From Bdellovibrionales bacterium (GTDB taxonomy: Bacteria; Bdellovibrionota; Bdellovibrionia; Bdellovibrionales; UBA1609): 64,000 nt of DNA. The notes beneath the pieces are model-generated. The model had not been told where the DNA came from, did not search any database, and worked only from the letters and a program-made list of their open reading frames with translations. Of the stretch, positions 1 through 64,000 are shown in pieces. Location of the stretch: contig OZ251448.1 in NCBI GenBank assembly GCA_965242515.1, positions 56,978 to 120,977 of the forward strand, written 5' to 3'. Each line of letters starts with the position of its first letter. Position 1 is the first letter of the stretch. Both the position numbers and the translations under genes were made by a program.

Positions 1-176
1 TAAGGTCTCCGCATGTTAATAAAAAATCCCGGGAGCAGTTTGAAATTCGTTGTTACAAGCGTTTGTTAGAAATCTCTGAATCCACACCTCAAACCATCAA
101 TCAGTTAATGAAGCTTGATTTACCAGCTGGTGTAGATGTTATCATCTTTACGGGTAGCCAAAATGACAAAAAATAA
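1..176 (+). CDS. rpsJ: 30S ribosomal protein S10, 3' part (5' truncated by window edge)
   Basis: Manual translation from nt 3: [24 protein letters not shown]...[10 protein letters not shown], stop TAA 174-176; upstream of rplC. Confidence 0.95.
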
Positions 177-939
177 CCCCCAGCAACCTCAAAAAAATAC
201 CCCTTCTGTAAATACCAAGCAAAAAGTGGCAAAACCCGCTTTATCGGAAAAACCAGCAAGCTCTCCTCCTCTTAAGCCATTGAAGTTAGATAGTTTATAT
301 GCTTTTAAGTTAGGCATGTCGAGTTTGTATGATGACAAGGGTGTATTTACTCCGGTGACTTTTTTACAATTTCGCCCTTGGGTGGTATCGCAGGTAAAAA
401 CTTCTAAAAAAGATGGTTATGAGAGTCTACAATTAGCGTGCGAGGGGCAAAAAAACAATCGTTGCTCGCGTGCTATCATCAAGCATTTAGTACCTGCTGG
501 TTTTAAGGGTGGTGCCAAGTATATAAGGGAGATACGGCAAAATGTTTCATCGTTATCAGAAAAAGCCACTATTGGGCAGGTTTTATCTATAGAGTCGTTG
601 CAAAAAGGGGACATTGTTACTTTGAGTGCTGTTTCTAAGGGGCATGGTTTTGCAGGGGTTGTTAAGCGTTGGGGTTTTAAAGGGGGTCCTGCCTCTCATG
701 GGGCTAAAATGCATCGTCGCAGTGGGTCTGTGGGCAATCGTACGGAGCCAGGTCGTGTGATGCCGGGTAAAAAAATGGCAGGTCATTATGGTCACAAAAA
801 GGTTAGTATCCGTAATGTGAGGGTATGGGATGTGGTGCCGGAAAAAAACTTAGTTATTGTCAAAGGTGTTGTCCCGGGCAGTAGAAATTCGTTAGTTTAT
901 TTAAGAAAAACAGGGGAAAAACCAGCTCTTAAAAGTTAA
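163..939 (+). CDS. rplC: 50S ribosomal protein L3 with ~40 aa N-terminal extension
   Basis: [31 protein letters not shown] motifs; ATG at 163 preferred over 136. Confidence 0.96.
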
Positions 940-946
940 GAGGTTT

Positions 947-1624
947 ATGGGTGATATGAAAGCAAATATATTAAATTGGAACAAAGAAGTTTTGGGGAGT
1001 ATGGATTTACCTGTTAAGTTATTTGGCACACTACCCAGTAATAAGGGCGGTGTGTTATCAGAGGTTGTGCGTTGGCAGAGGGCAGCTAAGAGGGCTGGCA
1101 CTCACAAAGCTAAAACGCGAGGTGAGGTGCGTGGGGGTGGCAAAAAGCCTTTTCGTCAAAAGGGAACGGGTAATGCTCGTCAGGGTTCTATTAGGTCTCC
1201 TTTAAACGAAGCAGGGGGGGTGACTTTTGGTCCTCGTCCTAAAAGTTGGGCGTATTCTTTACCACATAAAGTAAGGGCGTTAGGGTTAAAGCAGGCTTTA
1301 TCTTATTTACATCACAAAGAGCATGTATTTATCGTAGAAGATATGCATTCTGTTGAGGGTAAAACGAAAGAGCTAAGCACGCGTTTAAAAAAAATGGGAA
1401 TCTCTAAGGCTTTACTGGTGGATACAAAAGGGGATGTATTGTTTAAAAGGGCCCTTCGTAATTTACCATTTTTTAAGTTTTTACCGGTTAAAGCGTTAAA
1501 TGTATATGATTTATTAAAGTATCATTGTTTAGTCATCAGCAAGCAAAGTATGGAGGAGTTAGTGTCTTCATTAAGTAGTGTATCTAACAACAAACAAACA
1601 GGCTTACAAAAAGAAAGAGGTTGA
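947..1624 (+). CDS. rplD: 50S ribosomal protein L4
   Basis: GTHKAKTRGEVRGGGKKPFRQKGTGNARQGSIRSP signature. Confidence 0.97.
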   Translation: MGDMKANILNWNKEVLGSMDLPVKLFGTLPSNKGGVLSEVVRWQRAAKRAGTHKAKTRGEVRGGGKKPFRQKGTGNARQGSIRSPLNEAGGVTFGPRPKSWAYSLPHKVRALGLKQALSYLHHKEHVFIVEDMHSVEGKTKELSTRLKKMGISKALLVDTKGDVLFKRALRNLPFFKFLPVKALNVYDLLKYHCLVISKQSMEELVSSLSSVSNNKQTGLQKERG

Positions 1625-1626
1625 TC

Positions 1627-1911
1627 ATGAGCAAAGTGATAAAAAAACCACTGTTGACGGAAAAAAACAACAACTTAGCTATTCAAAACACTTATGTTTT
1701 TGAGGTGGTGCGTTCAGCTAATAAAACGGATATTAAGGAACATATAGAGAGGTATTTTGATGTTAAAGTGCATTCTATCAGAACGGCAATATGCAGAAAC
1801 AGGGCAAAAAAAGGCAATCGTCGCACATCTTCTTCTAAGGTGAAATATTGGAAAAAAGCTATTGTTCGTCTTAAGAAGGGCGAAAAAATGAGTTTATTTG
1901 AGGGCAATTAA
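1627..1911 (+). CDS. rplW: 50S ribosomal protein L23
   Basis: KPLLTEK, FEV...ANKTDIK, WKKAIVRL; operon position. Confidence 0.95.
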   Translation: MSKVIKKPLLTEKNNNLAIQNTYVFEVVRSANKTDIKEHIERYFDVKVHSIRTAICRNRAKKGNRRTSSSKVKYWKKAIVRLKKGEKMSLFEGN

Positions 1912-1963
1912 ATGATAATAAGTATTATAACAAACACTCACATTATAGGTAAGGAAAGTTATT

Positions 1964-2800
1964 ATGGGTATTAAGGTATTTAAGCCATGTACTCCGGGCA
2001 GTCGCAAGAGATCGGTATCGGACTTTAAGGAGATTAGTAAAAATCATCCGGAGAAGTCTTTATTAAGGTCTTTGCATTCCGGGGGTGGGCGTAACAATCG
2101 TGGGCGTATAACGGTCAGGGCCCGGGGGGCAGGGTGTAAGCGTCGTTATCGTGTTATTGATTTTAAGAGATTGAAGACAGACATTATGGCAAAAGTAGAG
2201 GCTATTGAGTATGATCCTAATCGTACTTGTCGCATTGCTTTATTGCATTATAAGGATGGGGTAAAATCCTATATTTTAGCACCAAATGATTTAAAGTTAG
2301 GTCAAGAGGTGTTATCGGCAAGGACGGCAGATATTAAGCCGGGCAATAATCTACCTTTGGGGTGTATTCCTACTGGGACGGTTATTCATAATATTGAACT
2401 CTATCCGGGAAAGGGAGGGCAGATGGTGCGTAGTGCAGGTTCAGGTGCTGTTTTGGTGGCTAAGGAGAAGAAGTACTGTCAGGTAAAAATGCCTTCTGGG
2501 GAGGTGCGTCGAATGTTATCTGTTTGCAGGGCATCTATTGGGCAATTAGGCAATACGGATAATGAAAATATTCGTTGGGGCAAGGCTGGTCGCACTCGTT
2601 GGAAGGGGTATCGCCCTAAGGTGCGTGGTATGGCTATGAACCCCATTGACCACCCTATGGGTGGTGGCGAAGGTGTGGGTAAAGGTAATCACCCTATGAC
2701 TCCGTGGGGCAAATCCTGTAAAGGCTATCGCACTCGAGGCAACAAACGCACAGGGAAAATGATTATTCGCAGACGCTATGACAAAGGAGCTAGTACTTGA
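1964..2800 (+). CDS. rplB: 50S ribosomal protein L2
   Basis: [37 protein letters not shown]. Confidence 0.98.
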
Positions 2801-2845
2801 TTTTTTTAATTAAACAGTATAAAAAGGCAATAATAAATGCTTTAC

Positions 2846-2956
2846 GGGGAAAAACCTCACTCCAGATCTCGGACATGCGTTTTGCTACAAAGCGTAAGCC
2901 TTTGGGCTTTCCGCATTGTATCAAATCCGAACTCGTTTTGAGCATGGTTTTTCTCC
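2846..2956 (+). repeat. Family B rod-hairpin repeat, copy 1 (between rplB and rpsS)
   Basis: ggggaaaaacc...ggtttttctcc arms, core caaatccgaactcgttttga at 2922-2941. Confidence 0.9.
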
Positions 2957-3024
2957 TCTTAATAGGGTGTAATTATTTTTTTAACAATAAAAGTAACAAG
3001 AAAGGTAATAAATAAAAAGGAATT

Positions 3025-3312
3025 ATGGGGCGATCGGTAAAAAAAGGACCGTTTATAGACTATCACTTGATGGAGAAGATTGAGCGGGCTAAAAAAACGG
3101 GTGATAAGAAGGTGATTAAGACTTGGTCTAGGAGGTCGGTCATCATACCAGCGGCGGTGGGTTTAACTTTTGCTGTTCATAATGGCAAAAAATTTATTCC
3201 TGTTTTTGTGTCGGAAAGTATGATAGGACATAAATTAGGTGAGTTTGCTCCTACGAGGGTTTTTAGTAGCCATGCTAAGGGCAAAAAAACCACCCCGGTA
3301 AAGAAAAAATAA
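3025..3312 (+). CDS. rpsS: 30S ribosomal protein S19
   Basis: [28 protein letters not shown]. Confidence 0.98.
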
Positions 3313-3326
3313 AAGGGTAACAAATT

Positions 3327-3656
3327 ATGGAATTAAAAGCATCGTTAAAATATGCAAGAATAGGTGTTCAGCGTACTCGCATCGTAGCTGATAGTGTAAG
3401 GGGCAGTGATATTAATAGAGCTATTAATGTGCTGGCTTTTTCAAAAAAGAAATCAGCTAGTTTAATTTACAAGCTTATTCAGTCTGCTGTAGCGGGGGCT
3501 ACTAAGAAGGCGATGAATGTGGACAAGTTGTATGTTCAGTCGATTTATGTTAATCAGGCAGCACATTTAAAGCGTTTTCGTGCAGGGTCTAGGGGGCATC
3601 CGTCTCATAGAAATAAAAAGCAAAGTCACATTCATGTGGTTTTGAGGGAAAGGTAA
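3327..3656 (+). CDS. rplV: 50S ribosomal protein L22
   Basis: Size, position, KLIQSAVA and SHIHVVL motifs. Confidence 0.93.
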   Translation: MELKASLKYARIGVQRTRIVADSVRGSDINRAINVLAFSKKKSASLIYKLIQSAVAGATKKAMNVDKLYVQSIYVNQAAHLKRFRAGSRGHPSHRNKKQSHIHVVLRER

Positions 3657-3668
3657 AAGGGAATTATT

Positions 3669-4346
3669 ATGGGTCAGAAGGTTAGTCCAATTGGTTTAAG
3701 GGTAGGCGTTATTCGTAACTGGAATTCGCGTTGGTATGCTGACAAGAAAAAATTTGCAAGCCATATTCATGAGGATTACTGTTTGCGTCGTTATATCAAG
3801 CAAAAGCTTAAAAACTCTGGTGTGTCAAAGGTTGAGATTGAGCGAAAAGGTGAGCAAATTAAATTAGTTATTTTTACAGCTCGTCCGGGGGTGGTTATTG
3901 GCAAAAAAGGTGTAGGCATTGATTCTTTAGAAGCGGATATTCAAAAACGAACTAAAAATAAACTATCAGTCAGCATTCAGGAGGTAAGAAAGCCTGATTT
4001 AGACAGCCAATTAGTAGCAGAAAATATTGCTTTGCAATTACAAAAGAGAGTTTCTTGGAGAAGGGCTTTAAAAAAAGCTATTGCGTCAGCTGTTAGGCAA
4101 GGTGTAAGGGGGGTTAAGATTCGTGTATCAGGCAGGTTAGATGGTGCGGACATTGCTCGTTCAGAGTGGTATAATGAAAAAAGCATTCCACTGCACACTT
4201 TAAGGGCCAACATTGACTATGGTTTTGCAGAAGCTATCACGACTTACGGGCTGATAGGGGTTAAGGTATGGATGTATTATGGGGATGTGTACTCTAAGAG
4301 AGAAGTGTCTTCTATAGGGGTAGGAGGTAGTGGTAGTTATGCTTAG
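3669..4346 (+). CDS. rpsC: 30S ribosomal protein S3
   Basis: [36 protein letters not shown]. Confidence 0.98.
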
Positions 4347-4746
4347 TCCGAAAAAAGTCAAGTGGCGAAAAGTTCATAGAGGGCGTTTAAGAGGTTATGC
4401 TAAAAGGGGTTCTATGTTATCTTTTGGGGATTTTGGTTTAATGAGTATGACAGCGGGGCGTCTGACAGACCGTCAAATTGAAGCCAGTCGGATTGCTATT
4501 TCTCGTTCTATTAAGAGGGGTGGTAAGGTATGGATTAGGGTTTTTCCGGACAATCCTATTTCTAAAAAACCTATTGGTGTGCGGATGGGTTCTGGCAAAG
4601 GGGCTTTAGAGTTTTGGATTGCTAAAATCAAGCCGGGTCGTATTTTATTTGAGTTAGAAGGAGTGAGTGCAGACCTTGCTCGTAAAGCTTTTCGTTTAGC
4701 TAGTTATAAATTACCTTTTAAAACAAAATTTTTATCTAGAGTATAA
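4339..4746 (+). CDS. rplP: 50S ribosomal protein L16
   Basis: [27 protein letters not shown]. Confidence 0.97.
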
Positions 4747-4762
4747 CAAGGTGTTATGATTT

Positions 4763-5500
4763 ATGAAATATGAAGCAATAAAATATAAAGAAATAAAAAA
4801 CTTAGAGGTATCAGAGTTGCAAAAGCGTTTAGTGCAGGTGCGTCAGGGTTTGTTTCAAAAAAAAGCACAAAACAAGATTAAAAAATTAGCTCATCCTGTG
4901 CAGTTAAGGTATATGAGGCGAGACATTGCTCGTTTAAGTATGGCTTTAGCTTTAAAAAAAGCACATACCCCAGCTCTCGCATCTTCTGGTTCTTCTGTAT
5001 CGTCTCATAGTGAGGCTCTAAAGCCCATTGCAAAGCACAGTCAAAACCAGCAGATTAAAAACCAGCAGAATAAAAATAAGCACAGTAAAAAACAGCAGAT
5101 TAAAAAACAAACTCAAAAAGTAGCTTACAAAAAACGAGCTCACCAAAAGCTACAAACTAGTGATGATATTTCTCATACCTCTTCTAGTCAGGTTCAAAAA
5201 ATAAGCAAATTAAAAAGTCAGAATAAAACAAGTAAAGCAAGTAAAGTAGGTAAAGCACGAAGTAAAGCAGACTCTTTTGTCAAAGGTAGTCAAACATCTG
5301 CTCCTGATGCAAAACAAAAAAGCTCTACGAAGGGTAAGGAGGTGTTAGTTCAAACAAAAAGTAGCAGAATATGGGGTTGGCTACGGGGTCGTAAAAAACT
5401 AAAACCTGCTTCTTTAACTACAGACAAACTCACCACTAATGAATTAACAGACGAATTAACTGATGAATCAACTACAGAAAAACTAAATAAACAGGGGTAA
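4763..5500 (+). CDS. rpmC: 50S ribosomal protein L29 with ~180 aa C-terminal extension
   Basis: First ~65 aa L29-like (EIKNL...ELQKRL...LRYMRRDIARL); lies between rplP and rpsQ. Confidence 0.88.
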   Translation: MKYEAIKYKEIKNLEVSELQKRLVQVRQGLFQKKAQNKIKKLAHPVQLRYMRRDIARLSMALALKKAHTPALASSGSSVSSHSEALKPIAKHSQNQQIKNQQNKNKHSKKQQIKKQTQKVAYKKRAHQKLQTSDDISHTSSSQVQKISKLKSQNKTSKASKVGKARSKADSFVKGSQTSAPDAKQKSSTKGKEVLVQTKSSRIWGWLRGRKKLKPASLTTDKLTTNELTDELTDESTTEKLNKQG

Positions 5501-5504
5501 GAAA

Positions 5505-5930
5505 ATGAACGCAAATGAAAACACAAAAGTCATCAGTGATATAAAAACCAATAGTAAGAAGGTGGGAGTATCTTTAAGTGGTGGGGTTTCTACGCGTGGG
5601 TCTTTATCTCGCGGGAGGATGAACATTGTCAAAGGTCGTGTTATTTCTAACAAAGCACACAAAACCATTTCTGTTTTAATTTATTATTTAATGAAGCATC
5701 CGAAATACAAGAAGTATATTCGCAAAAAATCTGTTTTTAAAGCTCACGATGAAAAGGGCAAAGCCAAGTTAGGTGATATTGTTTCTATTTACGAAACGCG
5801 CCCTTTAAGTAAGACTAAGAGGTGGAAGTTATTTAAAATTGTAGAGAGTGTCAAAAAAAGTGATACCTCGGTAATAAAGAAGGATATAGCTTTGGAAAAA
5901 CCACCAGCCACAACGGATGTCAGGGGTTAA
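5505..5930 (+). CDS. rpsQ: 30S ribosomal protein S17 (N- and C-terminally extended)
   Basis: GRVISNKAHKTI, HPKYKKYI, KAHDE, ETRPLSKTKRW. Confidence 0.95.
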   Translation: MNANENTKVISDIKTNSKKVGVSLSGGVSTRGSLSRGRMNIVKGRVISNKAHKTISVLIYYLMKHPKYKKYIRKKSVFKAHDEKGKAKLGDIVSIYETRPLSKTKRWKLFKIVESVKKSDTSVIKKDIALEKPPATTDVRG

Positions 5931-6305
5931 GTGAAGATGATTCAGATGCAATCTCGTCTCAATGTGGCTGACAACTCTGGTGCTAGGCAAGTGCAGTGTA
6001 TTAAGGTATTAGGTGGCTCGCGGAGGGGTTACGCGGGCATTGGTGATATTATTGTGGTTTCTGTGAAGCAAGCTTTACCTCGTTCTAAGGTCAAAAAGGG
6101 CGACAAAGCTCGTGCAGTTATTGTGCGTACTGTGCATAAGATACAACGCACCGATGGCACTTCTATTCGTTTTGACGAAAACTCTGCTGTGTTAATCAAC
6201 AACAACAAAGAGCCTGTAGGTACTAGGATTTTTGGTCCTGTAGCCAGAGAGTTAAGGTCTAAGAATTTTATTAAAATTATTTCCATGGCACCGGAGGTAT
6301 TATAG
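5931..6305 (+). CDS. rplN: 50S ribosomal protein L14
   Basis: [34 protein letters not shown]; start may be ATG 5937. Confidence 0.98.
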
Positions 6306-6845
6306 ATGAATGCTTTGCAACAACATTACAACAAAAATCGTGTTGTTTTAAAAAAGGAGTTATCGCTTAAAAACATTATGGAAGTGCCATGTGTAAAAAA
6401 AGTCGTGTTAAGCATGTGTGTATCGCAAATGATAAAAAACCCTAAGATAGCTAAGTTTGTGGTGCAGGATTTATCTTTAATATCGGGTCAGAAGGCGATA
6501 GTGACAAAGGCTAAAAAGGCTGTGTCTAATTTTAAGATTAAAAAAGGAGTGCCTTTAGGAGCTTGTGTGACTTTACGCAGAGAGAAGATGTGGGTGTTTT
6601 TACAAAGGCTTATTCATTTTTCTCTTCCGAGGGTGAGGGATTTTAGGGGGCTTTCGCCAAAGAGCTTTGACGGGCATGGTAATTACAATATGGGTATTAA
6701 AGAGCAAATTATTTTCCCAGAAATTGATTATGACAAAGTAGATACCATTAGAGGGCTCAACATCTCTATTTGCACAAAGGCTAAAAACAATCAGCATGCT
6801 TTAGCTTTATTAAAAGTTTTAGGCATGCCTTTTAGAACACAGTAA
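6306..6845 (+). CDS. rplE: 50S ribosomal protein L5
   Basis: LPRVRDFRGL, FDGHGNY, EQIIFPEIDYD, GMPF. Confidence 0.97.
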   Translation: MNALQQHYNKNRVVLKKELSLKNIMEVPCVKKVVLSMCVSQMIKNPKIAKFVVQDLSLISGQKAIVTKAKKAVSNFKIKKGVPLGACVTLRREKMWVFLQRLIHFSLPRVRDFRGLSPKSFDGHGNYNMGIKEQIIFPEIDYDKVDTIRGLNISICTKAKNNQHALALLKVLGMPFRTQ

Positions 6846-6951
6846 AAAAAAAGAGCTAAAAAAGTAATGAAAGAAGTGATAAACAAAATGATAAAAAAGA
6901 TGATAAATAAAAAACTTAAGCTTATTTTTTTAATGAAAGGTAAAAAATTTT

Positions 6952-7341
6952 ATGGACACAATTAGTCAATTTTGCACGAGGATTCGAAACGCTGTGCGGG
7001 TCAAGCACAAGAAGGTAGACATACCCAGCTCTCGCATTCAAGAAAGTATCGCAAGGCAGTTAAAGTCAGGCGGGTACATTCGGGATTACAGGGTAGTGGA
7101 CGATGGTCGGCAAGGCATTATCAGAATTTATTTAAAATACAAAGTCAAAGGCGAATCTGTGATTACACAAATTGAAAGGCTTAGCAAGCCTTCTTGCAGA
7201 AGTTATGTTAGGGCTACTAAGATTCCTGATGTGTTATCAGGTAGGGGGCTTTTGATTTTAAGCACTAATCAAGGTGTGTTAAGTGGTAAAGAGGCAAAAA
7301 AACGAAACTGTGGTGGGGAGTTATTATGTCGCGTATGGTAA
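6952..7341 (+). CDS. rpsH: 30S ribosomal protein S8
   Basis: TRIRNA, SKPSCRSY, ILSTNQG, GGELLCRVW. Confidence 0.96.
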   Translation: MDTISQFCTRIRNAVRVKHKKVDIPSSRIQESIARQLKSGGYIRDYRVVDDGRQGIIRIYLKYKVKGESVITQIERLSKPSCRSYVRATKIPDVLSGRGLLILSTNQGVLSGKEAKKRNCGGELLCRVW

Positions 7342-7374
7342 AACTCCTATTGAGGCAATTACAAGCTACTTTTC

Positions 7375-7484
7375 GGGGAAAAACCATGCTCAAAAGCTTA
7401 GGACTCCGCGTTTTGCTACAAAGCGTAAGCTTTCAGCTTCCGCATTGTATCAAATCCGAACTCGTTTTGAATTGGTTTTTCCCC
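7375..7484 (+). repeat. Family B rod-hairpin repeat, copy 2
   Basis: ggggaaaaacca...tggtttttcccc arms; invariant core at 7451-7470. Confidence 0.92.
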
Positions 7485-7513
7485 TCTAAAGAGTGTAATT
7501 ATTTTTTGTCGTT

Positions 7514-7661
7514 GTTGTCATTCCTGCATCCGTTGTCATTCCTGCATCCGTTGTCATTCCTGCATCCGTTGTCATTCCTGCGAAGGCAGGAATCTCGCTT
7601 CACACTATATTCCCGTTTTCACGGGAATGACAGAGTATGGTCATTCCTGCGGAGGCAGGGA
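7514..7661 (+). repeat. Family A palindrome cluster with three 18-nt half-site units
   Basis: gtcattcctgc at 7517, 7535, 7553; full palindrome 7571-7594; inverted copy 7609-7631; further copy at 7640. Confidence 0.92.
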
Positions 7662-7678
7662 GGGAAGGGGTTACTATT

Positions 7679-8227
7679 ATGTCGCGGATAGGTAAGCTAC
7701 CAGTACCTATTACAGAAGGTGTGCAGGTACAAGTGAACACTCATAACGAGGTGCAAGTAAGTTCTAAAAACGGTGTATTAAAAATCCCCGTACAACCAGT
7801 TATTAGTGTGGCAGTTAAAGACGGGCAGGTGGTACTGACACGAGCTAACAATGAGCCACAAACGCGGGCTTGGCATGGCTTGTATCGTGTGCTTATTCGC
7901 AATGCTGTGGTAGGGGTATCTTCTGGCTGGAGTAAAACTTTAGTGATGAAAGGTGTAGGTTACAAAGCACAGGTAAAAGGTGATTTATTAGAGCTTAGTT
8001 TAGGTTATTCTCATCCTATTAAAATGACCATCCCTCAAGGTTTGAGTGTTAAGGTAGCCAAAACCAACATTACAGTATCAGGTGCTGACAGAGCCTTAGT
8101 GGGTGAGTTTTGTGCAAAAGTGCGTAAATTCAGAGAGCCTGAGCCTTATTTAGGTAAGGGTATTCGTTACATTGACGAAGTTATTCGTCGTAAAGCTGGC
8201 AAATCAGGAGGTGAAAAATCAAAATGA
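7679..8227 (+). CDS. rplF: 50S ribosomal protein L6
   Basis: MSRIGKLPV start at ATG 7679; LGYSHP, PEPYLGKGIRY. Confidence 0.97.
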   Translation: MSRIGKLPVPITEGVQVQVNTHNEVQVSSKNGVLKIPVQPVISVAVKDGQVVLTRANNEPQTRAWHGLYRVLIRNAVVGVSSGWSKTLVMKGVGYKAQVKGDLLELSLGYSHPIKMTIPQGLSVKVAKTNITVSGADRALVGEFCAKVRKFREPEPYLGKGIRYIDEVIRRKAGKSGGEKSK

Positions 8228-8601
8228 TCCGTCTGCGAATAACTAAAAAAACACCTTTAAAAGTAAGAAAACGGCTTAGGAACAAAGCCCGGTTAAGAAA
8301 AAAGCTCATGGGTACCAAAGAGCGACCACGGCTAGTGGTGTTTCGTTCTCAAAAACACATTTACGCTCAAATAGTGGATGATATATCTAGGGCAGTTATG
8401 GCAAGTGCCAATACTGTGTCTAAAAAGCAAAAGATAGAGGGCAAAAAATGCGAACAAGCTAAAGTGATAGGGCAAAAAATTGCAGAAATAGCACTTAAAA
8501 ATCATATTAAAAAAGTAGTGTTTGACCGTAATGGTTTTATCTATCATGGTAGGGTGAAGGCTTTGGCACAAGGTGCACGTGCTGGCGGACTAGTTTTTTA
8601 A
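8224..8601 (+). CDS. rplR: 50S ribosomal protein L18
   Basis: RPRLVVFRS, VVFDRNGFIYHGRVKALA. Confidence 0.97.
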   Translation: MIRLRITKKTPLKVRKRLRNKARLRKKLMGTKERPRLVVFRSQKHIYAQIVDDISRAVMASANTVSKKQKIEGKKCEQAKVIGQKIAEIALKNHIKKVVFDRNGFIYHGRVKALAQGARAGGLVF

Positions 8602-8713
8602 TAATAAAAAGTGATAAAAAAGGCTAAAAAAGTGATAAACAAACAAACAAAAAATGATATTAACTGGAGATGAATATGGAGATGCAAAAGGAGATGAAAA
8701 TGGGGGTTAGAAA

Positions 8714-9346
8714 ATGGCTGATGTCGTAGTAGATAACACCACATCGGATCAAGAATTTATAGAGCGAGTTGTTGCCATCAATCGGGTCACCAAAGTGGTA
8801 AAAGGTGGAAGGCGATTTTCATTTTCTGCTCTAGTGGTAGCAGGTGATGGTAAAGGTCGTGTGGGCATTGGCACTGGCAAGGCTAATGAGGTGCCAGAGT
8901 CTATTAGCAAGGCCACTCGTATTGCCAAAAAATCTTTTATGCAAGTGCCTTTAAAAGAGGATCGCACCATTGCCCATGATATTGTTGGCAAATTTGGGGC
9001 ATCTCTCGTGGTATTAAAACCTGCATCTGGTGGAACAGGGGTTATTGCAGGTGGACCTGTCAGAGCTGTTTTAGAGTGTGTAGGGGTAAAAGATATTTTA
9101 ACAAAACGTTTAGGTAGCAGAAACCCTCACAATGTTGTGCATGCTTGTTTAAACGGTTTATCGCAGTTAATTTCATTAGGTGGTGCAGATAACAAAACCA
9201 CCTCTGCTGATAATAAAAGATTAAATAACAACACCAACAATAATAATAATGACAATAAAGTTCAAAGTCAAACAGAAAGTCAGAAGGAAAGTCAAATAGA
9301 AAGTCAAAAGGAAAGTCAGAAGGAAAGTCAAGATGCAACAAAGTAA
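8714..9346 (+). CDS. rpsE: 30S ribosomal protein S5 with low-complexity C-terminal tail
   Basis: [30 protein letters not shown]. Confidence 0.97.
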
Positions 9347-9539
9347 TAAAAAAATCACAGTGACTTTACGGCGAAGTGTTATTGGAACATCTGCAAGTCA
9401 GAAGGGTGCGGTATATAGTTTAGGGTTAAAAAAAGTAGGGCAAGTAAAAAAGTTAGAGCTTACCCCAGTCATAAGGGGGCAGTTAAACAAGGTAGGGCAT
9501 TTGGTATCCGTAGAAGAGGTAAAGGTGGAAGGGATATGA
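9333..9539 (+). CDS. rpmD: 50S ribosomal protein L30
   Basis: [28 protein letters not shown]; position. Confidence 0.92.
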
Positions 9540-10102
9540 GTAGCACATCAAATCAATTATCAAAATCAAGTAAGCTCCAAAACAAACCTCCTGGTGGGCA
9601 TATATGGTACTCATTAGGGCAGTTGCCAAAGGCAGGTAAGTCGCATAAGAGGAAAAGGCTTGGTAGGGGTAGGTCTAGTGGTTGTGGAGGCACTTCTACC
9701 AAAGGGCATAAGGGTCAGAAGGCACGTTCTGGGTGTCGTATTCCGCACGGGTTTGAAGGAGGGCAGATGTCTTTAGCTCGTCGTTTGCCAAAATTTGGTT
9801 TTACTAACAAAAGGTTTAAATGTGTGTATGATATTGTCAGTACTAAACAGCTTAATGATTTATATGCATCTTTATCTGATAAAAATAACGAGTTAAATAA
9901 AGAAGCTGGTAAAAAAATAGTCATCAATAAGGATGTGCTTTATCGCAAAGGCTATGTCAGTAAGAAGGCTTTAGTCAAAGTATTAGGGAAGGATGCGGTT
10001 AAAGGTGCTTTTCGTGTGGAGGTGCAAAAATTTAGTCATTCTGCTCGTCTGGCTATTGAAAAAGCCGGAGGTGTGGCTATGGAGGTTAAGAACTTAAAAT
10101 GA
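9536..10102 (+). CDS. rplO: 50S ribosomal protein L15
   Basis: [38 protein letters not shown]. Confidence 0.96.
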
Positions 10103-11412
10103 TACCTAATATTTCTTTCCCTAAAGATTTAAAGCAAAAAATAATATTTACTTTATCTGTGCTCATTATTTATCGGGTAGGGGTGCAGGTGCCAACACCG
10201 GGTGTAGACAGAGAGGCTTTAATGGACTTTTTTGCAGGTCAAGGGGGTGGGGTATTAAATATGCTCAACACTTTTACAGGTGGGGCATTAGAGCGGTTTA
10301 GTATTTTTGCTTTAGGTATTTTGCCTTATATTACGGCGTCCATTATTTTTCAGTTATTACAAACGGGTGTGCCTTATTTAGAGCAGTTAAAGAAGGAGGG
10401 AGAGTCGGGGAGACGCAAGATCAATCAATACACGCGATATTCTACTGTGTTATTTTCTATTGTGCAGGGCTATGGTATTGCGAAGATGTTATTGTTACAA
10501 ACGCCTGCGGATGGCAGGACACTGGTTACAGCTCAAATGATAGGTTTTATGCCTTTTGAGGTATTTACGATTATTACTTTAACAGCGGGGGCTTGTCTCA
10601 TTATGTGGTTAGGGGAGCAAATAAATGAGCATGGTATAGGTAACGGGGCTTCGCTCATTATTTTTGCAGGTATTGCAGCGGGTATTCCTTCGGGTACGAT
10701 GAATTTATTTAGAATGGTGGGTCGCGATCAAATCAGCGGTGGTTTATTGTTAATAGTGTTATTATTTATGATAGTGGTTGTAGGTGTGATTATTTTTATT
10801 GAAGTTGGGCAAAGGCGTATTCCCATTCAGTATTCTCAAAGGTCAATGGGCAAGCAACCTTCCACACAGAGCTCGCATTTACCTTTGAAGATTAATTTTG
10901 CAGGTGTTATTCCACCTATTTTTGCCTCCAGTTTGTTATTATTTCCTACAACGCTCGCACAGTATGTCAACCAACCTTGGGCACAGAATTTGCGTGATAC
11001 ACTCACTCCGCAGAGTTCGTTATTTAACATTTTTTTTGTAGCAATGATTATCTTCTTTTGTTTCTTTTATACAGAGGCGGTGTTTCAGCCTATGGAAGTG
11101 TCGGACAATTTAAAAAAATATGGAGGGTTTATTCCGGGTATTCGTGCAGGCAGGAGTACGGCAGATTACATTAAGAGGGTATTAGACAGGTTGACAGTTG
11201 CAGGCTCTATTTATTTAAGTGTGATATGTATTATCCCTACCATTTTAGCTGACAAGATGAGTATGCCTTTTTATTTCGGTGGTACCAGTTTATTAATTTT
11301 AGTGGGTGTTGCTTTAGATACGACACAACAGATTCAATCTCATTTATTAACAGCAAGATATGACAACTTGATGCGAGGGGTAAGGGTTAAGAGTCGTCGC
11401 GTCCAGTATTAG
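10099..11412 (+). CDS. secY: Preprotein translocase subunit SecY
   Basis: [50 protein letters not shown]. Confidence 0.98.
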
Positions 11413-11538
11413 CTAGATTAAATACTTTAGAGGGAAAAACCTTGGGATTAGGACTAAAGTATTTATAAAAAAGTCTAGTTTTAAAAAAAATGATTGTAAT
11501 TTATGAAAAAAATATTTATAGTTGCTAATATGAGTAGT

Positions 11539-11655
11539 TCAAGTCTTATCAAGTCTTATCAAGTCTTATCAAGTCTTATCAAGTCTTATCAAGTCTTATC
11601 AAGTCTTATCAAGTCTTATCAAGTCTTATCAAGTCTTATCAAGTCTTATCAAGTC
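11539..11655. repeat. Perfect 10-bp tandem repeat (aagtcttatc) x11 plus partial
   Basis: Directly visible; followed by TATAAT at 11658-11663. Confidence 0.98.
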
Positions 11656-11709
11656 AGTATAATGTACAGTTTGTAAAAACTCAGACTTTCAAAAAATATC
11701 ATCAACTAC

Positions 11710-11778
11710 AGAGAGGGAGGGGTAGGTCTTTAAAGAGACGCTACGCTTGGACTCTTACAGACCTCCCCTCCCTCTCTT
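11710..11778 (+). repeat. Family D hairpin, copy 1
   Basis: agagagggagggg...cccctccctctct inverted arms; near-identical copy at 16732-16800. Confidence 0.88.
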
Positions 11779-11845
11779 TGTTTAAGTTAGTTCTTATAGA
11801 ATTTAAAATAAATCATTAACTTAATATTAAAAGGAGGAGTGTATT

Positions 11846-12679
11846 ATGAAACATACTATTATATTTTTAGCAATTTTGGCTTTACCAAGCTTTAATGTTT
11901 CTGCACGAAGTAAAAAAGATGTACGAGATAGTGCACACAGTGGGTTTGATGAATTAAACGCAGCAACAGAAAAATCACATCAATCTCGTAGTACATGTGA
12001 ATTCAAATACCAAACTAAGAAATTGGACACAGTTTGTGAAGCTATAGGTTTGTGTCAAAAAGATAACATTGTACATACAGAACTATATGTATGTCATTTT
12101 AATCAAAATAACGAGTGTCCTTCCAGCTCAGATTGTATTAAAAAAGGTATGTTCGTAAGCAAAGGTAGCAAGGAAGTCAGTATAAGTCGCAAAAGTGGCA
12201 AGAAATCTCGCAAACCCGCAAACCAACCAAACCCCTCTTCACAAAATAAATGCACTAAGAGGAAAATAGTACCTATAGTAAAAAATGAGGATGGTTTAGT
12301 CATACAATGTGGTGTAATCGCTGATTGTGCAGATAAGAAAAATCAGTATGAATTTAACCATATATGTAGTGCTAAACGAAATGGTACATGCCCTTCAGTA
12401 AGAGATTGTGTTTTAATAAATTCACCTCCCCCAGAAGCTACTTCAAGTGAGGAACAGCCTTCTTCAAGACCAGCAAACACTACACAACAAGCTTTAAACA
12501 ATCAGGCAACTAACTCTCAAAACCATATTAAAGAAGTAAGGAAATGTCACGAATTGAAAAAAGAAGGAATAACATGCGATTATTGGAAAAAAGAAGCTGT
12601 AAAAGATCGTGCAAGAAGTGCTTGGGGCGGATTAGAATCAGAATTAGGAAGATGGAGAGGGTCAGGCAGTACTAAGTAA
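11846..12679 (+). CDS. Secreted cysteine-rich hypothetical protein with duplicated 6-Cys module
   Basis: Strong SD (aaggagg), signal-peptide-like N-terminus, 14 Cys. Confidence 0.8.
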   Translation: MKHTIIFLAILALPSFNVSARSKKDVRDSAHSGFDELNAATEKSHQSRSTCEFKYQTKKLDTVCEAIGLCQKDNIVHTELYVCHFNQNNECPSSSDCIKKGMFVSKGSKEVSISRKSGKKSRKPANQPNPSSQNKCTKRKIVPIVKNEDGLVIQCGVIADCADKKNQYEFNHICSAKRNGTCPSVRDCVLINSPPPEATSSEEQPSSRPANTTQQALNNQATNSQNHIKEVRKCHELKKEGITCDYWKKEAVKDRARSAWGGLESELGRWRGSGSTK

Positions 12680-12705
12680 CAACTATCAATTACAGGAGGA
12701 AGGTT

Positions 12706-13014
12706 ATGAAAGCAATAGTTATTTTTATGATATTAGGTATAGTTTTTAGTTCGAAGGCTACGGTATCGCACATTAAAATCAACGGCGAAATTGTAAAATA
12801 CAACACACATACTGTCCTGTTAAAACAAAAAAATGGCAATAAAATAAAAGTGCCACGAGGGAGTATTCCTATTAGTTTTGGTAAATTGAGATCAGGTCAG
12901 AAAGTTTATGCTCTGAGTTTTGATAGAAAAATGATGAACCAATTTCGCCAAGATATTGTAACTCAAGAAAAATCAAAACAAAAAGGTAAATCAAAACTCC
13001 GAAAAAAACTTTAA
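12706..13014 (+). CDS. Small exported hypothetical protein
   Basis: SD aggagg, hydrophobic N-terminus, basic. Confidence 0.7.
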   Translation: MKAIVIFMILGIVFSSKATVSHIKINGEIVKYNTHTVLLKQKNGNKIKVPRGSIPISFGKLRSGQKVYALSFDRKMMNQFRQDIVTQEKSKQKGKSKLRKKL

Positions 13015-13085
13015 TCTTTTTTTAGGGCAATAAATAAAAAGTGGGGGGGGGCTTTTTGGGGTATTGCCGTTCAAAAAGGCTTTTT

Positions 13086-13167
13086 GGTATCCTAAGCTTT
13101 CGCTAGGAATAACGGCTGACGCAGAAATGACAACAGAGGCTGAAATAACAACTGATGCAGGAATGAC
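13086..13167 (-). repeat. Degenerate family A palindrome plus 18-nt half-sites
   Basis: ggaataac/gaaatgac/gaaataac/ggaatgac at ~18-nt period. Confidence 0.75.
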
Positions 13168-13947
13168 TCTAGAGAAAAAAATCACAAATACTTATACCAA
13201 ATCGTTTAAAAAGCTATACCAGTTTAAAGATTGTATATTTTCTCAATATGAGATTATCAATGCATCTGGTGGAAAAGCAGGTGACGACCTATCTGATGAA
13301 GTTTTATCTGATAATATTTTTGCAAAAAATAAACAAGATATAATAAATAAGATTAAAAAAGTTAATAATGGTAAAATCAATAAAGCAGGCACAATCACTC
13401 TTACTTGTCGTAAGTTTTTAACAGGCGTTACTATAAAACAATGGAATTCTATTTTAATATTAAATAATACTGAATCGGCAGAAAGTTATTTTCAAGCTAT
13501 TTTTAGAATTCAATCAGCATGGTATAAAAATAATAAAGTATTAAAACCCACTGGGTTTGTATTTGATTTTGCCATTTCTCGTTGCTTACGCACTACTTAT
13601 GATTATGCAGATGCTTTAACGGATCAGTTAGATCAGCAAGATAGCCAACACAAAAAACATGATAAAGATAACTTAAAAAAAGTAGTTGATGGGCTTTGTG
13701 AAACTTTAGATATAAAACAATTTTATGAAGGGAGTATAAGATTACACATGTTATTGAAACAAAAGACTCTAAATTTTTTAAAATTGTTACAGGCATAAGT
13801 AAAGACGATTTTTCAGAATTATGTAACAAAGGTTTTATAAATAGAGACTCCCTTAACCGTATTGTTAGAGAGTTTAGACTTCAAGAAGAAACCTCACTAC
13901 AACCAGAAACATATATTTTTGAACATACAAAAGCTCAAGCTTCGTAA
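13168..13947 (+). pseudogene. Fragment of a restriction-type SF2 helicase/endonuclease (C-terminal part), frameshifted
   Basis: TITLTCRKFLTGVT...YFQAIFRIQS...FVFDF helicase-C-like motifs; no genuine start; frame change near 13735-13741, continuing ITHVIE...TGISKDDFSELC...QAS to stop 13945-13947. Confidence 0.65.
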
Positions 13948-14297
13948 AAAAAATACTCTAAGAGCTTATGACAGGTAAGGGGGTGAGATAAATTCTACGC
14001 TGGAATTTATCTAGCTCACATATCTAGCTCACCTGTGGGGGAATTAAACCTGTGAAGCAATTAAATCTGCTGGGGGAATTGAACCTGTGAAGTAATTGTA
14101 AGCACCAACTCCCACAAAGTGCTGTGTTATGTACCTAACGGAGTAAAAATTATTACCCCAGAGGTAAATTTAAAGCCACCAAAAAGTTATTTTTTTTGCC
14201 ACTAATTAAACCATATCGCTAGCCCAGAAATTCTAGACAATAGGGAATTTTATCTATCTTTTAGTTTGTTTTTTTCTTGATTTATTCTGAATTTTCA

Positions 14298-14352
14298 TCT
14301 TATACTAGTTTGTATTGTTAAACCTTGTTTAATATTACAAACTAGTATAAGA
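14298..14352. repeat. 55-bp AT-rich inverted repeat
   Basis: tcttatactagtttgta...tacaaactagtataaga perfect 17-bp arms plus inner stem. Confidence 0.85.
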
Positions 14353-14595
14353 CACATTGCAACATAGCTGAAAAACTTAAATTTTAAAAAAGGGAGGTAA
14401 AAATGCCAACAACAGAAGAAAAAAAGAGAAGGGCATAACCCTGTCGCTGTCGCTAACAAGTTTATCACTAAAAATGAGTAATGGTAATAATAACAACTTA
14501 AGTAATGGTAATAATAACAACTTAAGAGATTCTATTAAGGTATATGTTAAGGTACTTGAATACTAATAAAAGTGTTGATATTGTTTTGAGGATTT

Positions 14596-16629
14596 GTGAA
14601 AAAGCTTGTTCATTTTTTAATTTTAGATTTTGGTTCTCAGTATACATGGCTTATTGCTCGTAGTTTTAGGGAGTTGGGTTTTTACTCGCAGGTAGAGGCT
14701 TTTGATTTTTCTTTAGAGAAGATAAAAGAGCTACAACCTGCAGGTATTATTTTAAGTGGTGGTCCGGATTCGGTATTAGATTCTTCAGCTCCAATTAGGG
14801 ATTTAAAGCAGTTACAATATATAGCCCCTGTATTGGGGATTTGTTATGGTTTGCAGTTAATATGTAAGCAATGGGGAGGGGAGGTAGTTTCTGCTACAGG
14901 AAGTAAAACTGGTAAAGGTGATTTTAGTAAGCGTTCTTATGGGAAGAAGTTTATTTACTGGTCTACACCTATTGCCGATAAGTTTATGTCAGCCGTCATT
15001 CCTTCGTCAGCCGTCATTCCTGCTTCTGCCGTCATTCCTTCGGAGGCAGGAATCCAGAAAGCACCTTTAGTGCGTACAAGCCTGGATTCCCGCCTTCGCG
15101 GGAATGACAATGGGGGAGGGAATGACAATGGGGGAGGGAATGACAATGGGGGAGGGAATGACAATGGGGGAGGGAATGACAATAGGGGAGGGAATGACAA
15201 TAGGGGAGGGAATGGTGATAGGGGAAGCATGCAAGGAGAGCATCAAAAAAAACACGCTATGCGTGGAGCTAAGTTATCGCAGACAATTACAACTAAAGTG
15301 CCATTGACAGATAACGGAGTGAGCATGCAAGGAGTGCATCAAAAGCAACAGCCTTTGGCTGTGTGGATGAGTCATGGGGATATTATATCTAAAGTACCTC
15401 AAGGCTTTGATGTGTTAGCTAAAACAAAACAAAGCACTCCTGCAATTTTATTTCATGCTGGCACAAAAAAAACCTCTATAAATATTAAAAAATATAATAA
15501 TAATAAAAACTTACAAAAACAAGTTAAAGTAAAACTTAAAAAAACTGATAATCGTGTTGCGTATCCGATATTAGCTTTGCAGTTTCATCCGGAGGTATCG
15601 CACACAGTAGGTGGTAAGGAGTTATTATTATATTTTGCGAGGGAGCTTGCGGGCATTTCTTCTAATGGGGGTTGGAAGGCGAGTTCTATATTAGATTTAG
15701 TTAAGTTAGAGGTAGAAAAGCAAATTAAGTCAGCGAAAGATAAGGTATTATGTGCTCTTAGTGGGGGGGTGGACTCGACGGTTGTTGCGTGTTTATTAAC
15801 AAAATTATTAGGTAAGGATAGGGTGTTATGTGTGTTTGTGGATACGGGTTTATTAAGAAAGGGTGAGTATAAAGAGGTGTTATCTTCTTATAAGAGTTTG
15901 GGGTTAAATGTAGAGGGGGTAAAGGCTGGGGAGCTTTTTTTAAAGGCGTTAGAGGGTGTACGAGAGCCTGAGAGAAAGCGAAAAATCATTGGCAAATTAT
16001 TTATTGATGTATTTAAAAAATACTATGAAAAGCCTTATTGTTTGGCTTATTTAGCACAAGGCACTTTGTATCCAGATGTGATTGAGAGTTTTTCTAAGGG
16101 TCCGAGTGCTACTATTAAATCGCATCATAATGTAGGGGGTTTACCTAAGGAAATGCCTTTTAGCTTAGTGGAGCCGTTGAGGTATTTATTTAAAGATGAG
16201 GTGAGGTTAGTAGGCAGGCATTTAGGGGTTTCGGAGTTATTGTTAAAGAGGCATCCTTTTCCGGGTCCGGGTTTAGCCATTCGTATAACGGGGGTAGTGA
16301 CAAAGGCTCGTTTAGATAAATTAAGGCTTGCGGACGCTATTTATATAGAGGAGTTAAGGCGAGCGGGGTTATATAACAAGATATGGCAGGCTTTTTGTGT
16401 GTTGTTGGATGTTAAATCAGTAGGTGTGCAAGGGGATAGTAGGACTTATGAGGAGACGGTGGTACTTAGGGCTGTGGTATCGTCTGATGGTATGACAGCA
16501 GATTGGTTTGTATTTCCACAGCAAGTGTTGCATGATATTTCTGATAGAATTACTAATGAGGTAAAGGGTATAAACAGGGTGCTTTATGATATTACATCTA
16601 AGCCACCGGGGACCATTGAGTGGATGTAA
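14596..16629 (+). CDS. guaA: GMP synthase (glutamine-hydrolysing) with in-frame repeat-derived insertion
   Basis: ILDFGSQYT, LGICYG, WMSHGD, QFHPEV, LSGGVDS, IKSHHNVGGLP, RHPFPGPGL, SKPPGTIEW. Confidence 0.97.
   Translation: MKKLVHFLILDFGSQYTWLIARSFRELGFYSQVEAFDFSLEKIKELQPAGIILSGGPDSVLDSSAPIRDLKQLQYIAPVLGICYGLQLICKQWGGEVVSATGSKTGKGDFSKRSYGKKFIYWSTPIADKFMSAVIPSSAVIPASAVIPSEAGIQKAPLVRTSLDSRLRGNDNGGGNDNGGGNDNGGGNDNGGGNDNRGGNDNRGGNGDRGSMQGEHQKKHAMRGAKLSQTITTKVPLTDNGVSMQGVHQKQQPLAVWMSHGDIISKVPQGFDVLAKTKQSTPAILFHAGTKKTSINIKKYNNNKNLQKQVKVKLKKTDNRVAYPILALQFHPEVSHTVGGKELLLYFARELAGISSNGGWKASSILDLVKLEVEKQIKSAKDKVLCALSGGVDSTVVACLLTKLLGKDRVLCVFVDTGLLRKGEYKEVLSSYKSLGLNVEGVKAGELFLKALEGVREPERKRKIIGKLFIDVFKKYYEKPYCLAYLAQGTLYPDVIESFSKGPSATIKSHHNVGGLPKEMPFSLVEPLRYLFKDEVRLVGRHLGVSELLLKRHPFPGPGLAIRITGVVTKARLDKLRLADAIYIEELRRAGLYNKIWQAFCVLLDVKSVGVQGDSRTYEETVVLRAVVSSDGMTADWFVFPQQVLHDISDRITNEVKGINRVLYDITSKPPGTIEWM
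14988..15362. repeat. Composite A + C repeat insertion inside guaA
   Basis: A palindromes 15031-15055 and 15084-15108 (inverted) with flanking 18-nt arrays; two C units at 96-bp period (15226, 15322). Confidence 0.9.
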
Positions 16630-16731
16630 TTTTTTGTTCATTAATGCTTAAATTATATATGCAATAGTTAATAAAATATTTTGAAAAACATTAGTCTGAT
16701 AATTAAGAAATTTCTTTTTTTACAGAAGCAC

Positions 16732-16800
16732 GAAGCGGGGAGGGGTAGGTCCTTAAAGAGACGCTTCGCTTGGACTCTTACGGACCTCCCCTCCCGCTTC
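16732..16800 (+). repeat. Family D hairpin, copy 2 (possible terminator downstream of guaA)
   Basis: gaagcggggagggg...cccctcccgcttc followed by ttt. Confidence 0.88.
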
Positions 16801-16916
16801 TTTGACTATAAAAAAGTGACATATAATAACTCCTTTATTTGGGGTGGATTCTTAAAAATTCCCCTTTGTTTTTGTAAGTTAAAGAAGCTTTACAAAAAAT
16901 ATTCACTCTCTTTGGA

Positions 16917-17082
16917 GGGGAAAAACCATGCTCAAAACGAGTTCGGATTTGACACAAAGTGGTATCTACTAGATAACACTTTGTGGCAAAACGCGGAGTC
17001 CTAAGCTTTTGAGCATGGTTTTTCCCCGCAAAGCAAGTAGCAAACCGCGGAGTTTTAAGCTTCCCGCTTGCTTTTCTCACTT
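16917..17082 (-). repeat. Family B copy 3 (inverted; perfect 21-bp terminal inverted repeats) plus adjacent partial left arm
   Basis: ggggaaaaaccatgctcaaaa from 16917 and ttttgagcatggtttttcccc ending 17027; partial copy ~17037-17082. Confidence 0.92.
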
Positions 17083-17155
17083 AAAAATGTTCTAAATAAG
17101 AAAATGGTTGGGAGGCATTGCCTTTAAAGTAACTATAGGGCAATAGGTAAAAAAG

Positions 17156-20100
17156 ATGAAAAATAGTTTTGTACATTTACATACGCATACGCATTATTCG
17201 TTATTGAAGTCATCTTGTACGGTGAAGGGGTTAGTGGCAAAGTGTGTGGAGTATAGTCAGCCAGCTGTTGCGATTACGGATTATGGCAATATGTTTGGGG
17301 CGTTGGATTTATATTTTTCTGCTCGGAGTAAGGGTATAAAACCCTTATTGGGGTTAGAGATTTATTTATTAGATGGTGTACCTGTGCGGAATGTGGTAGG
17401 CAGGGGAGGCTCACTTTGTTCTTCTATTGTGCTACTCGCTCAAAATGTAGAGGGCTATCGTCATTTATGTCGCATTAACACGACGGCTTTCTTAGAGGGA
17501 TTTTATTATGTACCACGTGTAAGTTACAACACATTAAAAAAGCACAATGCTCATATTATTGCTTTAACAGGGGGGCTAAATTCGGATGTGGCACAAACTT
17601 ATTTAAAAAAGGGTGCAGATCAAGCTTTAGCTTTAATTAAGAGGTTAAAGGATATTTATTCAGATAGATTATATTTGCAATTAAATAACAATGATGTCAG
17701 TGAGTGGGATGAGGTTAATGCTTTTTTAAAAGAGGCTCATCGTATTACAGGGGTATCGCTTGTTGCAGGTGGGGATGTGCATTATTTAAATCAAAGAGAC
17801 CATGTAGTACAAGATGTATTAATGTGCATTGGTGCTAACAGGACTTTACGGGATCCTGATCGGTTAAAACTTCCTTCTCGTGAGTTTTATTTTAAAAGCT
17901 CTCAACAGATGCGAGAGTTATTTCAAGATACACCCGAGGCGTGCGACACAACTTTAGAGATTAGTGAGAGGTGTCATATCAACTTTCATTTAAAAAAAGA
18001 TGGTCGCCCAGTTTATCACTTACCTCGTTTGCAGTTAGCAGGGGAGGGAGCAGAAACGCAAAAGTTAAAATCGTTAAGTCAGCAAGGTTTAGAAAAAAGG
18101 TTAGCGACTTTGCTTGTGAAGGGTCATGAGTTAGCTTCTGATGTTCGAACAAAGTATCAACAACGATTAGCAGAGGAGCTTAAAATCATCATTAACATGG
18201 GTTTTACAGGTTATTTTTTAATTGTGTATGATTTTGTGCATTGGGCTAGGGAGCGGGGCATTCCTGTAGGTCCGGGGCGAGGGTCAGGGGCAAGCTCTTT
18301 AGTAGCCTATTGTCTACAAATTACTGATTTAGACCCTATGCCTCATCGGTTATTATTTGAGAGGTTTTTAAACCCTGCTCGTATTTCTCTACCTGATTTT
18401 GATGTGGACTTTTGTCAAGAAAATAGAAACAAAGTGATAGAATATGTTAGTCAGAAATATGGTAAGGATTATGTAGCACAGGTGATAACTTATGGTCGCT
18501 TGCAGGCTAGGGCTGCGGTGCGAGATGTTGGGCGTGTGTTAGGTATGAGCTATCCGGAAGTGGATCAGATAGCAAAACTAATCCCTGATAGGTTAGGTAT
18601 TAAATTAGAGGAGGCGATTAAAGACAGTGCTCGGTTACGGGCGTTAATGGAGACAGACCCAAGGGTTGCTAATTTAATGCAACTGGCCTGTTGCATTGAG
18701 GGGCTTATTCGGCATGTCAGCATCCATGCCGCGGGTGTGATTATTGCGGATCATCCTATTGTTAATTACGCACCTTTGTACCGAGGGGCTGAGGGTGAAA
18801 ATGTTATTCAATGTGATTTAAACCATGCTAAAAAAATTGGTTTAGTTAAGTTTGATTTTTTAGGGTTAAAAACTCTTACTCAAATCCACGGCACTTTTGA
18901 CATGATTAAGTACACGACAGGTAAAAGGCTTTCGGCACAAAGTATTTCTTTAGAAGATGATGGTATTTACAAAGTCATGCGTCAGGGCAATACGAAGGGT
19001 GTATTTCAGTTTGAAGGGGATGGCATTACGGATTTGATTGTCAAAGCCAAGCCTTCTTGTTTTGAGGACATTGTAGCTATTAATGCATTATTTCGCCCTG
19101 GTCCTATGGACATGATTCCTTCTTATTTAAAGCGTAAGAAGGGGAAGGTCCGTGTGGAGTATTTATTTCCAGAGTTAGAACCGATTTTGAAAGAAACTTA
19201 TGGGGTTATTGTTTATCAGGAGCAAGTGTTATTGATTGCGGCAAAAATTGCAGGTTACAGTTATGGGGAGGCGGATATTTTACGAAGAGCTATGGGAGAG
19301 AAAACCCCTTCTGTTATGAAGAAACAAAAAAGCCGGTTTTTATCAGGGGCTCAAAAAAACAATTATGGTTTAAAGAAGGCAGAGAAGTTATTTAATTTAA
19401 TGGCAGAGTTTGCCAATTATGGTTTTAACAAATCGCATGCAGTGGCTTATTGTGTATTGGCTGCACAAACAGCATGGCTTAAATACTATTATCCGGTAGA
19501 GTTTTTTGCCTCTCTTTTAACAACAGAGACTAATAATACGGACAAGTTAGTGCAGTATGTGCGGGCAGCCCGAGGGCAAGGTATTAAGGTGCTACCTCCT
19601 CATGTAAATTATTCTGACAATTTTTTTATTGTTAAGGATCGTCAAATTTATTTTTCATTAGAGGCGATTAAAGGTGTGGGCAAAACGGTAGTGGAAGACA
19701 TTGTAGCTATTAGAAAGTCTTTAGAAGGTAAGAGGTTTATTTCTGTACGGCAATTTTTTGAGACGGTAGATTTAAAAAAGGTCAACAAAAAAACGATAGA
19801 AGCATTAGTTAAAGCCGGTGCATTGGATGGCTTAAGTATGAACAGAAAAGAAATTTTAGATAATTACGAAAGTGTGTTATCGCAGGTGGAGCGTCAGAAG
19901 GAAGATCAACTATCAGGTCAGATGAACTTATTTGCAGAAAACACAGCAGGTAAGAGCCCAGTGAGCCAGAAGGATAAAAGTTTTATGTTTTCACCTTGTG
20001 CTGACTGGTTGATGCCTGAAAAGTTAGAAAATGAGAGGTCTGTTATTGGATTTTATTTAAGTGGGCATCCTATGGATTATTTAGATTCGTTTAGGTCTTA

Positions 20101-20482
20101 TTATGGGTGCATTGCTTTAAATAAGTTAGCGAATAGGGAAAATAAATCTATGGTGTGTGTTTGGGGTATGGTGAGTGAGTTTCGTGAGATTAAAACGCGC
20201 AAAGGCTTACCTATGGCTTTTGTCAGGTTAGAAGATAATACGGGGGCGGTGGAGTTAGTGATTTTTTCTGACATATATTTAAAGCATGGGCAGAGGATGC
20301 TTTTTGGGGAAAGCAAAGGGGCAGGTGGTGTAAAGGGTGAAGCAAAGGGTATGCCTATTTTAGTTAAGGGTGTTTTGCAAAAAGACAGTAGAAGTGTGCG
20401 GGTGATTATGCACACTTGGGAGTATGTAAAAACTCATTTACACAAAAAAACCATATCAAAGGGAGATACCGTCCATGTCTAG
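17156..20482 (+). CDS. dnaE: DNA polymerase III alpha subunit
   Basis: FVHLHTHTHYSLL PHP domain, GPGRGSGASSLVAY, FERFLNP, PDFDVDF, KFDFLGLKTL, YGFNKSHA, OB fold. Confidence 0.98.
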   Translation: MKNSFVHLHTHTHYSLLKSSCTVKGLVAKCVEYSQPAVAITDYGNMFGALDLYFSARSKGIKPLLGLEIYLLDGVPVRNVVGRGGSLCSSIVLLAQNVEGYRHLCRINTTAFLEGFYYVPRVSYNTLKKHNAHIIALTGGLNSDVAQTYLKKGADQALALIKRLKDIYSDRLYLQLNNNDVSEWDEVNAFLKEAHRITGVSLVAGGDVHYLNQRDHVVQDVLMCIGANRTLRDPDRLKLPSREFYFKSSQQMRELFQDTPEACDTTLEISERCHINFHLKKDGRPVYHLPRLQLAGEGAETQKLKSLSQQGLEKRLATLLVKGHELASDVRTKYQQRLAEELKIIINMGFTGYFLIVYDFVHWARERGIPVGPGRGSGASSLVAYCLQITDLDPMPHRLLFERFLNPARISLPDFDVDFCQENRNKVIEYVSQKYGKDYVAQVITYGRLQARAAVRDVGRVLGMSYPEVDQIAKLIPDRLGIKLEEAIKDSARLRALMETDPRVANLMQLACCIEGLIRHVSIHAAGVIIADHPIVNYAPLYRGAEGENVIQCDLNHAKKIGLVKFDFLGLKTLTQIHGTFDMIKYTTGKRLSAQSISLEDDGIYKVMRQGNTKGVFQFEGDGITDLIVKAKPSCFEDIVAINALFRPGPMDMIPSYLKRKKGKVRVEYLFPELEPILKETYGVIVYQEQVLLIAAKIAGYSYGEADILRRAMGEKTPSVMKKQKSRFLSGAQKNNYGLKKAEKLFNLMAEFANYGFNKSHAVAYCVLAAQTAWLKYYYPVEFFASLLTTETNNTDKLVQYVRAARGQGIKVLPPHVNYSDNFFIVKDRQIYFSLEAIKGVGKTVVEDIVAIRKSLEGKRFISVRQFFETVDLKKVNKKTIEALVKAGALDGLSMNRKEILDNYESVLSQVERQKEDQLSGQMNLFAENTAGKSPVSQKDKSFMFSPCADWLMPEKLENERSVIGFYLSGHPMDYLDSFRSYYGCIALNKLANRENKSMVCVWGMVSEFREIKTRKGLPMAFVRLEDNTGAVELVIFSDIYLKHGQRMLFGESKGAGGVKGEAKGMPILVKGVLQKDSRSVRVIMHTWEYVKTHLHKKTISKGDTVHV

Positions 20483-22358
20483 TCAGTCGTCATTCCCGCG
20501 TTCATTGTCATTCCCGCGGAGGCGGGAATCCAGAAAGCACCTTTTATATAGTAAGAAAACCAAGTCAAAAGCTTTGGACTGCGGTTTGCCACAATGCATT
20601 AGCCTTTGGCTACTGCATTGTGTTCAAATCCGAACTCGTTTTGAATTGGTTTTCTTACTATTAAAACAATTACATTTATTATTGAGTAGCATTGATTGGC
20701 ATAAGGCAGAGTATGCACAAAGTGCATCAAAAGCCACCCGCTATGCGGGCGAACTCGTTTTGAGCATGGTTTTTCCCTTTGTAAGTAATACTATTTTTTT
20801 GTCATTCCTGCGTTCATTGTCATTCCTGCGTTCATTGTCATTCCTGCGTTCATTGTCATTCCTGCGTTCATTGTCATTCCCGCGTTCATTGTCATTCCTG
20901 CGTTCATTGTCATTCCTGCGTTCGTTGTCATTCCCGCGGAGGCGGGAATCCAGAAAGCACCTTTTATGGCAAAAAAGTGCAAACTTATTTATTTGTACTT
21001 TATTGTGTAGTATGTGTTTTACAAGCTTTGCAAAGCAAGAAGTCACCATTGAAGTCAAGCAAGCTGTGGTATTAAACAATAAGGCGTTAGGCAATAACAC
21101 ATCAGGCAATAAAGCACTGGACAATAACACATCGAAGATGGCAAATGCCGAGGCAAGCAATATTATTCCACCAAAGCCCAACATGGGTCAAGCAGTCAAA
21201 CAAGCCATTCAAACTCTTTCTATGGAGCTTATGGAAAAGCTTATTGAGCCAACAAAATTAGTGGCACAAAAAAAACAAATACAACAAATAATATCAACAC
21301 GATACAACCGCTACATTCTTTACACAAAAGTGGCGAGTCCTGCCAAGTTGGAAACCACATTGCCTGATGAGCAAAATTGTATAAAAAATAACTCATCATC
21401 TACACAATGTGTTGCATCTACCAACCAGAAAACCAATCAGCAAAACGATACGCATTTTGTTATCCCTATTACAATCGGCTTTTCTGAAGAAAATCTAAAG
21501 AAAATTTTATTATCTGAGGATCTTTTTTATTCTGGGGAGTTTAATCAACGGATTTTGCCTTTAGTATTTTTTAAAGATCAAGTTCAGCACCATTCTTACG
21601 CATGGTGGAGCAAAAAAAGCAAAAAACGCAAAACCCCCTCCCGCCTAATTAAACAATCGATACAGCAATTTTACGATAATATCCAAAAAGAATTGTTATT
21701 TTATGGGTTTTATTTAGTTAATACAGAATTCGTAGGAGCTGTGCATTTTATTCCGCAAGAGTTACGTTTTAACAAGCGTCGGCAAAGCTCTGTGTATCAG
21801 TTAGCCAAATTTTTTAAAGCTCCATTGGTGTTGATAGGTCAGGTGAAAGTCAAAGAGTTGGATACGAACACGCTTTTAGATTTAAAAGTAGAGCTAGGGG
21901 TGTATCACGCAAAAAGTGGTCGTTTATTGGCAGAGATAGAAAGGCTTGAAAAACTTCCTATCGTACACAATCATAAACATAAATCAGCTTTATGGACACT
22001 ACCTACTTTTTTAAAAAAGAACAAGCATTTTGCTAAAGGCTTAGGCTTGCAACTACGATCTATTTATGATACAGGTCAGCTTTCTTCACAAGTGGTGAGC
22101 ATTAAAGTGCAAGGGTATTTGACTTATCAACAATTTCAAGATTTAAAAAAACAAATTGTGTTGAATGTTCGCTCTGTGCAGAAGTTACAAGAAAGCTTAA
22201 TACGCAATAAATCTATTACTTTTCAAGCTCAAACAACTAAAACATTAGAAGAGGTAGCAAAGGAAGTGAAAAAAAGTCATTTTACGGGGTTTTCCACTAC
22301 TGTGTCTAACAACAGGCGAGAAATAGTGATAAGGGCTACTCCTCGTTCAAAAATATAA
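20475..22358 (+). CDS. Hypothetical exported protein; first ~165 codons are repeat-derived and the true start is uncertain
   Basis: Long ORF; signal-peptide-like segment LFICTLLCSMCFTSFA at ~20985-21032 follows the repeat block. Confidence 0.7.
   Translation: MSSQSSFPRSLSFPRRRESRKHLLYSKKTKSKALDCGLPQCISLWLLHCVQIRTRFELVFLLLKQLHLLLSSIDWHKAEYAQSASKATRYAGELVLSMVFPFVSNTIFLSFLRSLSFLRSLSFLRSLSFLRSLSFPRSLSFLRSLSFLRSLSFPRRRESRKHLLWQKSANLFICTLLCSMCFTSFAKQEVTIEVKQAVVLNNKALGNNTSGNKALDNNTSKMANAEASNIIPPKPNMGQAVKQAIQTLSMELMEKLIEPTKLVAQKKQIQQIISTRYNRYILYTKVASPAKLETTLPDEQNCIKNNSSSTQCVASTNQKTNQQNDTHFVIPITIGFSEENLKKILLSEDLFYSGEFNQRILPLVFFKDQVQHHSYAWWSKKSKKRKTPSRLIKQSIQQFYDNIQKELLFYGFYLVNTEFVGAVHFIPQELRFNKRRQSSVYQLAKFFKAPLVLIGQVKVKELDTNTLLDLKVELGVYHAKSGRLLAEIERLEKLPIVHNHKHKSALWTLPTFLKKNKHFAKGLGLQLRSIYDTGQLSSQVVSIKVQGYLTYQQFQDLKKQIVLNVRSVQKLQESLIRNKSITFQAQTTKTLEEVAKEVKKSHFTGFSTTVSNNRREIVIRATPRSKI
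20489..20966 (+). repeat. Chimeric A-B-C-B(half)-A repeat block
   Basis: A 20489-20531, B copy 4 20548-20661, C ~20690-20749 fused to B right half ending ~20777, seven A half-sites from 20801 plus full palindrome 20927-20951. Confidence 0.92.
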
Positions 22359-22367
22359 TGTAAAAAT

Positions 22368-23006
22368 ATGTTATGGGAAAAAGCTGTGATGGAAGTAGTG
22401 TGGAAACAAAAAATTAGTTACCAGCAAAGCTTAGATGTGCAAGAAAGTTTAAAACATCAGGTAAAAGGGTGTAAAAAGGCATTTTTATTTGGGTTTGAGT
22501 GCCTGCCATGTGTAACCTTAGGCTTAAGAGGGAGTAAGGATGTGGATTTAAATTGTTCGGATGAGGAGTGCAATAGGCAGGGGGTGGATGTTGTAAGTGT
22601 CAAGCGAGGAGGGCAGGCGACTTTGCACTCGCCTGGGCAGTTAGTGATGTACCCTATTATAGATTTGCGACAGTGGAAGCTAAGACCTAGAGATTTTTTA
22701 TCTTTTTTAGAACACATTACAATAGATGTGTTAAACGGTTATGGTGTACAAGTGAGAAAAAAAGAAAAATCAGCAGGGTTATTTACTGACATAGGTAAGA
22801 TTGTTTTTTTCGGAGTGCATATTTCTGAAGGGGTTAGTCAGCATGGTTTAGCTATTAATGTTGCCAATGATTTAAGTTTATTTCGTATTATTCGCAGTTG
22901 TGGTGTTAAGGGTCGTGTGCATGATAGTTTAAAAAACAGAGGCGTTAATGTGGCTTTGCGTGAATTATGTTTTAGCTGGCGTGATACAGCCAGCACTTAT
23001 TTTTAA
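22368..23006 (+). CDS. lipB: Lipoyl(octanoyl) transferase
   Basis: RGGQATLHSPGQLVMYPII, KIVFFG, HGLAINV, IRSCG. Confidence 0.92.
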   Translation: MLWEKAVMEVVWKQKISYQQSLDVQESLKHQVKGCKKAFLFGFECLPCVTLGLRGSKDVDLNCSDEECNRQGVDVVSVKRGGQATLHSPGQLVMYPIIDLRQWKLRPRDFLSFLEHITIDVLNGYGVQVRKKEKSAGLFTDIGKIVFFGVHISEGVSQHGLAINVANDLSLFRIIRSCGVKGRVHDSLKNRGVNVALRELCFSWRDTASTYF

Positions 23007-23432
23007 ATCATTCTTGCATCAGTTATCATTCCTGCGTTCATTGTCATTCCCGCGGAGGCGGGAATCCAGAAAGTACCTTTTATATAGTAAGAAAACCAAG
23101 TCAAAAGCTTAAAACTCCGCGGTTTGCCACAATGCATTAGCCTTTGGCTACTGCATTGTGTTCAAATCCGAACTCGTTTTGAATTGGTTTTCTTACTATT
23201 AAAACAACTACATTTATTATTGAGTAGCATTGATTGGCATAAGGCAGAGTATGCACAAAGTACATCAAAAGCAACCCCCTTTGGGGGCATCAAAAGTAGC
23301 CTGCTATGCGGGTGATGGAGTATTGGTACAGATAAAATTGTGAGTGTCATTGATTGGCATAAGGCAGAGTATGCACAAAGTACATCAAAAGCAACCCCCT
23401 TTGGGGGCATCAAAAGTAACCTACTTTTTGGG
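23007..23432 (+). repeat. Chimeric A-B-C block; near-identical direct repeat of 20489-20737, with a 120-bp tandem duplication of C
   Basis: A half-sites begin immediately after lipB stop; B copy 5 at 23084-23199; C units at ~23228 and ~23348. Confidence 0.92.
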
Positions 23433-23434
23433 GG

Positions 23435-23527
23435 TGGCGGAGAGAGAGGGATTCGAACCCTCGGTGCGAATTATCTTCGCACGGTTGTTTAGCAAACAAC
23501 TGGTTTCAGCCACTCACCCATCTCTCC
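23435..23527 (-). tRNA. tRNA-Ser(GCT), CCA encoded
   Basis: Reverse complement ggagagatgggtgagtggctgaaacc...gttgt-tt-GCT-aa-acaac, long variable arm, ggttcgaatccc, ends gcca. Confidence 0.96.
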
Positions 23528-23703
23528 TTTTTTTTAGTATCAGTGATTAAAATGTCACAATCTGGTAGAGGAATCAAATTTATATGCTTTTTCTTAAGTT
23601 CAACACCTTGTAACTTACGGTAACACTTCTTATGTTAGAGCGGAAGGGGAAGATTTTTGCGGGGTACACAGTAGCATCAGAAAAACCCCCTTTGGGGGTG
23701 GGG

Positions 23704-24603
23704 TTAAGAGAAGGTTTGAGGTTTGAAGCTAGCTTTATTTTTAATCATCACATCTCCTGTAGCTTCGATGACAAAAAAACCTTGATTTTTTGCTAAATCA
23801 TCAGCTCTTTTATGAGCTTTCATTAAGAATGCTAAAGCTCCGTATACTTTTTTACCTTTAAAATGAGGCCACAGTGTGGTGAACTGTTTTATAGTATGCG
23901 AAAACTTTTTTACATCAGAGGGCTTTAAAGTTAATTTAACTTCTACAACTACAACTTCTTTCCCATTAACTGCTACAATATCCACTTCTGATGAAGGGCT
24001 TTTTAAATTTTGTATCACTTCGTCTACTTTAATATTCCACTGGTTTAAGTGTTTAGCTAAATTACCTTTAACCAGTTGTTCGCTCAGGTCACCCCAATTG
24101 TTGCCAGCATCACCAATTGTTTTATTAAGCAGTTGTTCTGTTTTATTGAGGTTATCGCGAAGTTCTTGAACATCTTTTTTCTCCTTTTTTTCCAATTCTC
24201 GTATTTCTGCTTCAATTTTTTTGCGTTTTTCGTCCCATTTAGCCATTTTTGCTTCATGTTTCTTACGAAATTCTCGCATTTCTTCCTCATGTTTTTTACG
24301 AGCGAGTGCTGATTCTTTCTCATGTTTTTTACGAGCGAGTGCTGATTCTTCCTCATGTTTTTTACGAGCGAGTGCTGATTCTTCCTCACGTTTTTTACGA
24401 GCGAGTGCTGATTCTTCCTCATGTTTTTTACGAGCGAGTGCTGATTCTTCCTCATGTTTTTTACGAGCGAGTGCTGATTCTTCCTCATGTTTTTTACGAG
24501 CGAGTGCTGATTCTTCCTCACTTTTTTTACGAGCGAGTGCTGATTCTTTTAAAATCTGTTTAATTTCTGCAAAAGTAGGTACTGGTTCTTTATTATTAGC
24601 CAT
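23704..24603 (-). CDS. Coiled-coil protein with 8x 11-aa repeat and C-terminal PD-(D/E)XK-like domain
   Basis: (EEESALARKKH)n; EVDIVAVNGKEVVVVEVK motif; SD aggag upstream. Confidence 0.8.
   Translation of the reverse strand: MANNKEPVPTFAEIKQILKESALARKKSEEESALARKKHEEESALARKKHEEESALARKKHEEESALARKKREEESALARKKHEEESALARKKHEKESALARKKHEEEMREFRKKHEAKMAKWDEKRKKIEAEIRELEKKEKKDVQELRDNLNKTEQLLNKTIGDAGNNWGDLSEQLVKGNLAKHLNQWNIKVDEVIQNLKSPSSEVDIVAVNGKEVVVVEVKLTLKPSDVKKFSHTIKQFTTLWPHFKGKKVYGALAFLMKAHKRADDLAKNQGFFVIEATGDVMIKNKASFKPQTFS
24290..24548. repeat. 33-bp coding tandem repeat x8
   Basis: gagcgagtgctgattc recurs at 24300+33n. Confidence 0.97.
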
Positions 24604-24677
24604 TATTTAAACTCCTTTATTTAAGGTAGCACACAATGTTTCTATAATAAAGTAATTTTTTTTACTTTTTCAAGATA

Positions 24678-24892
24678 GTGGATTAAATGAAGGTAGAGTG
24701 TGCTAGCAGTAGCATCAAAAGCAACCCCCTTTGGGTGAGAGAATAGTTGGGCGATATTGGCAATCAAGTAACTGCAGGGCAATAATAATCCCCCTTTGGG
24801 GGCATCAAAAGCAACCCCCTTTGGGTGAGAGAATAGTTGGGCGACATTGGCAATCAAGTAACTGCAGGGCAATAATAATCCCCCTTTGGGGG
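24678..24892 (+). repeat. Family C repeats with 90-bp tandem duplication
   Basis: gcatcaaaagcaaccccctttggg at 24712 and 24802; upstream part matches reverse complement of ~49119-49162. Confidence 0.9.
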
Positions 24893-24939
24893 AAAATTAG
24901 CTTTATTAAAGGTTTTAAAGGGTATATGATAAGTGTATG

Positions 24940-25014
24940 GCACCCGTAGCTTAGTCTGGATAGAGTACCTGACTACGGATCAGGGGGTCGGAGGTTCGAA
25001 TCCTTCCGGGTGCG
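24940..25014 (+). tRNA. tRNA-Arg(ACG), CCA not encoded
   Basis: gcacccg acceptor stem, cctga-ct-ACG-ga-tcagg anticodon arm, ggttcgaatcc T arm. Confidence 0.96.
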
Positions 25015-25062
25015 CATTTTTTTAGTATTATTTAATGATACAAATTTGATCTATTAAAAAAC

Positions 25063-26142
25063 ATGGGTTTTAGGGTTATGTGGCATTTTGAGCGTCCTGA
25101 GTATTTATATATTTTATTACTATTGCCTATTTTTGTGTTTATTTTTATACAGAGGCAAAAAATAGGGCGAGGCATTTTATTGCGTTATATGCATAAAGCT
25201 TGTTTAAGTGTGGTAGTAGGGGCGGGTTTTGAGGTTAAGCGGGTTAGTCGGTATATATGTTTATTGTTAATGTTTTTATTTTTAGTGATTGCCCTGGCGG
25301 GTCCACAGGGTAGTCCGGTTAAAAAGAAAACAGTGGTAGAGGGTGCAGAGGTTATGATTTTAGCAGATGTATCTAAGAGTATGTTAGTGGCAGATATGGG
25401 TGGGGTTTCTCGTTTAAGTGTGATGAAGAAGGAGTTAGCAAGGTTAGTGCATAAGTTATCAGGTCAGAGGGTGGGGCTTATAGCCTTTGCGGGGTCTTCT
25501 ATTTTACTTTCTCCTTTGACATTAGATCATTCTGCTTTGCTTTTACATATAGAGACTTTGTCTCCGCGTAGTTTGTATGCACAGGGGACTGATTTTGGTT
25601 CAGCTTTGCATAAGGCTTGGCATGCGTTAAGGAGGGGAGGTGTTTCTGAAGGGTCGCAAGCTACTCGTGTAATAGTGGTTGCCTCAGATGGTGAGGATAA
25701 TGAGAGGCAGGGTAAAATGGTAGCAAAAAAGTTAGTGATGGAGGGGGTGAGGGTATTTTCCATAGGTTTCGGCACGAAAAAAGGAGCACCTATCCCTATG
25801 TATGACAAAATGGGCAATAAAATCGGCTACAAAAAAAATAGTAAAGGGCATTTAGTTATTTCACATTTTAACGAGTTGGTTTTAAAAAAAATAGCACAAA
25901 TTACAAGGGGAGCTTTTTATCATTTATCTGTGGGGGATCATTCAGTAAGCAAAATACACTCTGACATTCAAGCTTTTGGAGAAGGGAAAGTAAATTATGG
26001 TTCGCACACTGTTTATCAAAAGTGGCATACTCCTTTTGTGATATTATCTTTATTATTTGGTGCTTTGTATTTTTTAATAGGAGAGAGGGTGAAGTTAAGT
26101 AAAACATGGCAATCGTTATTTACAAACATCGTCAAAAAATGA
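25063..26142 (+). CDS. vWA domain protein, BatB-like
   Basis: DVSKSM MIDAS, RVGLIAFAG, PLTLD, SDGED, IGFGTKKGAPIP; terminal TM helices. Confidence 0.9.
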   Translation: MGFRVMWHFERPEYLYILLLLPIFVFIFIQRQKIGRGILLRYMHKACLSVVVGAGFEVKRVSRYICLLLMFLFLVIALAGPQGSPVKKKTVVEGAEVMILADVSKSMLVADMGGVSRLSVMKKELARLVHKLSGQRVGLIAFAGSSILLSPLTLDHSALLLHIETLSPRSLYAQGTDFGSALHKAWHALRRGGVSEGSQATRVIVVASDGEDNERQGKMVAKKLVMEGVRVFSIGFGTKKGAPIPMYDKMGNKIGYKKNSKGHLVISHFNELVLKKIAQITRGAFYHLSVGDHSVSKIHSDIQAFGEGKVNYGSHTVYQKWHTPFVILSLLFGALYFLIGERVKLSKTWQSLFTNIVKK

Positions 26143-26179
26143 TAAAATATCAGTTTAATTATATGGTAAAGAGTTTAAT

Positions 26180-27019
26180 ATGAAAGCAAAAAATCATTTA
26201 TTTTCTTATTTTAGTGTGAGTTTATTTATTTTGTTGTTGTTATTAGGTGGAGGGCTTATTGCGTACTTTTTATTAGATTTTAATCGTCGTAGTGTGTATT
26301 ATATGAGGTTTAAGAATTACCAAAAAGCACAGGAGTTATTATTGCAAGCCTTATCTCGCAATGCTTTTTCTTATATGCATCGTATGAATTTAGGGCTTAA
26401 TTATTTTTTACAAAAAGAGTATGAGCATTCTATTAAAGAGTATCAAACCAGCGTTCAGATGGTGGCAAAGGGTTTGCAAACAAAAAACAATAGCCAACAA
26501 AACAAAAGTCAAAAGAAAAATAATCGTCCGGGGTTAGCGAAAAAAAAACCACAGTTGTTAGTTACTGCTGACATGTCAGAAGCTATGCATAAGGCATTAT
26601 TTGCAGGGTATTTTAATTCAGCGGTAACTGCTACTTTTAAAGGTGAAATAGACCGTGCCTTAGCTTTTTATCAGCAGGCGTTGGTTTATCATCCTCATTC
26701 TAAGGAGGTCAAAACTAATATAGAGTTACTTACTCAAAAATCTTCTTCTCAAAGCAAAAAATCAGATAAAGACAAATCCCAAAAAGAGCAAAATAAAAAA
26801 GGGGGTAACAAGTCTGCTATGGGGGATGGTCAAAAACAAAACCCACAAAAGGGGGAGCAAAACTTAAGTGACGATTTAAAAAATCGTGAGAATTGGGGGT
26901 CGGGGCAAGTGGAGGCTGTGTTAAAGTCCATTCAAGAGCAAGAAAAGCGTATTAAGCAAAAGCGGGATAAAGCAAGAAGGCAAGCCCCCACCCGCACGGA
27001 CAGCGGGAAGGACTGGTAA
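26180..27019 (+). CDS. TPR protein, BatC-like
   Basis: TPR-like helices, K/Q-rich linker, C-terminal KDW typical of BatC. Confidence 0.85.
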   Translation: MKAKNHLFSYFSVSLFILLLLLGGGLIAYFLLDFNRRSVYYMRFKNYQKAQELLLQALSRNAFSYMHRMNLGLNYFLQKEYEHSIKEYQTSVQMVAKGLQTKNNSQQNKSQKKNNRPGLAKKKPQLLVTADMSEAMHKALFAGYFNSAVTATFKGEIDRALAFYQQALVYHPHSKEVKTNIELLTQKSSSQSKKSDKDKSQKEQNKKGGNKSAMGDGQKQNPQKGEQNLSDDLKNRENWGSGQVEAVLKSIQEQEKRIKQKRDKARRQAPTRTDSGKDW

Positions 27020-28914
27020 TGAGCAAGGCAGTTTTATTAAATAAGGCACTGTTTGTCATAGTGTGGGTGTTAGTAACTCATGGAGTGGTGGCAAAGGCTA
27101 TTGAGGTTAAGGCTTTTGTGGAGCCTAAGAGTGTGCATCCTCAAAATTCTATCACTTTAACGGTATTGGTTCAGCAGGAAGCCTCGGCTGATGTGGAGGT
27201 GCAAATACCAGATTTTAAGGATTTTGAGATAACAGGGCGTAGCACTTCTCAGAGTGTGAGTTTTACTTTTGGCCAAACTACGAGGGAAAAGAGGTATCAT
27301 TACACATTACAACCACGGCATGAGGGGCGTTTTACTATTGGACCTATAGAGGTAATAGTTGCAGGCAAAGTGCATACCACAAAGGCAGTGTCAGTGGAGG
27401 TATCGTCTAAAGTAGCACCTCAAGCTAAAAGAAAAAGCCTTAGCCCCTTTTTCAACATGCCTCGTCATTTTTGGAATCCTTTTTTAGATCCGGATTCAGG
27501 TTCGGATAGGGGTAATAGTTTAGAGAAGAGGGATATTTTATTTCGTTTAGAGTTAGAAAAAAATCTAGATCGTCATAGGTGGTATATAGGGGAGTTAGTG
27601 GTTGCTCATTGGGTATTATATGTAAGGGAAAATCGTTTAAATCCTATTAGTGCTGTTTTATCGGAGCCTTCGGAGGTGAGTGGTTTTTGGGTAGAGTCGT
27701 TGTTTCAGAGTACTGGGGCGTTAAAGAGTATGCGGGGTACTAAGCGTTTGCAGGGGGTAGATTATAGAAGATATTTATTAGCGAGTGTTGCTTTAGCCCC
27801 TTTGCATGCAGGGGTTTTAAAGATAGGGTCTGCACAGATGACAGTGCAATTGGTATTAGGTGGAGGGGGGTTTTTTAATCGCACAAGGAGTATTCAAAAA
27901 AAATCTCAAGAGTTAGAGGTCAAAGTGGTATCCTTACCGAAGGTGGCACAGGGTAGTATGTTCACAGGGGCTGTAGGGGATTTTTCTTTATCGGCTAATG
28001 TCAGCAGATCTGCTATGTCGGCAGGCGATTCTTTTATTTACAAGCTTGTGTTGAAGGGTCAGGGGCATCCTCGGTTTATTAATTTGCCGTCATTGGATTT
28101 TGGTTCTTCTTTAAAGATGTATGATAGAACGGAGTCTCAAAAATTTTCACTTGCTCGTAGTGTTAAGGAGTATGAGATGATTATTATCCCTCAAAAGGCA
28201 GGCAGGTTAAAGGTACCATCTTTTGAGTTAAGCACTTTTGATCCACAATTAGGTGTGTATAAGGTGCATATTGTACCTTCTTTTTTATTAGCTGTAAAAA
28301 AAGGGATACTTGCAAATAAAGGTCGTGGTAGAGATGAGCTTCATACAAATAAAACTCATAGCCAAAATGAACTCCATAGTACTCGTGAAACTCATAGTGA
28401 TATTTTATTATCACCTAGGACTTTAGACGAGGGGGAAGCTCAGTTAGGGGCTATGGTGTATCATCGTTATAGGGGGGTGTTTTGGTTTGTGGCTTTTTCT
28501 CTATTATTTTTTAGTTTTTTATGGCTTATGGGTAGAAGGTTTTTACTTATGAGGGGTAAAACGCCGTGGGTTTATACTATGCAGGATTTTCAAAAGAGCA
28601 TAGACAAGGCAAGTGATGCACAAGATTGGCAAAAAGCAGGTGCTTTGTTATTAGATTTAGTGTATGCATTTTTATCAACTATAGTGAAGCGGGATAAAGC
28701 AATTAAAAATTTAGATATTTTATTGCAAGATCTGCCTCCTAGGGTTAGGGGCAAATATGAGTTAGCTATTAGGGAGTTAAGTGCGTATTTGGATCGGCTT
28801 AGTTTTGCACCTGTTGAAACGGGGGCATCTCTTAGGAACAAAAAAAGTGTGACACAGTTAAAAAATCGCACCTATATGTTATTAAAAGAAATAACTTATT
28901 TTTGTAAAAAGTAA
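27019..28914 (+). CDS. BatD family protein
   Basis: GRFTIGPIEV, FTGAVGDF, FDP motifs; follows BatB/C. Confidence 0.88.
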   Translation: MSKAVLLNKALFVIVWVLVTHGVVAKAIEVKAFVEPKSVHPQNSITLTVLVQQEASADVEVQIPDFKDFEITGRSTSQSVSFTFGQTTREKRYHYTLQPRHEGRFTIGPIEVIVAGKVHTTKAVSVEVSSKVAPQAKRKSLSPFFNMPRHFWNPFLDPDSGSDRGNSLEKRDILFRLELEKNLDRHRWYIGELVVAHWVLYVRENRLNPISAVLSEPSEVSGFWVESLFQSTGALKSMRGTKRLQGVDYRRYLLASVALAPLHAGVLKIGSAQMTVQLVLGGGGFFNRTRSIQKKSQELEVKVVSLPKVAQGSMFTGAVGDFSLSANVSRSAMSAGDSFIYKLVLKGQGHPRFINLPSLDFGSSLKMYDRTESQKFSLARSVKEYEMIIIPQKAGRLKVPSFELSTFDPQLGVYKVHIVPSFLLAVKKGILANKGRGRDELHTNKTHSQNELHSTRETHSDILLSPRTLDEGEAQLGAMVYHRYRGVFWFVAFSLLFFSFLWLMGRRFLLMRGKTPWVYTMQDFQKSIDKASDAQDWQKAGALLLDLVYAFLSTIVKRDKAIKNLDILLQDLPPRVRGKYELAIRELSAYLDRLSFAPVETGASLRNKKSVTQLKNRTYMLLKEITYFCKK

Positions 28915-28930
28915 AAAAGGAGCAAGTTTT

Positions 28931-29422
28931 ATGAAAGTGGAAGAATTACCCAGAGGGAAAGTCAATGAGCAGTTACTTGTACCGCAAGCCAAATTAACAG
29001 AAGATAACTTAAAGTCTTTATTAAGGAGTATGAATTTAAAGGTAACTGCACAGAGGTTATTTATTTTAAAAGCCTTAAGTAAGGGACCTAAAACACATGT
29101 GACGGCGAAAGAGTTATTTGAGAGGGTGCGTACTCGTTATACTAACTTAGGTTTTGCCACAGTGTATCGGTTTTTAAAGGTAACCGCTCAATTTGGTGTT
29201 ACATCGGAGTTACGGATTGCCAGAGCACCTGCTCGTTATGAGTTAAAAACCAAACAGCACCATCATCACATTATATGCACTCGATGTGGTAAGATTATTG
29301 AATTTCAAAGCGATTTAATAGAAGAGCAAATTGTAAAAATCAGTAAGGAGAAGAACTTTTTAATGGAACATCATATTTTTGAGCTATATGGTAGGTGTTC
29401 TAGGTCGGGGTGTCGCACTTAA
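28931..29422 (+). CDS. Fur family transcriptional regulator
   Basis: TAQR, ATVYRFL, HHHHIICTRCGKIIEF, YGRC. Confidence 0.94.
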   Translation: MKVEELPRGKVNEQLLVPQAKLTEDNLKSLLRSMNLKVTAQRLFILKALSKGPKTHVTAKELFERVRTRYTNLGFATVYRFLKVTAQFGVTSELRIARAPARYELKTKQHHHHIICTRCGKIIEFQSDLIEEQIVKISKEKNFLMEHHIFELYGRCSRSGCRT

Positions 29423-29653
29423 GATGAGGAGGGGGGTTTGGTAGCTCTGCGATGAGTGTGGTTTGAGAGGGGGGGGGTAATAGGTAGTTTAATAGGTGTT
29501 TTTAGTGCTTGTTTTTAAGTTTTTAAGAACAATAAGGGGTTCAAAAAGTGGATTTTAAGTAAAAATTTCAGTAAAAAAAGGTGCTTTGTAGTGAAAATTT
29601 ATGGTTTTTTTAAAGAAAGCTCACAGAAAACTTAAGAAAAACTAAAAAAACTT

Positions 29654-29680
29654 TAAAAATCCCGTTTTTTTTGCCGATAA
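29654..29680 (+). promoter_or_regulatory. Sigma-28 (FliA)-type promoter
   Basis: Exact TAAA-N15-GCCGATAA, 12 nt upstream of ATG 29693. Confidence 0.75.
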
Positions 29681-29692
29681 CATTTTTAGCTT

Positions 29693-30574
29693 ATGTTAAA
29701 AAAATATTTTTTATATATTGTCTTATTTTTTAGTTTTTTTGCTTTTGGCAAAAAGTTTGCTACTGATTATGTCAGTTTTGATTTATTAAATAATTGGTAT
29801 TGTTATCCGGAAAGTCATGATTGGATATGTGTCAACAAGTTACAGCCAAAAAAAGCTTCCGAGGCGATGATTATTTTAGTAGCCAAGCAAAAAGGTCCTA
29901 TGGATAGTTTAGATCAGTACATTAAGCATTTAAAGCAGGTAAGGCAGATAAAGGGTGTGCGTGGCAAGCAACAGGTAAAATCTAAGATTTATCATACTAA
30001 GCAGAGGCAGATTAACAATCATCAGTGGATAGATAGTCAACATGAGAGTTCTGAGGTGCCTGATTATTTCACTCGTTATGTCGTCACACTGAAGGGTCAA
30101 ACAGCTGTATTGGTAACATACAGTGTGCATAAAAAGCATTATAAGGAGTATGCAGCTGATTTTGCCAGATCCATTGATAGTTTAAGGGTCAAGGATGTTG
30201 CTGGTAGTTTAGGTGCAGGTGGCAGGGGGCGATCTGGTCAGCTAGGTGTGGGTACGGCTCAGGGCTATATGCAGGGTTTAATTGACGCAGAGGGTGAGTT
30301 AGGTGCAGGTCAGTTTGGTGATTCTGCCAGTGGTGATGATTTACTATCTTCCATTTTATCTTTATTAAAAACACCGAAGGGGATTGTGGGTCTACTGGTA
30401 TTAGTGGCTTTAGGTGGTGGTTTATTTATATTAAAAAGAAAGAAAAAAAGAAGAAGGGGTAGTAGCAGATCTAGTGGTGATGGTGGTGATAGAGGGAGTA
30501 GGTACCGTCGTGCATCCAGAAGGTCATCTTCTCATCGTATAGACCGTAATCGTCGTGGTAGTCGTCATCGTTAA
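29693..30574 (+). CDS. Exported/membrane-anchored hypothetical protein with basic C-terminal tail
   Basis: Signal peptide, Gly-rich linker, TM helix, R/S-rich tail. Confidence 0.85.
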   Translation: MLKKYFLYIVLFFSFFAFGKKFATDYVSFDLLNNWYCYPESHDWICVNKLQPKKASEAMIILVAKQKGPMDSLDQYIKHLKQVRQIKGVRGKQQVKSKIYHTKQRQINNHQWIDSQHESSEVPDYFTRYVVTLKGQTAVLVTYSVHKKHYKEYAADFARSIDSLRVKDVAGSLGAGGRGRSGQLGVGTAQGYMQGLIDAEGELGAGQFGDSASGDDLLSSILSLLKTPKGIVGLLVLVALGGGLFILKRKKKRRRGSSRSSGDGGDRGSRYRRASRRSSSHRIDRNRRGSRHR

Positions 30575-30651
30575 TTATCGCCTGAATGTTTAAAAGCCTG
30601 AATGTTTAAAAGGATGCTTAAAGGATATATGTACTATGAGGAGGTGTTAAG

Positions 30652-30936
30652 ATGATTGAGTGGTGGAGAGCAGATGAAGCTTGGTGGTGGTTTAAAAACA
30701 ACATCATCTTTGCTATGTTATTTTTTTTAATACTATTAACGACTTTAGCTATGACTAATACTCATCGTCATAAGCAGCCTCATAAAATGCTTCATCAGGT
30801 ACAATGGCAAGTGCAATGTATGGCTTATAATCAACAAAATATGATTCGGCACCAAAAATGCGTGCAAAAAAACCTGCAAAAATGCCCCCTTCCACCTTTT
30901 AAAAACTGCTCTTTGCCCCATAAGTTGAAACATTAA
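30652..30936 (+). CDS. Small membrane hypothetical protein
   Basis: SD gaggagg; one TM segment; Cys-containing C-terminus. Confidence 0.55.
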   Translation: MIEWWRADEAWWWFKNNIIFAMLFFLILLTTLAMTNTHRHKQPHKMLHQVQWQVQCMAYNQQNMIRHQKCVQKNLQKCPLPPFKNCSLPHKLKH

Positions 30937-31123
30937 CATCTGCTCATTCTATGCGTTAAATTAACGCTATGTGTTAAACTAACGCTATGTATTAATTTTA
31001 AGAGTTTGAGGCTTTTTTACTTACAAAAACAAACTTAAGTCCAGCTATTTTAAAAAACCATGGGCTATTTTGTAGAAAATAAGGTGTTTTATTCAATTTT
31101 TATGCAGTAAGTTAAAAAAAGTT

Positions 31124-31798
31124 TTGGTGATTGAGAAGTTTTGTTGTAGATTTAAGCTTCATAAGATGAAAATTATAAAATTTTTACCATTATTGTTTGT
31201 ATTATGTGCTTGTCAGAATGATGGGATAGTCCCTGGCGAACAGGTGAACACTCAAACTCAGGCTTCTGTTTTAGGCAAAGCTCGTTCTGTTAAATTCCCT
31301 CAAAGCAAAAGAGGACAGAATAATAAGCAGAATAATAAGCAGAATAACCAGAAACAGACTAAACATCAGAAAAACAAATCTTCTTATACTAAAGTTTTTA
31401 CTATTTTGAACAATTTTCATCCGGGTTTTAATGGCGAGCCTATTTACATTCGTTTAGTTTCAAATAAGAAGGATATGGGTTCTTACATTATACCGCCAGC
31501 ACGGTATGGGGACTTGATCTTAGATGATATGGTTATGAGGGATTACAAAGTTGTTTCTGGTTGTATAGATGTGCCGGAAAAGGCTTTTCCTGTATCGGTA
31601 TATATATGTTTACCGGATGGTACTTCTAATAGTGCTCAAAAGTGTGATACTATGAGTCGCGAACCTTTAGCAGAGATAGTCTTGCCTCAACACTATGGGC
31701 TTGCTGGCATTGGGGGTTTAATGACTGTGGAAATAAACCCTGTTTCGCCTTGTTCTCAAGAGTATGAAGATATTATCCGTGATACCAGTTACCTATAA
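31124..31798 (+). CDS. Putative lipoprotein (start probably at MKIIKFL)
   Basis: Lipobox-like LCAC after hydrophobic stretch. Confidence 0.7.
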   Translation: MVIEKFCCRFKLHKMKIIKFLPLLFVLCACQNDGIVPGEQVNTQTQASVLGKARSVKFPQSKRGQNNKQNNKQNNQKQTKHQKNKSSYTKVFTILNNFHPGFNGEPIYIRLVSNKKDMGSYIIPPARYGDLILDDMVMRDYKVVSGCIDVPEKAFPVSVYICLPDGTSNSAQKCDTMSREPLAEIVLPQHYGLAGIGGLMTVEINPVSPCSQEYEDIIRDTSYL

Positions 31799-31812
31799 AA
31801 AGACAATTTTTT

Positions 31813-33219
31813 GTGATTTATCGTCTTGGTCTATTTAATCTTTTTTTATTGGTAAATTGTGTGGTTAGTATGGCTGATCCGAAAGTAGTTTCTTTAAAAA
31901 ACCCAACAAATAACAAAGTTCGTCAAAGTGTTTCTATGGGGTTAGAGGGGATGGATATTTCGTTACCTGTGGAAAAGTATCAGTTAAAAAATGGTTTAAC
32001 AGTGTTATTAAACCCTGATCATCGTATTCCACATATTTATCATTTATTAGTTGTTAAAGTAGGTTCTGTTAACGAGCAAGAGGGCAAAACAGGTTTAGCA
32101 CATTTGTTTGAGCATATTATGTTTCGTGGAACTCGAAAGTTTTCTGACGACGAATATGAACGCAAACTCAGTGTTGTAGGAGCTAGAAACAATGCCTTTA
32201 CATCTCGAGATATGACAGCTTATTTAGTAGATTTACCAAAAAAACATTTAGAAATGGTATTGGATATGGAATCAGACAGGCTACACAATCTTATTATTGA
32301 TAAAGCTACTTTTGAAAAAGAATTAGAGGTGGTTAAAGAAGAAAGGCGTATGCGAACAGACAATGACCCGGGCGATGTTTTTGAACCCATGATGAAATTA
32401 GTCTATCCCAAACATGCTTATAGTAGACCTATCTTAGGGTGGATGCAGGATTTAGAAAAAATGAAAGTACCAACTTTACAAAAATTTTATAAAACTCATT
32501 ATGCACCTAATAATGCTATATTAGTTTTAGCAGGTGATTTTAACTCTAAGACAGCTAAAAAACTTATTCAAAAATACTATGGTCCACTTAAACCTTTTAC
32601 TTTAAAAAAAGCCAGACCAAAACCTAAAAAAAACCCCTTACCCCCTGCTAATAAACGGACAGTAACACATAAAAGGGCGGTGCAAGCTCCTACTGTTGCT
32701 TTTGCTTGGAGAGCTCCTCCAGCGGGTTCCCCTCATTCATATAACTTAGATATTATCAGTCTTATTTTAGCGGGAGGTAAGTCTGGTCGCCTGCAACAAC
32801 TGCTAGTGTATCAAAAGCGTATAGCGTTATCTGTTAGTAGTTTTTATTACGATCTTAAAGAAAAATCAGTATTTTTTATTATCGTACGGCTTGCTCCAAG
32901 GGCTTCTGTATCAAAAGTTAAGAGTTTAGTTTTAAATGAGATAAAAAAAATACGGTCTTTACCAGTTAGTGATAAAGAGCTTTTAAAAAGCAAACGGGCC
33001 ATTATGCATCACTTTATTTCTCTCGTAAAAAGCTTAGAAGGTAAAGCTCATGCATTAGGTGAGACAGAAATGTTGTATGGAGATTACACTAGGTTTTTAA
33101 AAGACCTACAAAGGTACCATGCTATAAAAGTAAATGATATTAAAAAAGCTGCTTTAGAACATTTATCTCAAAAAGAGGTTTTTACTGTGGATCTTATACC
33201 TTCTAAAAAAGCATTATGA
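31813..33219 (+). CDS. M16 family zinc peptidase, catalytic subunit
   Basis: GLAHLFEHIMFRGT (HXXEH), NAFTS, EVVKEERR. Confidence 0.94.
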   Translation: MIYRLGLFNLFLLVNCVVSMADPKVVSLKNPTNNKVRQSVSMGLEGMDISLPVEKYQLKNGLTVLLNPDHRIPHIYHLLVVKVGSVNEQEGKTGLAHLFEHIMFRGTRKFSDDEYERKLSVVGARNNAFTSRDMTAYLVDLPKKHLEMVLDMESDRLHNLIIDKATFEKELEVVKEERRMRTDNDPGDVFEPMMKLVYPKHAYSRPILGWMQDLEKMKVPTLQKFYKTHYAPNNAILVLAGDFNSKTAKKLIQKYYGPLKPFTLKKARPKPKKNPLPPANKRTVTHKRAVQAPTVAFAWRAPPAGSPHSYNLDIISLILAGGKSGRLQQLLVYQKRIALSVSSFYYDLKEKSVFFIIVRLAPRASVSKVKSLVLNEIKKIRSLPVSDKELLKSKRAIMHHFISLVKSLEGKAHALGETEMLYGDYTRFLKDLQRYHAIKVNDIKKAALEHLSQKEVFTVDLIPSKKAL

Positions 33220-34658
33220 AACAACTAAAAAAATGGGTTATTATTATATGTCTTATATTAATTGTGATTACTTTAATGGTAATAAATGGAGGATGGATGA
33301 CAACCACTAAAGCAAAAACATATCGTCCACATCCTTTTACATCACAAACTCTTTCTAATGGTTTAGAATTATTATTGGTATCTGACCCCACTTTACCTTA
33401 TATCACTTATGAAGTGTTGTTTAAAGGTGGCACTAAACAAGACCCTGAAGGTAAAGAAGGTGTAATGAGCTTGCTGACTGCTTCTATGGACAAAGGCACT
33501 AAACATCGTACGGCTGTTGAATTAGCAGAGGGTTTAGAGCTTATGGGTAGCTCTTTATCTGTAGAATTAGATGAGGATTATGTGTCTTTTTCTGTATCGT
33601 CTTTATCTTGGTTAAGTGAGCAGGTTTTAAAAGTATTTTCTGAAATGATGACTCAAGTGGTATTTAAAGAGCAAGAATTTGAACGCTCCAGAAAAAAAGC
33701 TATTGGCAATGTGAAGCGAAGTAGCGAAAATTTTTCTTATTACACACATCGTGTTTTTAATAAGTATGTGTTTGGCAACCATCCTTATAGTTTTTACCCT
33801 CATGGGGATTTAAAAAGTCTCAAAAGTATTACATTAGAGGATGTTAAACAGATGTACAAGCAAGCTTTTAATCCGAGTAAAGCAGTGTTAGGTGTGAGTG
33901 GCAGACTTCCTAAAAACATTGTAGAGCAGTTAGAAAAAGCTTTTGGTACTTGGGGACAAGGGGACTCTCAAGCAAAAAAAAATACTACTTTAAATAAAAA
34001 TATCAGTACCACTAAAAATGTTACTCATGAAGAAAAAAAATTACTGTTAGTGGATCATCCATCAGCCGTTCAGTCAGAACTTAGAATGGGGCATATTAGT
34101 GTGCCTTCATCTCATCCAGATTATTTAGCTTTAAAAACGGCTAATGTGATTTTAGGAGGGTCTGGTATGACTTCTCATTTAATGCAACGGGTGCGTGTGC
34201 AGAAAGGCTTAACTTATGGTGTGATGTCGTATTTTGATGCTAAACAAATATCAGGCTTGTTTTTAATTAGTATGGCAACTCGTAATACCCGTGTTGGTTA
34301 TGCTTTGTTGGAAATTCAATCCGTACTAGATGCTTTTTATAAAAGTGGTATTACTAAAAATGAACTAAAGGAAGCTCAAGTGCAATTAACTACTCGCTTT
34401 ATTAGACGTACTGCTGATGTAGAAAACTTTACACATTATTTAATGTACTTAAATAGTCAAAATTTAAGTTATCGTTTTGCAGAAGAATATTTATACAATA
34501 TCAACTCTTTAAATGTTAAAAAAGTGAACAAAGCTGTGCGTCAACATTTACATACTGATAAGATGAAAATTTTAGTGTTTTCTCGTAAGAACGAAGTAGA
34601 GCAACAACTACAAGACTATCAACCGCTGATGATTAAAAACTATAAAGATTTTTTATAG
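33216..34658 (+). CDS. M16 family peptidase, non-catalytic partner
   Basis: LSNGL, ILGGSGMTSHLMQRVRVQKGLTYG; no HXXEH. Confidence 0.9.
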   Translation: MKQLKKWVIIICLILIVITLMVINGGWMTTTKAKTYRPHPFTSQTLSNGLELLLVSDPTLPYITYEVLFKGGTKQDPEGKEGVMSLLTASMDKGTKHRTAVELAEGLELMGSSLSVELDEDYVSFSVSSLSWLSEQVLKVFSEMMTQVVFKEQEFERSRKKAIGNVKRSSENFSYYTHRVFNKYVFGNHPYSFYPHGDLKSLKSITLEDVKQMYKQAFNPSKAVLGVSGRLPKNIVEQLEKAFGTWGQGDSQAKKNTTLNKNISTTKNVTHEEKKLLLVDHPSAVQSELRMGHISVPSSHPDYLALKTANVILGGSGMTSHLMQRVRVQKGLTYGVMSYFDAKQISGLFLISMATRNTRVGYALLEIQSVLDAFYKSGITKNELKEAQVQLTTRFIRRTADVENFTHYLMYLNSQNLSYRFAEEYLYNINSLNVKKVNKAVRQHLHTDKMKILVFSRKNEVEQQLQDYQPLMIKNYKDFL

Positions 34659-37600
34659 TTTTTTGGTAGTTTATGAGATAGTTTATCAGATAATTTATGA
34701 GTGCATTCTTGAATAATAGCATACACACAGGGTGTCCATATTAGTGTAAGTAAAGTGCCACTAATAAGCCCCCAAGTGAGAGATAAAGTAATAGCAATGA
34801 GTGTGGAATCGTACCCGCCATAAGCTGTAGGCAGTAAGCCAAAAACAGTGGTAGCTGTCGTCATTAAAATAGGGCGAAGCCGTCTCATACTGGCTAACAC
34901 TAAAATGTCCAATAAAGTTTTATCAGGGTATTGTTTTTTTAAATTTTCTATGCAGCTAATGAGAATGATAGAAGAATTAATAACCACACCTGATAGCCCT
35001 ATAGATCCAATAAGGGCGGGAAAAGATAAAGGCTTACCCATGAGTAAAAAAATCCAGCTAATACCAATCCACCCAAAAAGCACATTACTAAGTATTAAAA
35101 AAGACACACTAAAGCTATTAAACATAATAAGTAAAACAATAAATATCGCAAGGGCGGTTAGTAACATAGCTTTCATCAGAGAGCTAATAGATTCTTTAGA
35201 GGTTTCATGTTCTCCTGTTAATTTATAAGATAAAGCAGGGTATTGTTTTTTTATATTTTGAAGGATTTTTTGTATCTGTAGATTAGCTTGCATGCTTGTG
35301 GTTTTAAGAGGGTCAATATTAGCCTTAAAACTTAAAGATGGTTTAAAGTTATAGTGGTTTTTTATTTCTGTACCTTTTTTATTTGGCACCCATTGTGTGA
35401 TATGTTTAAGAGGTATGAGAGGTCCGTTAGAGGAGGGGATAGCAATTTGTTTTAATAATTCCATATTAGAGCGTCCTTCATTATTGTATTTAACTCGTAT
35501 ATAAAATTGCTCTCCGTTTTGTGTCACTTCTCCTGCAATATGCCCTGTCAGTGCTGTTTGCAAAGCTAAGCCAATAGATTGTGTGCTAAGCCCCATGCGA
35601 GATAGTACTTTATTGTTAGATTGTATAACATATTCCGGACCAGTATAAGAGCTGTTATCTCTTGTATGTATCAATCCGTTAACAGTTTGAAGCTTACTTT
35701 TTATTTTTTTAACAGCGGAGGATAATTGTTTCTGACTTTGAGAAGATAGTACAAACTCCACAGCATGTCCTATTTTAGGACCATGGCTTTGCCCCGTGCT
35801 AAATCGCAAAACTTTAAAAGCTTTAATACGATGTAGCTGTTTTAGTTTGTATTTGTAATTTAATTGTTGCACTTTATTGGGCTTTATTTTTACTACTAAT
35901 TGCCCACTACTTTTTATACTGTTCAGTTGGATGTTTGTGTACTGGATGTTGGACTCTCCTAAAATGGGGCGAACTTGTGTCTCCAAGGCTAAAGCTTTTT
36001 GTTTTAATAAAGTAAAGGGAGTGCCTTTGTTCATATTAAAATAAGCTGTGTAAATAGATTTCACTTTATGGTCAAACATAACAAATTTATTTTTAGTAAA
36101 ACCCACATAAAGGCTGATAATTAAAACACTTAATAAAACCACACATGATAAATATTTTTTTTGAATAATTATTGTGATTATTCCCTTCCATTTTTCAAAG
36201 TCAAAAAAAGTGTTTTTTTTGTAAGATACAGGTAATAACATCGTGAAACGCAATCTCGCGGGTAATAAAAAAATAGCTTCTATAAGACTAATAACCAGAG
36301 CAATACTTACAATAATAGGTATGCATTTAATAAACTGCCCCATAACACCTTTAGTAATAAGCATAGGGAAAAAAGCTAAAATAGTGGTAATGGTAGCAGC
36401 TAACATAGGCTTTGCCATTTCTTGCACAGCAAAGACCGCTGATTTTATAGGGGGATGCAGTTGTGACCTATATTGCACATAATTTTCGCTAATAACAATA
36501 GAGTTATCCACAATCATCCCTAAACAAATAATAAAAGCACACATACTGATAGCATTAAAAGTAATACCCATGGTAGATATAACGGCTACTGTTGCTAATA
36601 TACAAAAAGGTAAGCTTAAAGCACTTACAAAGCCAAGATAAGTTGGTAGAGATATTAATAAAATCAATACAACCAATAAAAAGCCTATTATAGCGTTATT
36701 GGTAACAATACTGAGCCTTTTTTTTGAGACAGTGGATTCATCAAACAGTGATTGTATTTGCACTTGGTTGTTAATATTTTTTTTATACTCTGTAATTTTA
36801 TTTTTAATTTGTCGTATAGTTTTTATAGAATCAGTATTTTGTTTTTTCACTACATTGAGTTGCACGGCATTTTTACCATTAACAAAAACAGATGTGGTAA
36901 AATCTGCTTTGGCATCTTTAACAAGGGCTATGTCTTTGAGAAAGATTTGTTTCCCTGAAAAATTAGAACGGATAACAATGTTTTTTAAATCTTCTATATC
37001 ATCTATTTTACCTATAACATAAGTCCAATAGTGTTGTGTAGGGGATAGGATACGCCCTGCTGAAGTGTTGTGGTGCTTTTTAATGGCACTAATAACTTCT
37101 TGAAAATCAATAGACTTTTTGTTGATTTCATAAGGGTCAAGCAGTACCTGAAACTCTCTTTTATGAAAGCCTTTGAGAGTGATATAAGAAACATCAGGTA
37201 GATTTTCTAAAATAGATTTTAACTCATAAGCTTTTTTGTGTATCAATCTTTTGTTTTGATACGAGGTGGAAGGGTTTTTTTGCTTATCTATAACAGCTAT
37301 TTTGATAATAGGTGTGTCGTTAGCTGTGTAATGGCGTACTTGAGGAGGGCTCAGTAACGCTTTCGGTAGTTTAGTGTTTTGGATAGCCCTGTGGATAGCT
37401 GTAATGGTTTTAGCAGTGTCTGTGTTTAAGTCTAAATAAAGTCGTATGGAGCTAGTGTTAGGTTTGGAGATGGAATGGCTTTTTCTGATAGAAGGGATGT
37501 CTTTAAATTTTTGTTCTAATTTGTTTGTGATGTTTTCTTCTATCTCTTTTGCACTACTGCCTGGGTGATGTGTTGTCACATTAACGATAGCATAGTCTAC

Positions 37601-37717
37601 AGGGGGGTAAGTTTCTTTTCGGAGGGTAGATAGCCCTATCACTCCTAATAGGAAGCCACCAATGATAATCATAAAGGTTAGTTTGTAATAGTGAATAAAA
37701 TAGCTAACTAATTTCAT
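34640..37717 (-). CDS. RND efflux transporter (AcrB/AcrD/AcrF family)
   Basis: GMIVDNSIVISEN, GVVINSSI, RRLRPILMTTATTVFGLLP; 1025 aa. Confidence 0.93.
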   Translation of the reverse strand: MKLVSYFIHYYKLTFMIIIGGFLLGVIGLSTLRKETYPPVDYAIVNVTTHHPGSSAKEIEENITNKLEQKFKDIPSIRKSHSISKPNTSSIRLYLDLNTDTAKTITAIHRAIQNTKLPKALLSPPQVRHYTANDTPIIKIAVIDKQKNPSTSYQNKRLIHKKAYELKSILENLPDVSYITLKGFHKREFQVLLDPYEINKKSIDFQEVISAIKKHHNTSAGRILSPTQHYWTYVIGKIDDIEDLKNIVIRSNFSGKQIFLKDIALVKDAKADFTTSVFVNGKNAVQLNVVKKQNTDSIKTIRQIKNKITEYKKNINNQVQIQSLFDESTVSKKRLSIVTNNAIIGFLLVVLILLISLPTYLGFVSALSLPFCILATVAVISTMGITFNAISMCAFIICLGMIVDNSIVISENYVQYRSQLHPPIKSAVFAVQEMAKPMLAATITTILAFFPMLITKGVMGQFIKCIPIIVSIALVISLIEAIFLLPARLRFTMLLPVSYKKNTFFDFEKWKGIITIIIQKKYLSCVVLLSVLIISLYVGFTKNKFVMFDHKVKSIYTAYFNMNKGTPFTLLKQKALALETQVRPILGESNIQYTNIQLNSIKSSGQLVVKIKPNKVQQLNYKYKLKQLHRIKAFKVLRFSTGQSHGPKIGHAVEFVLSSQSQKQLSSAVKKIKSKLQTVNGLIHTRDNSSYTGPEYVIQSNNKVLSRMGLSTQSIGLALQTALTGHIAGEVTQNGEQFYIRVKYNNEGRSNMELLKQIAIPSSNGPLIPLKHITQWVPNKKGTEIKNHYNFKPSLSFKANIDPLKTTSMQANLQIQKILQNIKKQYPALSYKLTGEHETSKESISSLMKAMLLTALAIFIVLLIMFNSFSVSFLILSNVLFGWIGISWIFLLMGKPLSFPALIGSIGLSGVVINSSIILISCIENLKKQYPDKTLLDILVLASMRRLRPILMTTATTVFGLLPTAYGGYDSTLIAITLSLTWGLISGTLLTLIWTPCVYAIIQECTHKLSDKLSHKLPKNYKKSL

Positions 37718-37747
37718 AACTATCTTTAATTAAGGAGGACAATTTTT

Positions 37748-38719
37748 TTATTGTAAAGGGGGCTTGGGCAGGTGGCGTAAAGCCTTCTGCCATTCAAATT
37801 GATGGGTGTGTTTATTTAATCTTTCTTGACTATCTGACATAAGTGTTAAAAAATTTAACTGAGGTCTAAATTGTAAATCATTTAATAAAAGTATAGCATG
37901 TTGTTTCACATTGCTATCGTTATTGTTAAGTTCTAATTCGTCATCATTAATGAGTGCTGTGGGTTTTTTAATGTGTCGTTTATCAATTTCTTTAATAATA
38001 TTTTTTAGGTATTGAACGCCAGACTTTCTATAAACACTAAAGCCTTGTAGTGCTTCTAGTGCTATAATACGAAAATAAGTGTTCACGCTATGGTTTAAAG
38101 CAATAGTTTTGAGTGCATCAGCTGGGGTGTCTGTGTGATTTCTAATCCCTAACCGTACCATGGATAAAAGCAGTGGCATAATCATTCGGGTTCGAAAATC
38201 TGCTAACTCTAAATCATTTAATTTGTGTTGTTCTGTTTGTATAAAGTTTGAAAAAACAGATATAACTTTGCCGTCACATAGCTTTATGGATTGACCCTTA
38301 GCATGTGTGGTGTCAGCCACAGCCCATATCATAGCTTCGCGAATGTAGTAATCTTCATTTTTCTTAAAAATAGCAGATAGGAGGTAATCTACTATATCTT
38401 TTGAGCACTGACGATTGTTTTTAGTAACCCAGGTAATAATTTTTTCTCTTAAAAACCACTCCATATCATTGTTAAAATTAGTGACTGCTGGCACTAAACT
38501 TGGTGCAACTTTATTTACTTGACAGTGGCTTGTGATTTTTTCTAATCTTTGCTCTCTGTGGTAAATATCTATTTCAGTATTGCTGATAAACTTTATGGCA
38601 GATGCTATTTTATTTGAACATAGTGCAGGGCTTGCAAAACCCGTAAAAGCAAAGCTTAATATATACAAACATAAGTAAAAATGTATATCAAAATACTTAT
38701 AAAATTTATCAAACAACAT
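37748..38719 (-). CDS. Hypothetical helical protein with N-terminal signal/TM segment
   Basis: 323-aa ORF with SD aaggag. Confidence 0.7.
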   Translation of the reverse strand: MLFDKFYKYFDIHFYLCLYILSFAFTGFASPALCSNKIASAIKFISNTEIDIYHREQRLEKITSHCQVNKVAPSLVPAVTNFNNDMEWFLREKIITWVTKNNRQCSKDIVDYLLSAIFKKNEDYYIREAMIWAVADTTHAKGQSIKLCDGKVISVFSNFIQTEQHKLNDLELADFRTRMIMPLLLSMVRLGIRNHTDTPADALKTIALNHSVNTYFRIIALEALQGFSVYRKSGVQYLKNIIKEIDKRHIKKPTALINDDELELNNNDSNVKQHAILLLNDLQFRPQLNFLTLMSDSQERLNKHTHQFEWQKALRHLPKPPLQ

Positions 38720-38998
38720 CTCATTCTCCTTATTTGTTTATCTTTATTTAATTCTTCTTATTCTTCGTATCTGTTTATCCTTATTTATTTCTTCGTGTCT
38801 CATTACCCTTCTTTAATTCTCCTTCTCCAAGTGTAATAAAAATTTGTAATAAAATCTTGTTTAATAAAAATCTTAACAAATTCTTAAAGCTTTTTTACTT
38901 TTAGCATTTTTTTTTAAAAAAGCAAGTGTTTTTTGTTTGCTTTTTTACTACCTTGTGCTGGCTTTTTTGTGTTGGCTTTTGTTGTGCTTTATGGGAGT

Positions 38999-39283
38999 AT
39001 GGGGGTTATGGATTCTACAAGTAAGAAGCCTGTTGGTGGTGTGACGGATAAGGCTGTTTGTTCGCATTGGTATGTGAGTGATGAGTGTATTGCTTGTGAT
39101 GCTTGTGTTTTGGTAGCTGATAAGCATTTTGCTATAGACGAAAAGTTGGATCGTGCCATTATTTTGCGTCAACCTCAAAACTCTAAAGAAGTAGCCTTGT
39201 GCCAAGAGGCATTAGAAGCCTGCCCTGTAGAGGCCATTCACCACAAACCCATAACAAAAACAAGTGGGGTGGGGGATAAATAG
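38999..39283 (+). CDS. Ferredoxin (single Fe-S cluster type)
   Basis: CIACDAC...ACPVEAI; start at ATG 38999 or 39008. Confidence 0.88.
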   Translation: MGVMDSTSKKPVGGVTDKAVCSHWYVSDECIACDACVLVADKHFAIDEKLDRAIILRQPQNSKEVALCQEALEACPVEAIHHKPITKTSGVGDK

Positions 39284-39284
39284 A

Positions 39285-40724
39285 GTGTCTTCTCGCCTTA
39301 CAATATACAATACTTTTTCTCGTAAGAAGGAACTTTTTACACCCTTTCATCCCCCGCATGTAAAAATGTACTGTTGTGGTCCTACTGTTTATGATTTATT
39401 GCATATTGGTAACTTTCGAGGGGCGGTGTTTTACAATTTTTTTCGTCATTGGTTAGAGCATAAGGGTTTTAAGGTGACTTATGCGTATAATTTTACTGAT
39501 GTGGATGATAAAATTTTACAAAGGGCAAAAAAAGAAAATAAATCTATGAAGCAAATAGCTGATTGCTACATTTTAGAATTTAAAAAAGACTTTAAGTGCT
39601 TAAAGTTAACACCTCACACTCACAATCCGCAGGCGACACATTATATTGCTGATATGCTAAAAATCATACAAACACTAGTAACAAAGAAGATGGCTTATGA
39701 GGTAGATGGGGATGTGTTTTACCATGTGCCTTCTTTTTCTCGCTATGGGAAACTAAGTAACAAAAAAGGGGAGGAGCTTATCAGTGGTGTGCGGATTGAA
39801 GTGGATAGCAGAAAAAAAGACTCAAAAGATTTTGCTTTGTGGAAAAAGGTATTACCGAGTGAGCCGGGTTGGAACTCCCCTTGGGGCAGGGGGCGACCTG
39901 GGTGGCATATTGAATGCACCACGATGATTGATTCTTTATTAGGGTCTCCTATAGATATTCACGGTGGAGGTACGGACTTAATTTTTCCGCATCATGAAAA
40001 TGAAATAGCTCAAGCAGGAGGCTTAAGTGGTAACAAACAAGTATTTGTTAAATACTGGGTGCATAATAATATGTTCACTTTTGGCGGAGAGAAAATGGCA
40101 AAATCCACTGGCAATCAAACCATTATGCGGTCTTTTCTGCAAAAATATGGTGGAGAGATTTTTAAATACTTGGTACTTGCCTCTCATTATCGTTCTACAA
40201 TAGAGGTGTCGGAGAAAAAAATCTTTCAGTGTGTGCAGGCTCTTTCTAGAATATACACTTTTTTAAAAGCTACTAAAGATATAGACATTAACAAAGCCCC
40301 TTTAAATAACTCAAGTTGGACAAGCATTACTTGTGCCTTAGATAATGATTTAAACACTTCTGAAGCTTTAGCTGTATTGTTCACTCATATTCGGAAATTT
40401 AATGAACTCAAAAGTAAAAACAACCCCACTGCTTTAAAAACGCAAGCTCAATTAACTAAACAGCTTATTTACAGGTTAGGTAAAATAATGAGTTTGTTTG
40501 AAGAACCCCCTTTAGCATTTTTAACACAATTAGATAACTTGTTTTTAGAAAAAAATAAGCTTAAAAGAGAGGATATTGACCAATTAGTGTCTCAACGCAC
40601 TCTTGCTCGTAAAAATAAAGATTTTAAACAAGCAGATAGTATCAGAAAAAAGTTGTTTGATATGGGGATTGAAGTGCAAGATACCCCTTCTGGCACTTTG
40701 TGGGAGACCAAAAAGCTTTTTTAA
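39285..40724 (+). CDS. cysS: Cysteine-tRNA ligase
   Basis: CGPTVYD, HIGN, GRPGWHIEC, DIHGGGTDLIFPHHENE, KMAKS; GTG start at 39285 assumed. Confidence 0.97.
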   Translation: MSSRLTIYNTFSRKKELFTPFHPPHVKMYCCGPTVYDLLHIGNFRGAVFYNFFRHWLEHKGFKVTYAYNFTDVDDKILQRAKKENKSMKQIADCYILEFKKDFKCLKLTPHTHNPQATHYIADMLKIIQTLVTKKMAYEVDGDVFYHVPSFSRYGKLSNKKGEELISGVRIEVDSRKKDSKDFALWKKVLPSEPGWNSPWGRGRPGWHIECTTMIDSLLGSPIDIHGGGTDLIFPHHENEIAQAGGLSGNKQVFVKYWVHNNMFTFGGEKMAKSTGNQTIMRSFLQKYGGEIFKYLVLASHYRSTIEVSEKKIFQCVQALSRIYTFLKATKDIDINKAPLNNSSWTSITCALDNDLNTSEALAVLFTHIRKFNELKSKNNPTALKTQAQLTKQLIYRLGKIMSLFEEPPLAFLTQLDNLFLEKNKLKREDIDQLVSQRTLARKNKDFKQADSIRKKLFDMGIEVQDTPSGTLWETKKLF

Positions 40725-41542
40725 ATTTTAGGCACAGGTTTAAAAGGCTCGGTTTCTTCAATTAAAGGGGGTGGGGTAACAGGAGGTAGAGAAGAGTCAT
40801 GAGGAATCACAGTGTTTTTGGCTTTTGTTTTGTTCAGAGTTTTTAAATATTCGGGCATATTGTCTGATAACTTGTAGCGTAAAGAGGACCAATTATAGCA
40901 ATCAGAAATAGGGATTTTAACAAAAGAGTTAAGATTTAATATAGGGTAACGGATACTGGCAGGGTGGGTGTTTTGGTGCTTATTTGCCGATGGCGGGGTG
41001 TTACTTACAAGATGATTTAAGTCTTCTATAGCCACACTTTGTTCTTTAAGGTATAGGTCTGTTAATTTACCATCTTTGTTAAAGTGGAGATCCAAAATAT
41101 CGTATTCTCTGTTGTGGAAAATAAAAGGCTGAGAGGGTAGGTGAAAGGCTTGGTTTTCTTCATAATAAAGCACCCCTTTGGTGTGAGGGTGTAGTAACAT
41201 CACAGCTTCTGCTTGAGGAGTGATGTTATTGCGACTTATTTGTATTAATAAAGGAATGGCAGATTTTTTAAGCCTAGCATTAACCCTTTTATCGTTCAAA
41301 AACCGTATGCATACATATATGGGGGAATCAGACCTAGATGATGATGACATATCACTTAATTTTGTGGTGAGATACAAGCCTTCTATTTTTTCTGATATTT
41401 TTTTTAAATTTATTAACTTATTTGTGGATAATGACCTAAACGAATAGACATGTTGCCCCTCATCATCAGAACAACTGCATAAAACCAATAGTAAAAGTAA
41501 TAACTGCCTTTTTACTGCCATTATTTTTTGTATGATACACAA
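40721..41542 (-). CDS. Putative lipoprotein
   Basis: LLLLLLVLCSC lipobox-like; Pro-rich tail. Confidence 0.7.
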   Translation of the reverse strand: MCIIQKIMAVKRQLLLLLLVLCSCSDDEGQHVYSFRSLSTNKLINLKKISEKIEGLYLTTKLSDMSSSSRSDSPIYVCIRFLNDKRVNARLKKSAIPLLIQISRNNITPQAEAVMLLHPHTKGVLYYEENQAFHLPSQPFIFHNREYDILDLHFNKDGKLTDLYLKEQSVAIEDLNHLVSNTPPSANKHQNTHPASIRYPILNLNSFVKIPISDCYNWSSLRYKLSDNMPEYLKTLNKTKAKNTVIPHDSSLPPVTPPPLIEETEPFKPVPKI

Positions 41543-41744
41543 ATTTTATGCTGTTTCGTAAGGTTATTAAACACACTGCGTAATGTTTTTATAATTTCGT
41601 TTGCCAGTGATATGGCAAAAAGCTCTTGCCCAGTGCTTGTTTTTTAATTGTTTTGTTATTATGATAGTGTTATTATGAGGTGTCCCATACCAAACACTGC
41701 ATATCTGTCTTGTTTTTTAATGATTTTGTTATTATGATAGTTTT

Positions 41745-42599
41745 ATGTCTATCCCTTTATCGGAAACTTCTGCTTTTGTGTTAGTGTGCGATAAGGTGAG
41801 TTATCAGAGTGTTAAAACCCGACAATTTTTGTCGCACTTAGATTGTTCAGCAGGGCGTAAGATGTATGATAAAGTGCAGCATCTAAAACCCCATGTTGAT
41901 GAGATTATCCCCAATCGTAAATTCCTCATCCACCAATCTATTCAACAAGCCTTTACAAAATACCGCCAGCAAGAGGTGCAAGTGTTGGTATTAGCTTGTG
42001 GGTGGGATGCCATATTGGTAAAGCTTTATGAGGAATTCCCTAGGGCTACTTTTTTTGGTGTGGATAATGAATCGGTAAATAACCAACATAGCCTTGTGCA
42101 AAAAATAGTGCCTAAGGCTCGCATTGTGTATATACAAGAAGATATTACACATCCTCTGAAGCTTTTAACAAAACTAAAAGCCAAAGGTTTAAGCCATAGC
42201 ACACCCACATACATTGTAACAGAAGGTATTAGCTGTTACATTACGGAATCTGTTTTTTGGCACACTGTAAGTCAATTAGTTAGTAGTATGCAATCTGATA
42301 TATTTATTGCCGGTGATTTTTTAATAGATAACAGTCAGATAAAAAACTCCCCCGTTAGTTTGAGAATGAGTACAGATATATTTAACATGATACAAACAGA
42401 GTGTGATGTGCCTTATTACTCTTATACAACAGAGGCTATACAAAAACACTTACAGCTTATGGGTTTTAGTGGTATTCAATTATTTTCGCAATATGACATA
42501 CAAAAACAACGCACAGGTGCTTATCTACCTTGGACGGATAAAGACAAAGGTCATATTTATTGTTTTACGGGTTATAGGAAGGGTGTTTTACCTTCTTAA
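41745..42599 (+). CDS. Class I SAM-dependent methyltransferase (LCM-like)
   Basis: VLVLACGWD, FGVD, EGISCYI motifs. Confidence 0.8.
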   Translation: MSIPLSETSAFVLVCDKVSYQSVKTRQFLSHLDCSAGRKMYDKVQHLKPHVDEIIPNRKFLIHQSIQQAFTKYRQQEVQVLVLACGWDAILVKLYEEFPRATFFGVDNESVNNQHSLVQKIVPKARIVYIQEDITHPLKLLTKLKAKGLSHSTPTYIVTEGISCYITESVFWHTVSQLVSSMQSDIFIAGDFLIDNSQIKNSPVSLRMSTDIFNMIQTECDVPYYSYTTEAIQKHLQLMGFSGIQLFSQYDIQKQRTGAYLPWTDKDKGHIYCFTGYRKGVLPS

Positions 42600-42658
42600 G
42601 TAGAGATATTTTTAAGTAATCTCAACATATAAGTTATGAAGAGGGGTAGGGCTTTATT

Positions 42659-43690
42659 TTGAAGCAAAAAATGTTAAAACCTTGGGTTTGGCTACCAGCA
42701 TCGTGGTCGTATTGTTTAGGTAATTATTTACTATCGATGTATTCTGCTTTTGTATCAAAGGGGAAGTGTAGTGTATCGCCTCCTGTGTGGCGGTCTGTTA
42801 GGTGGAGGGATTTATATTTCCCCAACCCTTTAGCCCCAGCTGGGGGGGTGGATAAATCAGCGTGTCATATTAAGGCTTGGTGGGCTTTAGGGGCGGGTTT
42901 TTTAGAAATAGGTACTATCACTCCAGAGCCACAAACTAAAAATACAGGTGTCGTGTTGAAAAGAGATATTGCCACACAGGCATTGTGGAATTATTTAGGT
43001 TTTCCGAACATGGGGGCAGGTGCTGTAGCTAAGAGGTTAAAGAAAGTATCGGATAGAAAGTGGACTCCTATTTTTGCTAATATTGGGAGAAATGCAAGTA
43101 CACCAAATAGCGAGGCTGAAAAAGACTATTTAAAATGCATAGATATTTTGCACCCTTATGTATCAGGTTTTGTGATTAACATTAGTAGCCCCAATACGAA
43201 GGGGTTAAGGGGGCTTGCTCGCCCAACTGCTTTAAAGAAGTTATTGACAAAAGTTAGAGATAAGATAGCTCATTTGCCAGAGGTTAATTTACCCTTTTTG
43301 GTTAAGTGGAGTCCGGACTTATCGGAGAAGGATTTTTTGCACGGGGTGGATGTGGCTATGGAGTGTGGGGTGAGTGGGCATATTTTATGTAATAGTACGA
43401 CTTTTAGAAATGAGGGTGCGGGAGAAGCAAAGGTGTTTCCACTACATGGCGGAGTATCTGGCATGCCACTGGCACGCAGGGCTAAACATCAGTTGGTTTT
43501 AGTGCAGAAGCATTTAGGGGTTGATAGAATAGGGCAGTTATTGGTTTCAGTGGGTGGGGTGATGAGTGCGGAGGATGTTTTTCAACGCTTGGCTATGGGA
43601 GCCGACTTGGTGCAAGTGTATTCAGCTTTGGTGTTTGAGGGTCCTTGGTTTTTCCGTCAAGTTAGTCAAAAAAGCAGGTCAGTTTTTTAA
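42659..43690 (+). CDS. pyrD: Dihydroorotate dehydrogenase (quinone)
   Basis: AGGVDK, EIGTITP, NISSPNTKGLR, GGVSG, GADLVQVYS. Confidence 0.95.
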   Translation: MKQKMLKPWVWLPASWSYCLGNYLLSMYSAFVSKGKCSVSPPVWRSVRWRDLYFPNPLAPAGGVDKSACHIKAWWALGAGFLEIGTITPEPQTKNTGVVLKRDIATQALWNYLGFPNMGAGAVAKRLKKVSDRKWTPIFANIGRNASTPNSEAEKDYLKCIDILHPYVSGFVINISSPNTKGLRGLARPTALKKLLTKVRDKIAHLPEVNLPFLVKWSPDLSEKDFLHGVDVAMECGVSGHILCNSTTFRNEGAGEAKVFPLHGGVSGMPLARRAKHQLVLVQKHLGVDRIGQLLVSVGGVMSAEDVFQRLAMGADLVQVYSALVFEGPWFFRQVSQKSRSVF

Positions 43691-43695
43691 TTTTG

Positions 43696-43804
43696 CCAAA
43701 AAAGCTTATGCAGTGCGTAATTTTAAGATAAAAAGCATTTACAAATCGGACCCGTGGAAAGTCCGGATGGAAAGTTCGATAAAAGAATTTAAGGAGGTGT
43801 TATG
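43696..43804 (+). repeat. Family E leader, copy 1
   Basis: ttatgcagtgcgtaatttta(a/g)gataaaaagc...gataaa(a)gaattta-SD-ATG shared with 49734-49829. Confidence 0.85.
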
Positions 43805-43912
43805 AAAACACTTGGTGTTACAAAAACACTAAAAGAATTTATCTTTTCTCTTATAACCCATACGGTGGCGGGGCTTTCAAATCTTCAAACTTGTAAAGGC
43901 GGTAAAAAGTGA
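43802..43912 (+). CDS. 36-aa small ORF behind family E leader
   Basis: SD aaggagg; MKTLGVTK...CKGGKK; stop overlaps GTG of next ORF. Confidence 0.4.
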   Translation: MKTLGVTKTLKEFIFSLITHTVAGLSNLQTCKGGKK

Positions 43913-44091
43913 AACAATTTATAAAATACTTAATAGTGTTTATCTTTACACTACAAACACCTTTTGTTTATTCTAATGAACCAGTTGAAGGTCAACAAGC
44001 TTATATAGGACCTTGGGTGTATAGGGTGCTTAAATTAGGAGTTAGTGTTGGTACATTGTTGATGAAATATTGTGCTGAAGAACACAATTAA
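43909..44091 (+). CDS. Small exported hypothetical protein or gene remnant
   Basis: Signal-peptide-like N-terminus; GTGA overlap with upstream ORF. Confidence 0.45.
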   Translation: MKQFIKYLIVFIFTLQTPFVYSNEPVEGQQAYIGPWVYRVLKLGVSVGTLLMKYCAEEHN

Positions 44092-44296
44092 AAGAATACA
44101 TTAGTTACTATTTCTTTCGTCCATTGTTGTTATTTCTGCGTCAGTTGTCACTTTTACCACAATTTAAGAGAGGATAAAAAATGCTTTTTTTTCATCTCAT
44201 AACTAATTAAAATTACTTAACTTTTTAGTCTTAGGACTTTCGCTCAAGCTCTATCATAAGAACAAATACTAGCCCAAAAGCCCCTCCCTTTGATGG

Positions 44297-44896
44297 TTAG
44301 AATGTGGAGAGGATTTCTATAACGAATGCCATTTGTGTATTTTGCAAGGTATTATCGTTACAGCCTGGCAGTCTAATTTGTTCGGTTGTTTGGTAGTGGT
44401 CTAGGGGGATTTGTCTGTTGCAATTGGTGGTAATGTGTTTTCGAATCAGTGATTGACATTTATCTTTTTGAGATTGTTTTTCTGTTTTTAAGCAAGTTTG
44501 GTAGTTGATAACTTGTGATTTGTAGGATTTACAATTCCCTGTACATCCATCGACAAATGTAGCTTGTGTTTGTTTTGTGGAGCTTTTTCCGGGTATGGGT
44601 GGAGGGGGTGGTGGGACGGGAATCCAACCATCTTTTGAAGACATATCACTTGATGATGGACCGAAATGAGCAAAACGAGCTTTTGGTTGCTCTTCATTAC
44701 CTGAAGGAGTAGAGTTTTTTTGCAACTGTTTTGATAAGGGTACAGGAGCTGTGGCAGATTGAGGGCTTTTAGCTTTAACCATTGTTACCATACTAACAGT
44801 TATCACAAAAGCCATTGTGTACTTATGGCAAATTACTCTGCATATTACTCTACATATAGTTGTAAAATAAGACAAAATTTTAGTTTTTAAAAGCAT
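44297..44896 (-). CDS. Hypothetical exported protein, Pro-rich linker and Cys-rich C-terminus
   Basis: 199-aa ORF; sigma-28-like promoter upstream. Confidence 0.7.
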   Translation of the reverse strand: MLLKTKILSYFTTICRVICRVICHKYTMAFVITVSMVTMVKAKSPQSATAPVPLSKQLQKNSTPSGNEEQPKARFAHFGPSSSDMSSKDGWIPVPPPPPPIPGKSSTKQTQATFVDGCTGNCKSYKSQVINYQTCLKTEKQSQKDKCQSLIRKHITTNCNRQIPLDHYQTTEQIRLPGCNDNTLQNTQMAFVIEILSTF

Positions 44897-44906
44897 AGCT
44901 CTTTTA

Positions 44907-44934
44907 TTATCGGCAAAAGTAACAAAAATCTTGA
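44907..44934 (-). promoter_or_regulatory. Sigma-28-like promoter
   Basis: TCAAG-N15-GCCGATAA on minus strand, 10 nt upstream of ATG 44896. Confidence 0.55.
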
Positions 44935-44969
44935 TTTTTTATAGATTATTTAGTATCCTATTATAAGCT

Positions 44970-45308
44970 ATGAAACAATTTACACCTTTATTTCAAGCAA
45001 TTATAGCATTTGTAGCCGTACTTACAGGCTTAGGTTTTGTGTTTAACTTACTTTTAGGACCAGTTAAGGCTTCTCAAGAAGAATCTAGGATTTCTCAAAA
45101 ATATGCTAGAGATGCCCAAGAGCGTTCCAGAATCGCTCAAGAACGCTTTAGTGTGATCCAAGAACAGCTAAAAGTAGCCCAGGACGACCTAAGGAAAAAC
45201 CAAAAAGATATGGAATCAGAGCTTAAGCAAGTGCAATCAGAGCTTAAACAAGTACATACAAAAATAGACCTACTCTTAAGTAGGAGTAAAAAAGGCTTTT
45301 CATCATAA
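44970..45308 (+). CDS. Small protein with N-terminal TM helix and coiled coil
   Basis: Hydrophobic N-terminus then heptad-like repeats (ESRISQ/ERSRIAQ, SELKQV x2). Confidence 0.75.
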   Translation: MKQFTPLFQAIIAFVAVLTGLGFVFNLLLGPVKASQEESRISQKYARDAQERSRIAQERFSVIQEQLKVAQDDLRKNQKDMESELKQVQSELKQVHTKIDLLLSRSKKGFSS

Positions 45309-45605
45309 ACATTAAAACTAAAGTCTAGAAATCAAGGGGATAAACAAAAACAACAAATTTGCTGAAATTCTGCTAAAAAAAGCCAAAAGTGGTTGAAAAA
45401 GCAAGAAATCTTAAGTTTTGTATGAAAAAAATGGATTTTTGAGCAGTTTTTGTAGGATTTTTTACTTGTTTTTTATTTTTTATTAGTACACACTTTTAAA
45501 AGCTGAAGGGTTTTAAAGTGATTTAAGCTTTAGGGTTTAAAATTTTATTAACAAATTAACAAATTTAAAAAAGAATTAACAATTTTATAAAAAGGAGGCT
45601 ATGTT

Positions 45606-46226
45606 ATGAAAACAATAATCATTCATTTTTTATCCGTACTATTACTTACCATGTATGCCATAACGGCAACTGCTACACACCATAAGGCTAAAAAAAGCCA
45701 TACTAAGCGGGAGCTATTGTCGCACCACACGCACAGTATGTCGCATAGTAGTGTATATGACAAAGGTTTTGTCACTATTAGTTACGGGCTGGAGTTTGAT
45801 CCTTTTAATGACCTAGAGTATAAGAATATGTTGGTAGATTTGCAGTATGGTCGCCATTTTGGCAGAAAAAGCTTTTTTTCTGCAGGTGTAAGGGGGCATC
45901 ATGAGGTAGCCTTAGTTTTTAGATACGGGATGGATTTTACCAGAAATTGGAGTTGGGTACCTGGTTTAGATGCATCTGTTTTAATTGGCAGAACATGGTC
46001 TAGCCCTAAACCGGTTGATAGTGGACAAGGTAATAATAATGTTAAATCTCAACCTTCTTTAGGGTTCGGTTTTGAATTTGGTTTTTATTTAAAAACTTTT
46101 ATTACTAAAGTGCATGCTATATTTTTGCGTACTGGTGTAGTGCATGAAAACAACCAATCTCTTTCCAACTTTGACTTTAAAGATTCTTCAGCTTACATTC
46201 ACCTTATGTTGCGGTGGCACTTTTAA
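45606..46226 (+). CDS. Putative outer-membrane beta-barrel protein with His-rich N-terminus
   Basis: Signal peptide, alternating beta pattern, terminal aromatic (RWHF). Confidence 0.7.
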   Translation: MKTIIIHFLSVLLLTMYAITATATHHKAKKSHTKRELLSHHTHSMSHSSVYDKGFVTISYGLEFDPFNDLEYKNMLVDLQYGRHFGRKSFFSAGVRGHHEVALVFRYGMDFTRNWSWVPGLDASVLIGRTWSSPKPVDSGQGNNNVKSQPSLGFGFEFGFYLKTFITKVHAIFLRTGVVHENNQSLSNFDFKDSSAYIHLMLRWHF

Positions 46227-46241
46227 TAGCACTTTAGTTTA

Positions 46242-47684
46242 GTGAAGGGGAACTCTTTAGTAAGGGTGCGTTTTGCACCCAGCCCTACAGGTGTTTTACA
46301 TGTAGGGGGTGTGCGTACTGCTTTATTTAATTACTTATTTGCTAAAAAACACCAAGGTAGTTTTATTTTACGAGTGGAAGATACCGATACCACTCGTAGC
46401 AACGATTCTTACTTAACAGAACAACTAGAAAATTTAAAATGGCTGGGTCTTAATTGGGACGATGGTCCTTACAGGCAAAGTGAAAGGTTACACATTTACC
46501 GTCATTGGGCTTATCAGTTAATAAAAAAAGGGCATGCCTACTACTGTTTTTTAAGTGAAGCAGAGTGTGAGGCACAAAAAAAACAATCTATCCAAAACAC
46601 CCCTTTTCGTATTAAAAGCCCCTATAGGGACGAAAGCTTGCAAACAGCGGAAGCTAAAATACAAGCAGGTGAAAAAGCCACTATTCGTTTTAAAGCTTCT
46701 ACCCACACTGTCAAACAGTATTCTTTCACAGATATTGTACGGGGTGATATATCTTTTCCCTCTGACATGGTGGGGGATTTTATACTGATAAGGGCAAATG
46801 GTATGCCGGTTTATAATTTTTCTTGTGCGGTGGACGATCACCTTATGCATATTTCCCATGTACTCCGTTCAGAAGAACATCTACCCAACACCCTAAGGCA
46901 GTTAATGATTTTTGACGCTCTTTTGTGGAAAAGACCTTTATTCGGACACCTGTCTATTATACAAGGCAGTGATCGTAAAAAATTAAGCAAAAGGCATGGA
47001 GCTGTGTCTTGCAAAGAGTACAAAAAACAAGGCTATTTACCAGAGGCCTTGGTCAACTTTTTAGCCCTTTTAGGTTGGAACCCTAAAACAACTCAAGAGT
47101 TTTTTTTGCTACCAGAATTAATAAAACTATTTTCTCTTAAAGGTCTCCATACTGCCCCTGCCGTGTTTGATGAAAAAAAACTTAAGTGGTTAAACAGCCA
47201 ACATATTAAACAATCAGACGACTTACTTTTATGGAGCAAATTAAATATATTTTTTCGCCAAAAAGGCTTAGAGTTTCCAAACTCTAATGAGTGGCGTAAA
47301 AAAGCTGTGCAAACACTTAAAACTTCTTTTACCACTTTGTTAGAAGGGGCAGAGTTATTTCAAGCTCTATCGTTAAACGAGTTTAAGATTTATCCGTCAG
47401 CTAAAGTGATATATCAATGGTCGTCCACAATGGATGTTTTAAAAGCCTGGGAGGAATGTTTAAAATCCCATAAAGATACTATAGTAGAAAGTAAAGATTT
47501 TTTATCTTTTGTGAAACTTATTCAAACCAAGGTAAAAGTAAAGGGTAAGTTTTTGTTTATGCCTCTTCGTGTAGCTGTTATGGGATACCCAGAAGGGGCT
47601 GAACTAAAAACCATAGTACCCCTTCTTACTCGTGATATATTGCTACAAAGAGTGAAAAAAGCTTGCTTGATAAATGAGCGATAA
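46242..47684 (+). CDS. gltX: Glutamate-tRNA ligase
   Basis: RFAPSPTG, HVGG, LRVEDTD, KLSKR. Confidence 0.97.
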   Translation: MKGNSLVRVRFAPSPTGVLHVGGVRTALFNYLFAKKHQGSFILRVEDTDTTRSNDSYLTEQLENLKWLGLNWDDGPYRQSERLHIYRHWAYQLIKKGHAYYCFLSEAECEAQKKQSIQNTPFRIKSPYRDESLQTAEAKIQAGEKATIRFKASTHTVKQYSFTDIVRGDISFPSDMVGDFILIRANGMPVYNFSCAVDDHLMHISHVLRSEEHLPNTLRQLMIFDALLWKRPLFGHLSIIQGSDRKKLSKRHGAVSCKEYKKQGYLPEALVNFLALLGWNPKTTQEFFLLPELIKLFSLKGLHTAPAVFDEKKLKWLNSQHIKQSDDLLLWSKLNIFFRQKGLEFPNSNEWRKKAVQTLKTSFTTLLEGAELFQALSLNEFKIYPSAKVIYQWSSTMDVLKAWEECLKSHKDTIVESKDFLSFVKLIQTKVKVKGKFLFMPLRVAVMGYPEGAELKTIVPLLTRDILLQRVKKACLINER

Positions 47685-47702
47685 TGTAATAAACCATAGC
47701 TT

Positions 47703-49118
47703 GTGAAATCAACAGAAAAAAAAACACGCTTTGTGTGCCAAGAATGTGGTGCAGAATGCCTCAAGTGGCAAGGGCAATGCCCTCAATGTAAAAAGTGGAA
47801 CTGTCTTACAGAAGAGCTGTTATCCCCCGCCGTATCGCCTTTTGCCGGCTCACAAAAAACCCTTGCTTCTTCTGGTAAGCAGCCTGTTCTTCTTAGTGAT
47901 AAACTATCGCACTCCACCGAATATCGAACACCTACTAACATGCCGGAATTAGACCGTGCCTTAGGAGGGGGCTTAGTCCCCGGCTCCTACATTCTCTTAG
48001 GCGGAGCCCCCGGTATTGGTAAAAGCACTTTGCTTTTGCAAATGGCAGAAGGTTTGTCTCAAACATCAACTGCTAAAAAAAATAATCAAAAAAATCAAAC
48101 GGTGTTTTATGTGTCAGCAGAAGAAAGCACTAATCAAACAATTATGCGAGCCTCACGGTTAGCTCTTAAAAAAACACCATCTATTTTTATACTGAACGAA
48201 ACCTCCTTAGATCGTATCTTTCACCATGTGGAAAAAATCAAACCTAAAGTGTTAATTGTGGATTCGATACAAACAGTGCAGCTATCGGCTTTGTCGTCCC
48301 CAGCAGGTTCTATGTCTCAATTAAGAGAATGTGCTAACCAATTACTTACTTTTGCTAAAAACACGCAAACCACAGTGTTTATTATCGGGCATATTACCAA
48401 AGACGGTCAATTAGCAGGTCCCCGTTTGTTAGAACACACAGTAGATACCGTACTATCTTTTGAAGGCGACCCTCATTATAATTTTCGCCTCTTAAGAGTG
48501 TTGAAAAATCGTTTTGGACCTACAAACGAAGTAGGCGTGTTTCAAATGTCGTCAATGGGGCTTGTGGGTGTGGCTAACCCTTCTCAATTTTTTTTAGAAG
48601 AAAGAGGAGGGGCTGAGTGCATCGGCTCTGCTGTGTTCACCGCTATGAAAGGCTCTCGCCCCCTCCTTTGCGAAGTGCAAGCCTTAGCCCTTAAAAGCTA
48701 CCTGCCTATGCCTCGCCGTACAGCTATAGGTATTGATGTTAACAGATTAAATATGATTATCGCTATTTTAGATCGCTACCTGAATACAAAGCTTTCTCAA
48801 TACGATATATTTGTTAATGTGGCAGGCGGGCTAAAAATAACAGAACCTGCTATCGACCTGGCTGTGGCAAAAGCCCTACTGTCAGCTAAAACAGGAAAGG
48901 CTGTGGACCATACTAGTTGCTTTTTTGGAGAGCTGGGACTAACAGGCGAAACTAGAGCAGGGGCTTTTTGCGAAGAGCGTATTAAAGAAGCTGTCAAACT
49001 GGGTTTTCAACATATCTACATCCCCCTAAGTAATAAAAAAAACCTGCACCTCACATCTAAAGAACTAAAAAATATTACCATACATGGTATAAAACACATC
49101 ACCCCCAAAGGGGGATAA
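47703..49118 (+). CDS. radA: DNA repair protein RadA/Sms
   Basis: CQECG...CPQC zinc finger, GAPGIGKSTLLLQ, KNRFG, GELGLTGE. Confidence 0.97.
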   Translation: MKSTEKKTRFVCQECGAECLKWQGQCPQCKKWNCLTEELLSPAVSPFAGSQKTLASSGKQPVLLSDKLSHSTEYRTPTNMPELDRALGGGLVPGSYILLGGAPGIGKSTLLLQMAEGLSQTSTAKKNNQKNQTVFYVSAEESTNQTIMRASRLALKKTPSIFILNETSLDRIFHHVEKIKPKVLIVDSIQTVQLSALSSPAGSMSQLRECANQLLTFAKNTQTTVFIIGHITKDGQLAGPRLLEHTVDTVLSFEGDPHYNFRLLRVLKNRFGPTNEVGVFQMSSMGLVGVANPSQFFLEERGGAECIGSAVFTAMKGSRPLLCEVQALALKSYLPMPRRTAIGIDVNRLNMIIAILDRYLNTKLSQYDIFVNVAGGLKITEPAIDLAVAKALLSAKTGKAVDHTSCFFGELGLTGETRAGAFCEERIKEAVKLGFQHIYIPLSNKKNLHLTSKELKNITIHGIKHITPKGG

Positions 49119-49165
49119 TTTTGATGCTACTCTGCTAAGAACGTTCTACCTTCATCTAATCCATA
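49100..49165 (-). repeat. Family C copy overlapping radA stop codon
   Basis: cacccccaaagggggataattttgatgctac; reverse complement resembles 24678-24737. Confidence 0.8.
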
Positions 49166-49179
49166 CCCCCTACTTTCAG

Positions 49180-49332
49180 TGGAAAAAACCTCACTCCAGA
49201 GCTTAGGAATACAACTTTTAAAGTGAGCAAACCCAAGTCAAAAGCTTATGCCTGCGGTTTACCGCAAAGTGAAAGCCCAAGGCTACTACTTTGCGTCAAA
49301 TCCGAACTCGTTTTGAATTTAATTTGCTCACT
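49180..49332 (+). repeat. Partial B left arm plus family B copy 6 (49222-49332)
   Basis: agtgagcaaa...tttgctcact arms; invariant core 49297-49316. Confidence 0.88.
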
Positions 49333-49733
49333 ATTTAAATAGTGACATTATTATCTTTGATAGTCAGTACTATTTCTGTAGTCATTATGTAATTAATAAG
49401 TTATTGTTTATTTTTCTCATCGGCTTTAATGTCGAGGTGCTTTTCTATTCTTTTAAGGCATCTTTTATAGTCTATCAATTCTTTTACTACATAAACCGCA
49501 AATATAGCAAATAAAATTGAAGGTCCTAAACCAACACCTCCTTCATTTTACCCGCACCCTTCCCATTAAAAGCTATGGGAAAGATGAGGGCATAGCCTCA
49601 ACACGCCTACTTTAAAAAATAGTGGCTCGGAAATATTTTCCGAACCTTTTGAAAAAAAGCACTAAGTGCAATGGCTGGCGGACATGGTAAATCCGCAAGC
49701 TCGGTTGTTTTGATCTGTAATTTTTACAAACTC

Positions 49734-49829
49734 CCAAAAAAAGATTATGCAGTGCGTAATTTTAGGATAAAAAGCTCTACAAGTCGGATTTGTGGAAAAT
49801 CCGATAAAGAATTTACGGAGATTTGCATG
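49734..49829 (+). repeat. Family E leader, copy 2
   Basis: Matches 43696-43804; tcggattt-gtgga-aaatccga hairpin. Confidence 0.85.
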
Positions 49830-50150
49830 GATAAGAAAAATAGATTTTCAAAATGGTTTTCTTTGGGTGAGGACAAACCTCTTACTAACAGACAATTCAA
49901 CATCCTTATTTTCTGTCTTTTTTTAGCATGGATAGTGGTTCAATTTATAAACAACCATTATCAAACAAAAAGTTGGACATTAGATTTTAAAACAGAGAAA
50001 ATAATTTTTGAAAATAATAGATTTAATAGAGAACTAGATAGAAAACAAAGAGACCGACATGATCAAAACGCAGAACGTCGTCATAAAGAAATAATGCAAT
50101 TAATTAAAACAAACTGCTTAACAGATAAAAGTAAAGGAGGTGGCAAATGA
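49827..50150 (+). CDS. Small single-TM hypothetical protein
   Basis: ATG 49827 with SD ggag at end of family E leader; ends KGGGK. Confidence 0.65.
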   Translation: MDKKNRFSKWFSLGEDKPLTNRQFNILIFCLFLAWIVVQFINNHYQTKSWTLDFKTEKIIFENNRFNRELDRKQRDRHDQNAERRHKEIMQLIKTNCLTDKSKGGGK

Positions 50151-50196
50151 AATACATTTGCAAAAGGAGATGCTTTGATGTTACTGCTTGCCGTGT

Positions 50197-50227
50197 AAGC
50201 CTGGATTCCTGCCTCCGCAGGAATGAC
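50197..50227 (-). repeat. Single family A palindrome
   Basis: aagcctggattcctgcctccgcaggaatgac; same flank as guaA copy. Confidence 0.85.
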
Positions 50228-50296
50228 GACTGACGTAATAATATCACTTTAAATTAAAGAGTGGATGTCATTTTGAATTAACAAGCAGGAGTGGGT

Positions 50297-50554
50297 TCAC
50301 ACTTCTTGGGCGATTATCTCTAAAATCTTTATCCATTTGTTAATAAGAGTGCTACGACTACTCTCATCTCCACCAAACTTGATAAATCCTCCTAATGCTA
50401 GAGCCATCCCAACACAAACAATTAACAATAAAGCATACTCTACCATAATGCCTCCTTTTTGCTGACACTTACGATGATCTATAAACCGCAACCCCCCACA
50501 CAATATTAAAAATACTGTAAAAAGATTTTTAAAAAAATGGTTCATATAATCCAT
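50297..50554 (-). CDS. Flp/Tad-type pilin-like protein
   Basis: KGGIMVEYALLL prepilin-like G-x4-EY motif followed by hydrophobic helix. Confidence 0.7.
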   Translation of the reverse strand: MDYMNHFFKNLFTVFLILCGGLRFIDHRKCQQKGGIMVEYALLLIVCVGMALALGGFIKFGGDESSRSTLINKWIKILEIIAQEV

Positions 50555-50578
50555 ACCTATTCCCTCCCTTCTTTTAGG

Positions 50579-51241
50579 TTACATTACACCCTCTTTGTTT
50601 TGTAACAAAGATATAGCTGTTTTGTAATCTTTATGTTTAAAAATAAAATCCCCAGATATTAATACATCAGCTTGTTCTAATACAGGCAACAAGTTGCTAT
50701 TAATCCCCCCGTCAACTTGAATAGAAATATTGTTAAGCCCCAGCCTTTTTATTTCTTTTTTTACCGTATAAATCTTATCCACCTGCCCCGGTAAAAACTT
50801 CTGACCGCTTGCCCCTGGGTTGACCGTCATAATTAACACTATATCCACCATATTTAAAAAAGGGAAAATACTCTCCACAGGGGTGTCCGGCTTTAAAGTA
50901 ATACCTGCTTGTACTTTTGCATCCCGTATTTGTTGCAAAGTTTTTTTTATATCACCTTGTGATTCAATATGAACGGTTATAGAACACACACCACTTTTTG
51001 CCAAAGCACTAATATGATGCTGGGGGTAGGTTACCATTAAATGGGCGTCTAAAGGTAAAGAAGTGATATTGCTAATAGCCTGAACAATGCCTGCTCCAAA
51101 AGTAATTTGTGGAGTAAAATGCCCGTCCATAATGTCTAGGTGTAAACGGTTAGCTCCTGCTTTTTCTATCAATCGCACCTCCTCTAGAAGCTGAGTAAAA
51201 TCAGCCGATAAAATACTAGGTGCAACCATGTGTGTTGCCAA
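50579..51241 (-). CDS. rpe: Ribulose-phosphate 3-epimerase
   Basis: APSILSADF, HLDIMDGHF, DAHLMV, MTVNPG, VDGGIN. Confidence 0.97.
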   Translation of the reverse strand: MATHMVAPSILSADFTQLLEEVRLIEKAGANRLHLDIMDGHFTPQITFGAGIVQAISNITSLPLDAHLMVTYPQHHISALAKSGVCSITVHIESQGDIKKTLQQIRDAKVQAGITLKPDTPVESIFPFLNMVDIVLIMTVNPGASGQKFLPGQVDKIYTVKKEIKRLGLNNISIQVDGGINSNLLPVLEQADVLISGDFIFKHKDYKTAISLLQNKEGVM

Positions 51242-52187
51242 AATAATCTCCTTTTTTAAGTTGAGTTCCTCTTAAATAAGCCCCTGCCTGCATGCACTTT
51301 TTAGACTCTGGTTGTAATTGTAAAATATTTAATAGCCCGTTACCACACATAATAGTAAAATAATCCTGATTAACACTTACTACCTGCCCGGGTTGGAAGT
51401 GTGATGTGTTATTTTCTTCTGCCAGTTTGGCTTTATAAATCTTTATACGCTTTTTTTTGTAAAAAGTATAAGCTTGAGGTCCTATAGCAAGTGCTCGTAT
51501 TTGGTTGAAAATTACTCTGGCAGGCTTAGACCACATAATAAGACATTCTTTTTTTTGGATTTTATGTGCATAAGTGGCTTGACTTTCATTTTGCAAAGCC
51601 CCCTCCCACGGTTTATGCATAAATGATAATAAGTCTTTTGTCAACATACTTTGCACTAATAACTTAAGCCTTGCAAAAACAGTTACAGAGTCCATATCGT
51701 CTGTGAGAGTAAAAGTTTTTACTTTGATAATGGCACCTGTGTCTAAACGAGGCTTTACAATTTGTAAAGTCATGCCTATTTGTTTATCGTCTGCCATAAT
51801 GGCCCTTTGTACGGGGGCTGCCCCCCTCCAGCGAGGTAAAATGCTGGCATGAAAATTCACCACCCTTTGAGGAAATAAGTTTAAAAACTCCCTTGGCAAT
51901 ATTTTGCCATAAGCTAACACAATAGCCCACTTGGCATTCCAAGCCTTAACAGTAGATAAAAATTTTAAGTCTTTTAAATCACTAGGCATAAGTAGCGGTA
52001 CTGACTTTTCTAAAGCAAGCCCAGCTACCGGAGAATAAAGTTTTGCTTTTTGCCCCCTGCCGGCTATTTTAGGCTCTTGTGTAATCACACCACATAGCTT
52101 TATTTGTAAAGGGTTATTCAAACAAACATTCAGAGCATGGCGAGCTATTTCATTAGTACCTAAAAAAATAACCTTTTGAGCCGTCAC
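51216..52187 (-). CDS. fmt: Methionyl-tRNA formyltransferase
   Basis: AYGKILP, NFHASILPRWRGAAPVQRAI, LDTG, ATYAHKI. Confidence 0.96.
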   Translation of the reverse strand: MTAQKVIFLGTNEIARHALNVCLNNPLQIKLCGVITQEPKIAGRGQKAKLYSPVAGLALEKSVPLLMPSDLKDLKFLSTVKAWNAKWAIVLAYGKILPREFLNLFPQRVVNFHASILPRWRGAAPVQRAIMADDKQIGMTLQIVKPRLDTGAIIKVKTFTLTDDMDSVTVFARLKLLVQSMLTKDLLSFMHKPWEGALQNESQATYAHKIQKKECLIMWSKPARVIFNQIRALAIGPQAYTFYKKKRIKIYKAKLAEENNTSHFQPGQVVSVNQDYFTIMCGNGLLNILQLQPESKKCMQAGAYLRGTQLKKGDYFGNTHGCT

Positions 52188-52765
52188 GAAGCCGTGGTCT
52201 GACTTTCCGGTTGAGGGTAACCATGCTTTTTAATTTGAGCCTTTAAAGCTTGTGCCTTTACAGGGCTTAGATGATCAATAAATAACTTGCCGTTTAAATG
52301 GTCTATCTCATGTTGCATGCAAATAGCGAGTACCCCGTCTGTTTTTATGTGCCGTTTTTGACCTGATAAGTCTAACCCTTCAACCTCTATGAGAGAAGAC
52401 CTTTTTACCTCCGCATAATAAGAAGGAAAACTCAAACAACCCTCTAAAAAAGTTGTATGCCCTGTGGCTTTTGTAATCTCTGGGTTAAATAATATTACAG
52501 GTTGTTGTACAGTTTTTTCGTATTCCCCAGGAGAGGACTGCTCATACCGCTTATTATCCCCTTGTAAAAGAGGACGAGTGTCAGCTATAAATAAACGGAC
52601 AAACACTCCAACCTGTATAGCCGATAAACCTAAACCAGAGGTTGCACGCATAGTGTGTAACATATTGTCTGCTAAAGTTTGTAGATCAGGGGTGACAGTA
52701 GTAATAGGAGTACACTTTTTTCTTAACCGTGGGTCGGGGAATTTTAAAATCTCTAATACTGCCAT
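52184..52765 (-). CDS. def: Peptide deformylase
   Basis: GLGLSAIQVG, EGCLS, QHEIDHLNG. Confidence 0.97.
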   Translation of the reverse strand: MAVLEILKFPDPRLRKKCTPITTVTPDLQTLADNMLHTMRATSGLGLSAIQVGVFVRLFIADTRPLLQGDNKRYEQSSPGEYEKTVQQPVILFNPEITKATGHTTFLEGCLSFPSYYAEVKRSSLIEVEGLDLSGQKRHIKTDGVLAICMQHEIDHLNGKLFIDHLSPVKAQALKAQIKKHGYPQPESQTTAS

Positions 52766-52777
52766 TTGTTGATTATC

Positions 52778-52919
52778 CTTACTTGTTTATACCTCTGTTG
52801 CTTGTGTCTCACTTGTTTATACCTCTGTTGTTTGTGCCTCTGTTGTTTTTACCTCTGTTGTTTTTACATTTGTTGTTTGTGCCTCTGTTGCTTGTGTCTC
52901 TGTTGTTTGTGTCTCACTT
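52778..52919. repeat. Degenerate 15-bp tandem repeat x9 upstream of def
   Basis: ctctgttg(c/t)ttgtg(c/t)-type units at 15-nt period. Confidence 0.85.
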
Positions 52920-53036
52920 TATTAAAGTCACGAAAATAAGTATTATTGCACCCTACTGTAATAAATATAACCAATAATTTATAATCTGTCTACCCTATAA
53001 TGCCCTTCTTTAACCAAAACATACAACTCAAAAAGG

Positions 53037-54233
53037 TTAGAGCAAGGTTTTACGAATAGCCTTTATGGTTTGAATCAAGTACTGCGGGTTGATTTTTTTT
53101 GCGTTCACTAATATTGAAGGGGTGCCTGTAATATAAATTTGCAAACCTGCTTCTATTTGCTTTTTTGCCATTTCTAGGCTGAAATTGCCTGCAACACATT
53201 TTTCTAATTGCTGCCAGTTAAACCCCAATTTTAAGTTATTTTTTAGTGTTTGTAAAGCGAGCTTTGTGCTTTGAGATTGCATAAATAGCTTTTGATTTTC
53301 AAAAATAAAATCATGCACTTGCCAAGCTTTATCTTGCTTTTTAGCACACCAGACCACCCGAGTTAAAAAACACGAAATACCCCCCTTTACCTCGCAACGG
53401 TCTAAAGAAAAAGAAAAGAAATTGAGCCGCACATCAGGATGCGATTTTTGAAACATCTTTAATAAATAATAACTATCTTTACAATGAGGACATAAAAAAT
53501 CAGCAAACTCTGTAATGGTAATAACAGCCTCCCCCTTTTTAGCACCCTTTGTTAATAAAGGGGCTTGTGTTATCTCCTTCACAGGGGCAGACTGCCAATC
53601 TAATAACAAATAAGGTGTTTTTTTCTGAGATATGTTATTGCCACTCACCTGTGCAAATACCTTATCACTTAAAAAAGCCATCCCTACCCAAGCTATAAGT
53701 ACTCCTACCATCATCGCCCCGTTTAATTGACCCCAACTTTTACTTAATTGCGATAGAGAAAATGCCCTTTTAGTAAAAATCACCCTCCCCACTTTGTAAT
53801 AAACTACCCCCATTACAAAAGATAAAATATATAAAATAATGCAAAACGGACAAAACATATCCAACACAAAATACGATAGCCCCAAAAGCACTAAAGATGC
53901 CCCTACCGACACAGATACCAATAAAGCTAACATCACCCCTATAGTAAATACATTCTCTGCTAACCCCGCAAATAATACAAAAGCTAAAAAAGCAATAACG
54001 ATGTTGAGAGACAACCCCCAATCCGATAAGGGCAAACCTGCAAAATGAGCATACTCAGACACTAATGTATTGTCGCAATTAAAAGCACTACTCACACGGC
54101 AAATAGAAGAAGCAAACCTGTCCCCCTTAAATAAAGACTGCCCCCGCATACTTAAATAAGCATGAAACGCCACAGAAAATAAAGCACACAGGCAAATAAT
54201 AAATAACTTTTTTTGAATTTTTATCATCATCAA
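53037..54233 (-). CDS. VKOR-DsbA/thioredoxin fusion protein
   Basis: C-x7-C loop pair, TM CPFC, then EFADFLCPHC and GTPS. Confidence 0.9.
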   Translation of the reverse strand: MMMIKIQKKLFIICLCALFSVAFHAYLSMRGQSLFKGDRFASSICRVSSAFNCDNTLVSEYAHFAGLPLSDWGLSLNIVIAFLAFVLFAGLAENVFTIGVMLALLVSVSVGASLVLLGLSYFVLDMFCPFCIILYILSFVMGVVYYKVGRVIFTKRAFSLSQLSKSWGQLNGAMMVGVLIAWVGMAFLSDKVFAQVSGNNISQKKTPYLLLDWQSAPVKEITQAPLLTKGAKKGEAVITITEFADFLCPHCKDSYYLLKMFQKSHPDVRLNFFSFSLDRCEVKGGISCFLTRVVWCAKKQDKAWQVHDFIFENQKLFMQSQSTKLALQTLKNNLKLGFNWQQLEKCVAGNFSLEMAKKQIEAGLQIYITGTPSILVNAKKINPQYLIQTIKAIRKTLL

Positions 54234-54393
54234 TTATCATCATCACTTTACAAAAAAACATATTATATGTTATATTTTTTTAGGATGTCAATAAAAGGGG
54301 AATATAGGGCAGAAGGAAATATAAGGATAATATCAGAAGGAAAGATAGAGCAACAGGAAATATAGGAAAAAAGGATAATATAGGAGGCTTTAA

Positions 54394-54813
54394 CTGAAAA
54401 CTATAAATAACACACTAAAAAATAACGCACTAAAAAATGACACATCGTTACAAAATCCATCGCAAAATCCATCACTTAATCCATCCTCTCATCCGTTAGA
54501 AGACATTGCCAATATATGGCTTTTGAGGCAAAAAAGCTCTAAAGTGTGGAAAAAACAAGGTCCTTTTTCCCTCACACAAGTAAAAGGTTTTTTAAAAACA
54601 GGCTTATGTTCCGACAAAGATTTTATATGGAGACCCGGTTTTAAAGAATGGGCGAGAATCAGCCTAAGAAAAGAGTTTTCTACCCACCCGGGGCACACAT
54701 TAGAAGATATACTCATTCAACAAAATCGTAAATATCAAGTGCAAAAACCTCGAAACATCCGATACTGTGCCAGACGAGCTACTTTTTTGCATTTATCTTA
54801 CAAAGAGTTGTAA
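54394..54813 (+). CDS. GYF_2 (DUF4339)-like domain protein; start uncertain (CTG 54394 or TTG 54523)
   Basis: W...QGPFSL...IWRPGFKEW motif. Confidence 0.7.
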   Translation: MKTINNTLKNNALKNDTSLQNPSQNPSLNPSSHPLEDIANIWLLRQKSSKVWKKQGPFSLTQVKGFLKTGLCSDKDFIWRPGFKEWARISLRKEFSTHPGHTLEDILIQQNRKYQVQKPRNIRYCARRATFLHLSYKEL

Positions 54814-54971
54814 AAAAGTAATTTATTTTATACTCTTAATTTTGAAAACTTTATAAAGTTCATAATATTATGAGCTTATATAAGCATAAATAGTAAATTA
54901 AAGCATAAATACAGAAAGCATACAGAATAAAAAGAAAAAACATAAAGAAAACACAGCAGAGGATTAACTCT

Positions 54972-56051
54972 ATGATTTTTGAGCAAATGGGTCGTTTTGG
55001 AGAGCACGAGCAAGTGGTGTTTTTTCAAGATCTTTCAGTGAACTTAAAAGGCATTATCGCTATCCACAGCACTCGTCTTGGTCCCGCTTTAGGGGGATGT
55101 CGCATGTGGTCTTACGCTTCAGAAAACGAAGCCCTAGAGGATGTACTCAAACTATCGCGTGGTATGACCTATAAAGCCGCTGTGGCAGGGTTAGAGCTAG
55201 GGGGAGGTAAATCTATCATTATTGGCGAACCCCAGATTAAAACACCTCAGCTTTTTCAATCTTTTGGTCGTTTTGTGGATTCGTTAAATGGTAATTACAT
55301 TACAGCAGAAGATGTAGGCACTAGCGTAGACGATATGCGTTATATTCGTCAAGAAACCCGTTTTGTAACAGGCTTGCCTCATTATTTAAGAGGTTCGGGG
55401 GACCCGAGCCCTTTCACAGCTCGTAGCACTTTAATAGGCATGAAAGTGGCAGTTCTTCATAAGCTCAACAAAGCCTCTTTAAATGGTTTGCATGTTGTGG
55501 TACAGGGTGTAGGGCATGTGGGTTGGTATTTAGCCACATTGCTTTTACAAGAAGGGTGCAAGGTAAGTGTGTGTGATATTTCTTCTAAAAAAACATTAGC
55601 TTTTAAACAAAAATACCCCGAAGTAAAAATTGTATCTACAGATGATGTGTATGATGTAGCGTGTGATATTTTCTCACCTTGTGCATTAGGAGGAGTGATT
55701 ACCCCTCAAGTAGTAAGCAAACTCAAATGTTCTATCATAGCAGGGGCTGCTAACAATCAATTAGACACTTTAGAAACAGAGATACAAATTCAACAAAAGG
55801 GTATTCTTTATGTGCCGGATTTTGTCATCAATGCTGGAGGGCTTATTAATGTGTTTGTAGAAACCACAGGTTGTTATTCAGAAGAAGTGGTTTTAAAAAA
55901 AATTGAAAACATTTCTGATGTATTAACAGAGATTTTAAACCAGTCAGTAAAAACCAACAATCTCCCAACGGATGTCGCCATTAGCATTGCTAACAGCCGT
56001 CTGCAAGGGGGGTATGCTGATTTAATAAGGAAAAAAGAAAGTGTCTCATAG
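54972..56051 (+). CDS. Leucine dehydrogenase (Glu/Leu/Phe/Val family)
   Basis: GPALGGCRM, LSRGMTYK, GGGKS, TAEDVGT, GAANNQL, INAGG. Confidence 0.94.
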   Translation: MIFEQMGRFGEHEQVVFFQDLSVNLKGIIAIHSTRLGPALGGCRMWSYASENEALEDVLKLSRGMTYKAAVAGLELGGGKSIIIGEPQIKTPQLFQSFGRFVDSLNGNYITAEDVGTSVDDMRYIRQETRFVTGLPHYLRGSGDPSPFTARSTLIGMKVAVLHKLNKASLNGLHVVVQGVGHVGWYLATLLLQEGCKVSVCDISSKKTLAFKQKYPEVKIVSTDDVYDVACDIFSPCALGGVITPQVVSKLKCSIIAGAANNQLDTLETEIQIQQKGILYVPDFVINAGGLINVFVETTGCYSEEVVLKKIENISDVLTEILNQSVKTNNLPTDVAISIANSRLQGGYADLIRKKESVS

Positions 56052-56871
56052 CAACCTACCTCATACTACATCTACTAAATTAGCACCTAAAGATAAAGAC
56101 CCTTTGTCTCGTTTTATTGCTTGGTCTCATAAATGGGTGGTCGGATATTTTCATTATATTTTAGTTTTAATTGTGCTGGCATTGGTGGTGTTTGGTATCG
56201 TATTATTTTGGAATTATTGGACTCAGAGGCAAAACCAAAAAGCAGAAGATGCACTATATAATGTTAAGCAAGCTTTAATAGAGGTAGAAAAAAAAGAGGG
56301 AGGTAATGTATTAAGTTTTGACAAACAAGGTAAGGGTTTTTTTAAACCAGCACAAAAAGCAAAAACATACACTTCAGAAATGAAAGATAAAGCCCAACAA
56401 TATGTATCAGCTATTTTAAAGTACAAACATGTACCTGCAGGGGCTGTAGCGAGTGTAGAAATGGCTTATTTTCTAAACACCTACGATCAACCAGACCAAG
56501 CACTAAAATTGTTACAAACGGTGTCAAAACATTTTAAGCAAAAAACAATAGTGGGTTTTTTGTTAGCTTTTCAAACAGGGGTGGTACTCATGGACCAAGG
56601 TCATTACACACAGGCTTTAGAGAAGTTTCAGTGGATAGAAGTATGTGAGCAGGCAAAATATTTGCATGCCGATGCACTGTTAAAAATGGGTTTAATATAC
56701 GAAGCCACAAAACAAATAGCAAAAGCCAAGTCTACTTACCACCGTATTAAAACAAACTTTGCACAATCTGGTGCCAGCAAAAGGGCTTTGCAATATTTAA
56801 ACTTACTACAAGTGAAATTGGCACTAGAATCAAAAACCCCAAAACCCATTCAGAAAAAAGATATTAGATAA
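56041..56871 (+). CDS. Membrane-anchored TPR protein, YfgM-like
   Basis: N-terminal TM helix, TPR helices, upstream of BamB-like gene. Confidence 0.78.
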   Translation: MSHSNLPHTTSTKLAPKDKDPLSRFIAWSHKWVVGYFHYILVLIVLALVVFGIVLFWNYWTQRQNQKAEDALYNVKQALIEVEKKEGGNVLSFDKQGKGFFKPAQKAKTYTSEMKDKAQQYVSAILKYKHVPAGAVASVEMAYFLNTYDQPDQALKLLQTVSKHFKQKTIVGFLLAFQTGVVLMDQGHYTQALEKFQWIEVCEQAKYLHADALLKMGLIYEATKQIAKAKSTYHRIKTNFAQSGASKRALQYLNLLQVKLALESKTPKPIQKKDIR

Positions 56872-56901
56872 CATGTTAGATAACAGATTAGATAACAAAT
56901 T

Positions 56902-58152
56902 ATGACATCACTTACTCATTTACTAAAACACTTAGTGTATTGTGTGGCAATGGTGGCTTTTTGTATGGCGTGTTTTGTGCCTTTAAGCTATGCCCGTGGG
57001 CGTAAAGCGAGTGTTAATATAGTGGGTGTTAATAAAATAGCCGTTAATAAAGTGAGTATTGATAAAGTATGGGTACGCCAGACTTTTCGTAAAAATGGTC
57101 CTTTGGTGAGTGCATTGCAACCAGTGCGTGCGGTATTTGTGGGTCGCGATTTGGTTGTACAAGGTAACAGAATTAACGGAGTGCATGCTTACACAAGGAA
57201 GTGGGGTAAAAAGCGGTGGAGCTTATGGGTTAAAGGAGGGGTAGCAGGTGATTTACTATTTGTTCCTTCTGACATAAGTGGGGAGCGTAAAAAAAGTGCA
57301 AAGTCAAAAAAAGAAAATAAGAAGTATCGCGGGTATTTAATTTTTGGTGGAGCGGATGGTTTTATTTACGCCGTTTTTGCACAAACAGGGCAGGTTTTTT
57401 GGAAGCAGTTTATTGGTTCTGCAATGTTTAGTCAGCCTGTTTTACACAAAAATAGAATCTATATTGCACAAGTCGGTAAATTGTACTGTTTAAAAGCCCG
57501 TACGGGGGAAGTGGTATGGACTTATAGGGTTCGTCTCAAAAAACCAGAGTTTATTGTAGAGGGGATAGCTACTCCTTTAGTCACTCCTCAGTGGATTTAT
57601 TTTAAAAGTGGGGATGGTGTGTTATCGGCACTGAACCACAAGGGGCGAAGAAGGTGGAAAGTGTCGTTATCTCGCAAAGAAGATAGATTCACATCCGCTT
57701 TATCGGCACCCGTTATGGGTAAATTATGCTTGTATTCTGCAGGTTTTGAATCAGGGCTTTACTGTTTAAACAAAAACACAGGGGCTGTGATATGGAAAAC
57801 CACTATGGGTTCTCACGGTGATGTGGTATTAGACGGTAACCGTTTATTTTATCCTACTTCCAATGGGAAAGTGTTAGCTTTAGACCAAAAATCAGGTAAG
57901 AAAATTTGGGAACATCAAGTACCCCATTCCATTGCTACGGATTTATCTCTTTATAAACATTATTTAGTGTATGGGGAGTTTTCAGGTGCGTTGCGACTGT
58001 TGTCTAAAAAAGATGGTGCATTGCAGGGGGCTTTTTTCTTTGGTAAGGGGTTATCGGCTAAGCCACTTGTGTCTTTAGCAGATAAGGCTTTGTATTTTAT
58101 TTCTAATTATGGGTGGCTTTACAAAGTCAGTATTTCTTTAAAACAGGTGTAA
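56902..58152 (+). CDS. PQQ-like beta-propeller protein, BamB-like
   Basis: Repeated ALDxxSGxxxW-type blades. Confidence 0.85.
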   Translation: MTSLTHLLKHLVYCVAMVAFCMACFVPLSYARGRKASVNIVGVNKIAVNKVSIDKVWVRQTFRKNGPLVSALQPVRAVFVGRDLVVQGNRINGVHAYTRKWGKKRWSLWVKGGVAGDLLFVPSDISGERKKSAKSKKENKKYRGYLIFGGADGFIYAVFAQTGQVFWKQFIGSAMFSQPVLHKNRIYIAQVGKLYCLKARTGEVVWTYRVRLKKPEFIVEGIATPLVTPQWIYFKSGDGVLSALNHKGRRRWKVSLSRKEDRFTSALSAPVMGKLCLYSAGFESGLYCLNKNTGAVIWKTTMGSHGDVVLDGNRLFYPTSNGKVLALDQKSGKKIWEHQVPHSIATDLSLYKHYLVYGEFSGALRLLSKKDGALQGAFFFGKGLSAKPLVSLADKALYFISNYGWLYKVSISLKQV

Positions 58153-58153
58153 C

Positions 58154-59017
58154 ATGTCTCAAATAAGTGATAAAAGGAAACATTTTAAACAGCAATTAAA
58201 ACAAGGGCGTTGCTTGCGTTTTGTGGGTTCGTTTTCCCCTTTAGTGTCGCGGTTAATTGAAGAGCGAGGTTTTGAAGGAGTGTATGTTTCAGGAGCTGTA
58301 CTTTCAAGTGATTTAAATTTACCTGACTTGGAGTTAAATACTTTATCCGAAGTGGTAGATAGAGGGGGGAGTATTGCAGGTGGTAGCACACTCCCAGCTT
58401 TGGTGGATGCCGATACAGGTTTTGGTGGTTCTTTGTTGAATGTGGCTCGTACAACAGCAGAGTTAGAAATGGCTGGTTTTTGTGGTTTGCATTTAGAAGA
58501 TCAAAAAAGCCCTAAAAAATGTGGTCATTTAGATAATAAAGAGCTTATTAGTGTCAAACAAATGCAAAGTAAAATTACCACGGCTTTAAAAGCAAGGCAA
58601 GATCCAGCTTTTCTTATTGCCATCCGAACAGATGCCAGAGGGGTTGAAGGCTTAAATGCTTCTATTGATAGGGCTAAAGCTTACCAAGATGCCGGGGCAG
58701 AAGCTATTTTCCCAGAAGCTTTGTCAGATAAAAAAGAGTTAGAACAATTCAGAAAAGCTATCCCTCTGCCTTTAATTGCTAATATGACGGAATTTGGAAA
58801 AACCACTCTTTTATCCGTGCAAGAATTAGAACAATTAGGCTATAACATGGTTTTATACCCTGTATCAGTATGGAGGTTGGCTTTAAAAGCTGTATCAGAT
58901 GGTTTAAGTGAGTTGAACAAAACTGGACACCAAAAAAACCTCTTACATAAAATGCTTACCAGAAAAAAACTGTATGAACTTTTAAAATACTCGGAATACG
59001 AAAAAGCACTTGACTAA
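58154..59017 (+). CDS. prpB: Methylisocitrate lyase
   Basis: DADTGFG, EDQKSPKKCGH, ANMTEFGKT. Confidence 0.94.
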   Translation: MSQISDKRKHFKQQLKQGRCLRFVGSFSPLVSRLIEERGFEGVYVSGAVLSSDLNLPDLELNTLSEVVDRGGSIAGGSTLPALVDADTGFGGSLLNVARTTAELEMAGFCGLHLEDQKSPKKCGHLDNKELISVKQMQSKITTALKARQDPAFLIAIRTDARGVEGLNASIDRAKAYQDAGAEAIFPEALSDKKELEQFRKAIPLPLIANMTEFGKTTLLSVQELEQLGYNMVLYPVSVWRLALKAVSDGLSELNKTGHQKNLLHKMLTRKKLYELLKYSEYEKALD

Positions 59018-59073
59018 ATAACCTATAGAAATAAAAATAAATAATTTTAAACAAAACATAAGGAGCTATAGTT

Positions 59074-60192
59074 ATGAGAGCAAAAAAAGGTTTAGAAGGT
59101 GTTATTGCTGATGAAAGTATGATTTCTAAAGTCATACCTGAAACCAGCTCACTTATTTATCGTGGTTATTCTGCTGAAGATTTGGCACAAAAGTCTTCTT
59201 TTTTAGCCACGGTATTTTTGTTATGGAATGGAGAATTGCCAAGGAAAGAGGAGTTAGTGCAATTTCAAAAAGAAGAAAAACAATTTCGAAAAAACGACCC
59301 TAGGATTTTAAATGTTTTAAAGGCATGTGCCAAGGCTCATCCTATGTCTGCTTTAAGAACAGCTGTATCTATGGCAGGGGCTTTAGACCCAGAGGCAGAT
59401 AAAGAACTCACACCGAAACAGCTAAAGCAAAAGGCGATGTATTTATTGGCTAACATTCCTTTGTGGATTGCCGCTCACAGTCGTTTTAGTAAAGGGCAAG
59501 ATGTTATCCAGCACAGCGAAGATAAAAGTTTTATAGAAAACTTTTTTTACATTTTTTTTAATAAAGTGCCTGAAAAAGAAACTTTATCAGCTTTTGAATC
59601 GTCGATGGTGCTTTATGCAGAGCATGGTTTTAACGCGTCTACTTTTACCGCACGGGTGGTGACTTCTACTATGTCAGACATTTATTCTAGCTTAGCAGGG
59701 GCTATTGGCTCGTTAAAAGGACCTTTACATGGGGGGGCTAATGAACAAGTCATGCACATGATGTTAGAAATAGGAGACCCCGAAAAAGCTAAAGACTGGC
59801 TATTAAATGCGTTAAAGCAAAAAAGAAAAATTATGGGCTTTGGTCACAGAGTGTATAAGAAGGGCGATTCCAGAGTGCGTCAAATGTTAGCTAGTGCACA
59901 AGCTATGGCTGATGTGACAGGTAACCACAAATGGATGAAGATGTACCATATTTTGCGAGACACAATGTTAGAGCAAAAAGGTATTTATCCTAATTTAGAT
60001 TTTCCGGCAGGACCTGCTTACTATATGATGGGTTTTGAAATTGGCGTTTTTACCCCTTTGTTTGTTATGAGTAGAATTTCAGGTTGGATGGCACATATTA
60101 TGGAACAACAAGCTCACAACCGTATTATTCGCCCTTTGTGTGAGTATAAAGGTTCTATGGATAAAAAAGTACCCAAAGAGGGAGTGCTTTAA
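59074..60192 (+). CDS. prpC: 2-methylcitrate/citrate synthase
   Basis: AEHGFNASTF, GPLHGGANE, MGFGHRVY, PNLDF; follows prpB. Confidence 0.9.
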   Translation: MRAKKGLEGVIADESMISKVIPETSSLIYRGYSAEDLAQKSSFLATVFLLWNGELPRKEELVQFQKEEKQFRKNDPRILNVLKACAKAHPMSALRTAVSMAGALDPEADKELTPKQLKQKAMYLLANIPLWIAAHSRFSKGQDVIQHSEDKSFIENFFYIFFNKVPEKETLSAFESSMVLYAEHGFNASTFTARVVTSTMSDIYSSLAGAIGSLKGPLHGGANEQVMHMMLEIGDPEKAKDWLLNALKQKRKIMGFGHRVYKKGDSRVRQMLASAQAMADVTGNHKWMKMYHILRDTMLEQKGIYPNLDFPAGPAYYMMGFEIGVFTPLFVMSRISGWMAHIMEQQAHNRIIRPLCEYKGSMDKKVPKEGVL

Positions 60193-60222
60193 AGCAAAAG
60201 GTTTTTTAAGTTTTGGGTTTTT

Positions 60223-63024
60223 TTGATGAAAGTTTCGTTATATCGTTTAAATGAGTTTGTTGATTTAAAAGAGTTTTTTCATCAACCGGATAAATTAGCT
60301 CATATACTCTCTATGGGTGGTCTAGAGGTAGAAGAATGGGAAGATTACTCTCACCATTTTTCTAATGTATTTGTTGGGGAGGTGAAACAAAAAACCAAGC
60401 ACCCACATGCGGACCGTTTGCAACTCTGCGAAGTGCAGGTGTTTGAGGGTACAAAACCTTTTTCTATCGTTTGTGGTGCTGATAACTTTAAAGGTGGAGA
60501 TAAAGTGGCAGTGGCACTGGCTTTAGAGGATTTACCAGAACCCCCCACCCTCGAGGCTTATAAAAAAAATGCAGTACCCATTACCAAGCGTCGTATCAGA
60601 GGTGAGGAAAGTTGTGGGATGCTACTTTCTTTTTCAGAAGCAGTGTCGCATTTAGATTTAGCTAGTCATGCTTTGGTGGATGCCGATAAAGGTAACATTA
60701 TTATTTTATCGCCAAAAGCCATTGTGGGCAAGGCTTTTGCCCCTTATTTAGGCTTAGATGATATTATTTTTAAAATCAATATCACACCTAACAGGGCAGA
60801 TTGTTTAAGTCATTTTGGTTGTGCAAGGGAGTTATCTTGCCTGTTGAATAAAAAACTAAAAGATATAAAAAAACCAGATATATCAGATTTAATAGGACAG
60901 AAAAGCGATAGTCATGAGGTGGATATTGAAGTTAAGTGTCCGAAACTATGCCCTGTTTATATGGGGGCTTTATTGAAAGGGGTTAAGGTTCAACCTTCTG
61001 ACCCTTGGCTAAGGGTGTGTTTAATTTATTTAGGCTTTAGACCTATTAACAATATTGTGGATGTTACTAATTATTTAATGGTTCAGTGGGGGCAACCCTT
61101 GCATGCTTTTGATTGGGATTATGTACAGAGTTTGTCAGATAGTAATAAAGATACTAAAGATACTAAAGATACTAAAGATACTAAAGATACTAAAGATAAT
61201 AAAGGTGCGGTTAAGATTATTGTGGATTTATCTAAAAAGGGTGAAAGTTTTATCACTTTAGATAATGAAAAGCAAACGCTGACAGGGGGTGAGCTGTGCA
61301 TTCGAAGTGGTGTGAATGGTCATAAGGTGATAGCTTTAGCTGGTGTTATGGGTGGGCTTAAGTCTGGCATTCAAGAGGATACGAAAAATGTTTTTATAGA
61401 ATCTGCTTGTTTTGAGGCGGAGGTTATTCGCAAAGGCTCTAAAGCTTTAGCTTTAGAAACAGAATCTTCGTATCGTTTTAGCCGTGGGGTATGGGCTGGG
61501 TTGACTGAAGAGGTATTGTATCGTGCCGTATCTTTTATAACAAAATTTTCTAGTGAGAAAACCAAGTCAAAATTCCCGCAATCGTTGTCATTCCCGCGTC
61601 AATCGTCATTCCTGCGTCAATCGTCATTCCCGCGTCAATCGTCATTCCTGCGTCAATCGTCATTCCTGCGGAGGCAGGAATCTAGTAACAAAATCAGAAT
61701 AAGTAAAAATGATATAGAAAGAAGGTTAGGAAAAACCATAGATTTTAAACAATTCATTAGCAAAATGAAAGCCTTAGCCTGTTATGTGACTAAAGACAGT
61801 ATGCTGAAAGAAGAATTAGGAACAAAAGAAAGTACTAGTGATAGTTATAATGATGTGGTGGTGGTTACCCCTCCGGGGTTTAGAGAGGATTTATGTTTAA
61901 AAGAGGATTTGATAGAGGAGTATGCACGGCTTGAGGGGTATGATAAAATCCCAGAGCAAATTATTTCTTTATCTTGTGAGCCTAAGCCTTTTTCGAAAGA
62001 TTATATATATCGCGATAGGGTGGCTGATTTATTATCTAAGGAGGGCTTTTATGAGGCTATTAACCACGATTTTATATCACAAGATTTTTCTCATACTTTT
62101 TTTAATAATAAAGATTTAAAAAATTATCATCCGCTTTGGGATAAAAATAATAATCTTAAGCCTGTTCACATTCAAAACCCTTTAAGTGCAGAGTATGGCA
62201 TGATGCGAGTAAGCCTTATTCCGGGTTTGTTTAGAAATGCTGAGCAGAGCATTCATCGTGCTTGTTTAAAGGGGCGGTTATTTGAATTAGGTAGTGTGTT
62301 TTCTCAAAGTGTGAGTAACACCTCTTCTACTTATAAGGAGCAAGATTGTTTAGCTTTAGTAGCCTGGGGTAGTGAGAGTGATTTATGGCATAGTGGCAAG
62401 CCTTATCCGTGTGTGTATGATTTAAAATCGGTGGTAGAGTGTATGCTGGGCGATTTAATGATGACAGATTTTGAGTGGCACCCACTATCCAAAGGGGTTT
62501 TGGATTTTATGCATCCTGGTCAGTTTGTGCTTTTAAAGGTCAAAGACCAGGTTGTGGGGTATGTGGGTTCTATACATCCTGCGTTTATGGCAAAGCATAA
62601 AATTCGGGTAGATATGGCTATGGGTGAGTTTGATTTATCGGTTTTTCAAAGTAAGAGGCGCAAGAAGTTTAAGTTTTTATCTCGCTATCCACAGGTAGAA
62701 AGGGATGTGGCTTTTTGGCTAGATCAGGATACACCAGCCGGGGCATTAGCTAAGGATCTCAAAGTATTAGCAGGTCCACTTTGTCGCATGGTGCAAGTGT
62801 TTGATGTCTATCAGGAAGAAAAAAGCAGTACAGGTTCTAGTGGTGCTAAGGGTGGTGGTGATAAGGAGGGTAAAGGCAAGCGATCGGTTGCTTTTCGTCT
62901 CGTTTGGCAGTCGGAGAAAAAAACTTTAGACGATAAAACCATTCAGACATTACAGGCACGGCTTATTAAAGCAGCACAAGACAAATGGTCTATTAAATTA
63001 AGGGGTGAGGAAAATGGTGGTTGA
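60223..63024 (+). CDS. pheT: Phenylalanine-tRNA ligase beta subunit with repeat-derived insertions
   Basis: HPHADRL, ITPNRADCLS, INNIVDVTNY, GQPLHAFD, DLIEEYARLEGYD, RYPQVERD. Confidence 0.96.
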   Translation: MMKVSLYRLNEFVDLKEFFHQPDKLAHILSMGGLEVEEWEDYSHHFSNVFVGEVKQKTKHPHADRLQLCEVQVFEGTKPFSIVCGADNFKGGDKVAVALALEDLPEPPTLEAYKKNAVPITKRRIRGEESCGMLLSFSEAVSHLDLASHALVDADKGNIIILSPKAIVGKAFAPYLGLDDIIFKINITPNRADCLSHFGCARELSCLLNKKLKDIKKPDISDLIGQKSDSHEVDIEVKCPKLCPVYMGALLKGVKVQPSDPWLRVCLIYLGFRPINNIVDVTNYLMVQWGQPLHAFDWDYVQSLSDSNKDTKDTKDTKDTKDTKDNKGAVKIIVDLSKKGESFITLDNEKQTLTGGELCIRSGVNGHKVIALAGVMGGLKSGIQEDTKNVFIESACFEAEVIRKGSKALALETESSYRFSRGVWAGLTEEVLYRAVSFITKFSSEKTKSKFPQSLSFPRQSSFLRQSSFPRQSSFLRQSSFLRRQESSNKIRISKNDIERRLGKTIDFKQFISKMKALACYVTKDSMLKEELGTKESTSDSYNDVVVVTPPGFREDLCLKEDLIEEYARLEGYDKIPEQIISLSCEPKPFSKDYIYRDRVADLLSKEGFYEAINHDFISQDFSHTFFNNKDLKNYHPLWDKNNNLKPVHIQNPLSAEYGMMRVSLIPGLFRNAEQSIHRACLKGRLFELGSVFSQSVSNTSSTYKEQDCLALVAWGSESDLWHSGKPYPCVYDLKSVVECMLGDLMMTDFEWHPLSKGVLDFMHPGQFVLLKVKDQVVGYVGSIHPAFMAKHKIRVDMAMGEFDLSVFQSKRRKKFKFLSRYPQVERDVAFWLDQDTPAGALAKDLKVLAGPLCRMVQVFDVYQEEKSSTGSSGAKGGGDKEGKGKRSVAFRLVWQSEKKTLDDKTIQTLQARLIKAAQDKWSIKLRGEENGG
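61552..61682 (+). repeat. B left arm fused to family A 18-nt array, in frame within pheT
   Basis: agtgagaaaaccaagtcaaaa, then gtcattcc at 61587, 61605, 61623, 61641 and full palindrome 61659-61682. Confidence 0.92.
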
Positions 63025-63143
63025 TTATTTTTGTTATTATTGTAAGAAAAACTTTTTACTTTAAGAAAATAATATTTGACACTAAGCATGAGTTACGGTT
63101 AAATAATAACATATAAATGAACTTATAAAAAAGAGGTGTTAAT

Positions 63144-63464
63144 ATGGCAAAAAAAAGTAAGATAAAGACATTAACTAAATCAGATATTAGTGATAAATTG
63201 TTTCAGTTTTTGGGTTATTCTAAAAGGCGTTGTGCTAAGTATGTTGACATGATGTTTAACATTATGAGGGCTCAACTTCGTTCGGGAAATCAGCTAAAGT
63301 TATCTAAGTTTGGTAATTTTATTTTAAAGGATAAGAAGGCACGGCGTGGGCGAGACCCTCAAACAGGGGAGGAGATCACCATTAAAAAAAGGCGTGTGGT
63401 GACATTTCACCCTAGCCCTGTTTTAAAAAATATGGTGAACAAAAAACGGCGAAGGTTGTGGTAA
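63144..63464 (+). CDS. ihfA: Integration host factor alpha subunit
   Basis: TLTKSDI, KLSKFGNF, RRGRDPQTGEEI, RRVVTF; after pheT. Confidence 0.9.
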   Translation: MAKKSKIKTLTKSDISDKLFQFLGYSKRRCAKYVDMMFNIMRAQLRSGNQLKLSKFGNFILKDKKARRGRDPQTGEEITIKKRRVVTFHPSPVLKNMVNKKRRRLW

Positions 63465-63889
63465 AAGTGATTTGGGATTGGTCTATTGAATTACAAAAGG
63501 AAACTCCTGGTGGTTTGGATCAGAGTTTGCAACAGGAGATTCAAAACATTCCTCATAAGCTTTCTTTTAAAATTAGTGAGGTATCGGATTTATTAGGTAT
63601 CAAGCCACATGTGTTAAGGTATTGGGAGATGGAGTTTAGCTCATTACATCCCAAAAAGATGTCTAATGGTCAGCGTTTATATTTTAAAAAGGATGTAGCC
63701 ATGGCTTTATTAATTAAGAAGTTATTGTATCGGGATAAATTTTCTGTAAGAGGTGCTAAAAAAGTATTGAGCGAGTTAAAAAAAGAAAGCAGAACACATC
63801 AGAAGCAATCTACCAAGCAAACAAAGGTGTTAAAAGATTTAGAGAGTATGAGAGAGATTATTGCAGACTTAAGGGAGTTAATTAAATAA
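63458..63889 (+). CDS. MerR family transcriptional regulator
   Basis: FKISEVS, HVLRYWEMEF, QRLY; conserved ihfA-merR linkage. Confidence 0.92.
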   Translation: MVKVIWDWSIELQKETPGGLDQSLQQEIQNIPHKLSFKISEVSDLLGIKPHVLRYWEMEFSSLHPKKMSNGQRLYFKKDVAMALLIKKLLYRDKFSVRGAKKVLSELKKESRTHQKQSTKQTKVLKDLESMREIIADLRELIK

Positions 63890-64000
63890 AAAAATTAGAT
63901 GGTAAGGTTTTTCAGTTAAAAGCATCTTATAAGCCGGCAGGTGATCAACCTCGGGCTATTCAATCTTTATGTAAAGGGTTTCGAACAAACAAAAAGCATC
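63886..64000 (+). CDS. uvrB: Excinuclease ABC subunit B, 5' end (runs off window; start codon non-canonical or uncertain)
   Basis: Manual translation GKVFQLKASYKPAGDQPRAIQSLCKG matches the UvrB N-terminal PAGDQP motif. Confidence 0.85.
   Translation, partial: MKKLDGKVFQLKASYKPAGDQPRAIQSLCKGFRTNKKH

What the first reader, a model, noticed from the sequence alone, without database searches (positions are those of the whole stretch)
2846..49332. Family B: dispersed ~110-nt rod hairpin with compensatory changes around an invariant 20-nt core
Seen: six full copies (2846-2956, 7375-7484, 16917-17027 inverted, 20548-20661, 23084-23199, 49222-49332) and partial arms (~11432, ~17037-17082, ~20750-20777, ~49180, 61552). 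All six share caaatccgaactcgttttga exactly, yet the paired parts differ while staying complementary. Outer arms: ggggaaaaacca/tggtttttcccc, atagtaagaaaaccaa/ttggttttcttactat, agtgagcaaa/tttgctcact. Inner stems: cacaatgca/tgcattgtg, cacaaagtg/cactttgtg, cgcaaagt/actttgcg, tacaaagcg/cgcattgta. Known: classical MITEs conserve the sequence of their terminal repeats; here the termini vary and the interior is fixed. Inference: a structure-selected element (structured RNA, or ssDNA hairpin substrate of an unknown recombinase or HUH nuclease) with a protein-read core. I do not recognise it as a named family, and it is the best candidate for an undescribed system here.
Basis: partly seen in the sequence, partly recalled or inferred. 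Interest (0 to 1): 0.82.

Follow-up and report, generated by a model that had tools for sequence, protein, structure and literature searches.

The report
Hairpin repeat with fixed loop letters
A roughly 130-base DNA repeat that folds into a long hairpin, keeps a few loop letters fixed while its stems change freely but stay paired, has multiplied in a small-genome Bdellovibrio-like bacterium and occurs sparsely across its relatives; no enzyme that moves it has been found.

Summary
The six copies, the exact 20-mer and the complementary but differing stems are at the stated coordinates.

Genome-wide there are 72 core-bearing copies in 1.76 Mb. Pairing exceeds every control in the own genome, in the genus and across families.

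- **Distribution.** The family is in 10 of 14 other genomes of the genus. It is in 16 of 151 genomes sampled from the class, G000 included, sometimes as one copy abutting a gene's stop codon.
- **Evidence of insertion.** Three own-genome sites are empty in the nearest relatives: rplB|rpsS, rpsH|rplF and inside nnr.
- **What it is not.** It matches no Rfam family, and no RAYT (Y1), TnpB, IS110 or tested DDE gene accompanies it.
- **What is missing.** There are no conserved terminal repeats, no detectable target duplication and no young copies.
- **DNA or RNA.** G·T and A·C mismatches are about equally common, which favours DNA-level symmetry over an RNA-only constraint.

Best reading: an undescribed REPIN/MITE-like hairpin element read at its asymmetric internal loop by an unknown protein. 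The mechanism is inferred.

This scan already noted the same family in other windows of this genome.

The parts
2831..2971 (+). Full copy 1, between rplB and rpsS inside the ribosomal-protein operon; core at 2922-2941
   Evidence: 127.3 bits; flanking genes; the site is empty in 13 of 14 relatives
7360..7499 (+). Full copy 2, between rpsH and rplF; core at 7451-7470
   Evidence: (129.5 bits); B seen in none of the 13 relatives where both genes were found, though none of these spacers was scanned with the model
16902..17042 (-). Full copy 3 (inverted), between guaA and dnaE; core at 16932-16951
   Evidence: (131.2 bits)
17037..17082 (-). Left arm plus left box of another copy, abutting copy 3 (nested or truncated copy)
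   Evidence: left flank of c73928m
20535..20674 (+). Full copy 4, downstream of dnaE, preceded by a family-A hairpin; core at 20625-20644
   Evidence: 140.6 bits
20698..20793 (+). Short form: a small GC hairpin joined to the right box and right arm (exact 20-letter right-arm match at 20754-20773)
   Evidence: (23.9 bits, E 0.013)
23071..23212 (+). Full copy 5, downstream of a lipB-like gene and before a tRNA gene; core at 23163-23182
   Evidence: 136.9 bits
49177..49208 (+). Left-arm fragment of another copy, abutting copy 6
   Evidence: left flank of c106274p
49208..49346 (+). Full copy 6, downstream of a radA-like gene; core at 49297-49316
   Evidence: 121.5 bits
61552..61574 (+). Isolated left arm abutting an 18-nt tandem array

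Best explanation
Family B is a non-coding, roughly 125-140-bp palindromic interspersed repeat. It is a selfish hairpin element of the MITE/REPIN kind.

- **Distribution.** It is spread patchily through a class of Bdellovibrio-like bacteria and is greatly expanded in one small-genome genus.
- **Unit, from outside to inside:**
  - a fast-evolving outer stem that is almost perfectly Watson-Crick paired;
  - a short helix;
  - an asymmetric internal loop whose letters are fixed (a left box ending in ...ACATGCG and a right box ...CCGAACTCG);
  - a variable inner hairpin.
- **Shown.**
  - The structure holds with compensatory change at every taxonomic depth tested.
  - Sites differ between species in whether the repeat is present.
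  - Copies lie in operon spacers, in other copies and in one open reading frame.
  - No tested transposase family accompanies the repeat.
- **Inferred.**
  - The unit is recognised as a folded single strand, more likely DNA than RNA.
  - A trans-acting protein, still unidentified and possibly a housekeeping one, reads the unpaired boxes.
  - Resident copies also exchange their inner hairpin and arms as cassettes, by recombination across the fixed segments.
For: **Structure**
- Own genome: 94.6% of cells paired against 83.6% in shuffles; 329 double-change cells against 128.6; 0 of 500 shuffles reach either.
- 49 matches from 10 other genomes of the genus: 97.0% against 74.3%; 28 of 34 pairs changed on both sides.
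- Ten matches (nine loci; one is an opposite-strand hit) from seven genomes of four families: 94.6% against 56.5%; 33 of 34 pairs changed on both sides.
- The boxes stay fixed while the stems are unrelated between species.

**DNA-level symmetry**
- G.T 80 against A.C 63 in the own genome; 23 against 21 elsewhere.

**Insertion**
- rplB|rpsS is filled only in G000 and G014, with different stems. It is empty in 13 others, including the two nearest relatives.
- rpsH|rplF shows B only in G000: 0 of the 13 relatives in which both genes were found, read by eye, not scanned with the model.
- The nnr insert is absent in all 14 relatives, and the frame stays open.
- Nested and truncated copies occur.
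- Copy number runs from none found to over 100 matches per genome.
- Three single copies in larger genomes abut three different genes.

**The arms belong to the unit**
- 51 arm pairs lie 80-99 nt apart. Only 1 pair lies 14 nt apart.

**Linkage follows pairing**
- Outer-left with outer-right: 17 combinations (tree-like minimum 16). Inner-left with inner-right: 19 (minimum 16).
- Left box with inner-left: 30 combinations (minimum 14).
Against: - No target-site duplication: the longest left/right direct repeat averages 6.89 against 6.68 in the null.
- No sign of recent movement in this genome. Median pairwise identity is 78%. Of 2,415 pairs, 5 are at least 97% alike; 4 of those lie in segmental duplications and the fifth has part-similar flanks.
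- No partner enzyme was found. The two IS families present have unrelated ends.
- The core is intact in copies that are about 22% diverged elsewhere. This suggests selection or conversion acting on resident copies, not only at the moment of copying.
- In G000 the copies follow gene direction, not replication direction (36 same against 10 opposite; genes on the lagging strand 6 against 1). That would suit an RNA-level role.
- Public contigs of near-identical strains break at the repeats, so they show neither gain nor loss.
- The alignments were fitted to the model's structure and lean towards it.
Confidence: 0.45

Rival explanations
1. A cis-acting RNA hairpin. The unit works in transcripts, for example as an RNase III or other processing site, a 3'-end stabiliser, or the docking site of an RNA-binding protein. 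Host selection keeps it, and its spread is secondary.
For: - In G000 copies are co-oriented with flanking genes: 40 against 7 in tandem contexts, and 36 against 10 with stringent gene calls.
- Two copies sit in sense inside the ribosomal-protein operon.
- Three of three single copies examined in larger genomes abut the stop codon of a co-oriented gene.
- The core is intact in old, diverged copies.
Against: - G.U is no commoner than A.C.
- G.U is rare in the outer helix, where all four Watson-Crick pairs occur.
- The orientation bias does not recur in a small sample from other genomes. Of 30 hits, 24 had ORFs on both sides: 6 same, 8 opposite.
- No Rfam family matches.
- There is no recurrent promoter-like site.
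- One copy is translated inside nnr.
- Half the genus-level copies sit at non-orthologous sites.
Confidence: 0.2
2. Passive palindromic repeats with no dedicated enzyme. They spread with the mosaic blocks around them and by ectopic recombination. Arm-to-arm template switching (quasi-palindrome correction) and gene conversion keep the arms complementary. The fixed segments are recombination anchors or sites for a nucleoid protein.
For: - No partner enzyme and no target duplication.
- Near-perfect Watson-Crick arms with symmetric mismatch types.
- Discrete variants of each segment are reassorted among copies.
- Copies are embedded in mosaics with other repeat modules, and flanks are shared within subfamilies.
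- 9.4% of the genome lies in repeats of three or more copies.
Against: - The same two boxes are kept across families and in contigs of about 50% G+C while everything else changes.
- Clean solitary copies lie in operon spacers, in nnr and after unrelated genes in larger genomes.
- Conserved mismatched loops ought to be erased by arm correction.
Confidence: 0.2
3. An ordinary IS-derived MITE or a REP/REPIN moved by a DDE transposase or a RAYT.
For: - Its size, hairpin shape, intergenic habit and copy number are typical of these elements.
- REPINs also show compensatory changes (passages read).
Against: - The ends are not conserved and there is no target duplication.
- No Y1_Tnp, TnpB, DDE_Tnp_1, DDE_3 or IS110 gene is in G000.
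- Y1_Tnp is in 3 of 15 genomes of the genus and is unrelated to the presence of the repeat.
- The rve and IS1595-like elements have unrelated ends.
Confidence: 0.05

Closest known systems
REPINs / REP sequences with RAYT (TnpA-REP) transposases
   Same: About 100-bp hairpin-forming, mostly extragenic repeats. They persist in lineages, show compensatory changes in the hairpin, form clusters, and are thought to act as single strands (passages of PMC3116915 read).
   Different: REPINs have two conserved inverted ends and a free middle. Here the ends are free and an asymmetric interior is fixed. No RAYT is present in any copy-rich genome.
Correia repeat-enclosed elements (CREE/NEMIS) of Neisseria (recalled, not read here)
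   Same: Hairpin repeats of 100-150 bp. They are co-transcribed with genes, sit in mosaics with other small repeats, and have no known transposase.
   Different: As I recall, Correia elements have conserved 26-bp terminal repeats and a TA duplication. Neither a conserved end nor a duplication is seen here.
Rickettsia palindromic elements (RPE)
   Same: Palindromic repeats that can sit in frame inside protein-coding genes. One copy here is read through inside nnr.
   Different: A different phylum. Only one coding insertion was seen among the 72 copies. No RPE sequence was on hand to compare.
Folded single-strand recombination sites (integron attC, IS200/IS605 ends) (recalled)
   Same: Recognition by shape plus a few unpaired letters, with free stem sequence.
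   Different: There is no cassette array. The genome has only two tyrosine recombinase genes and no Y1 or TnpB genes. The copies are dispersed.

Membership tests
REP/REPIN-RAYT | A RAYT (Y1 HUH transposase) gene in the carrier genome | tested here: not met
   0 matches in G000, while the control rang in 6 of 14 genomes. In the genus, only G006, G009 and fragments in G001 match, which is 3 of 15; G006 has no repeat.
REP/REPIN-RAYT | Two conserved inverted REP ends around a variable spacer | tested here: not met
   The outer arms vary (24 left-arm types in 70 copies). The fixed letters are interior and are not inverted copies of each other.
REP/REPIN-RAYT | A hairpin kept by compensatory changes | tested here: met
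Classical IS-derived MITE | Conserved terminal inverted repeats matching a parent IS | tested here: not met
   The ends of the rve IS and of the IS1595-like IS are unrelated. No DDE_Tnp_1 or DDE_3 gene is present.
Classical IS-derived MITE | Target-site duplication | tested here: inconclusive
   There is no excess of flanking direct repeats (mean 6.89 against 6.68). The exact ends could not be fixed, so a 2-4-bp duplication cannot be excluded.
Any Rfam RNA family | A match at or above the gathering score | tested here: not met
   The window gives only two tRNAs. Six copies at E up to 1 give only microRNA-precursor hits of 20-31 bits, against cut-offs of 70-195.
Rickettsia palindromic elements | In-frame presence inside coding genes | tested here: met
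   One case: nnr, with the 594-aa frame intact and the insert absent in 14 of 14 relatives.
Rickettsia palindromic elements | Sequence relatedness to RPE families | not testable with these tools
   No RPE reference sequence was available in any library used.
Integron attC | A cassette array next to an integron integrase | tested here: not met
   The copies are dispersed over the whole chromosome. Only two Phage_integrase genes are present.
IS200/IS605 ends | TnpA (Y1) and/or TnpB in the genome | tested here: not met

The most novel reading that the evidence does not exclude
The unit is the cis-substrate of a still unknown structure-specific enzyme that acts on single strands and is not an HUH enzyme, or it hijacks a housekeeping enzyme. 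That protein reads an asymmetric internal loop and ignores the stem sequence. It cuts or exchanges at the loop, so inner hairpins and arms move as cassettes. This would be a new class of long-lived, REPIN-like replicator shared across a bacterial class.
Probability: 0.25. Interest if true: 0.8.

Novelty: new variant of a known kind. Interest (0 to 1): 0.6.

Why it matters
Bacterial hairpin repeats are usually explained by a known partner: RAYT for REPs, or a parent IS for MITEs. This family has strong and deep evidence of a kept fold and two fixed unpaired boxes, yet none of the usual partners.

It also reverses the usual layout, with free ends and a fixed interior. The family gives a clean, testable bait: a 20-30-letter loop in a hairpin that could be used to fish for the protein.

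It also shows how small host-associated genomes outside Rickettsia fill operon spacers, and even genes, with palindromic DNA.

Tried and rejected
- **Insertion into pre-existing palindromes.** Rejected. Arms of this type almost never occur without the interior: 51 pairs lie 80-99 nt apart against 1 at 14 nt.
- **Paralogous empty sites.** Nine candidates were found. The ones inspected were module swaps, not clean empty sites.
- **A 10-bp direct repeat at the rplB|rpsS copy.** Dropped, because its right half recurs at other copies and so belongs to the unit.
- **Reverse transcriptase next to one copy.** It is a DRT2-type defence RT found only in G000 and in repeat-free G012. It is unrelated.
- **Rpn/YhgA-like nucleases (PF04754).**
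  - For a link: 11 of 72 copies lie within 1 kb of one, against 3.1 expected and a maximum of 10 in 500 trials. Such genes also lie near copies in G001, G002 and G004.
  - Against a link: G013 has the repeat but no such gene, and G020 has 15 genes but no repeat.
  - Verdict: a weak lead only.
- **Y2_Tnp search.** Uninformative, because the control rang nowhere.
- **dif-like site.** A script search with a recalled consensus found nothing near the terminus. No conclusion drawn.
- **Sigma-70-like promoter scan.** No recurrent site.
- **Sequencing runs.** No RNA holder is listed. Contigs of four runs from one study break at the repeats and bridge no empty site. This says nothing on expression or on gain and loss.
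- **Genes around copies in G030 and in two metagenome contigs.** Ordinary genes, no shared neighbour.
- **Viral contigs.** 0 matches to the two-box pattern.
- **Metagenome contigs.** 29 pattern matches, of which only 2 were confirmed by the model.
- **Genome-collection scan with the 19-mer.** 18 loci. Thirteen are in records labelled Bdellovibrionales or Oligoflexia. The other five were not checked and may be chance.

Supplementary files of papers were not consulted.
Full report
**Observation**

Chance would give 0.01.

A covariance model (R1) was built from 70 of the 72 own-genome copies; two truncated copies were left out. It recovers exactly six full units in the window, at 121.5-140.6 bits. 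Each unit is also hit more weakly on the opposite strand, and one partial unit lies at 20698-20793.

As single-stranded DNA all six fold into rods, with z-scores of -5.1 to -11.0.

The quoted stems are there and are complementary. One quoted inner stem carries an A.A mismatch.

Four of the five partial arms are real. The one near 11432 is only a faint resemblance.

**The family in its own genome**

The window lies in a single 1,761,023-bp contig of 34.7% G+C.

The core occurs 72 times with up to two mismatches: 50 exact, 20 with one change and 2 with two. The pattern read backwards occurs 0 times.

Similarity shared by all copies runs from about -80 to +35 around the core start. Beyond that, only subfamilies share flanks.

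Those flanks are other repeat modules:
- an ATTCCC-N8-GGGAAT hairpin with arrays of an 18-nt half-site;
- a GC-hairpin module;
- 21-nt tandem repeats.

Spurious long ORFs run through these mosaics. By my count, 9.4% of the genome lies in repeats of three or more copies.

By my reading of the list there are two further forms:
- a short form, in which a small GC hairpin replaces the left box and inner hairpin (14 copies);
- a subfamily with an altered core (6 copies).

**Structure**

On a MAFFT alignment of the 70 copies, the RNAalifold structure has 34 pairs.
- 94.6% of cells pair, against 83.6% in shuffles.
- 329 cells changed on both sides, against 128.6.
- No shuffle of 500 reaches either figure, and sliding the partner by 1-3 columns drops pairing to 36-53%.

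In 49 matches from ten other genomes of the genus:
- pairing is 97.0% against 74.3%;
- 28 of 34 pairs change on both sides;
- the outer helix uses all four Watson-Crick pairs with very few G.U.

In ten matches from seven genomes of four families (nine loci; one match is an opposite-strand hit), pairing is 94.6% against 56.5%, and 33 of 34 pairs change on both sides.

The last two alignments were fitted to the model's structure and lean towards it. Related sequences can also beat shuffles without any structure. The slid controls and the unrelated stems between species nevertheless make the fold secure.

Two unpaired boxes facing each other across an asymmetric internal loop stay fixed at every depth:
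- on the left, ...CTCRGACATGCG;
- on the right, ...CCGAACTCG.

They are flanked by two short helices that themselves covary.

**DNA or RNA**

On the strand as given, G.T/T.G cells number 80 and A.C/C.A cells 63 in the own genome. In the other species the figures are 23 and 21. An RNA under selection on one strand should tolerate G.U far better than A.C. This near-symmetry points to a constraint that treats both strands alike.

Against that, G000 copies follow the direction of the flanking genes:
- 40 same against 7 opposite in tandem contexts;
- 36 against 10 with stringent gene calls;
- where genes lie on the lagging strand, 6 follow the genes and 1 follows replication.

The bias did not recur in a small sample from other genomes. 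Of 30 hits, 24 had ORFs on both sides: 6 same, 8 opposite, 6 convergent and 4 divergent. However, three of three single copies examined in larger genomes abut the stop codon of a co-oriented gene. I leave this open.

**Mobility**

| Site in G000 | State in relatives |
|---|---|
| rplB\|rpsS spacer, 215 nt with the unit | Empty in 13 of 14 relatives. The nearest by RpsS identity, G007 and G003, have spacers of 3 and 9 nt. G014 has a unit with different stems in a 466-nt spacer. |
| rpsH\|rplF spacer | B seen by eye in 0 of the 13 relatives where both genes were found; G014's locus stopped short of rplF, and no spacer was scanned with the model. |
| nnr, about 60 extra residues around a unit | Insert absent in all 14 relatives. 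The 594-aa frame stays open. |

Copies are also nested in, or truncate, other copies.

Distribution:
- The family is in 10 of 14 other genomes of the genus. The 'matches' counted there include both strands of a locus.
- It is in a second genus and in a 3.2-Mb genome of another family.
- It is in 16 of 151 genomes sampled from the class, G000 included, covering 11 of 62 genera. Often there are 1-10 copies, at non-orthologous places.
- It is in 2 of 29 pattern-matched metagenome contigs, which have about 50% G+C.

Points against current mobility in G000:
- No target duplication can be shown.
- Copies are old, with a median identity of 78%.
- Of the 5 near-identical pairs, 4 lie in segmental duplications and the fifth (97.5%) has part-similar flanks.

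**Partner**

| Family searched | Result |
|---|---|
| Y1_Tnp, TnpB, DDE_Tnp_1, DDE_3, IS110, Rep_trans | Not in G000 |
| Y2_Tnp | Uninformative |
| Y1_Tnp across the genus | In 3 of 15 genomes, unrelated to the repeat |
| rve IS and IS1595-like IS | Present, but with unrelated ends |
| DRT2 reverse transcriptase beside one copy | Unrelated |
| Rpn/YhgA-like genes | Enriched near copies, but they do not co-occur strictly with the repeat |

**Internal population structure**

Segments that pair are inherited together even when they are 100 nt apart:
- outer arms, 17 combinations (tree-like minimum 16);
- inner arms, 19 combinations (minimum 16).

Neighbouring unpaired and paired segments are reassorted:
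- left box with inner-left, 30 combinations (minimum 14).

Two explanations fit. Selection may remove unpaired recombinants, or cassettes may be exchanged between the fixed segments. This is inference.

**Comparison and novelty**

No Rfam family reaches its threshold. No plasmid or phage record matches, and neither do the viral contigs. The box strings are in none of the searched papers.

REPINs are the closest described kind. From the passages of PMC3116915 that I read, they have conserved inverted ends and a free, compensating middle. This is the reverse of the layout here, and RAYT is absent.

Correia elements, RPEs and attC sites are compared from recall.

Another note (e1-4751912) reported the nnr insertion. 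I re-tested both points here.

**Verdict**

This is a real, strongly structured and previously undescribed hairpin repeat family. It has an unusual layout and no known partner. How it moves, and whether it serves the host, remain open.

Noticed in passing
window 20484-20535, 20799-20950, 7514-7640, 61575-61690: A second repeat family. It is a hairpin of the form ATTCCC-N8-GGGAAT, preceded by arrays of an 18-nt unit that carries one half-site. It often lies directly upstream of a family-B copy, in this genome and in G002. From recall it resembles the dRS3/NIME arrangement of Neisseria; this was not tested.
   Followed up: partly
G000:C1:1346608-1347789 and 1720358-1721539: Two copies (99% alike) of a 1,182-bp IS with an rve-type transposase of 352 aa and roughly 30-bp terminal repeats. 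Both are inserted inside ATTCCC..GGGAAT repeats, with an apparent 5-bp duplication.
   Followed up: partly
G000:C1:433195-433947 and five further places: Six near-identical copies (99.6-100%) of a 753-bp element that encodes a 236-aa protein. It looks like an IS1595-type transposase, but that name is from recall and was not scanned.
   Followed up: partly
G000:C1:354216-356000 (-): A family-B copy is read through in frame inside nnr. It adds about 60 residues in a loop that varies in length among 10 aligned relatives.
   Followed up: yes
window 14596-16629 (guaA), repeats at 14988-15214: The GMP synthase ORF is 677 aa. It holds two arrays of 18-nt repeats related to the second family between its amidotransferase and synthetase domains, so repeats appear to be translated there too.
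   Followed up: no
window 60223-63024: A 933-aa ORF runs through a family-B left arm, an 18-nt array and a family-A hairpin at 61552-61690. It may be two genes joined by open repeats, or another coding insertion.
   Followed up: no
G000:C1:678010-679446: A DRT2-type defence reverse transcriptase (396 bits to the PADLOC Drt2 model), with a family-B copy 9 nt after its stop. Within the genus it was found only in G000 and G012.
   Followed up: yes
G000, 17 places (for example C1:263754-264806): A large expansion of YhgA/Rpn-like genes (Pfam Transposase_31): 17 matches in 1.76 Mb, mostly with open frames of 320-420 aa. Comparable expansions occur in two other genomes of the family, G020 and G060.
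   Followed up: partly
L177, L180, L156 (rplB|rpsS and rpsH|rplF spacers of G002, G011, G008): In relatives the ribosomal-protein operon spacers hold other insertions: small cysteine-rich ORFs, a duplicated rplR-like stretch, and other tandem repeats.
   Followed up: no
G004:C1:736978-738051; G011:C5:1336666-1337315: Tandem arrays of family-B units at regular spacing of about 213-300 nt.
   Followed up: no
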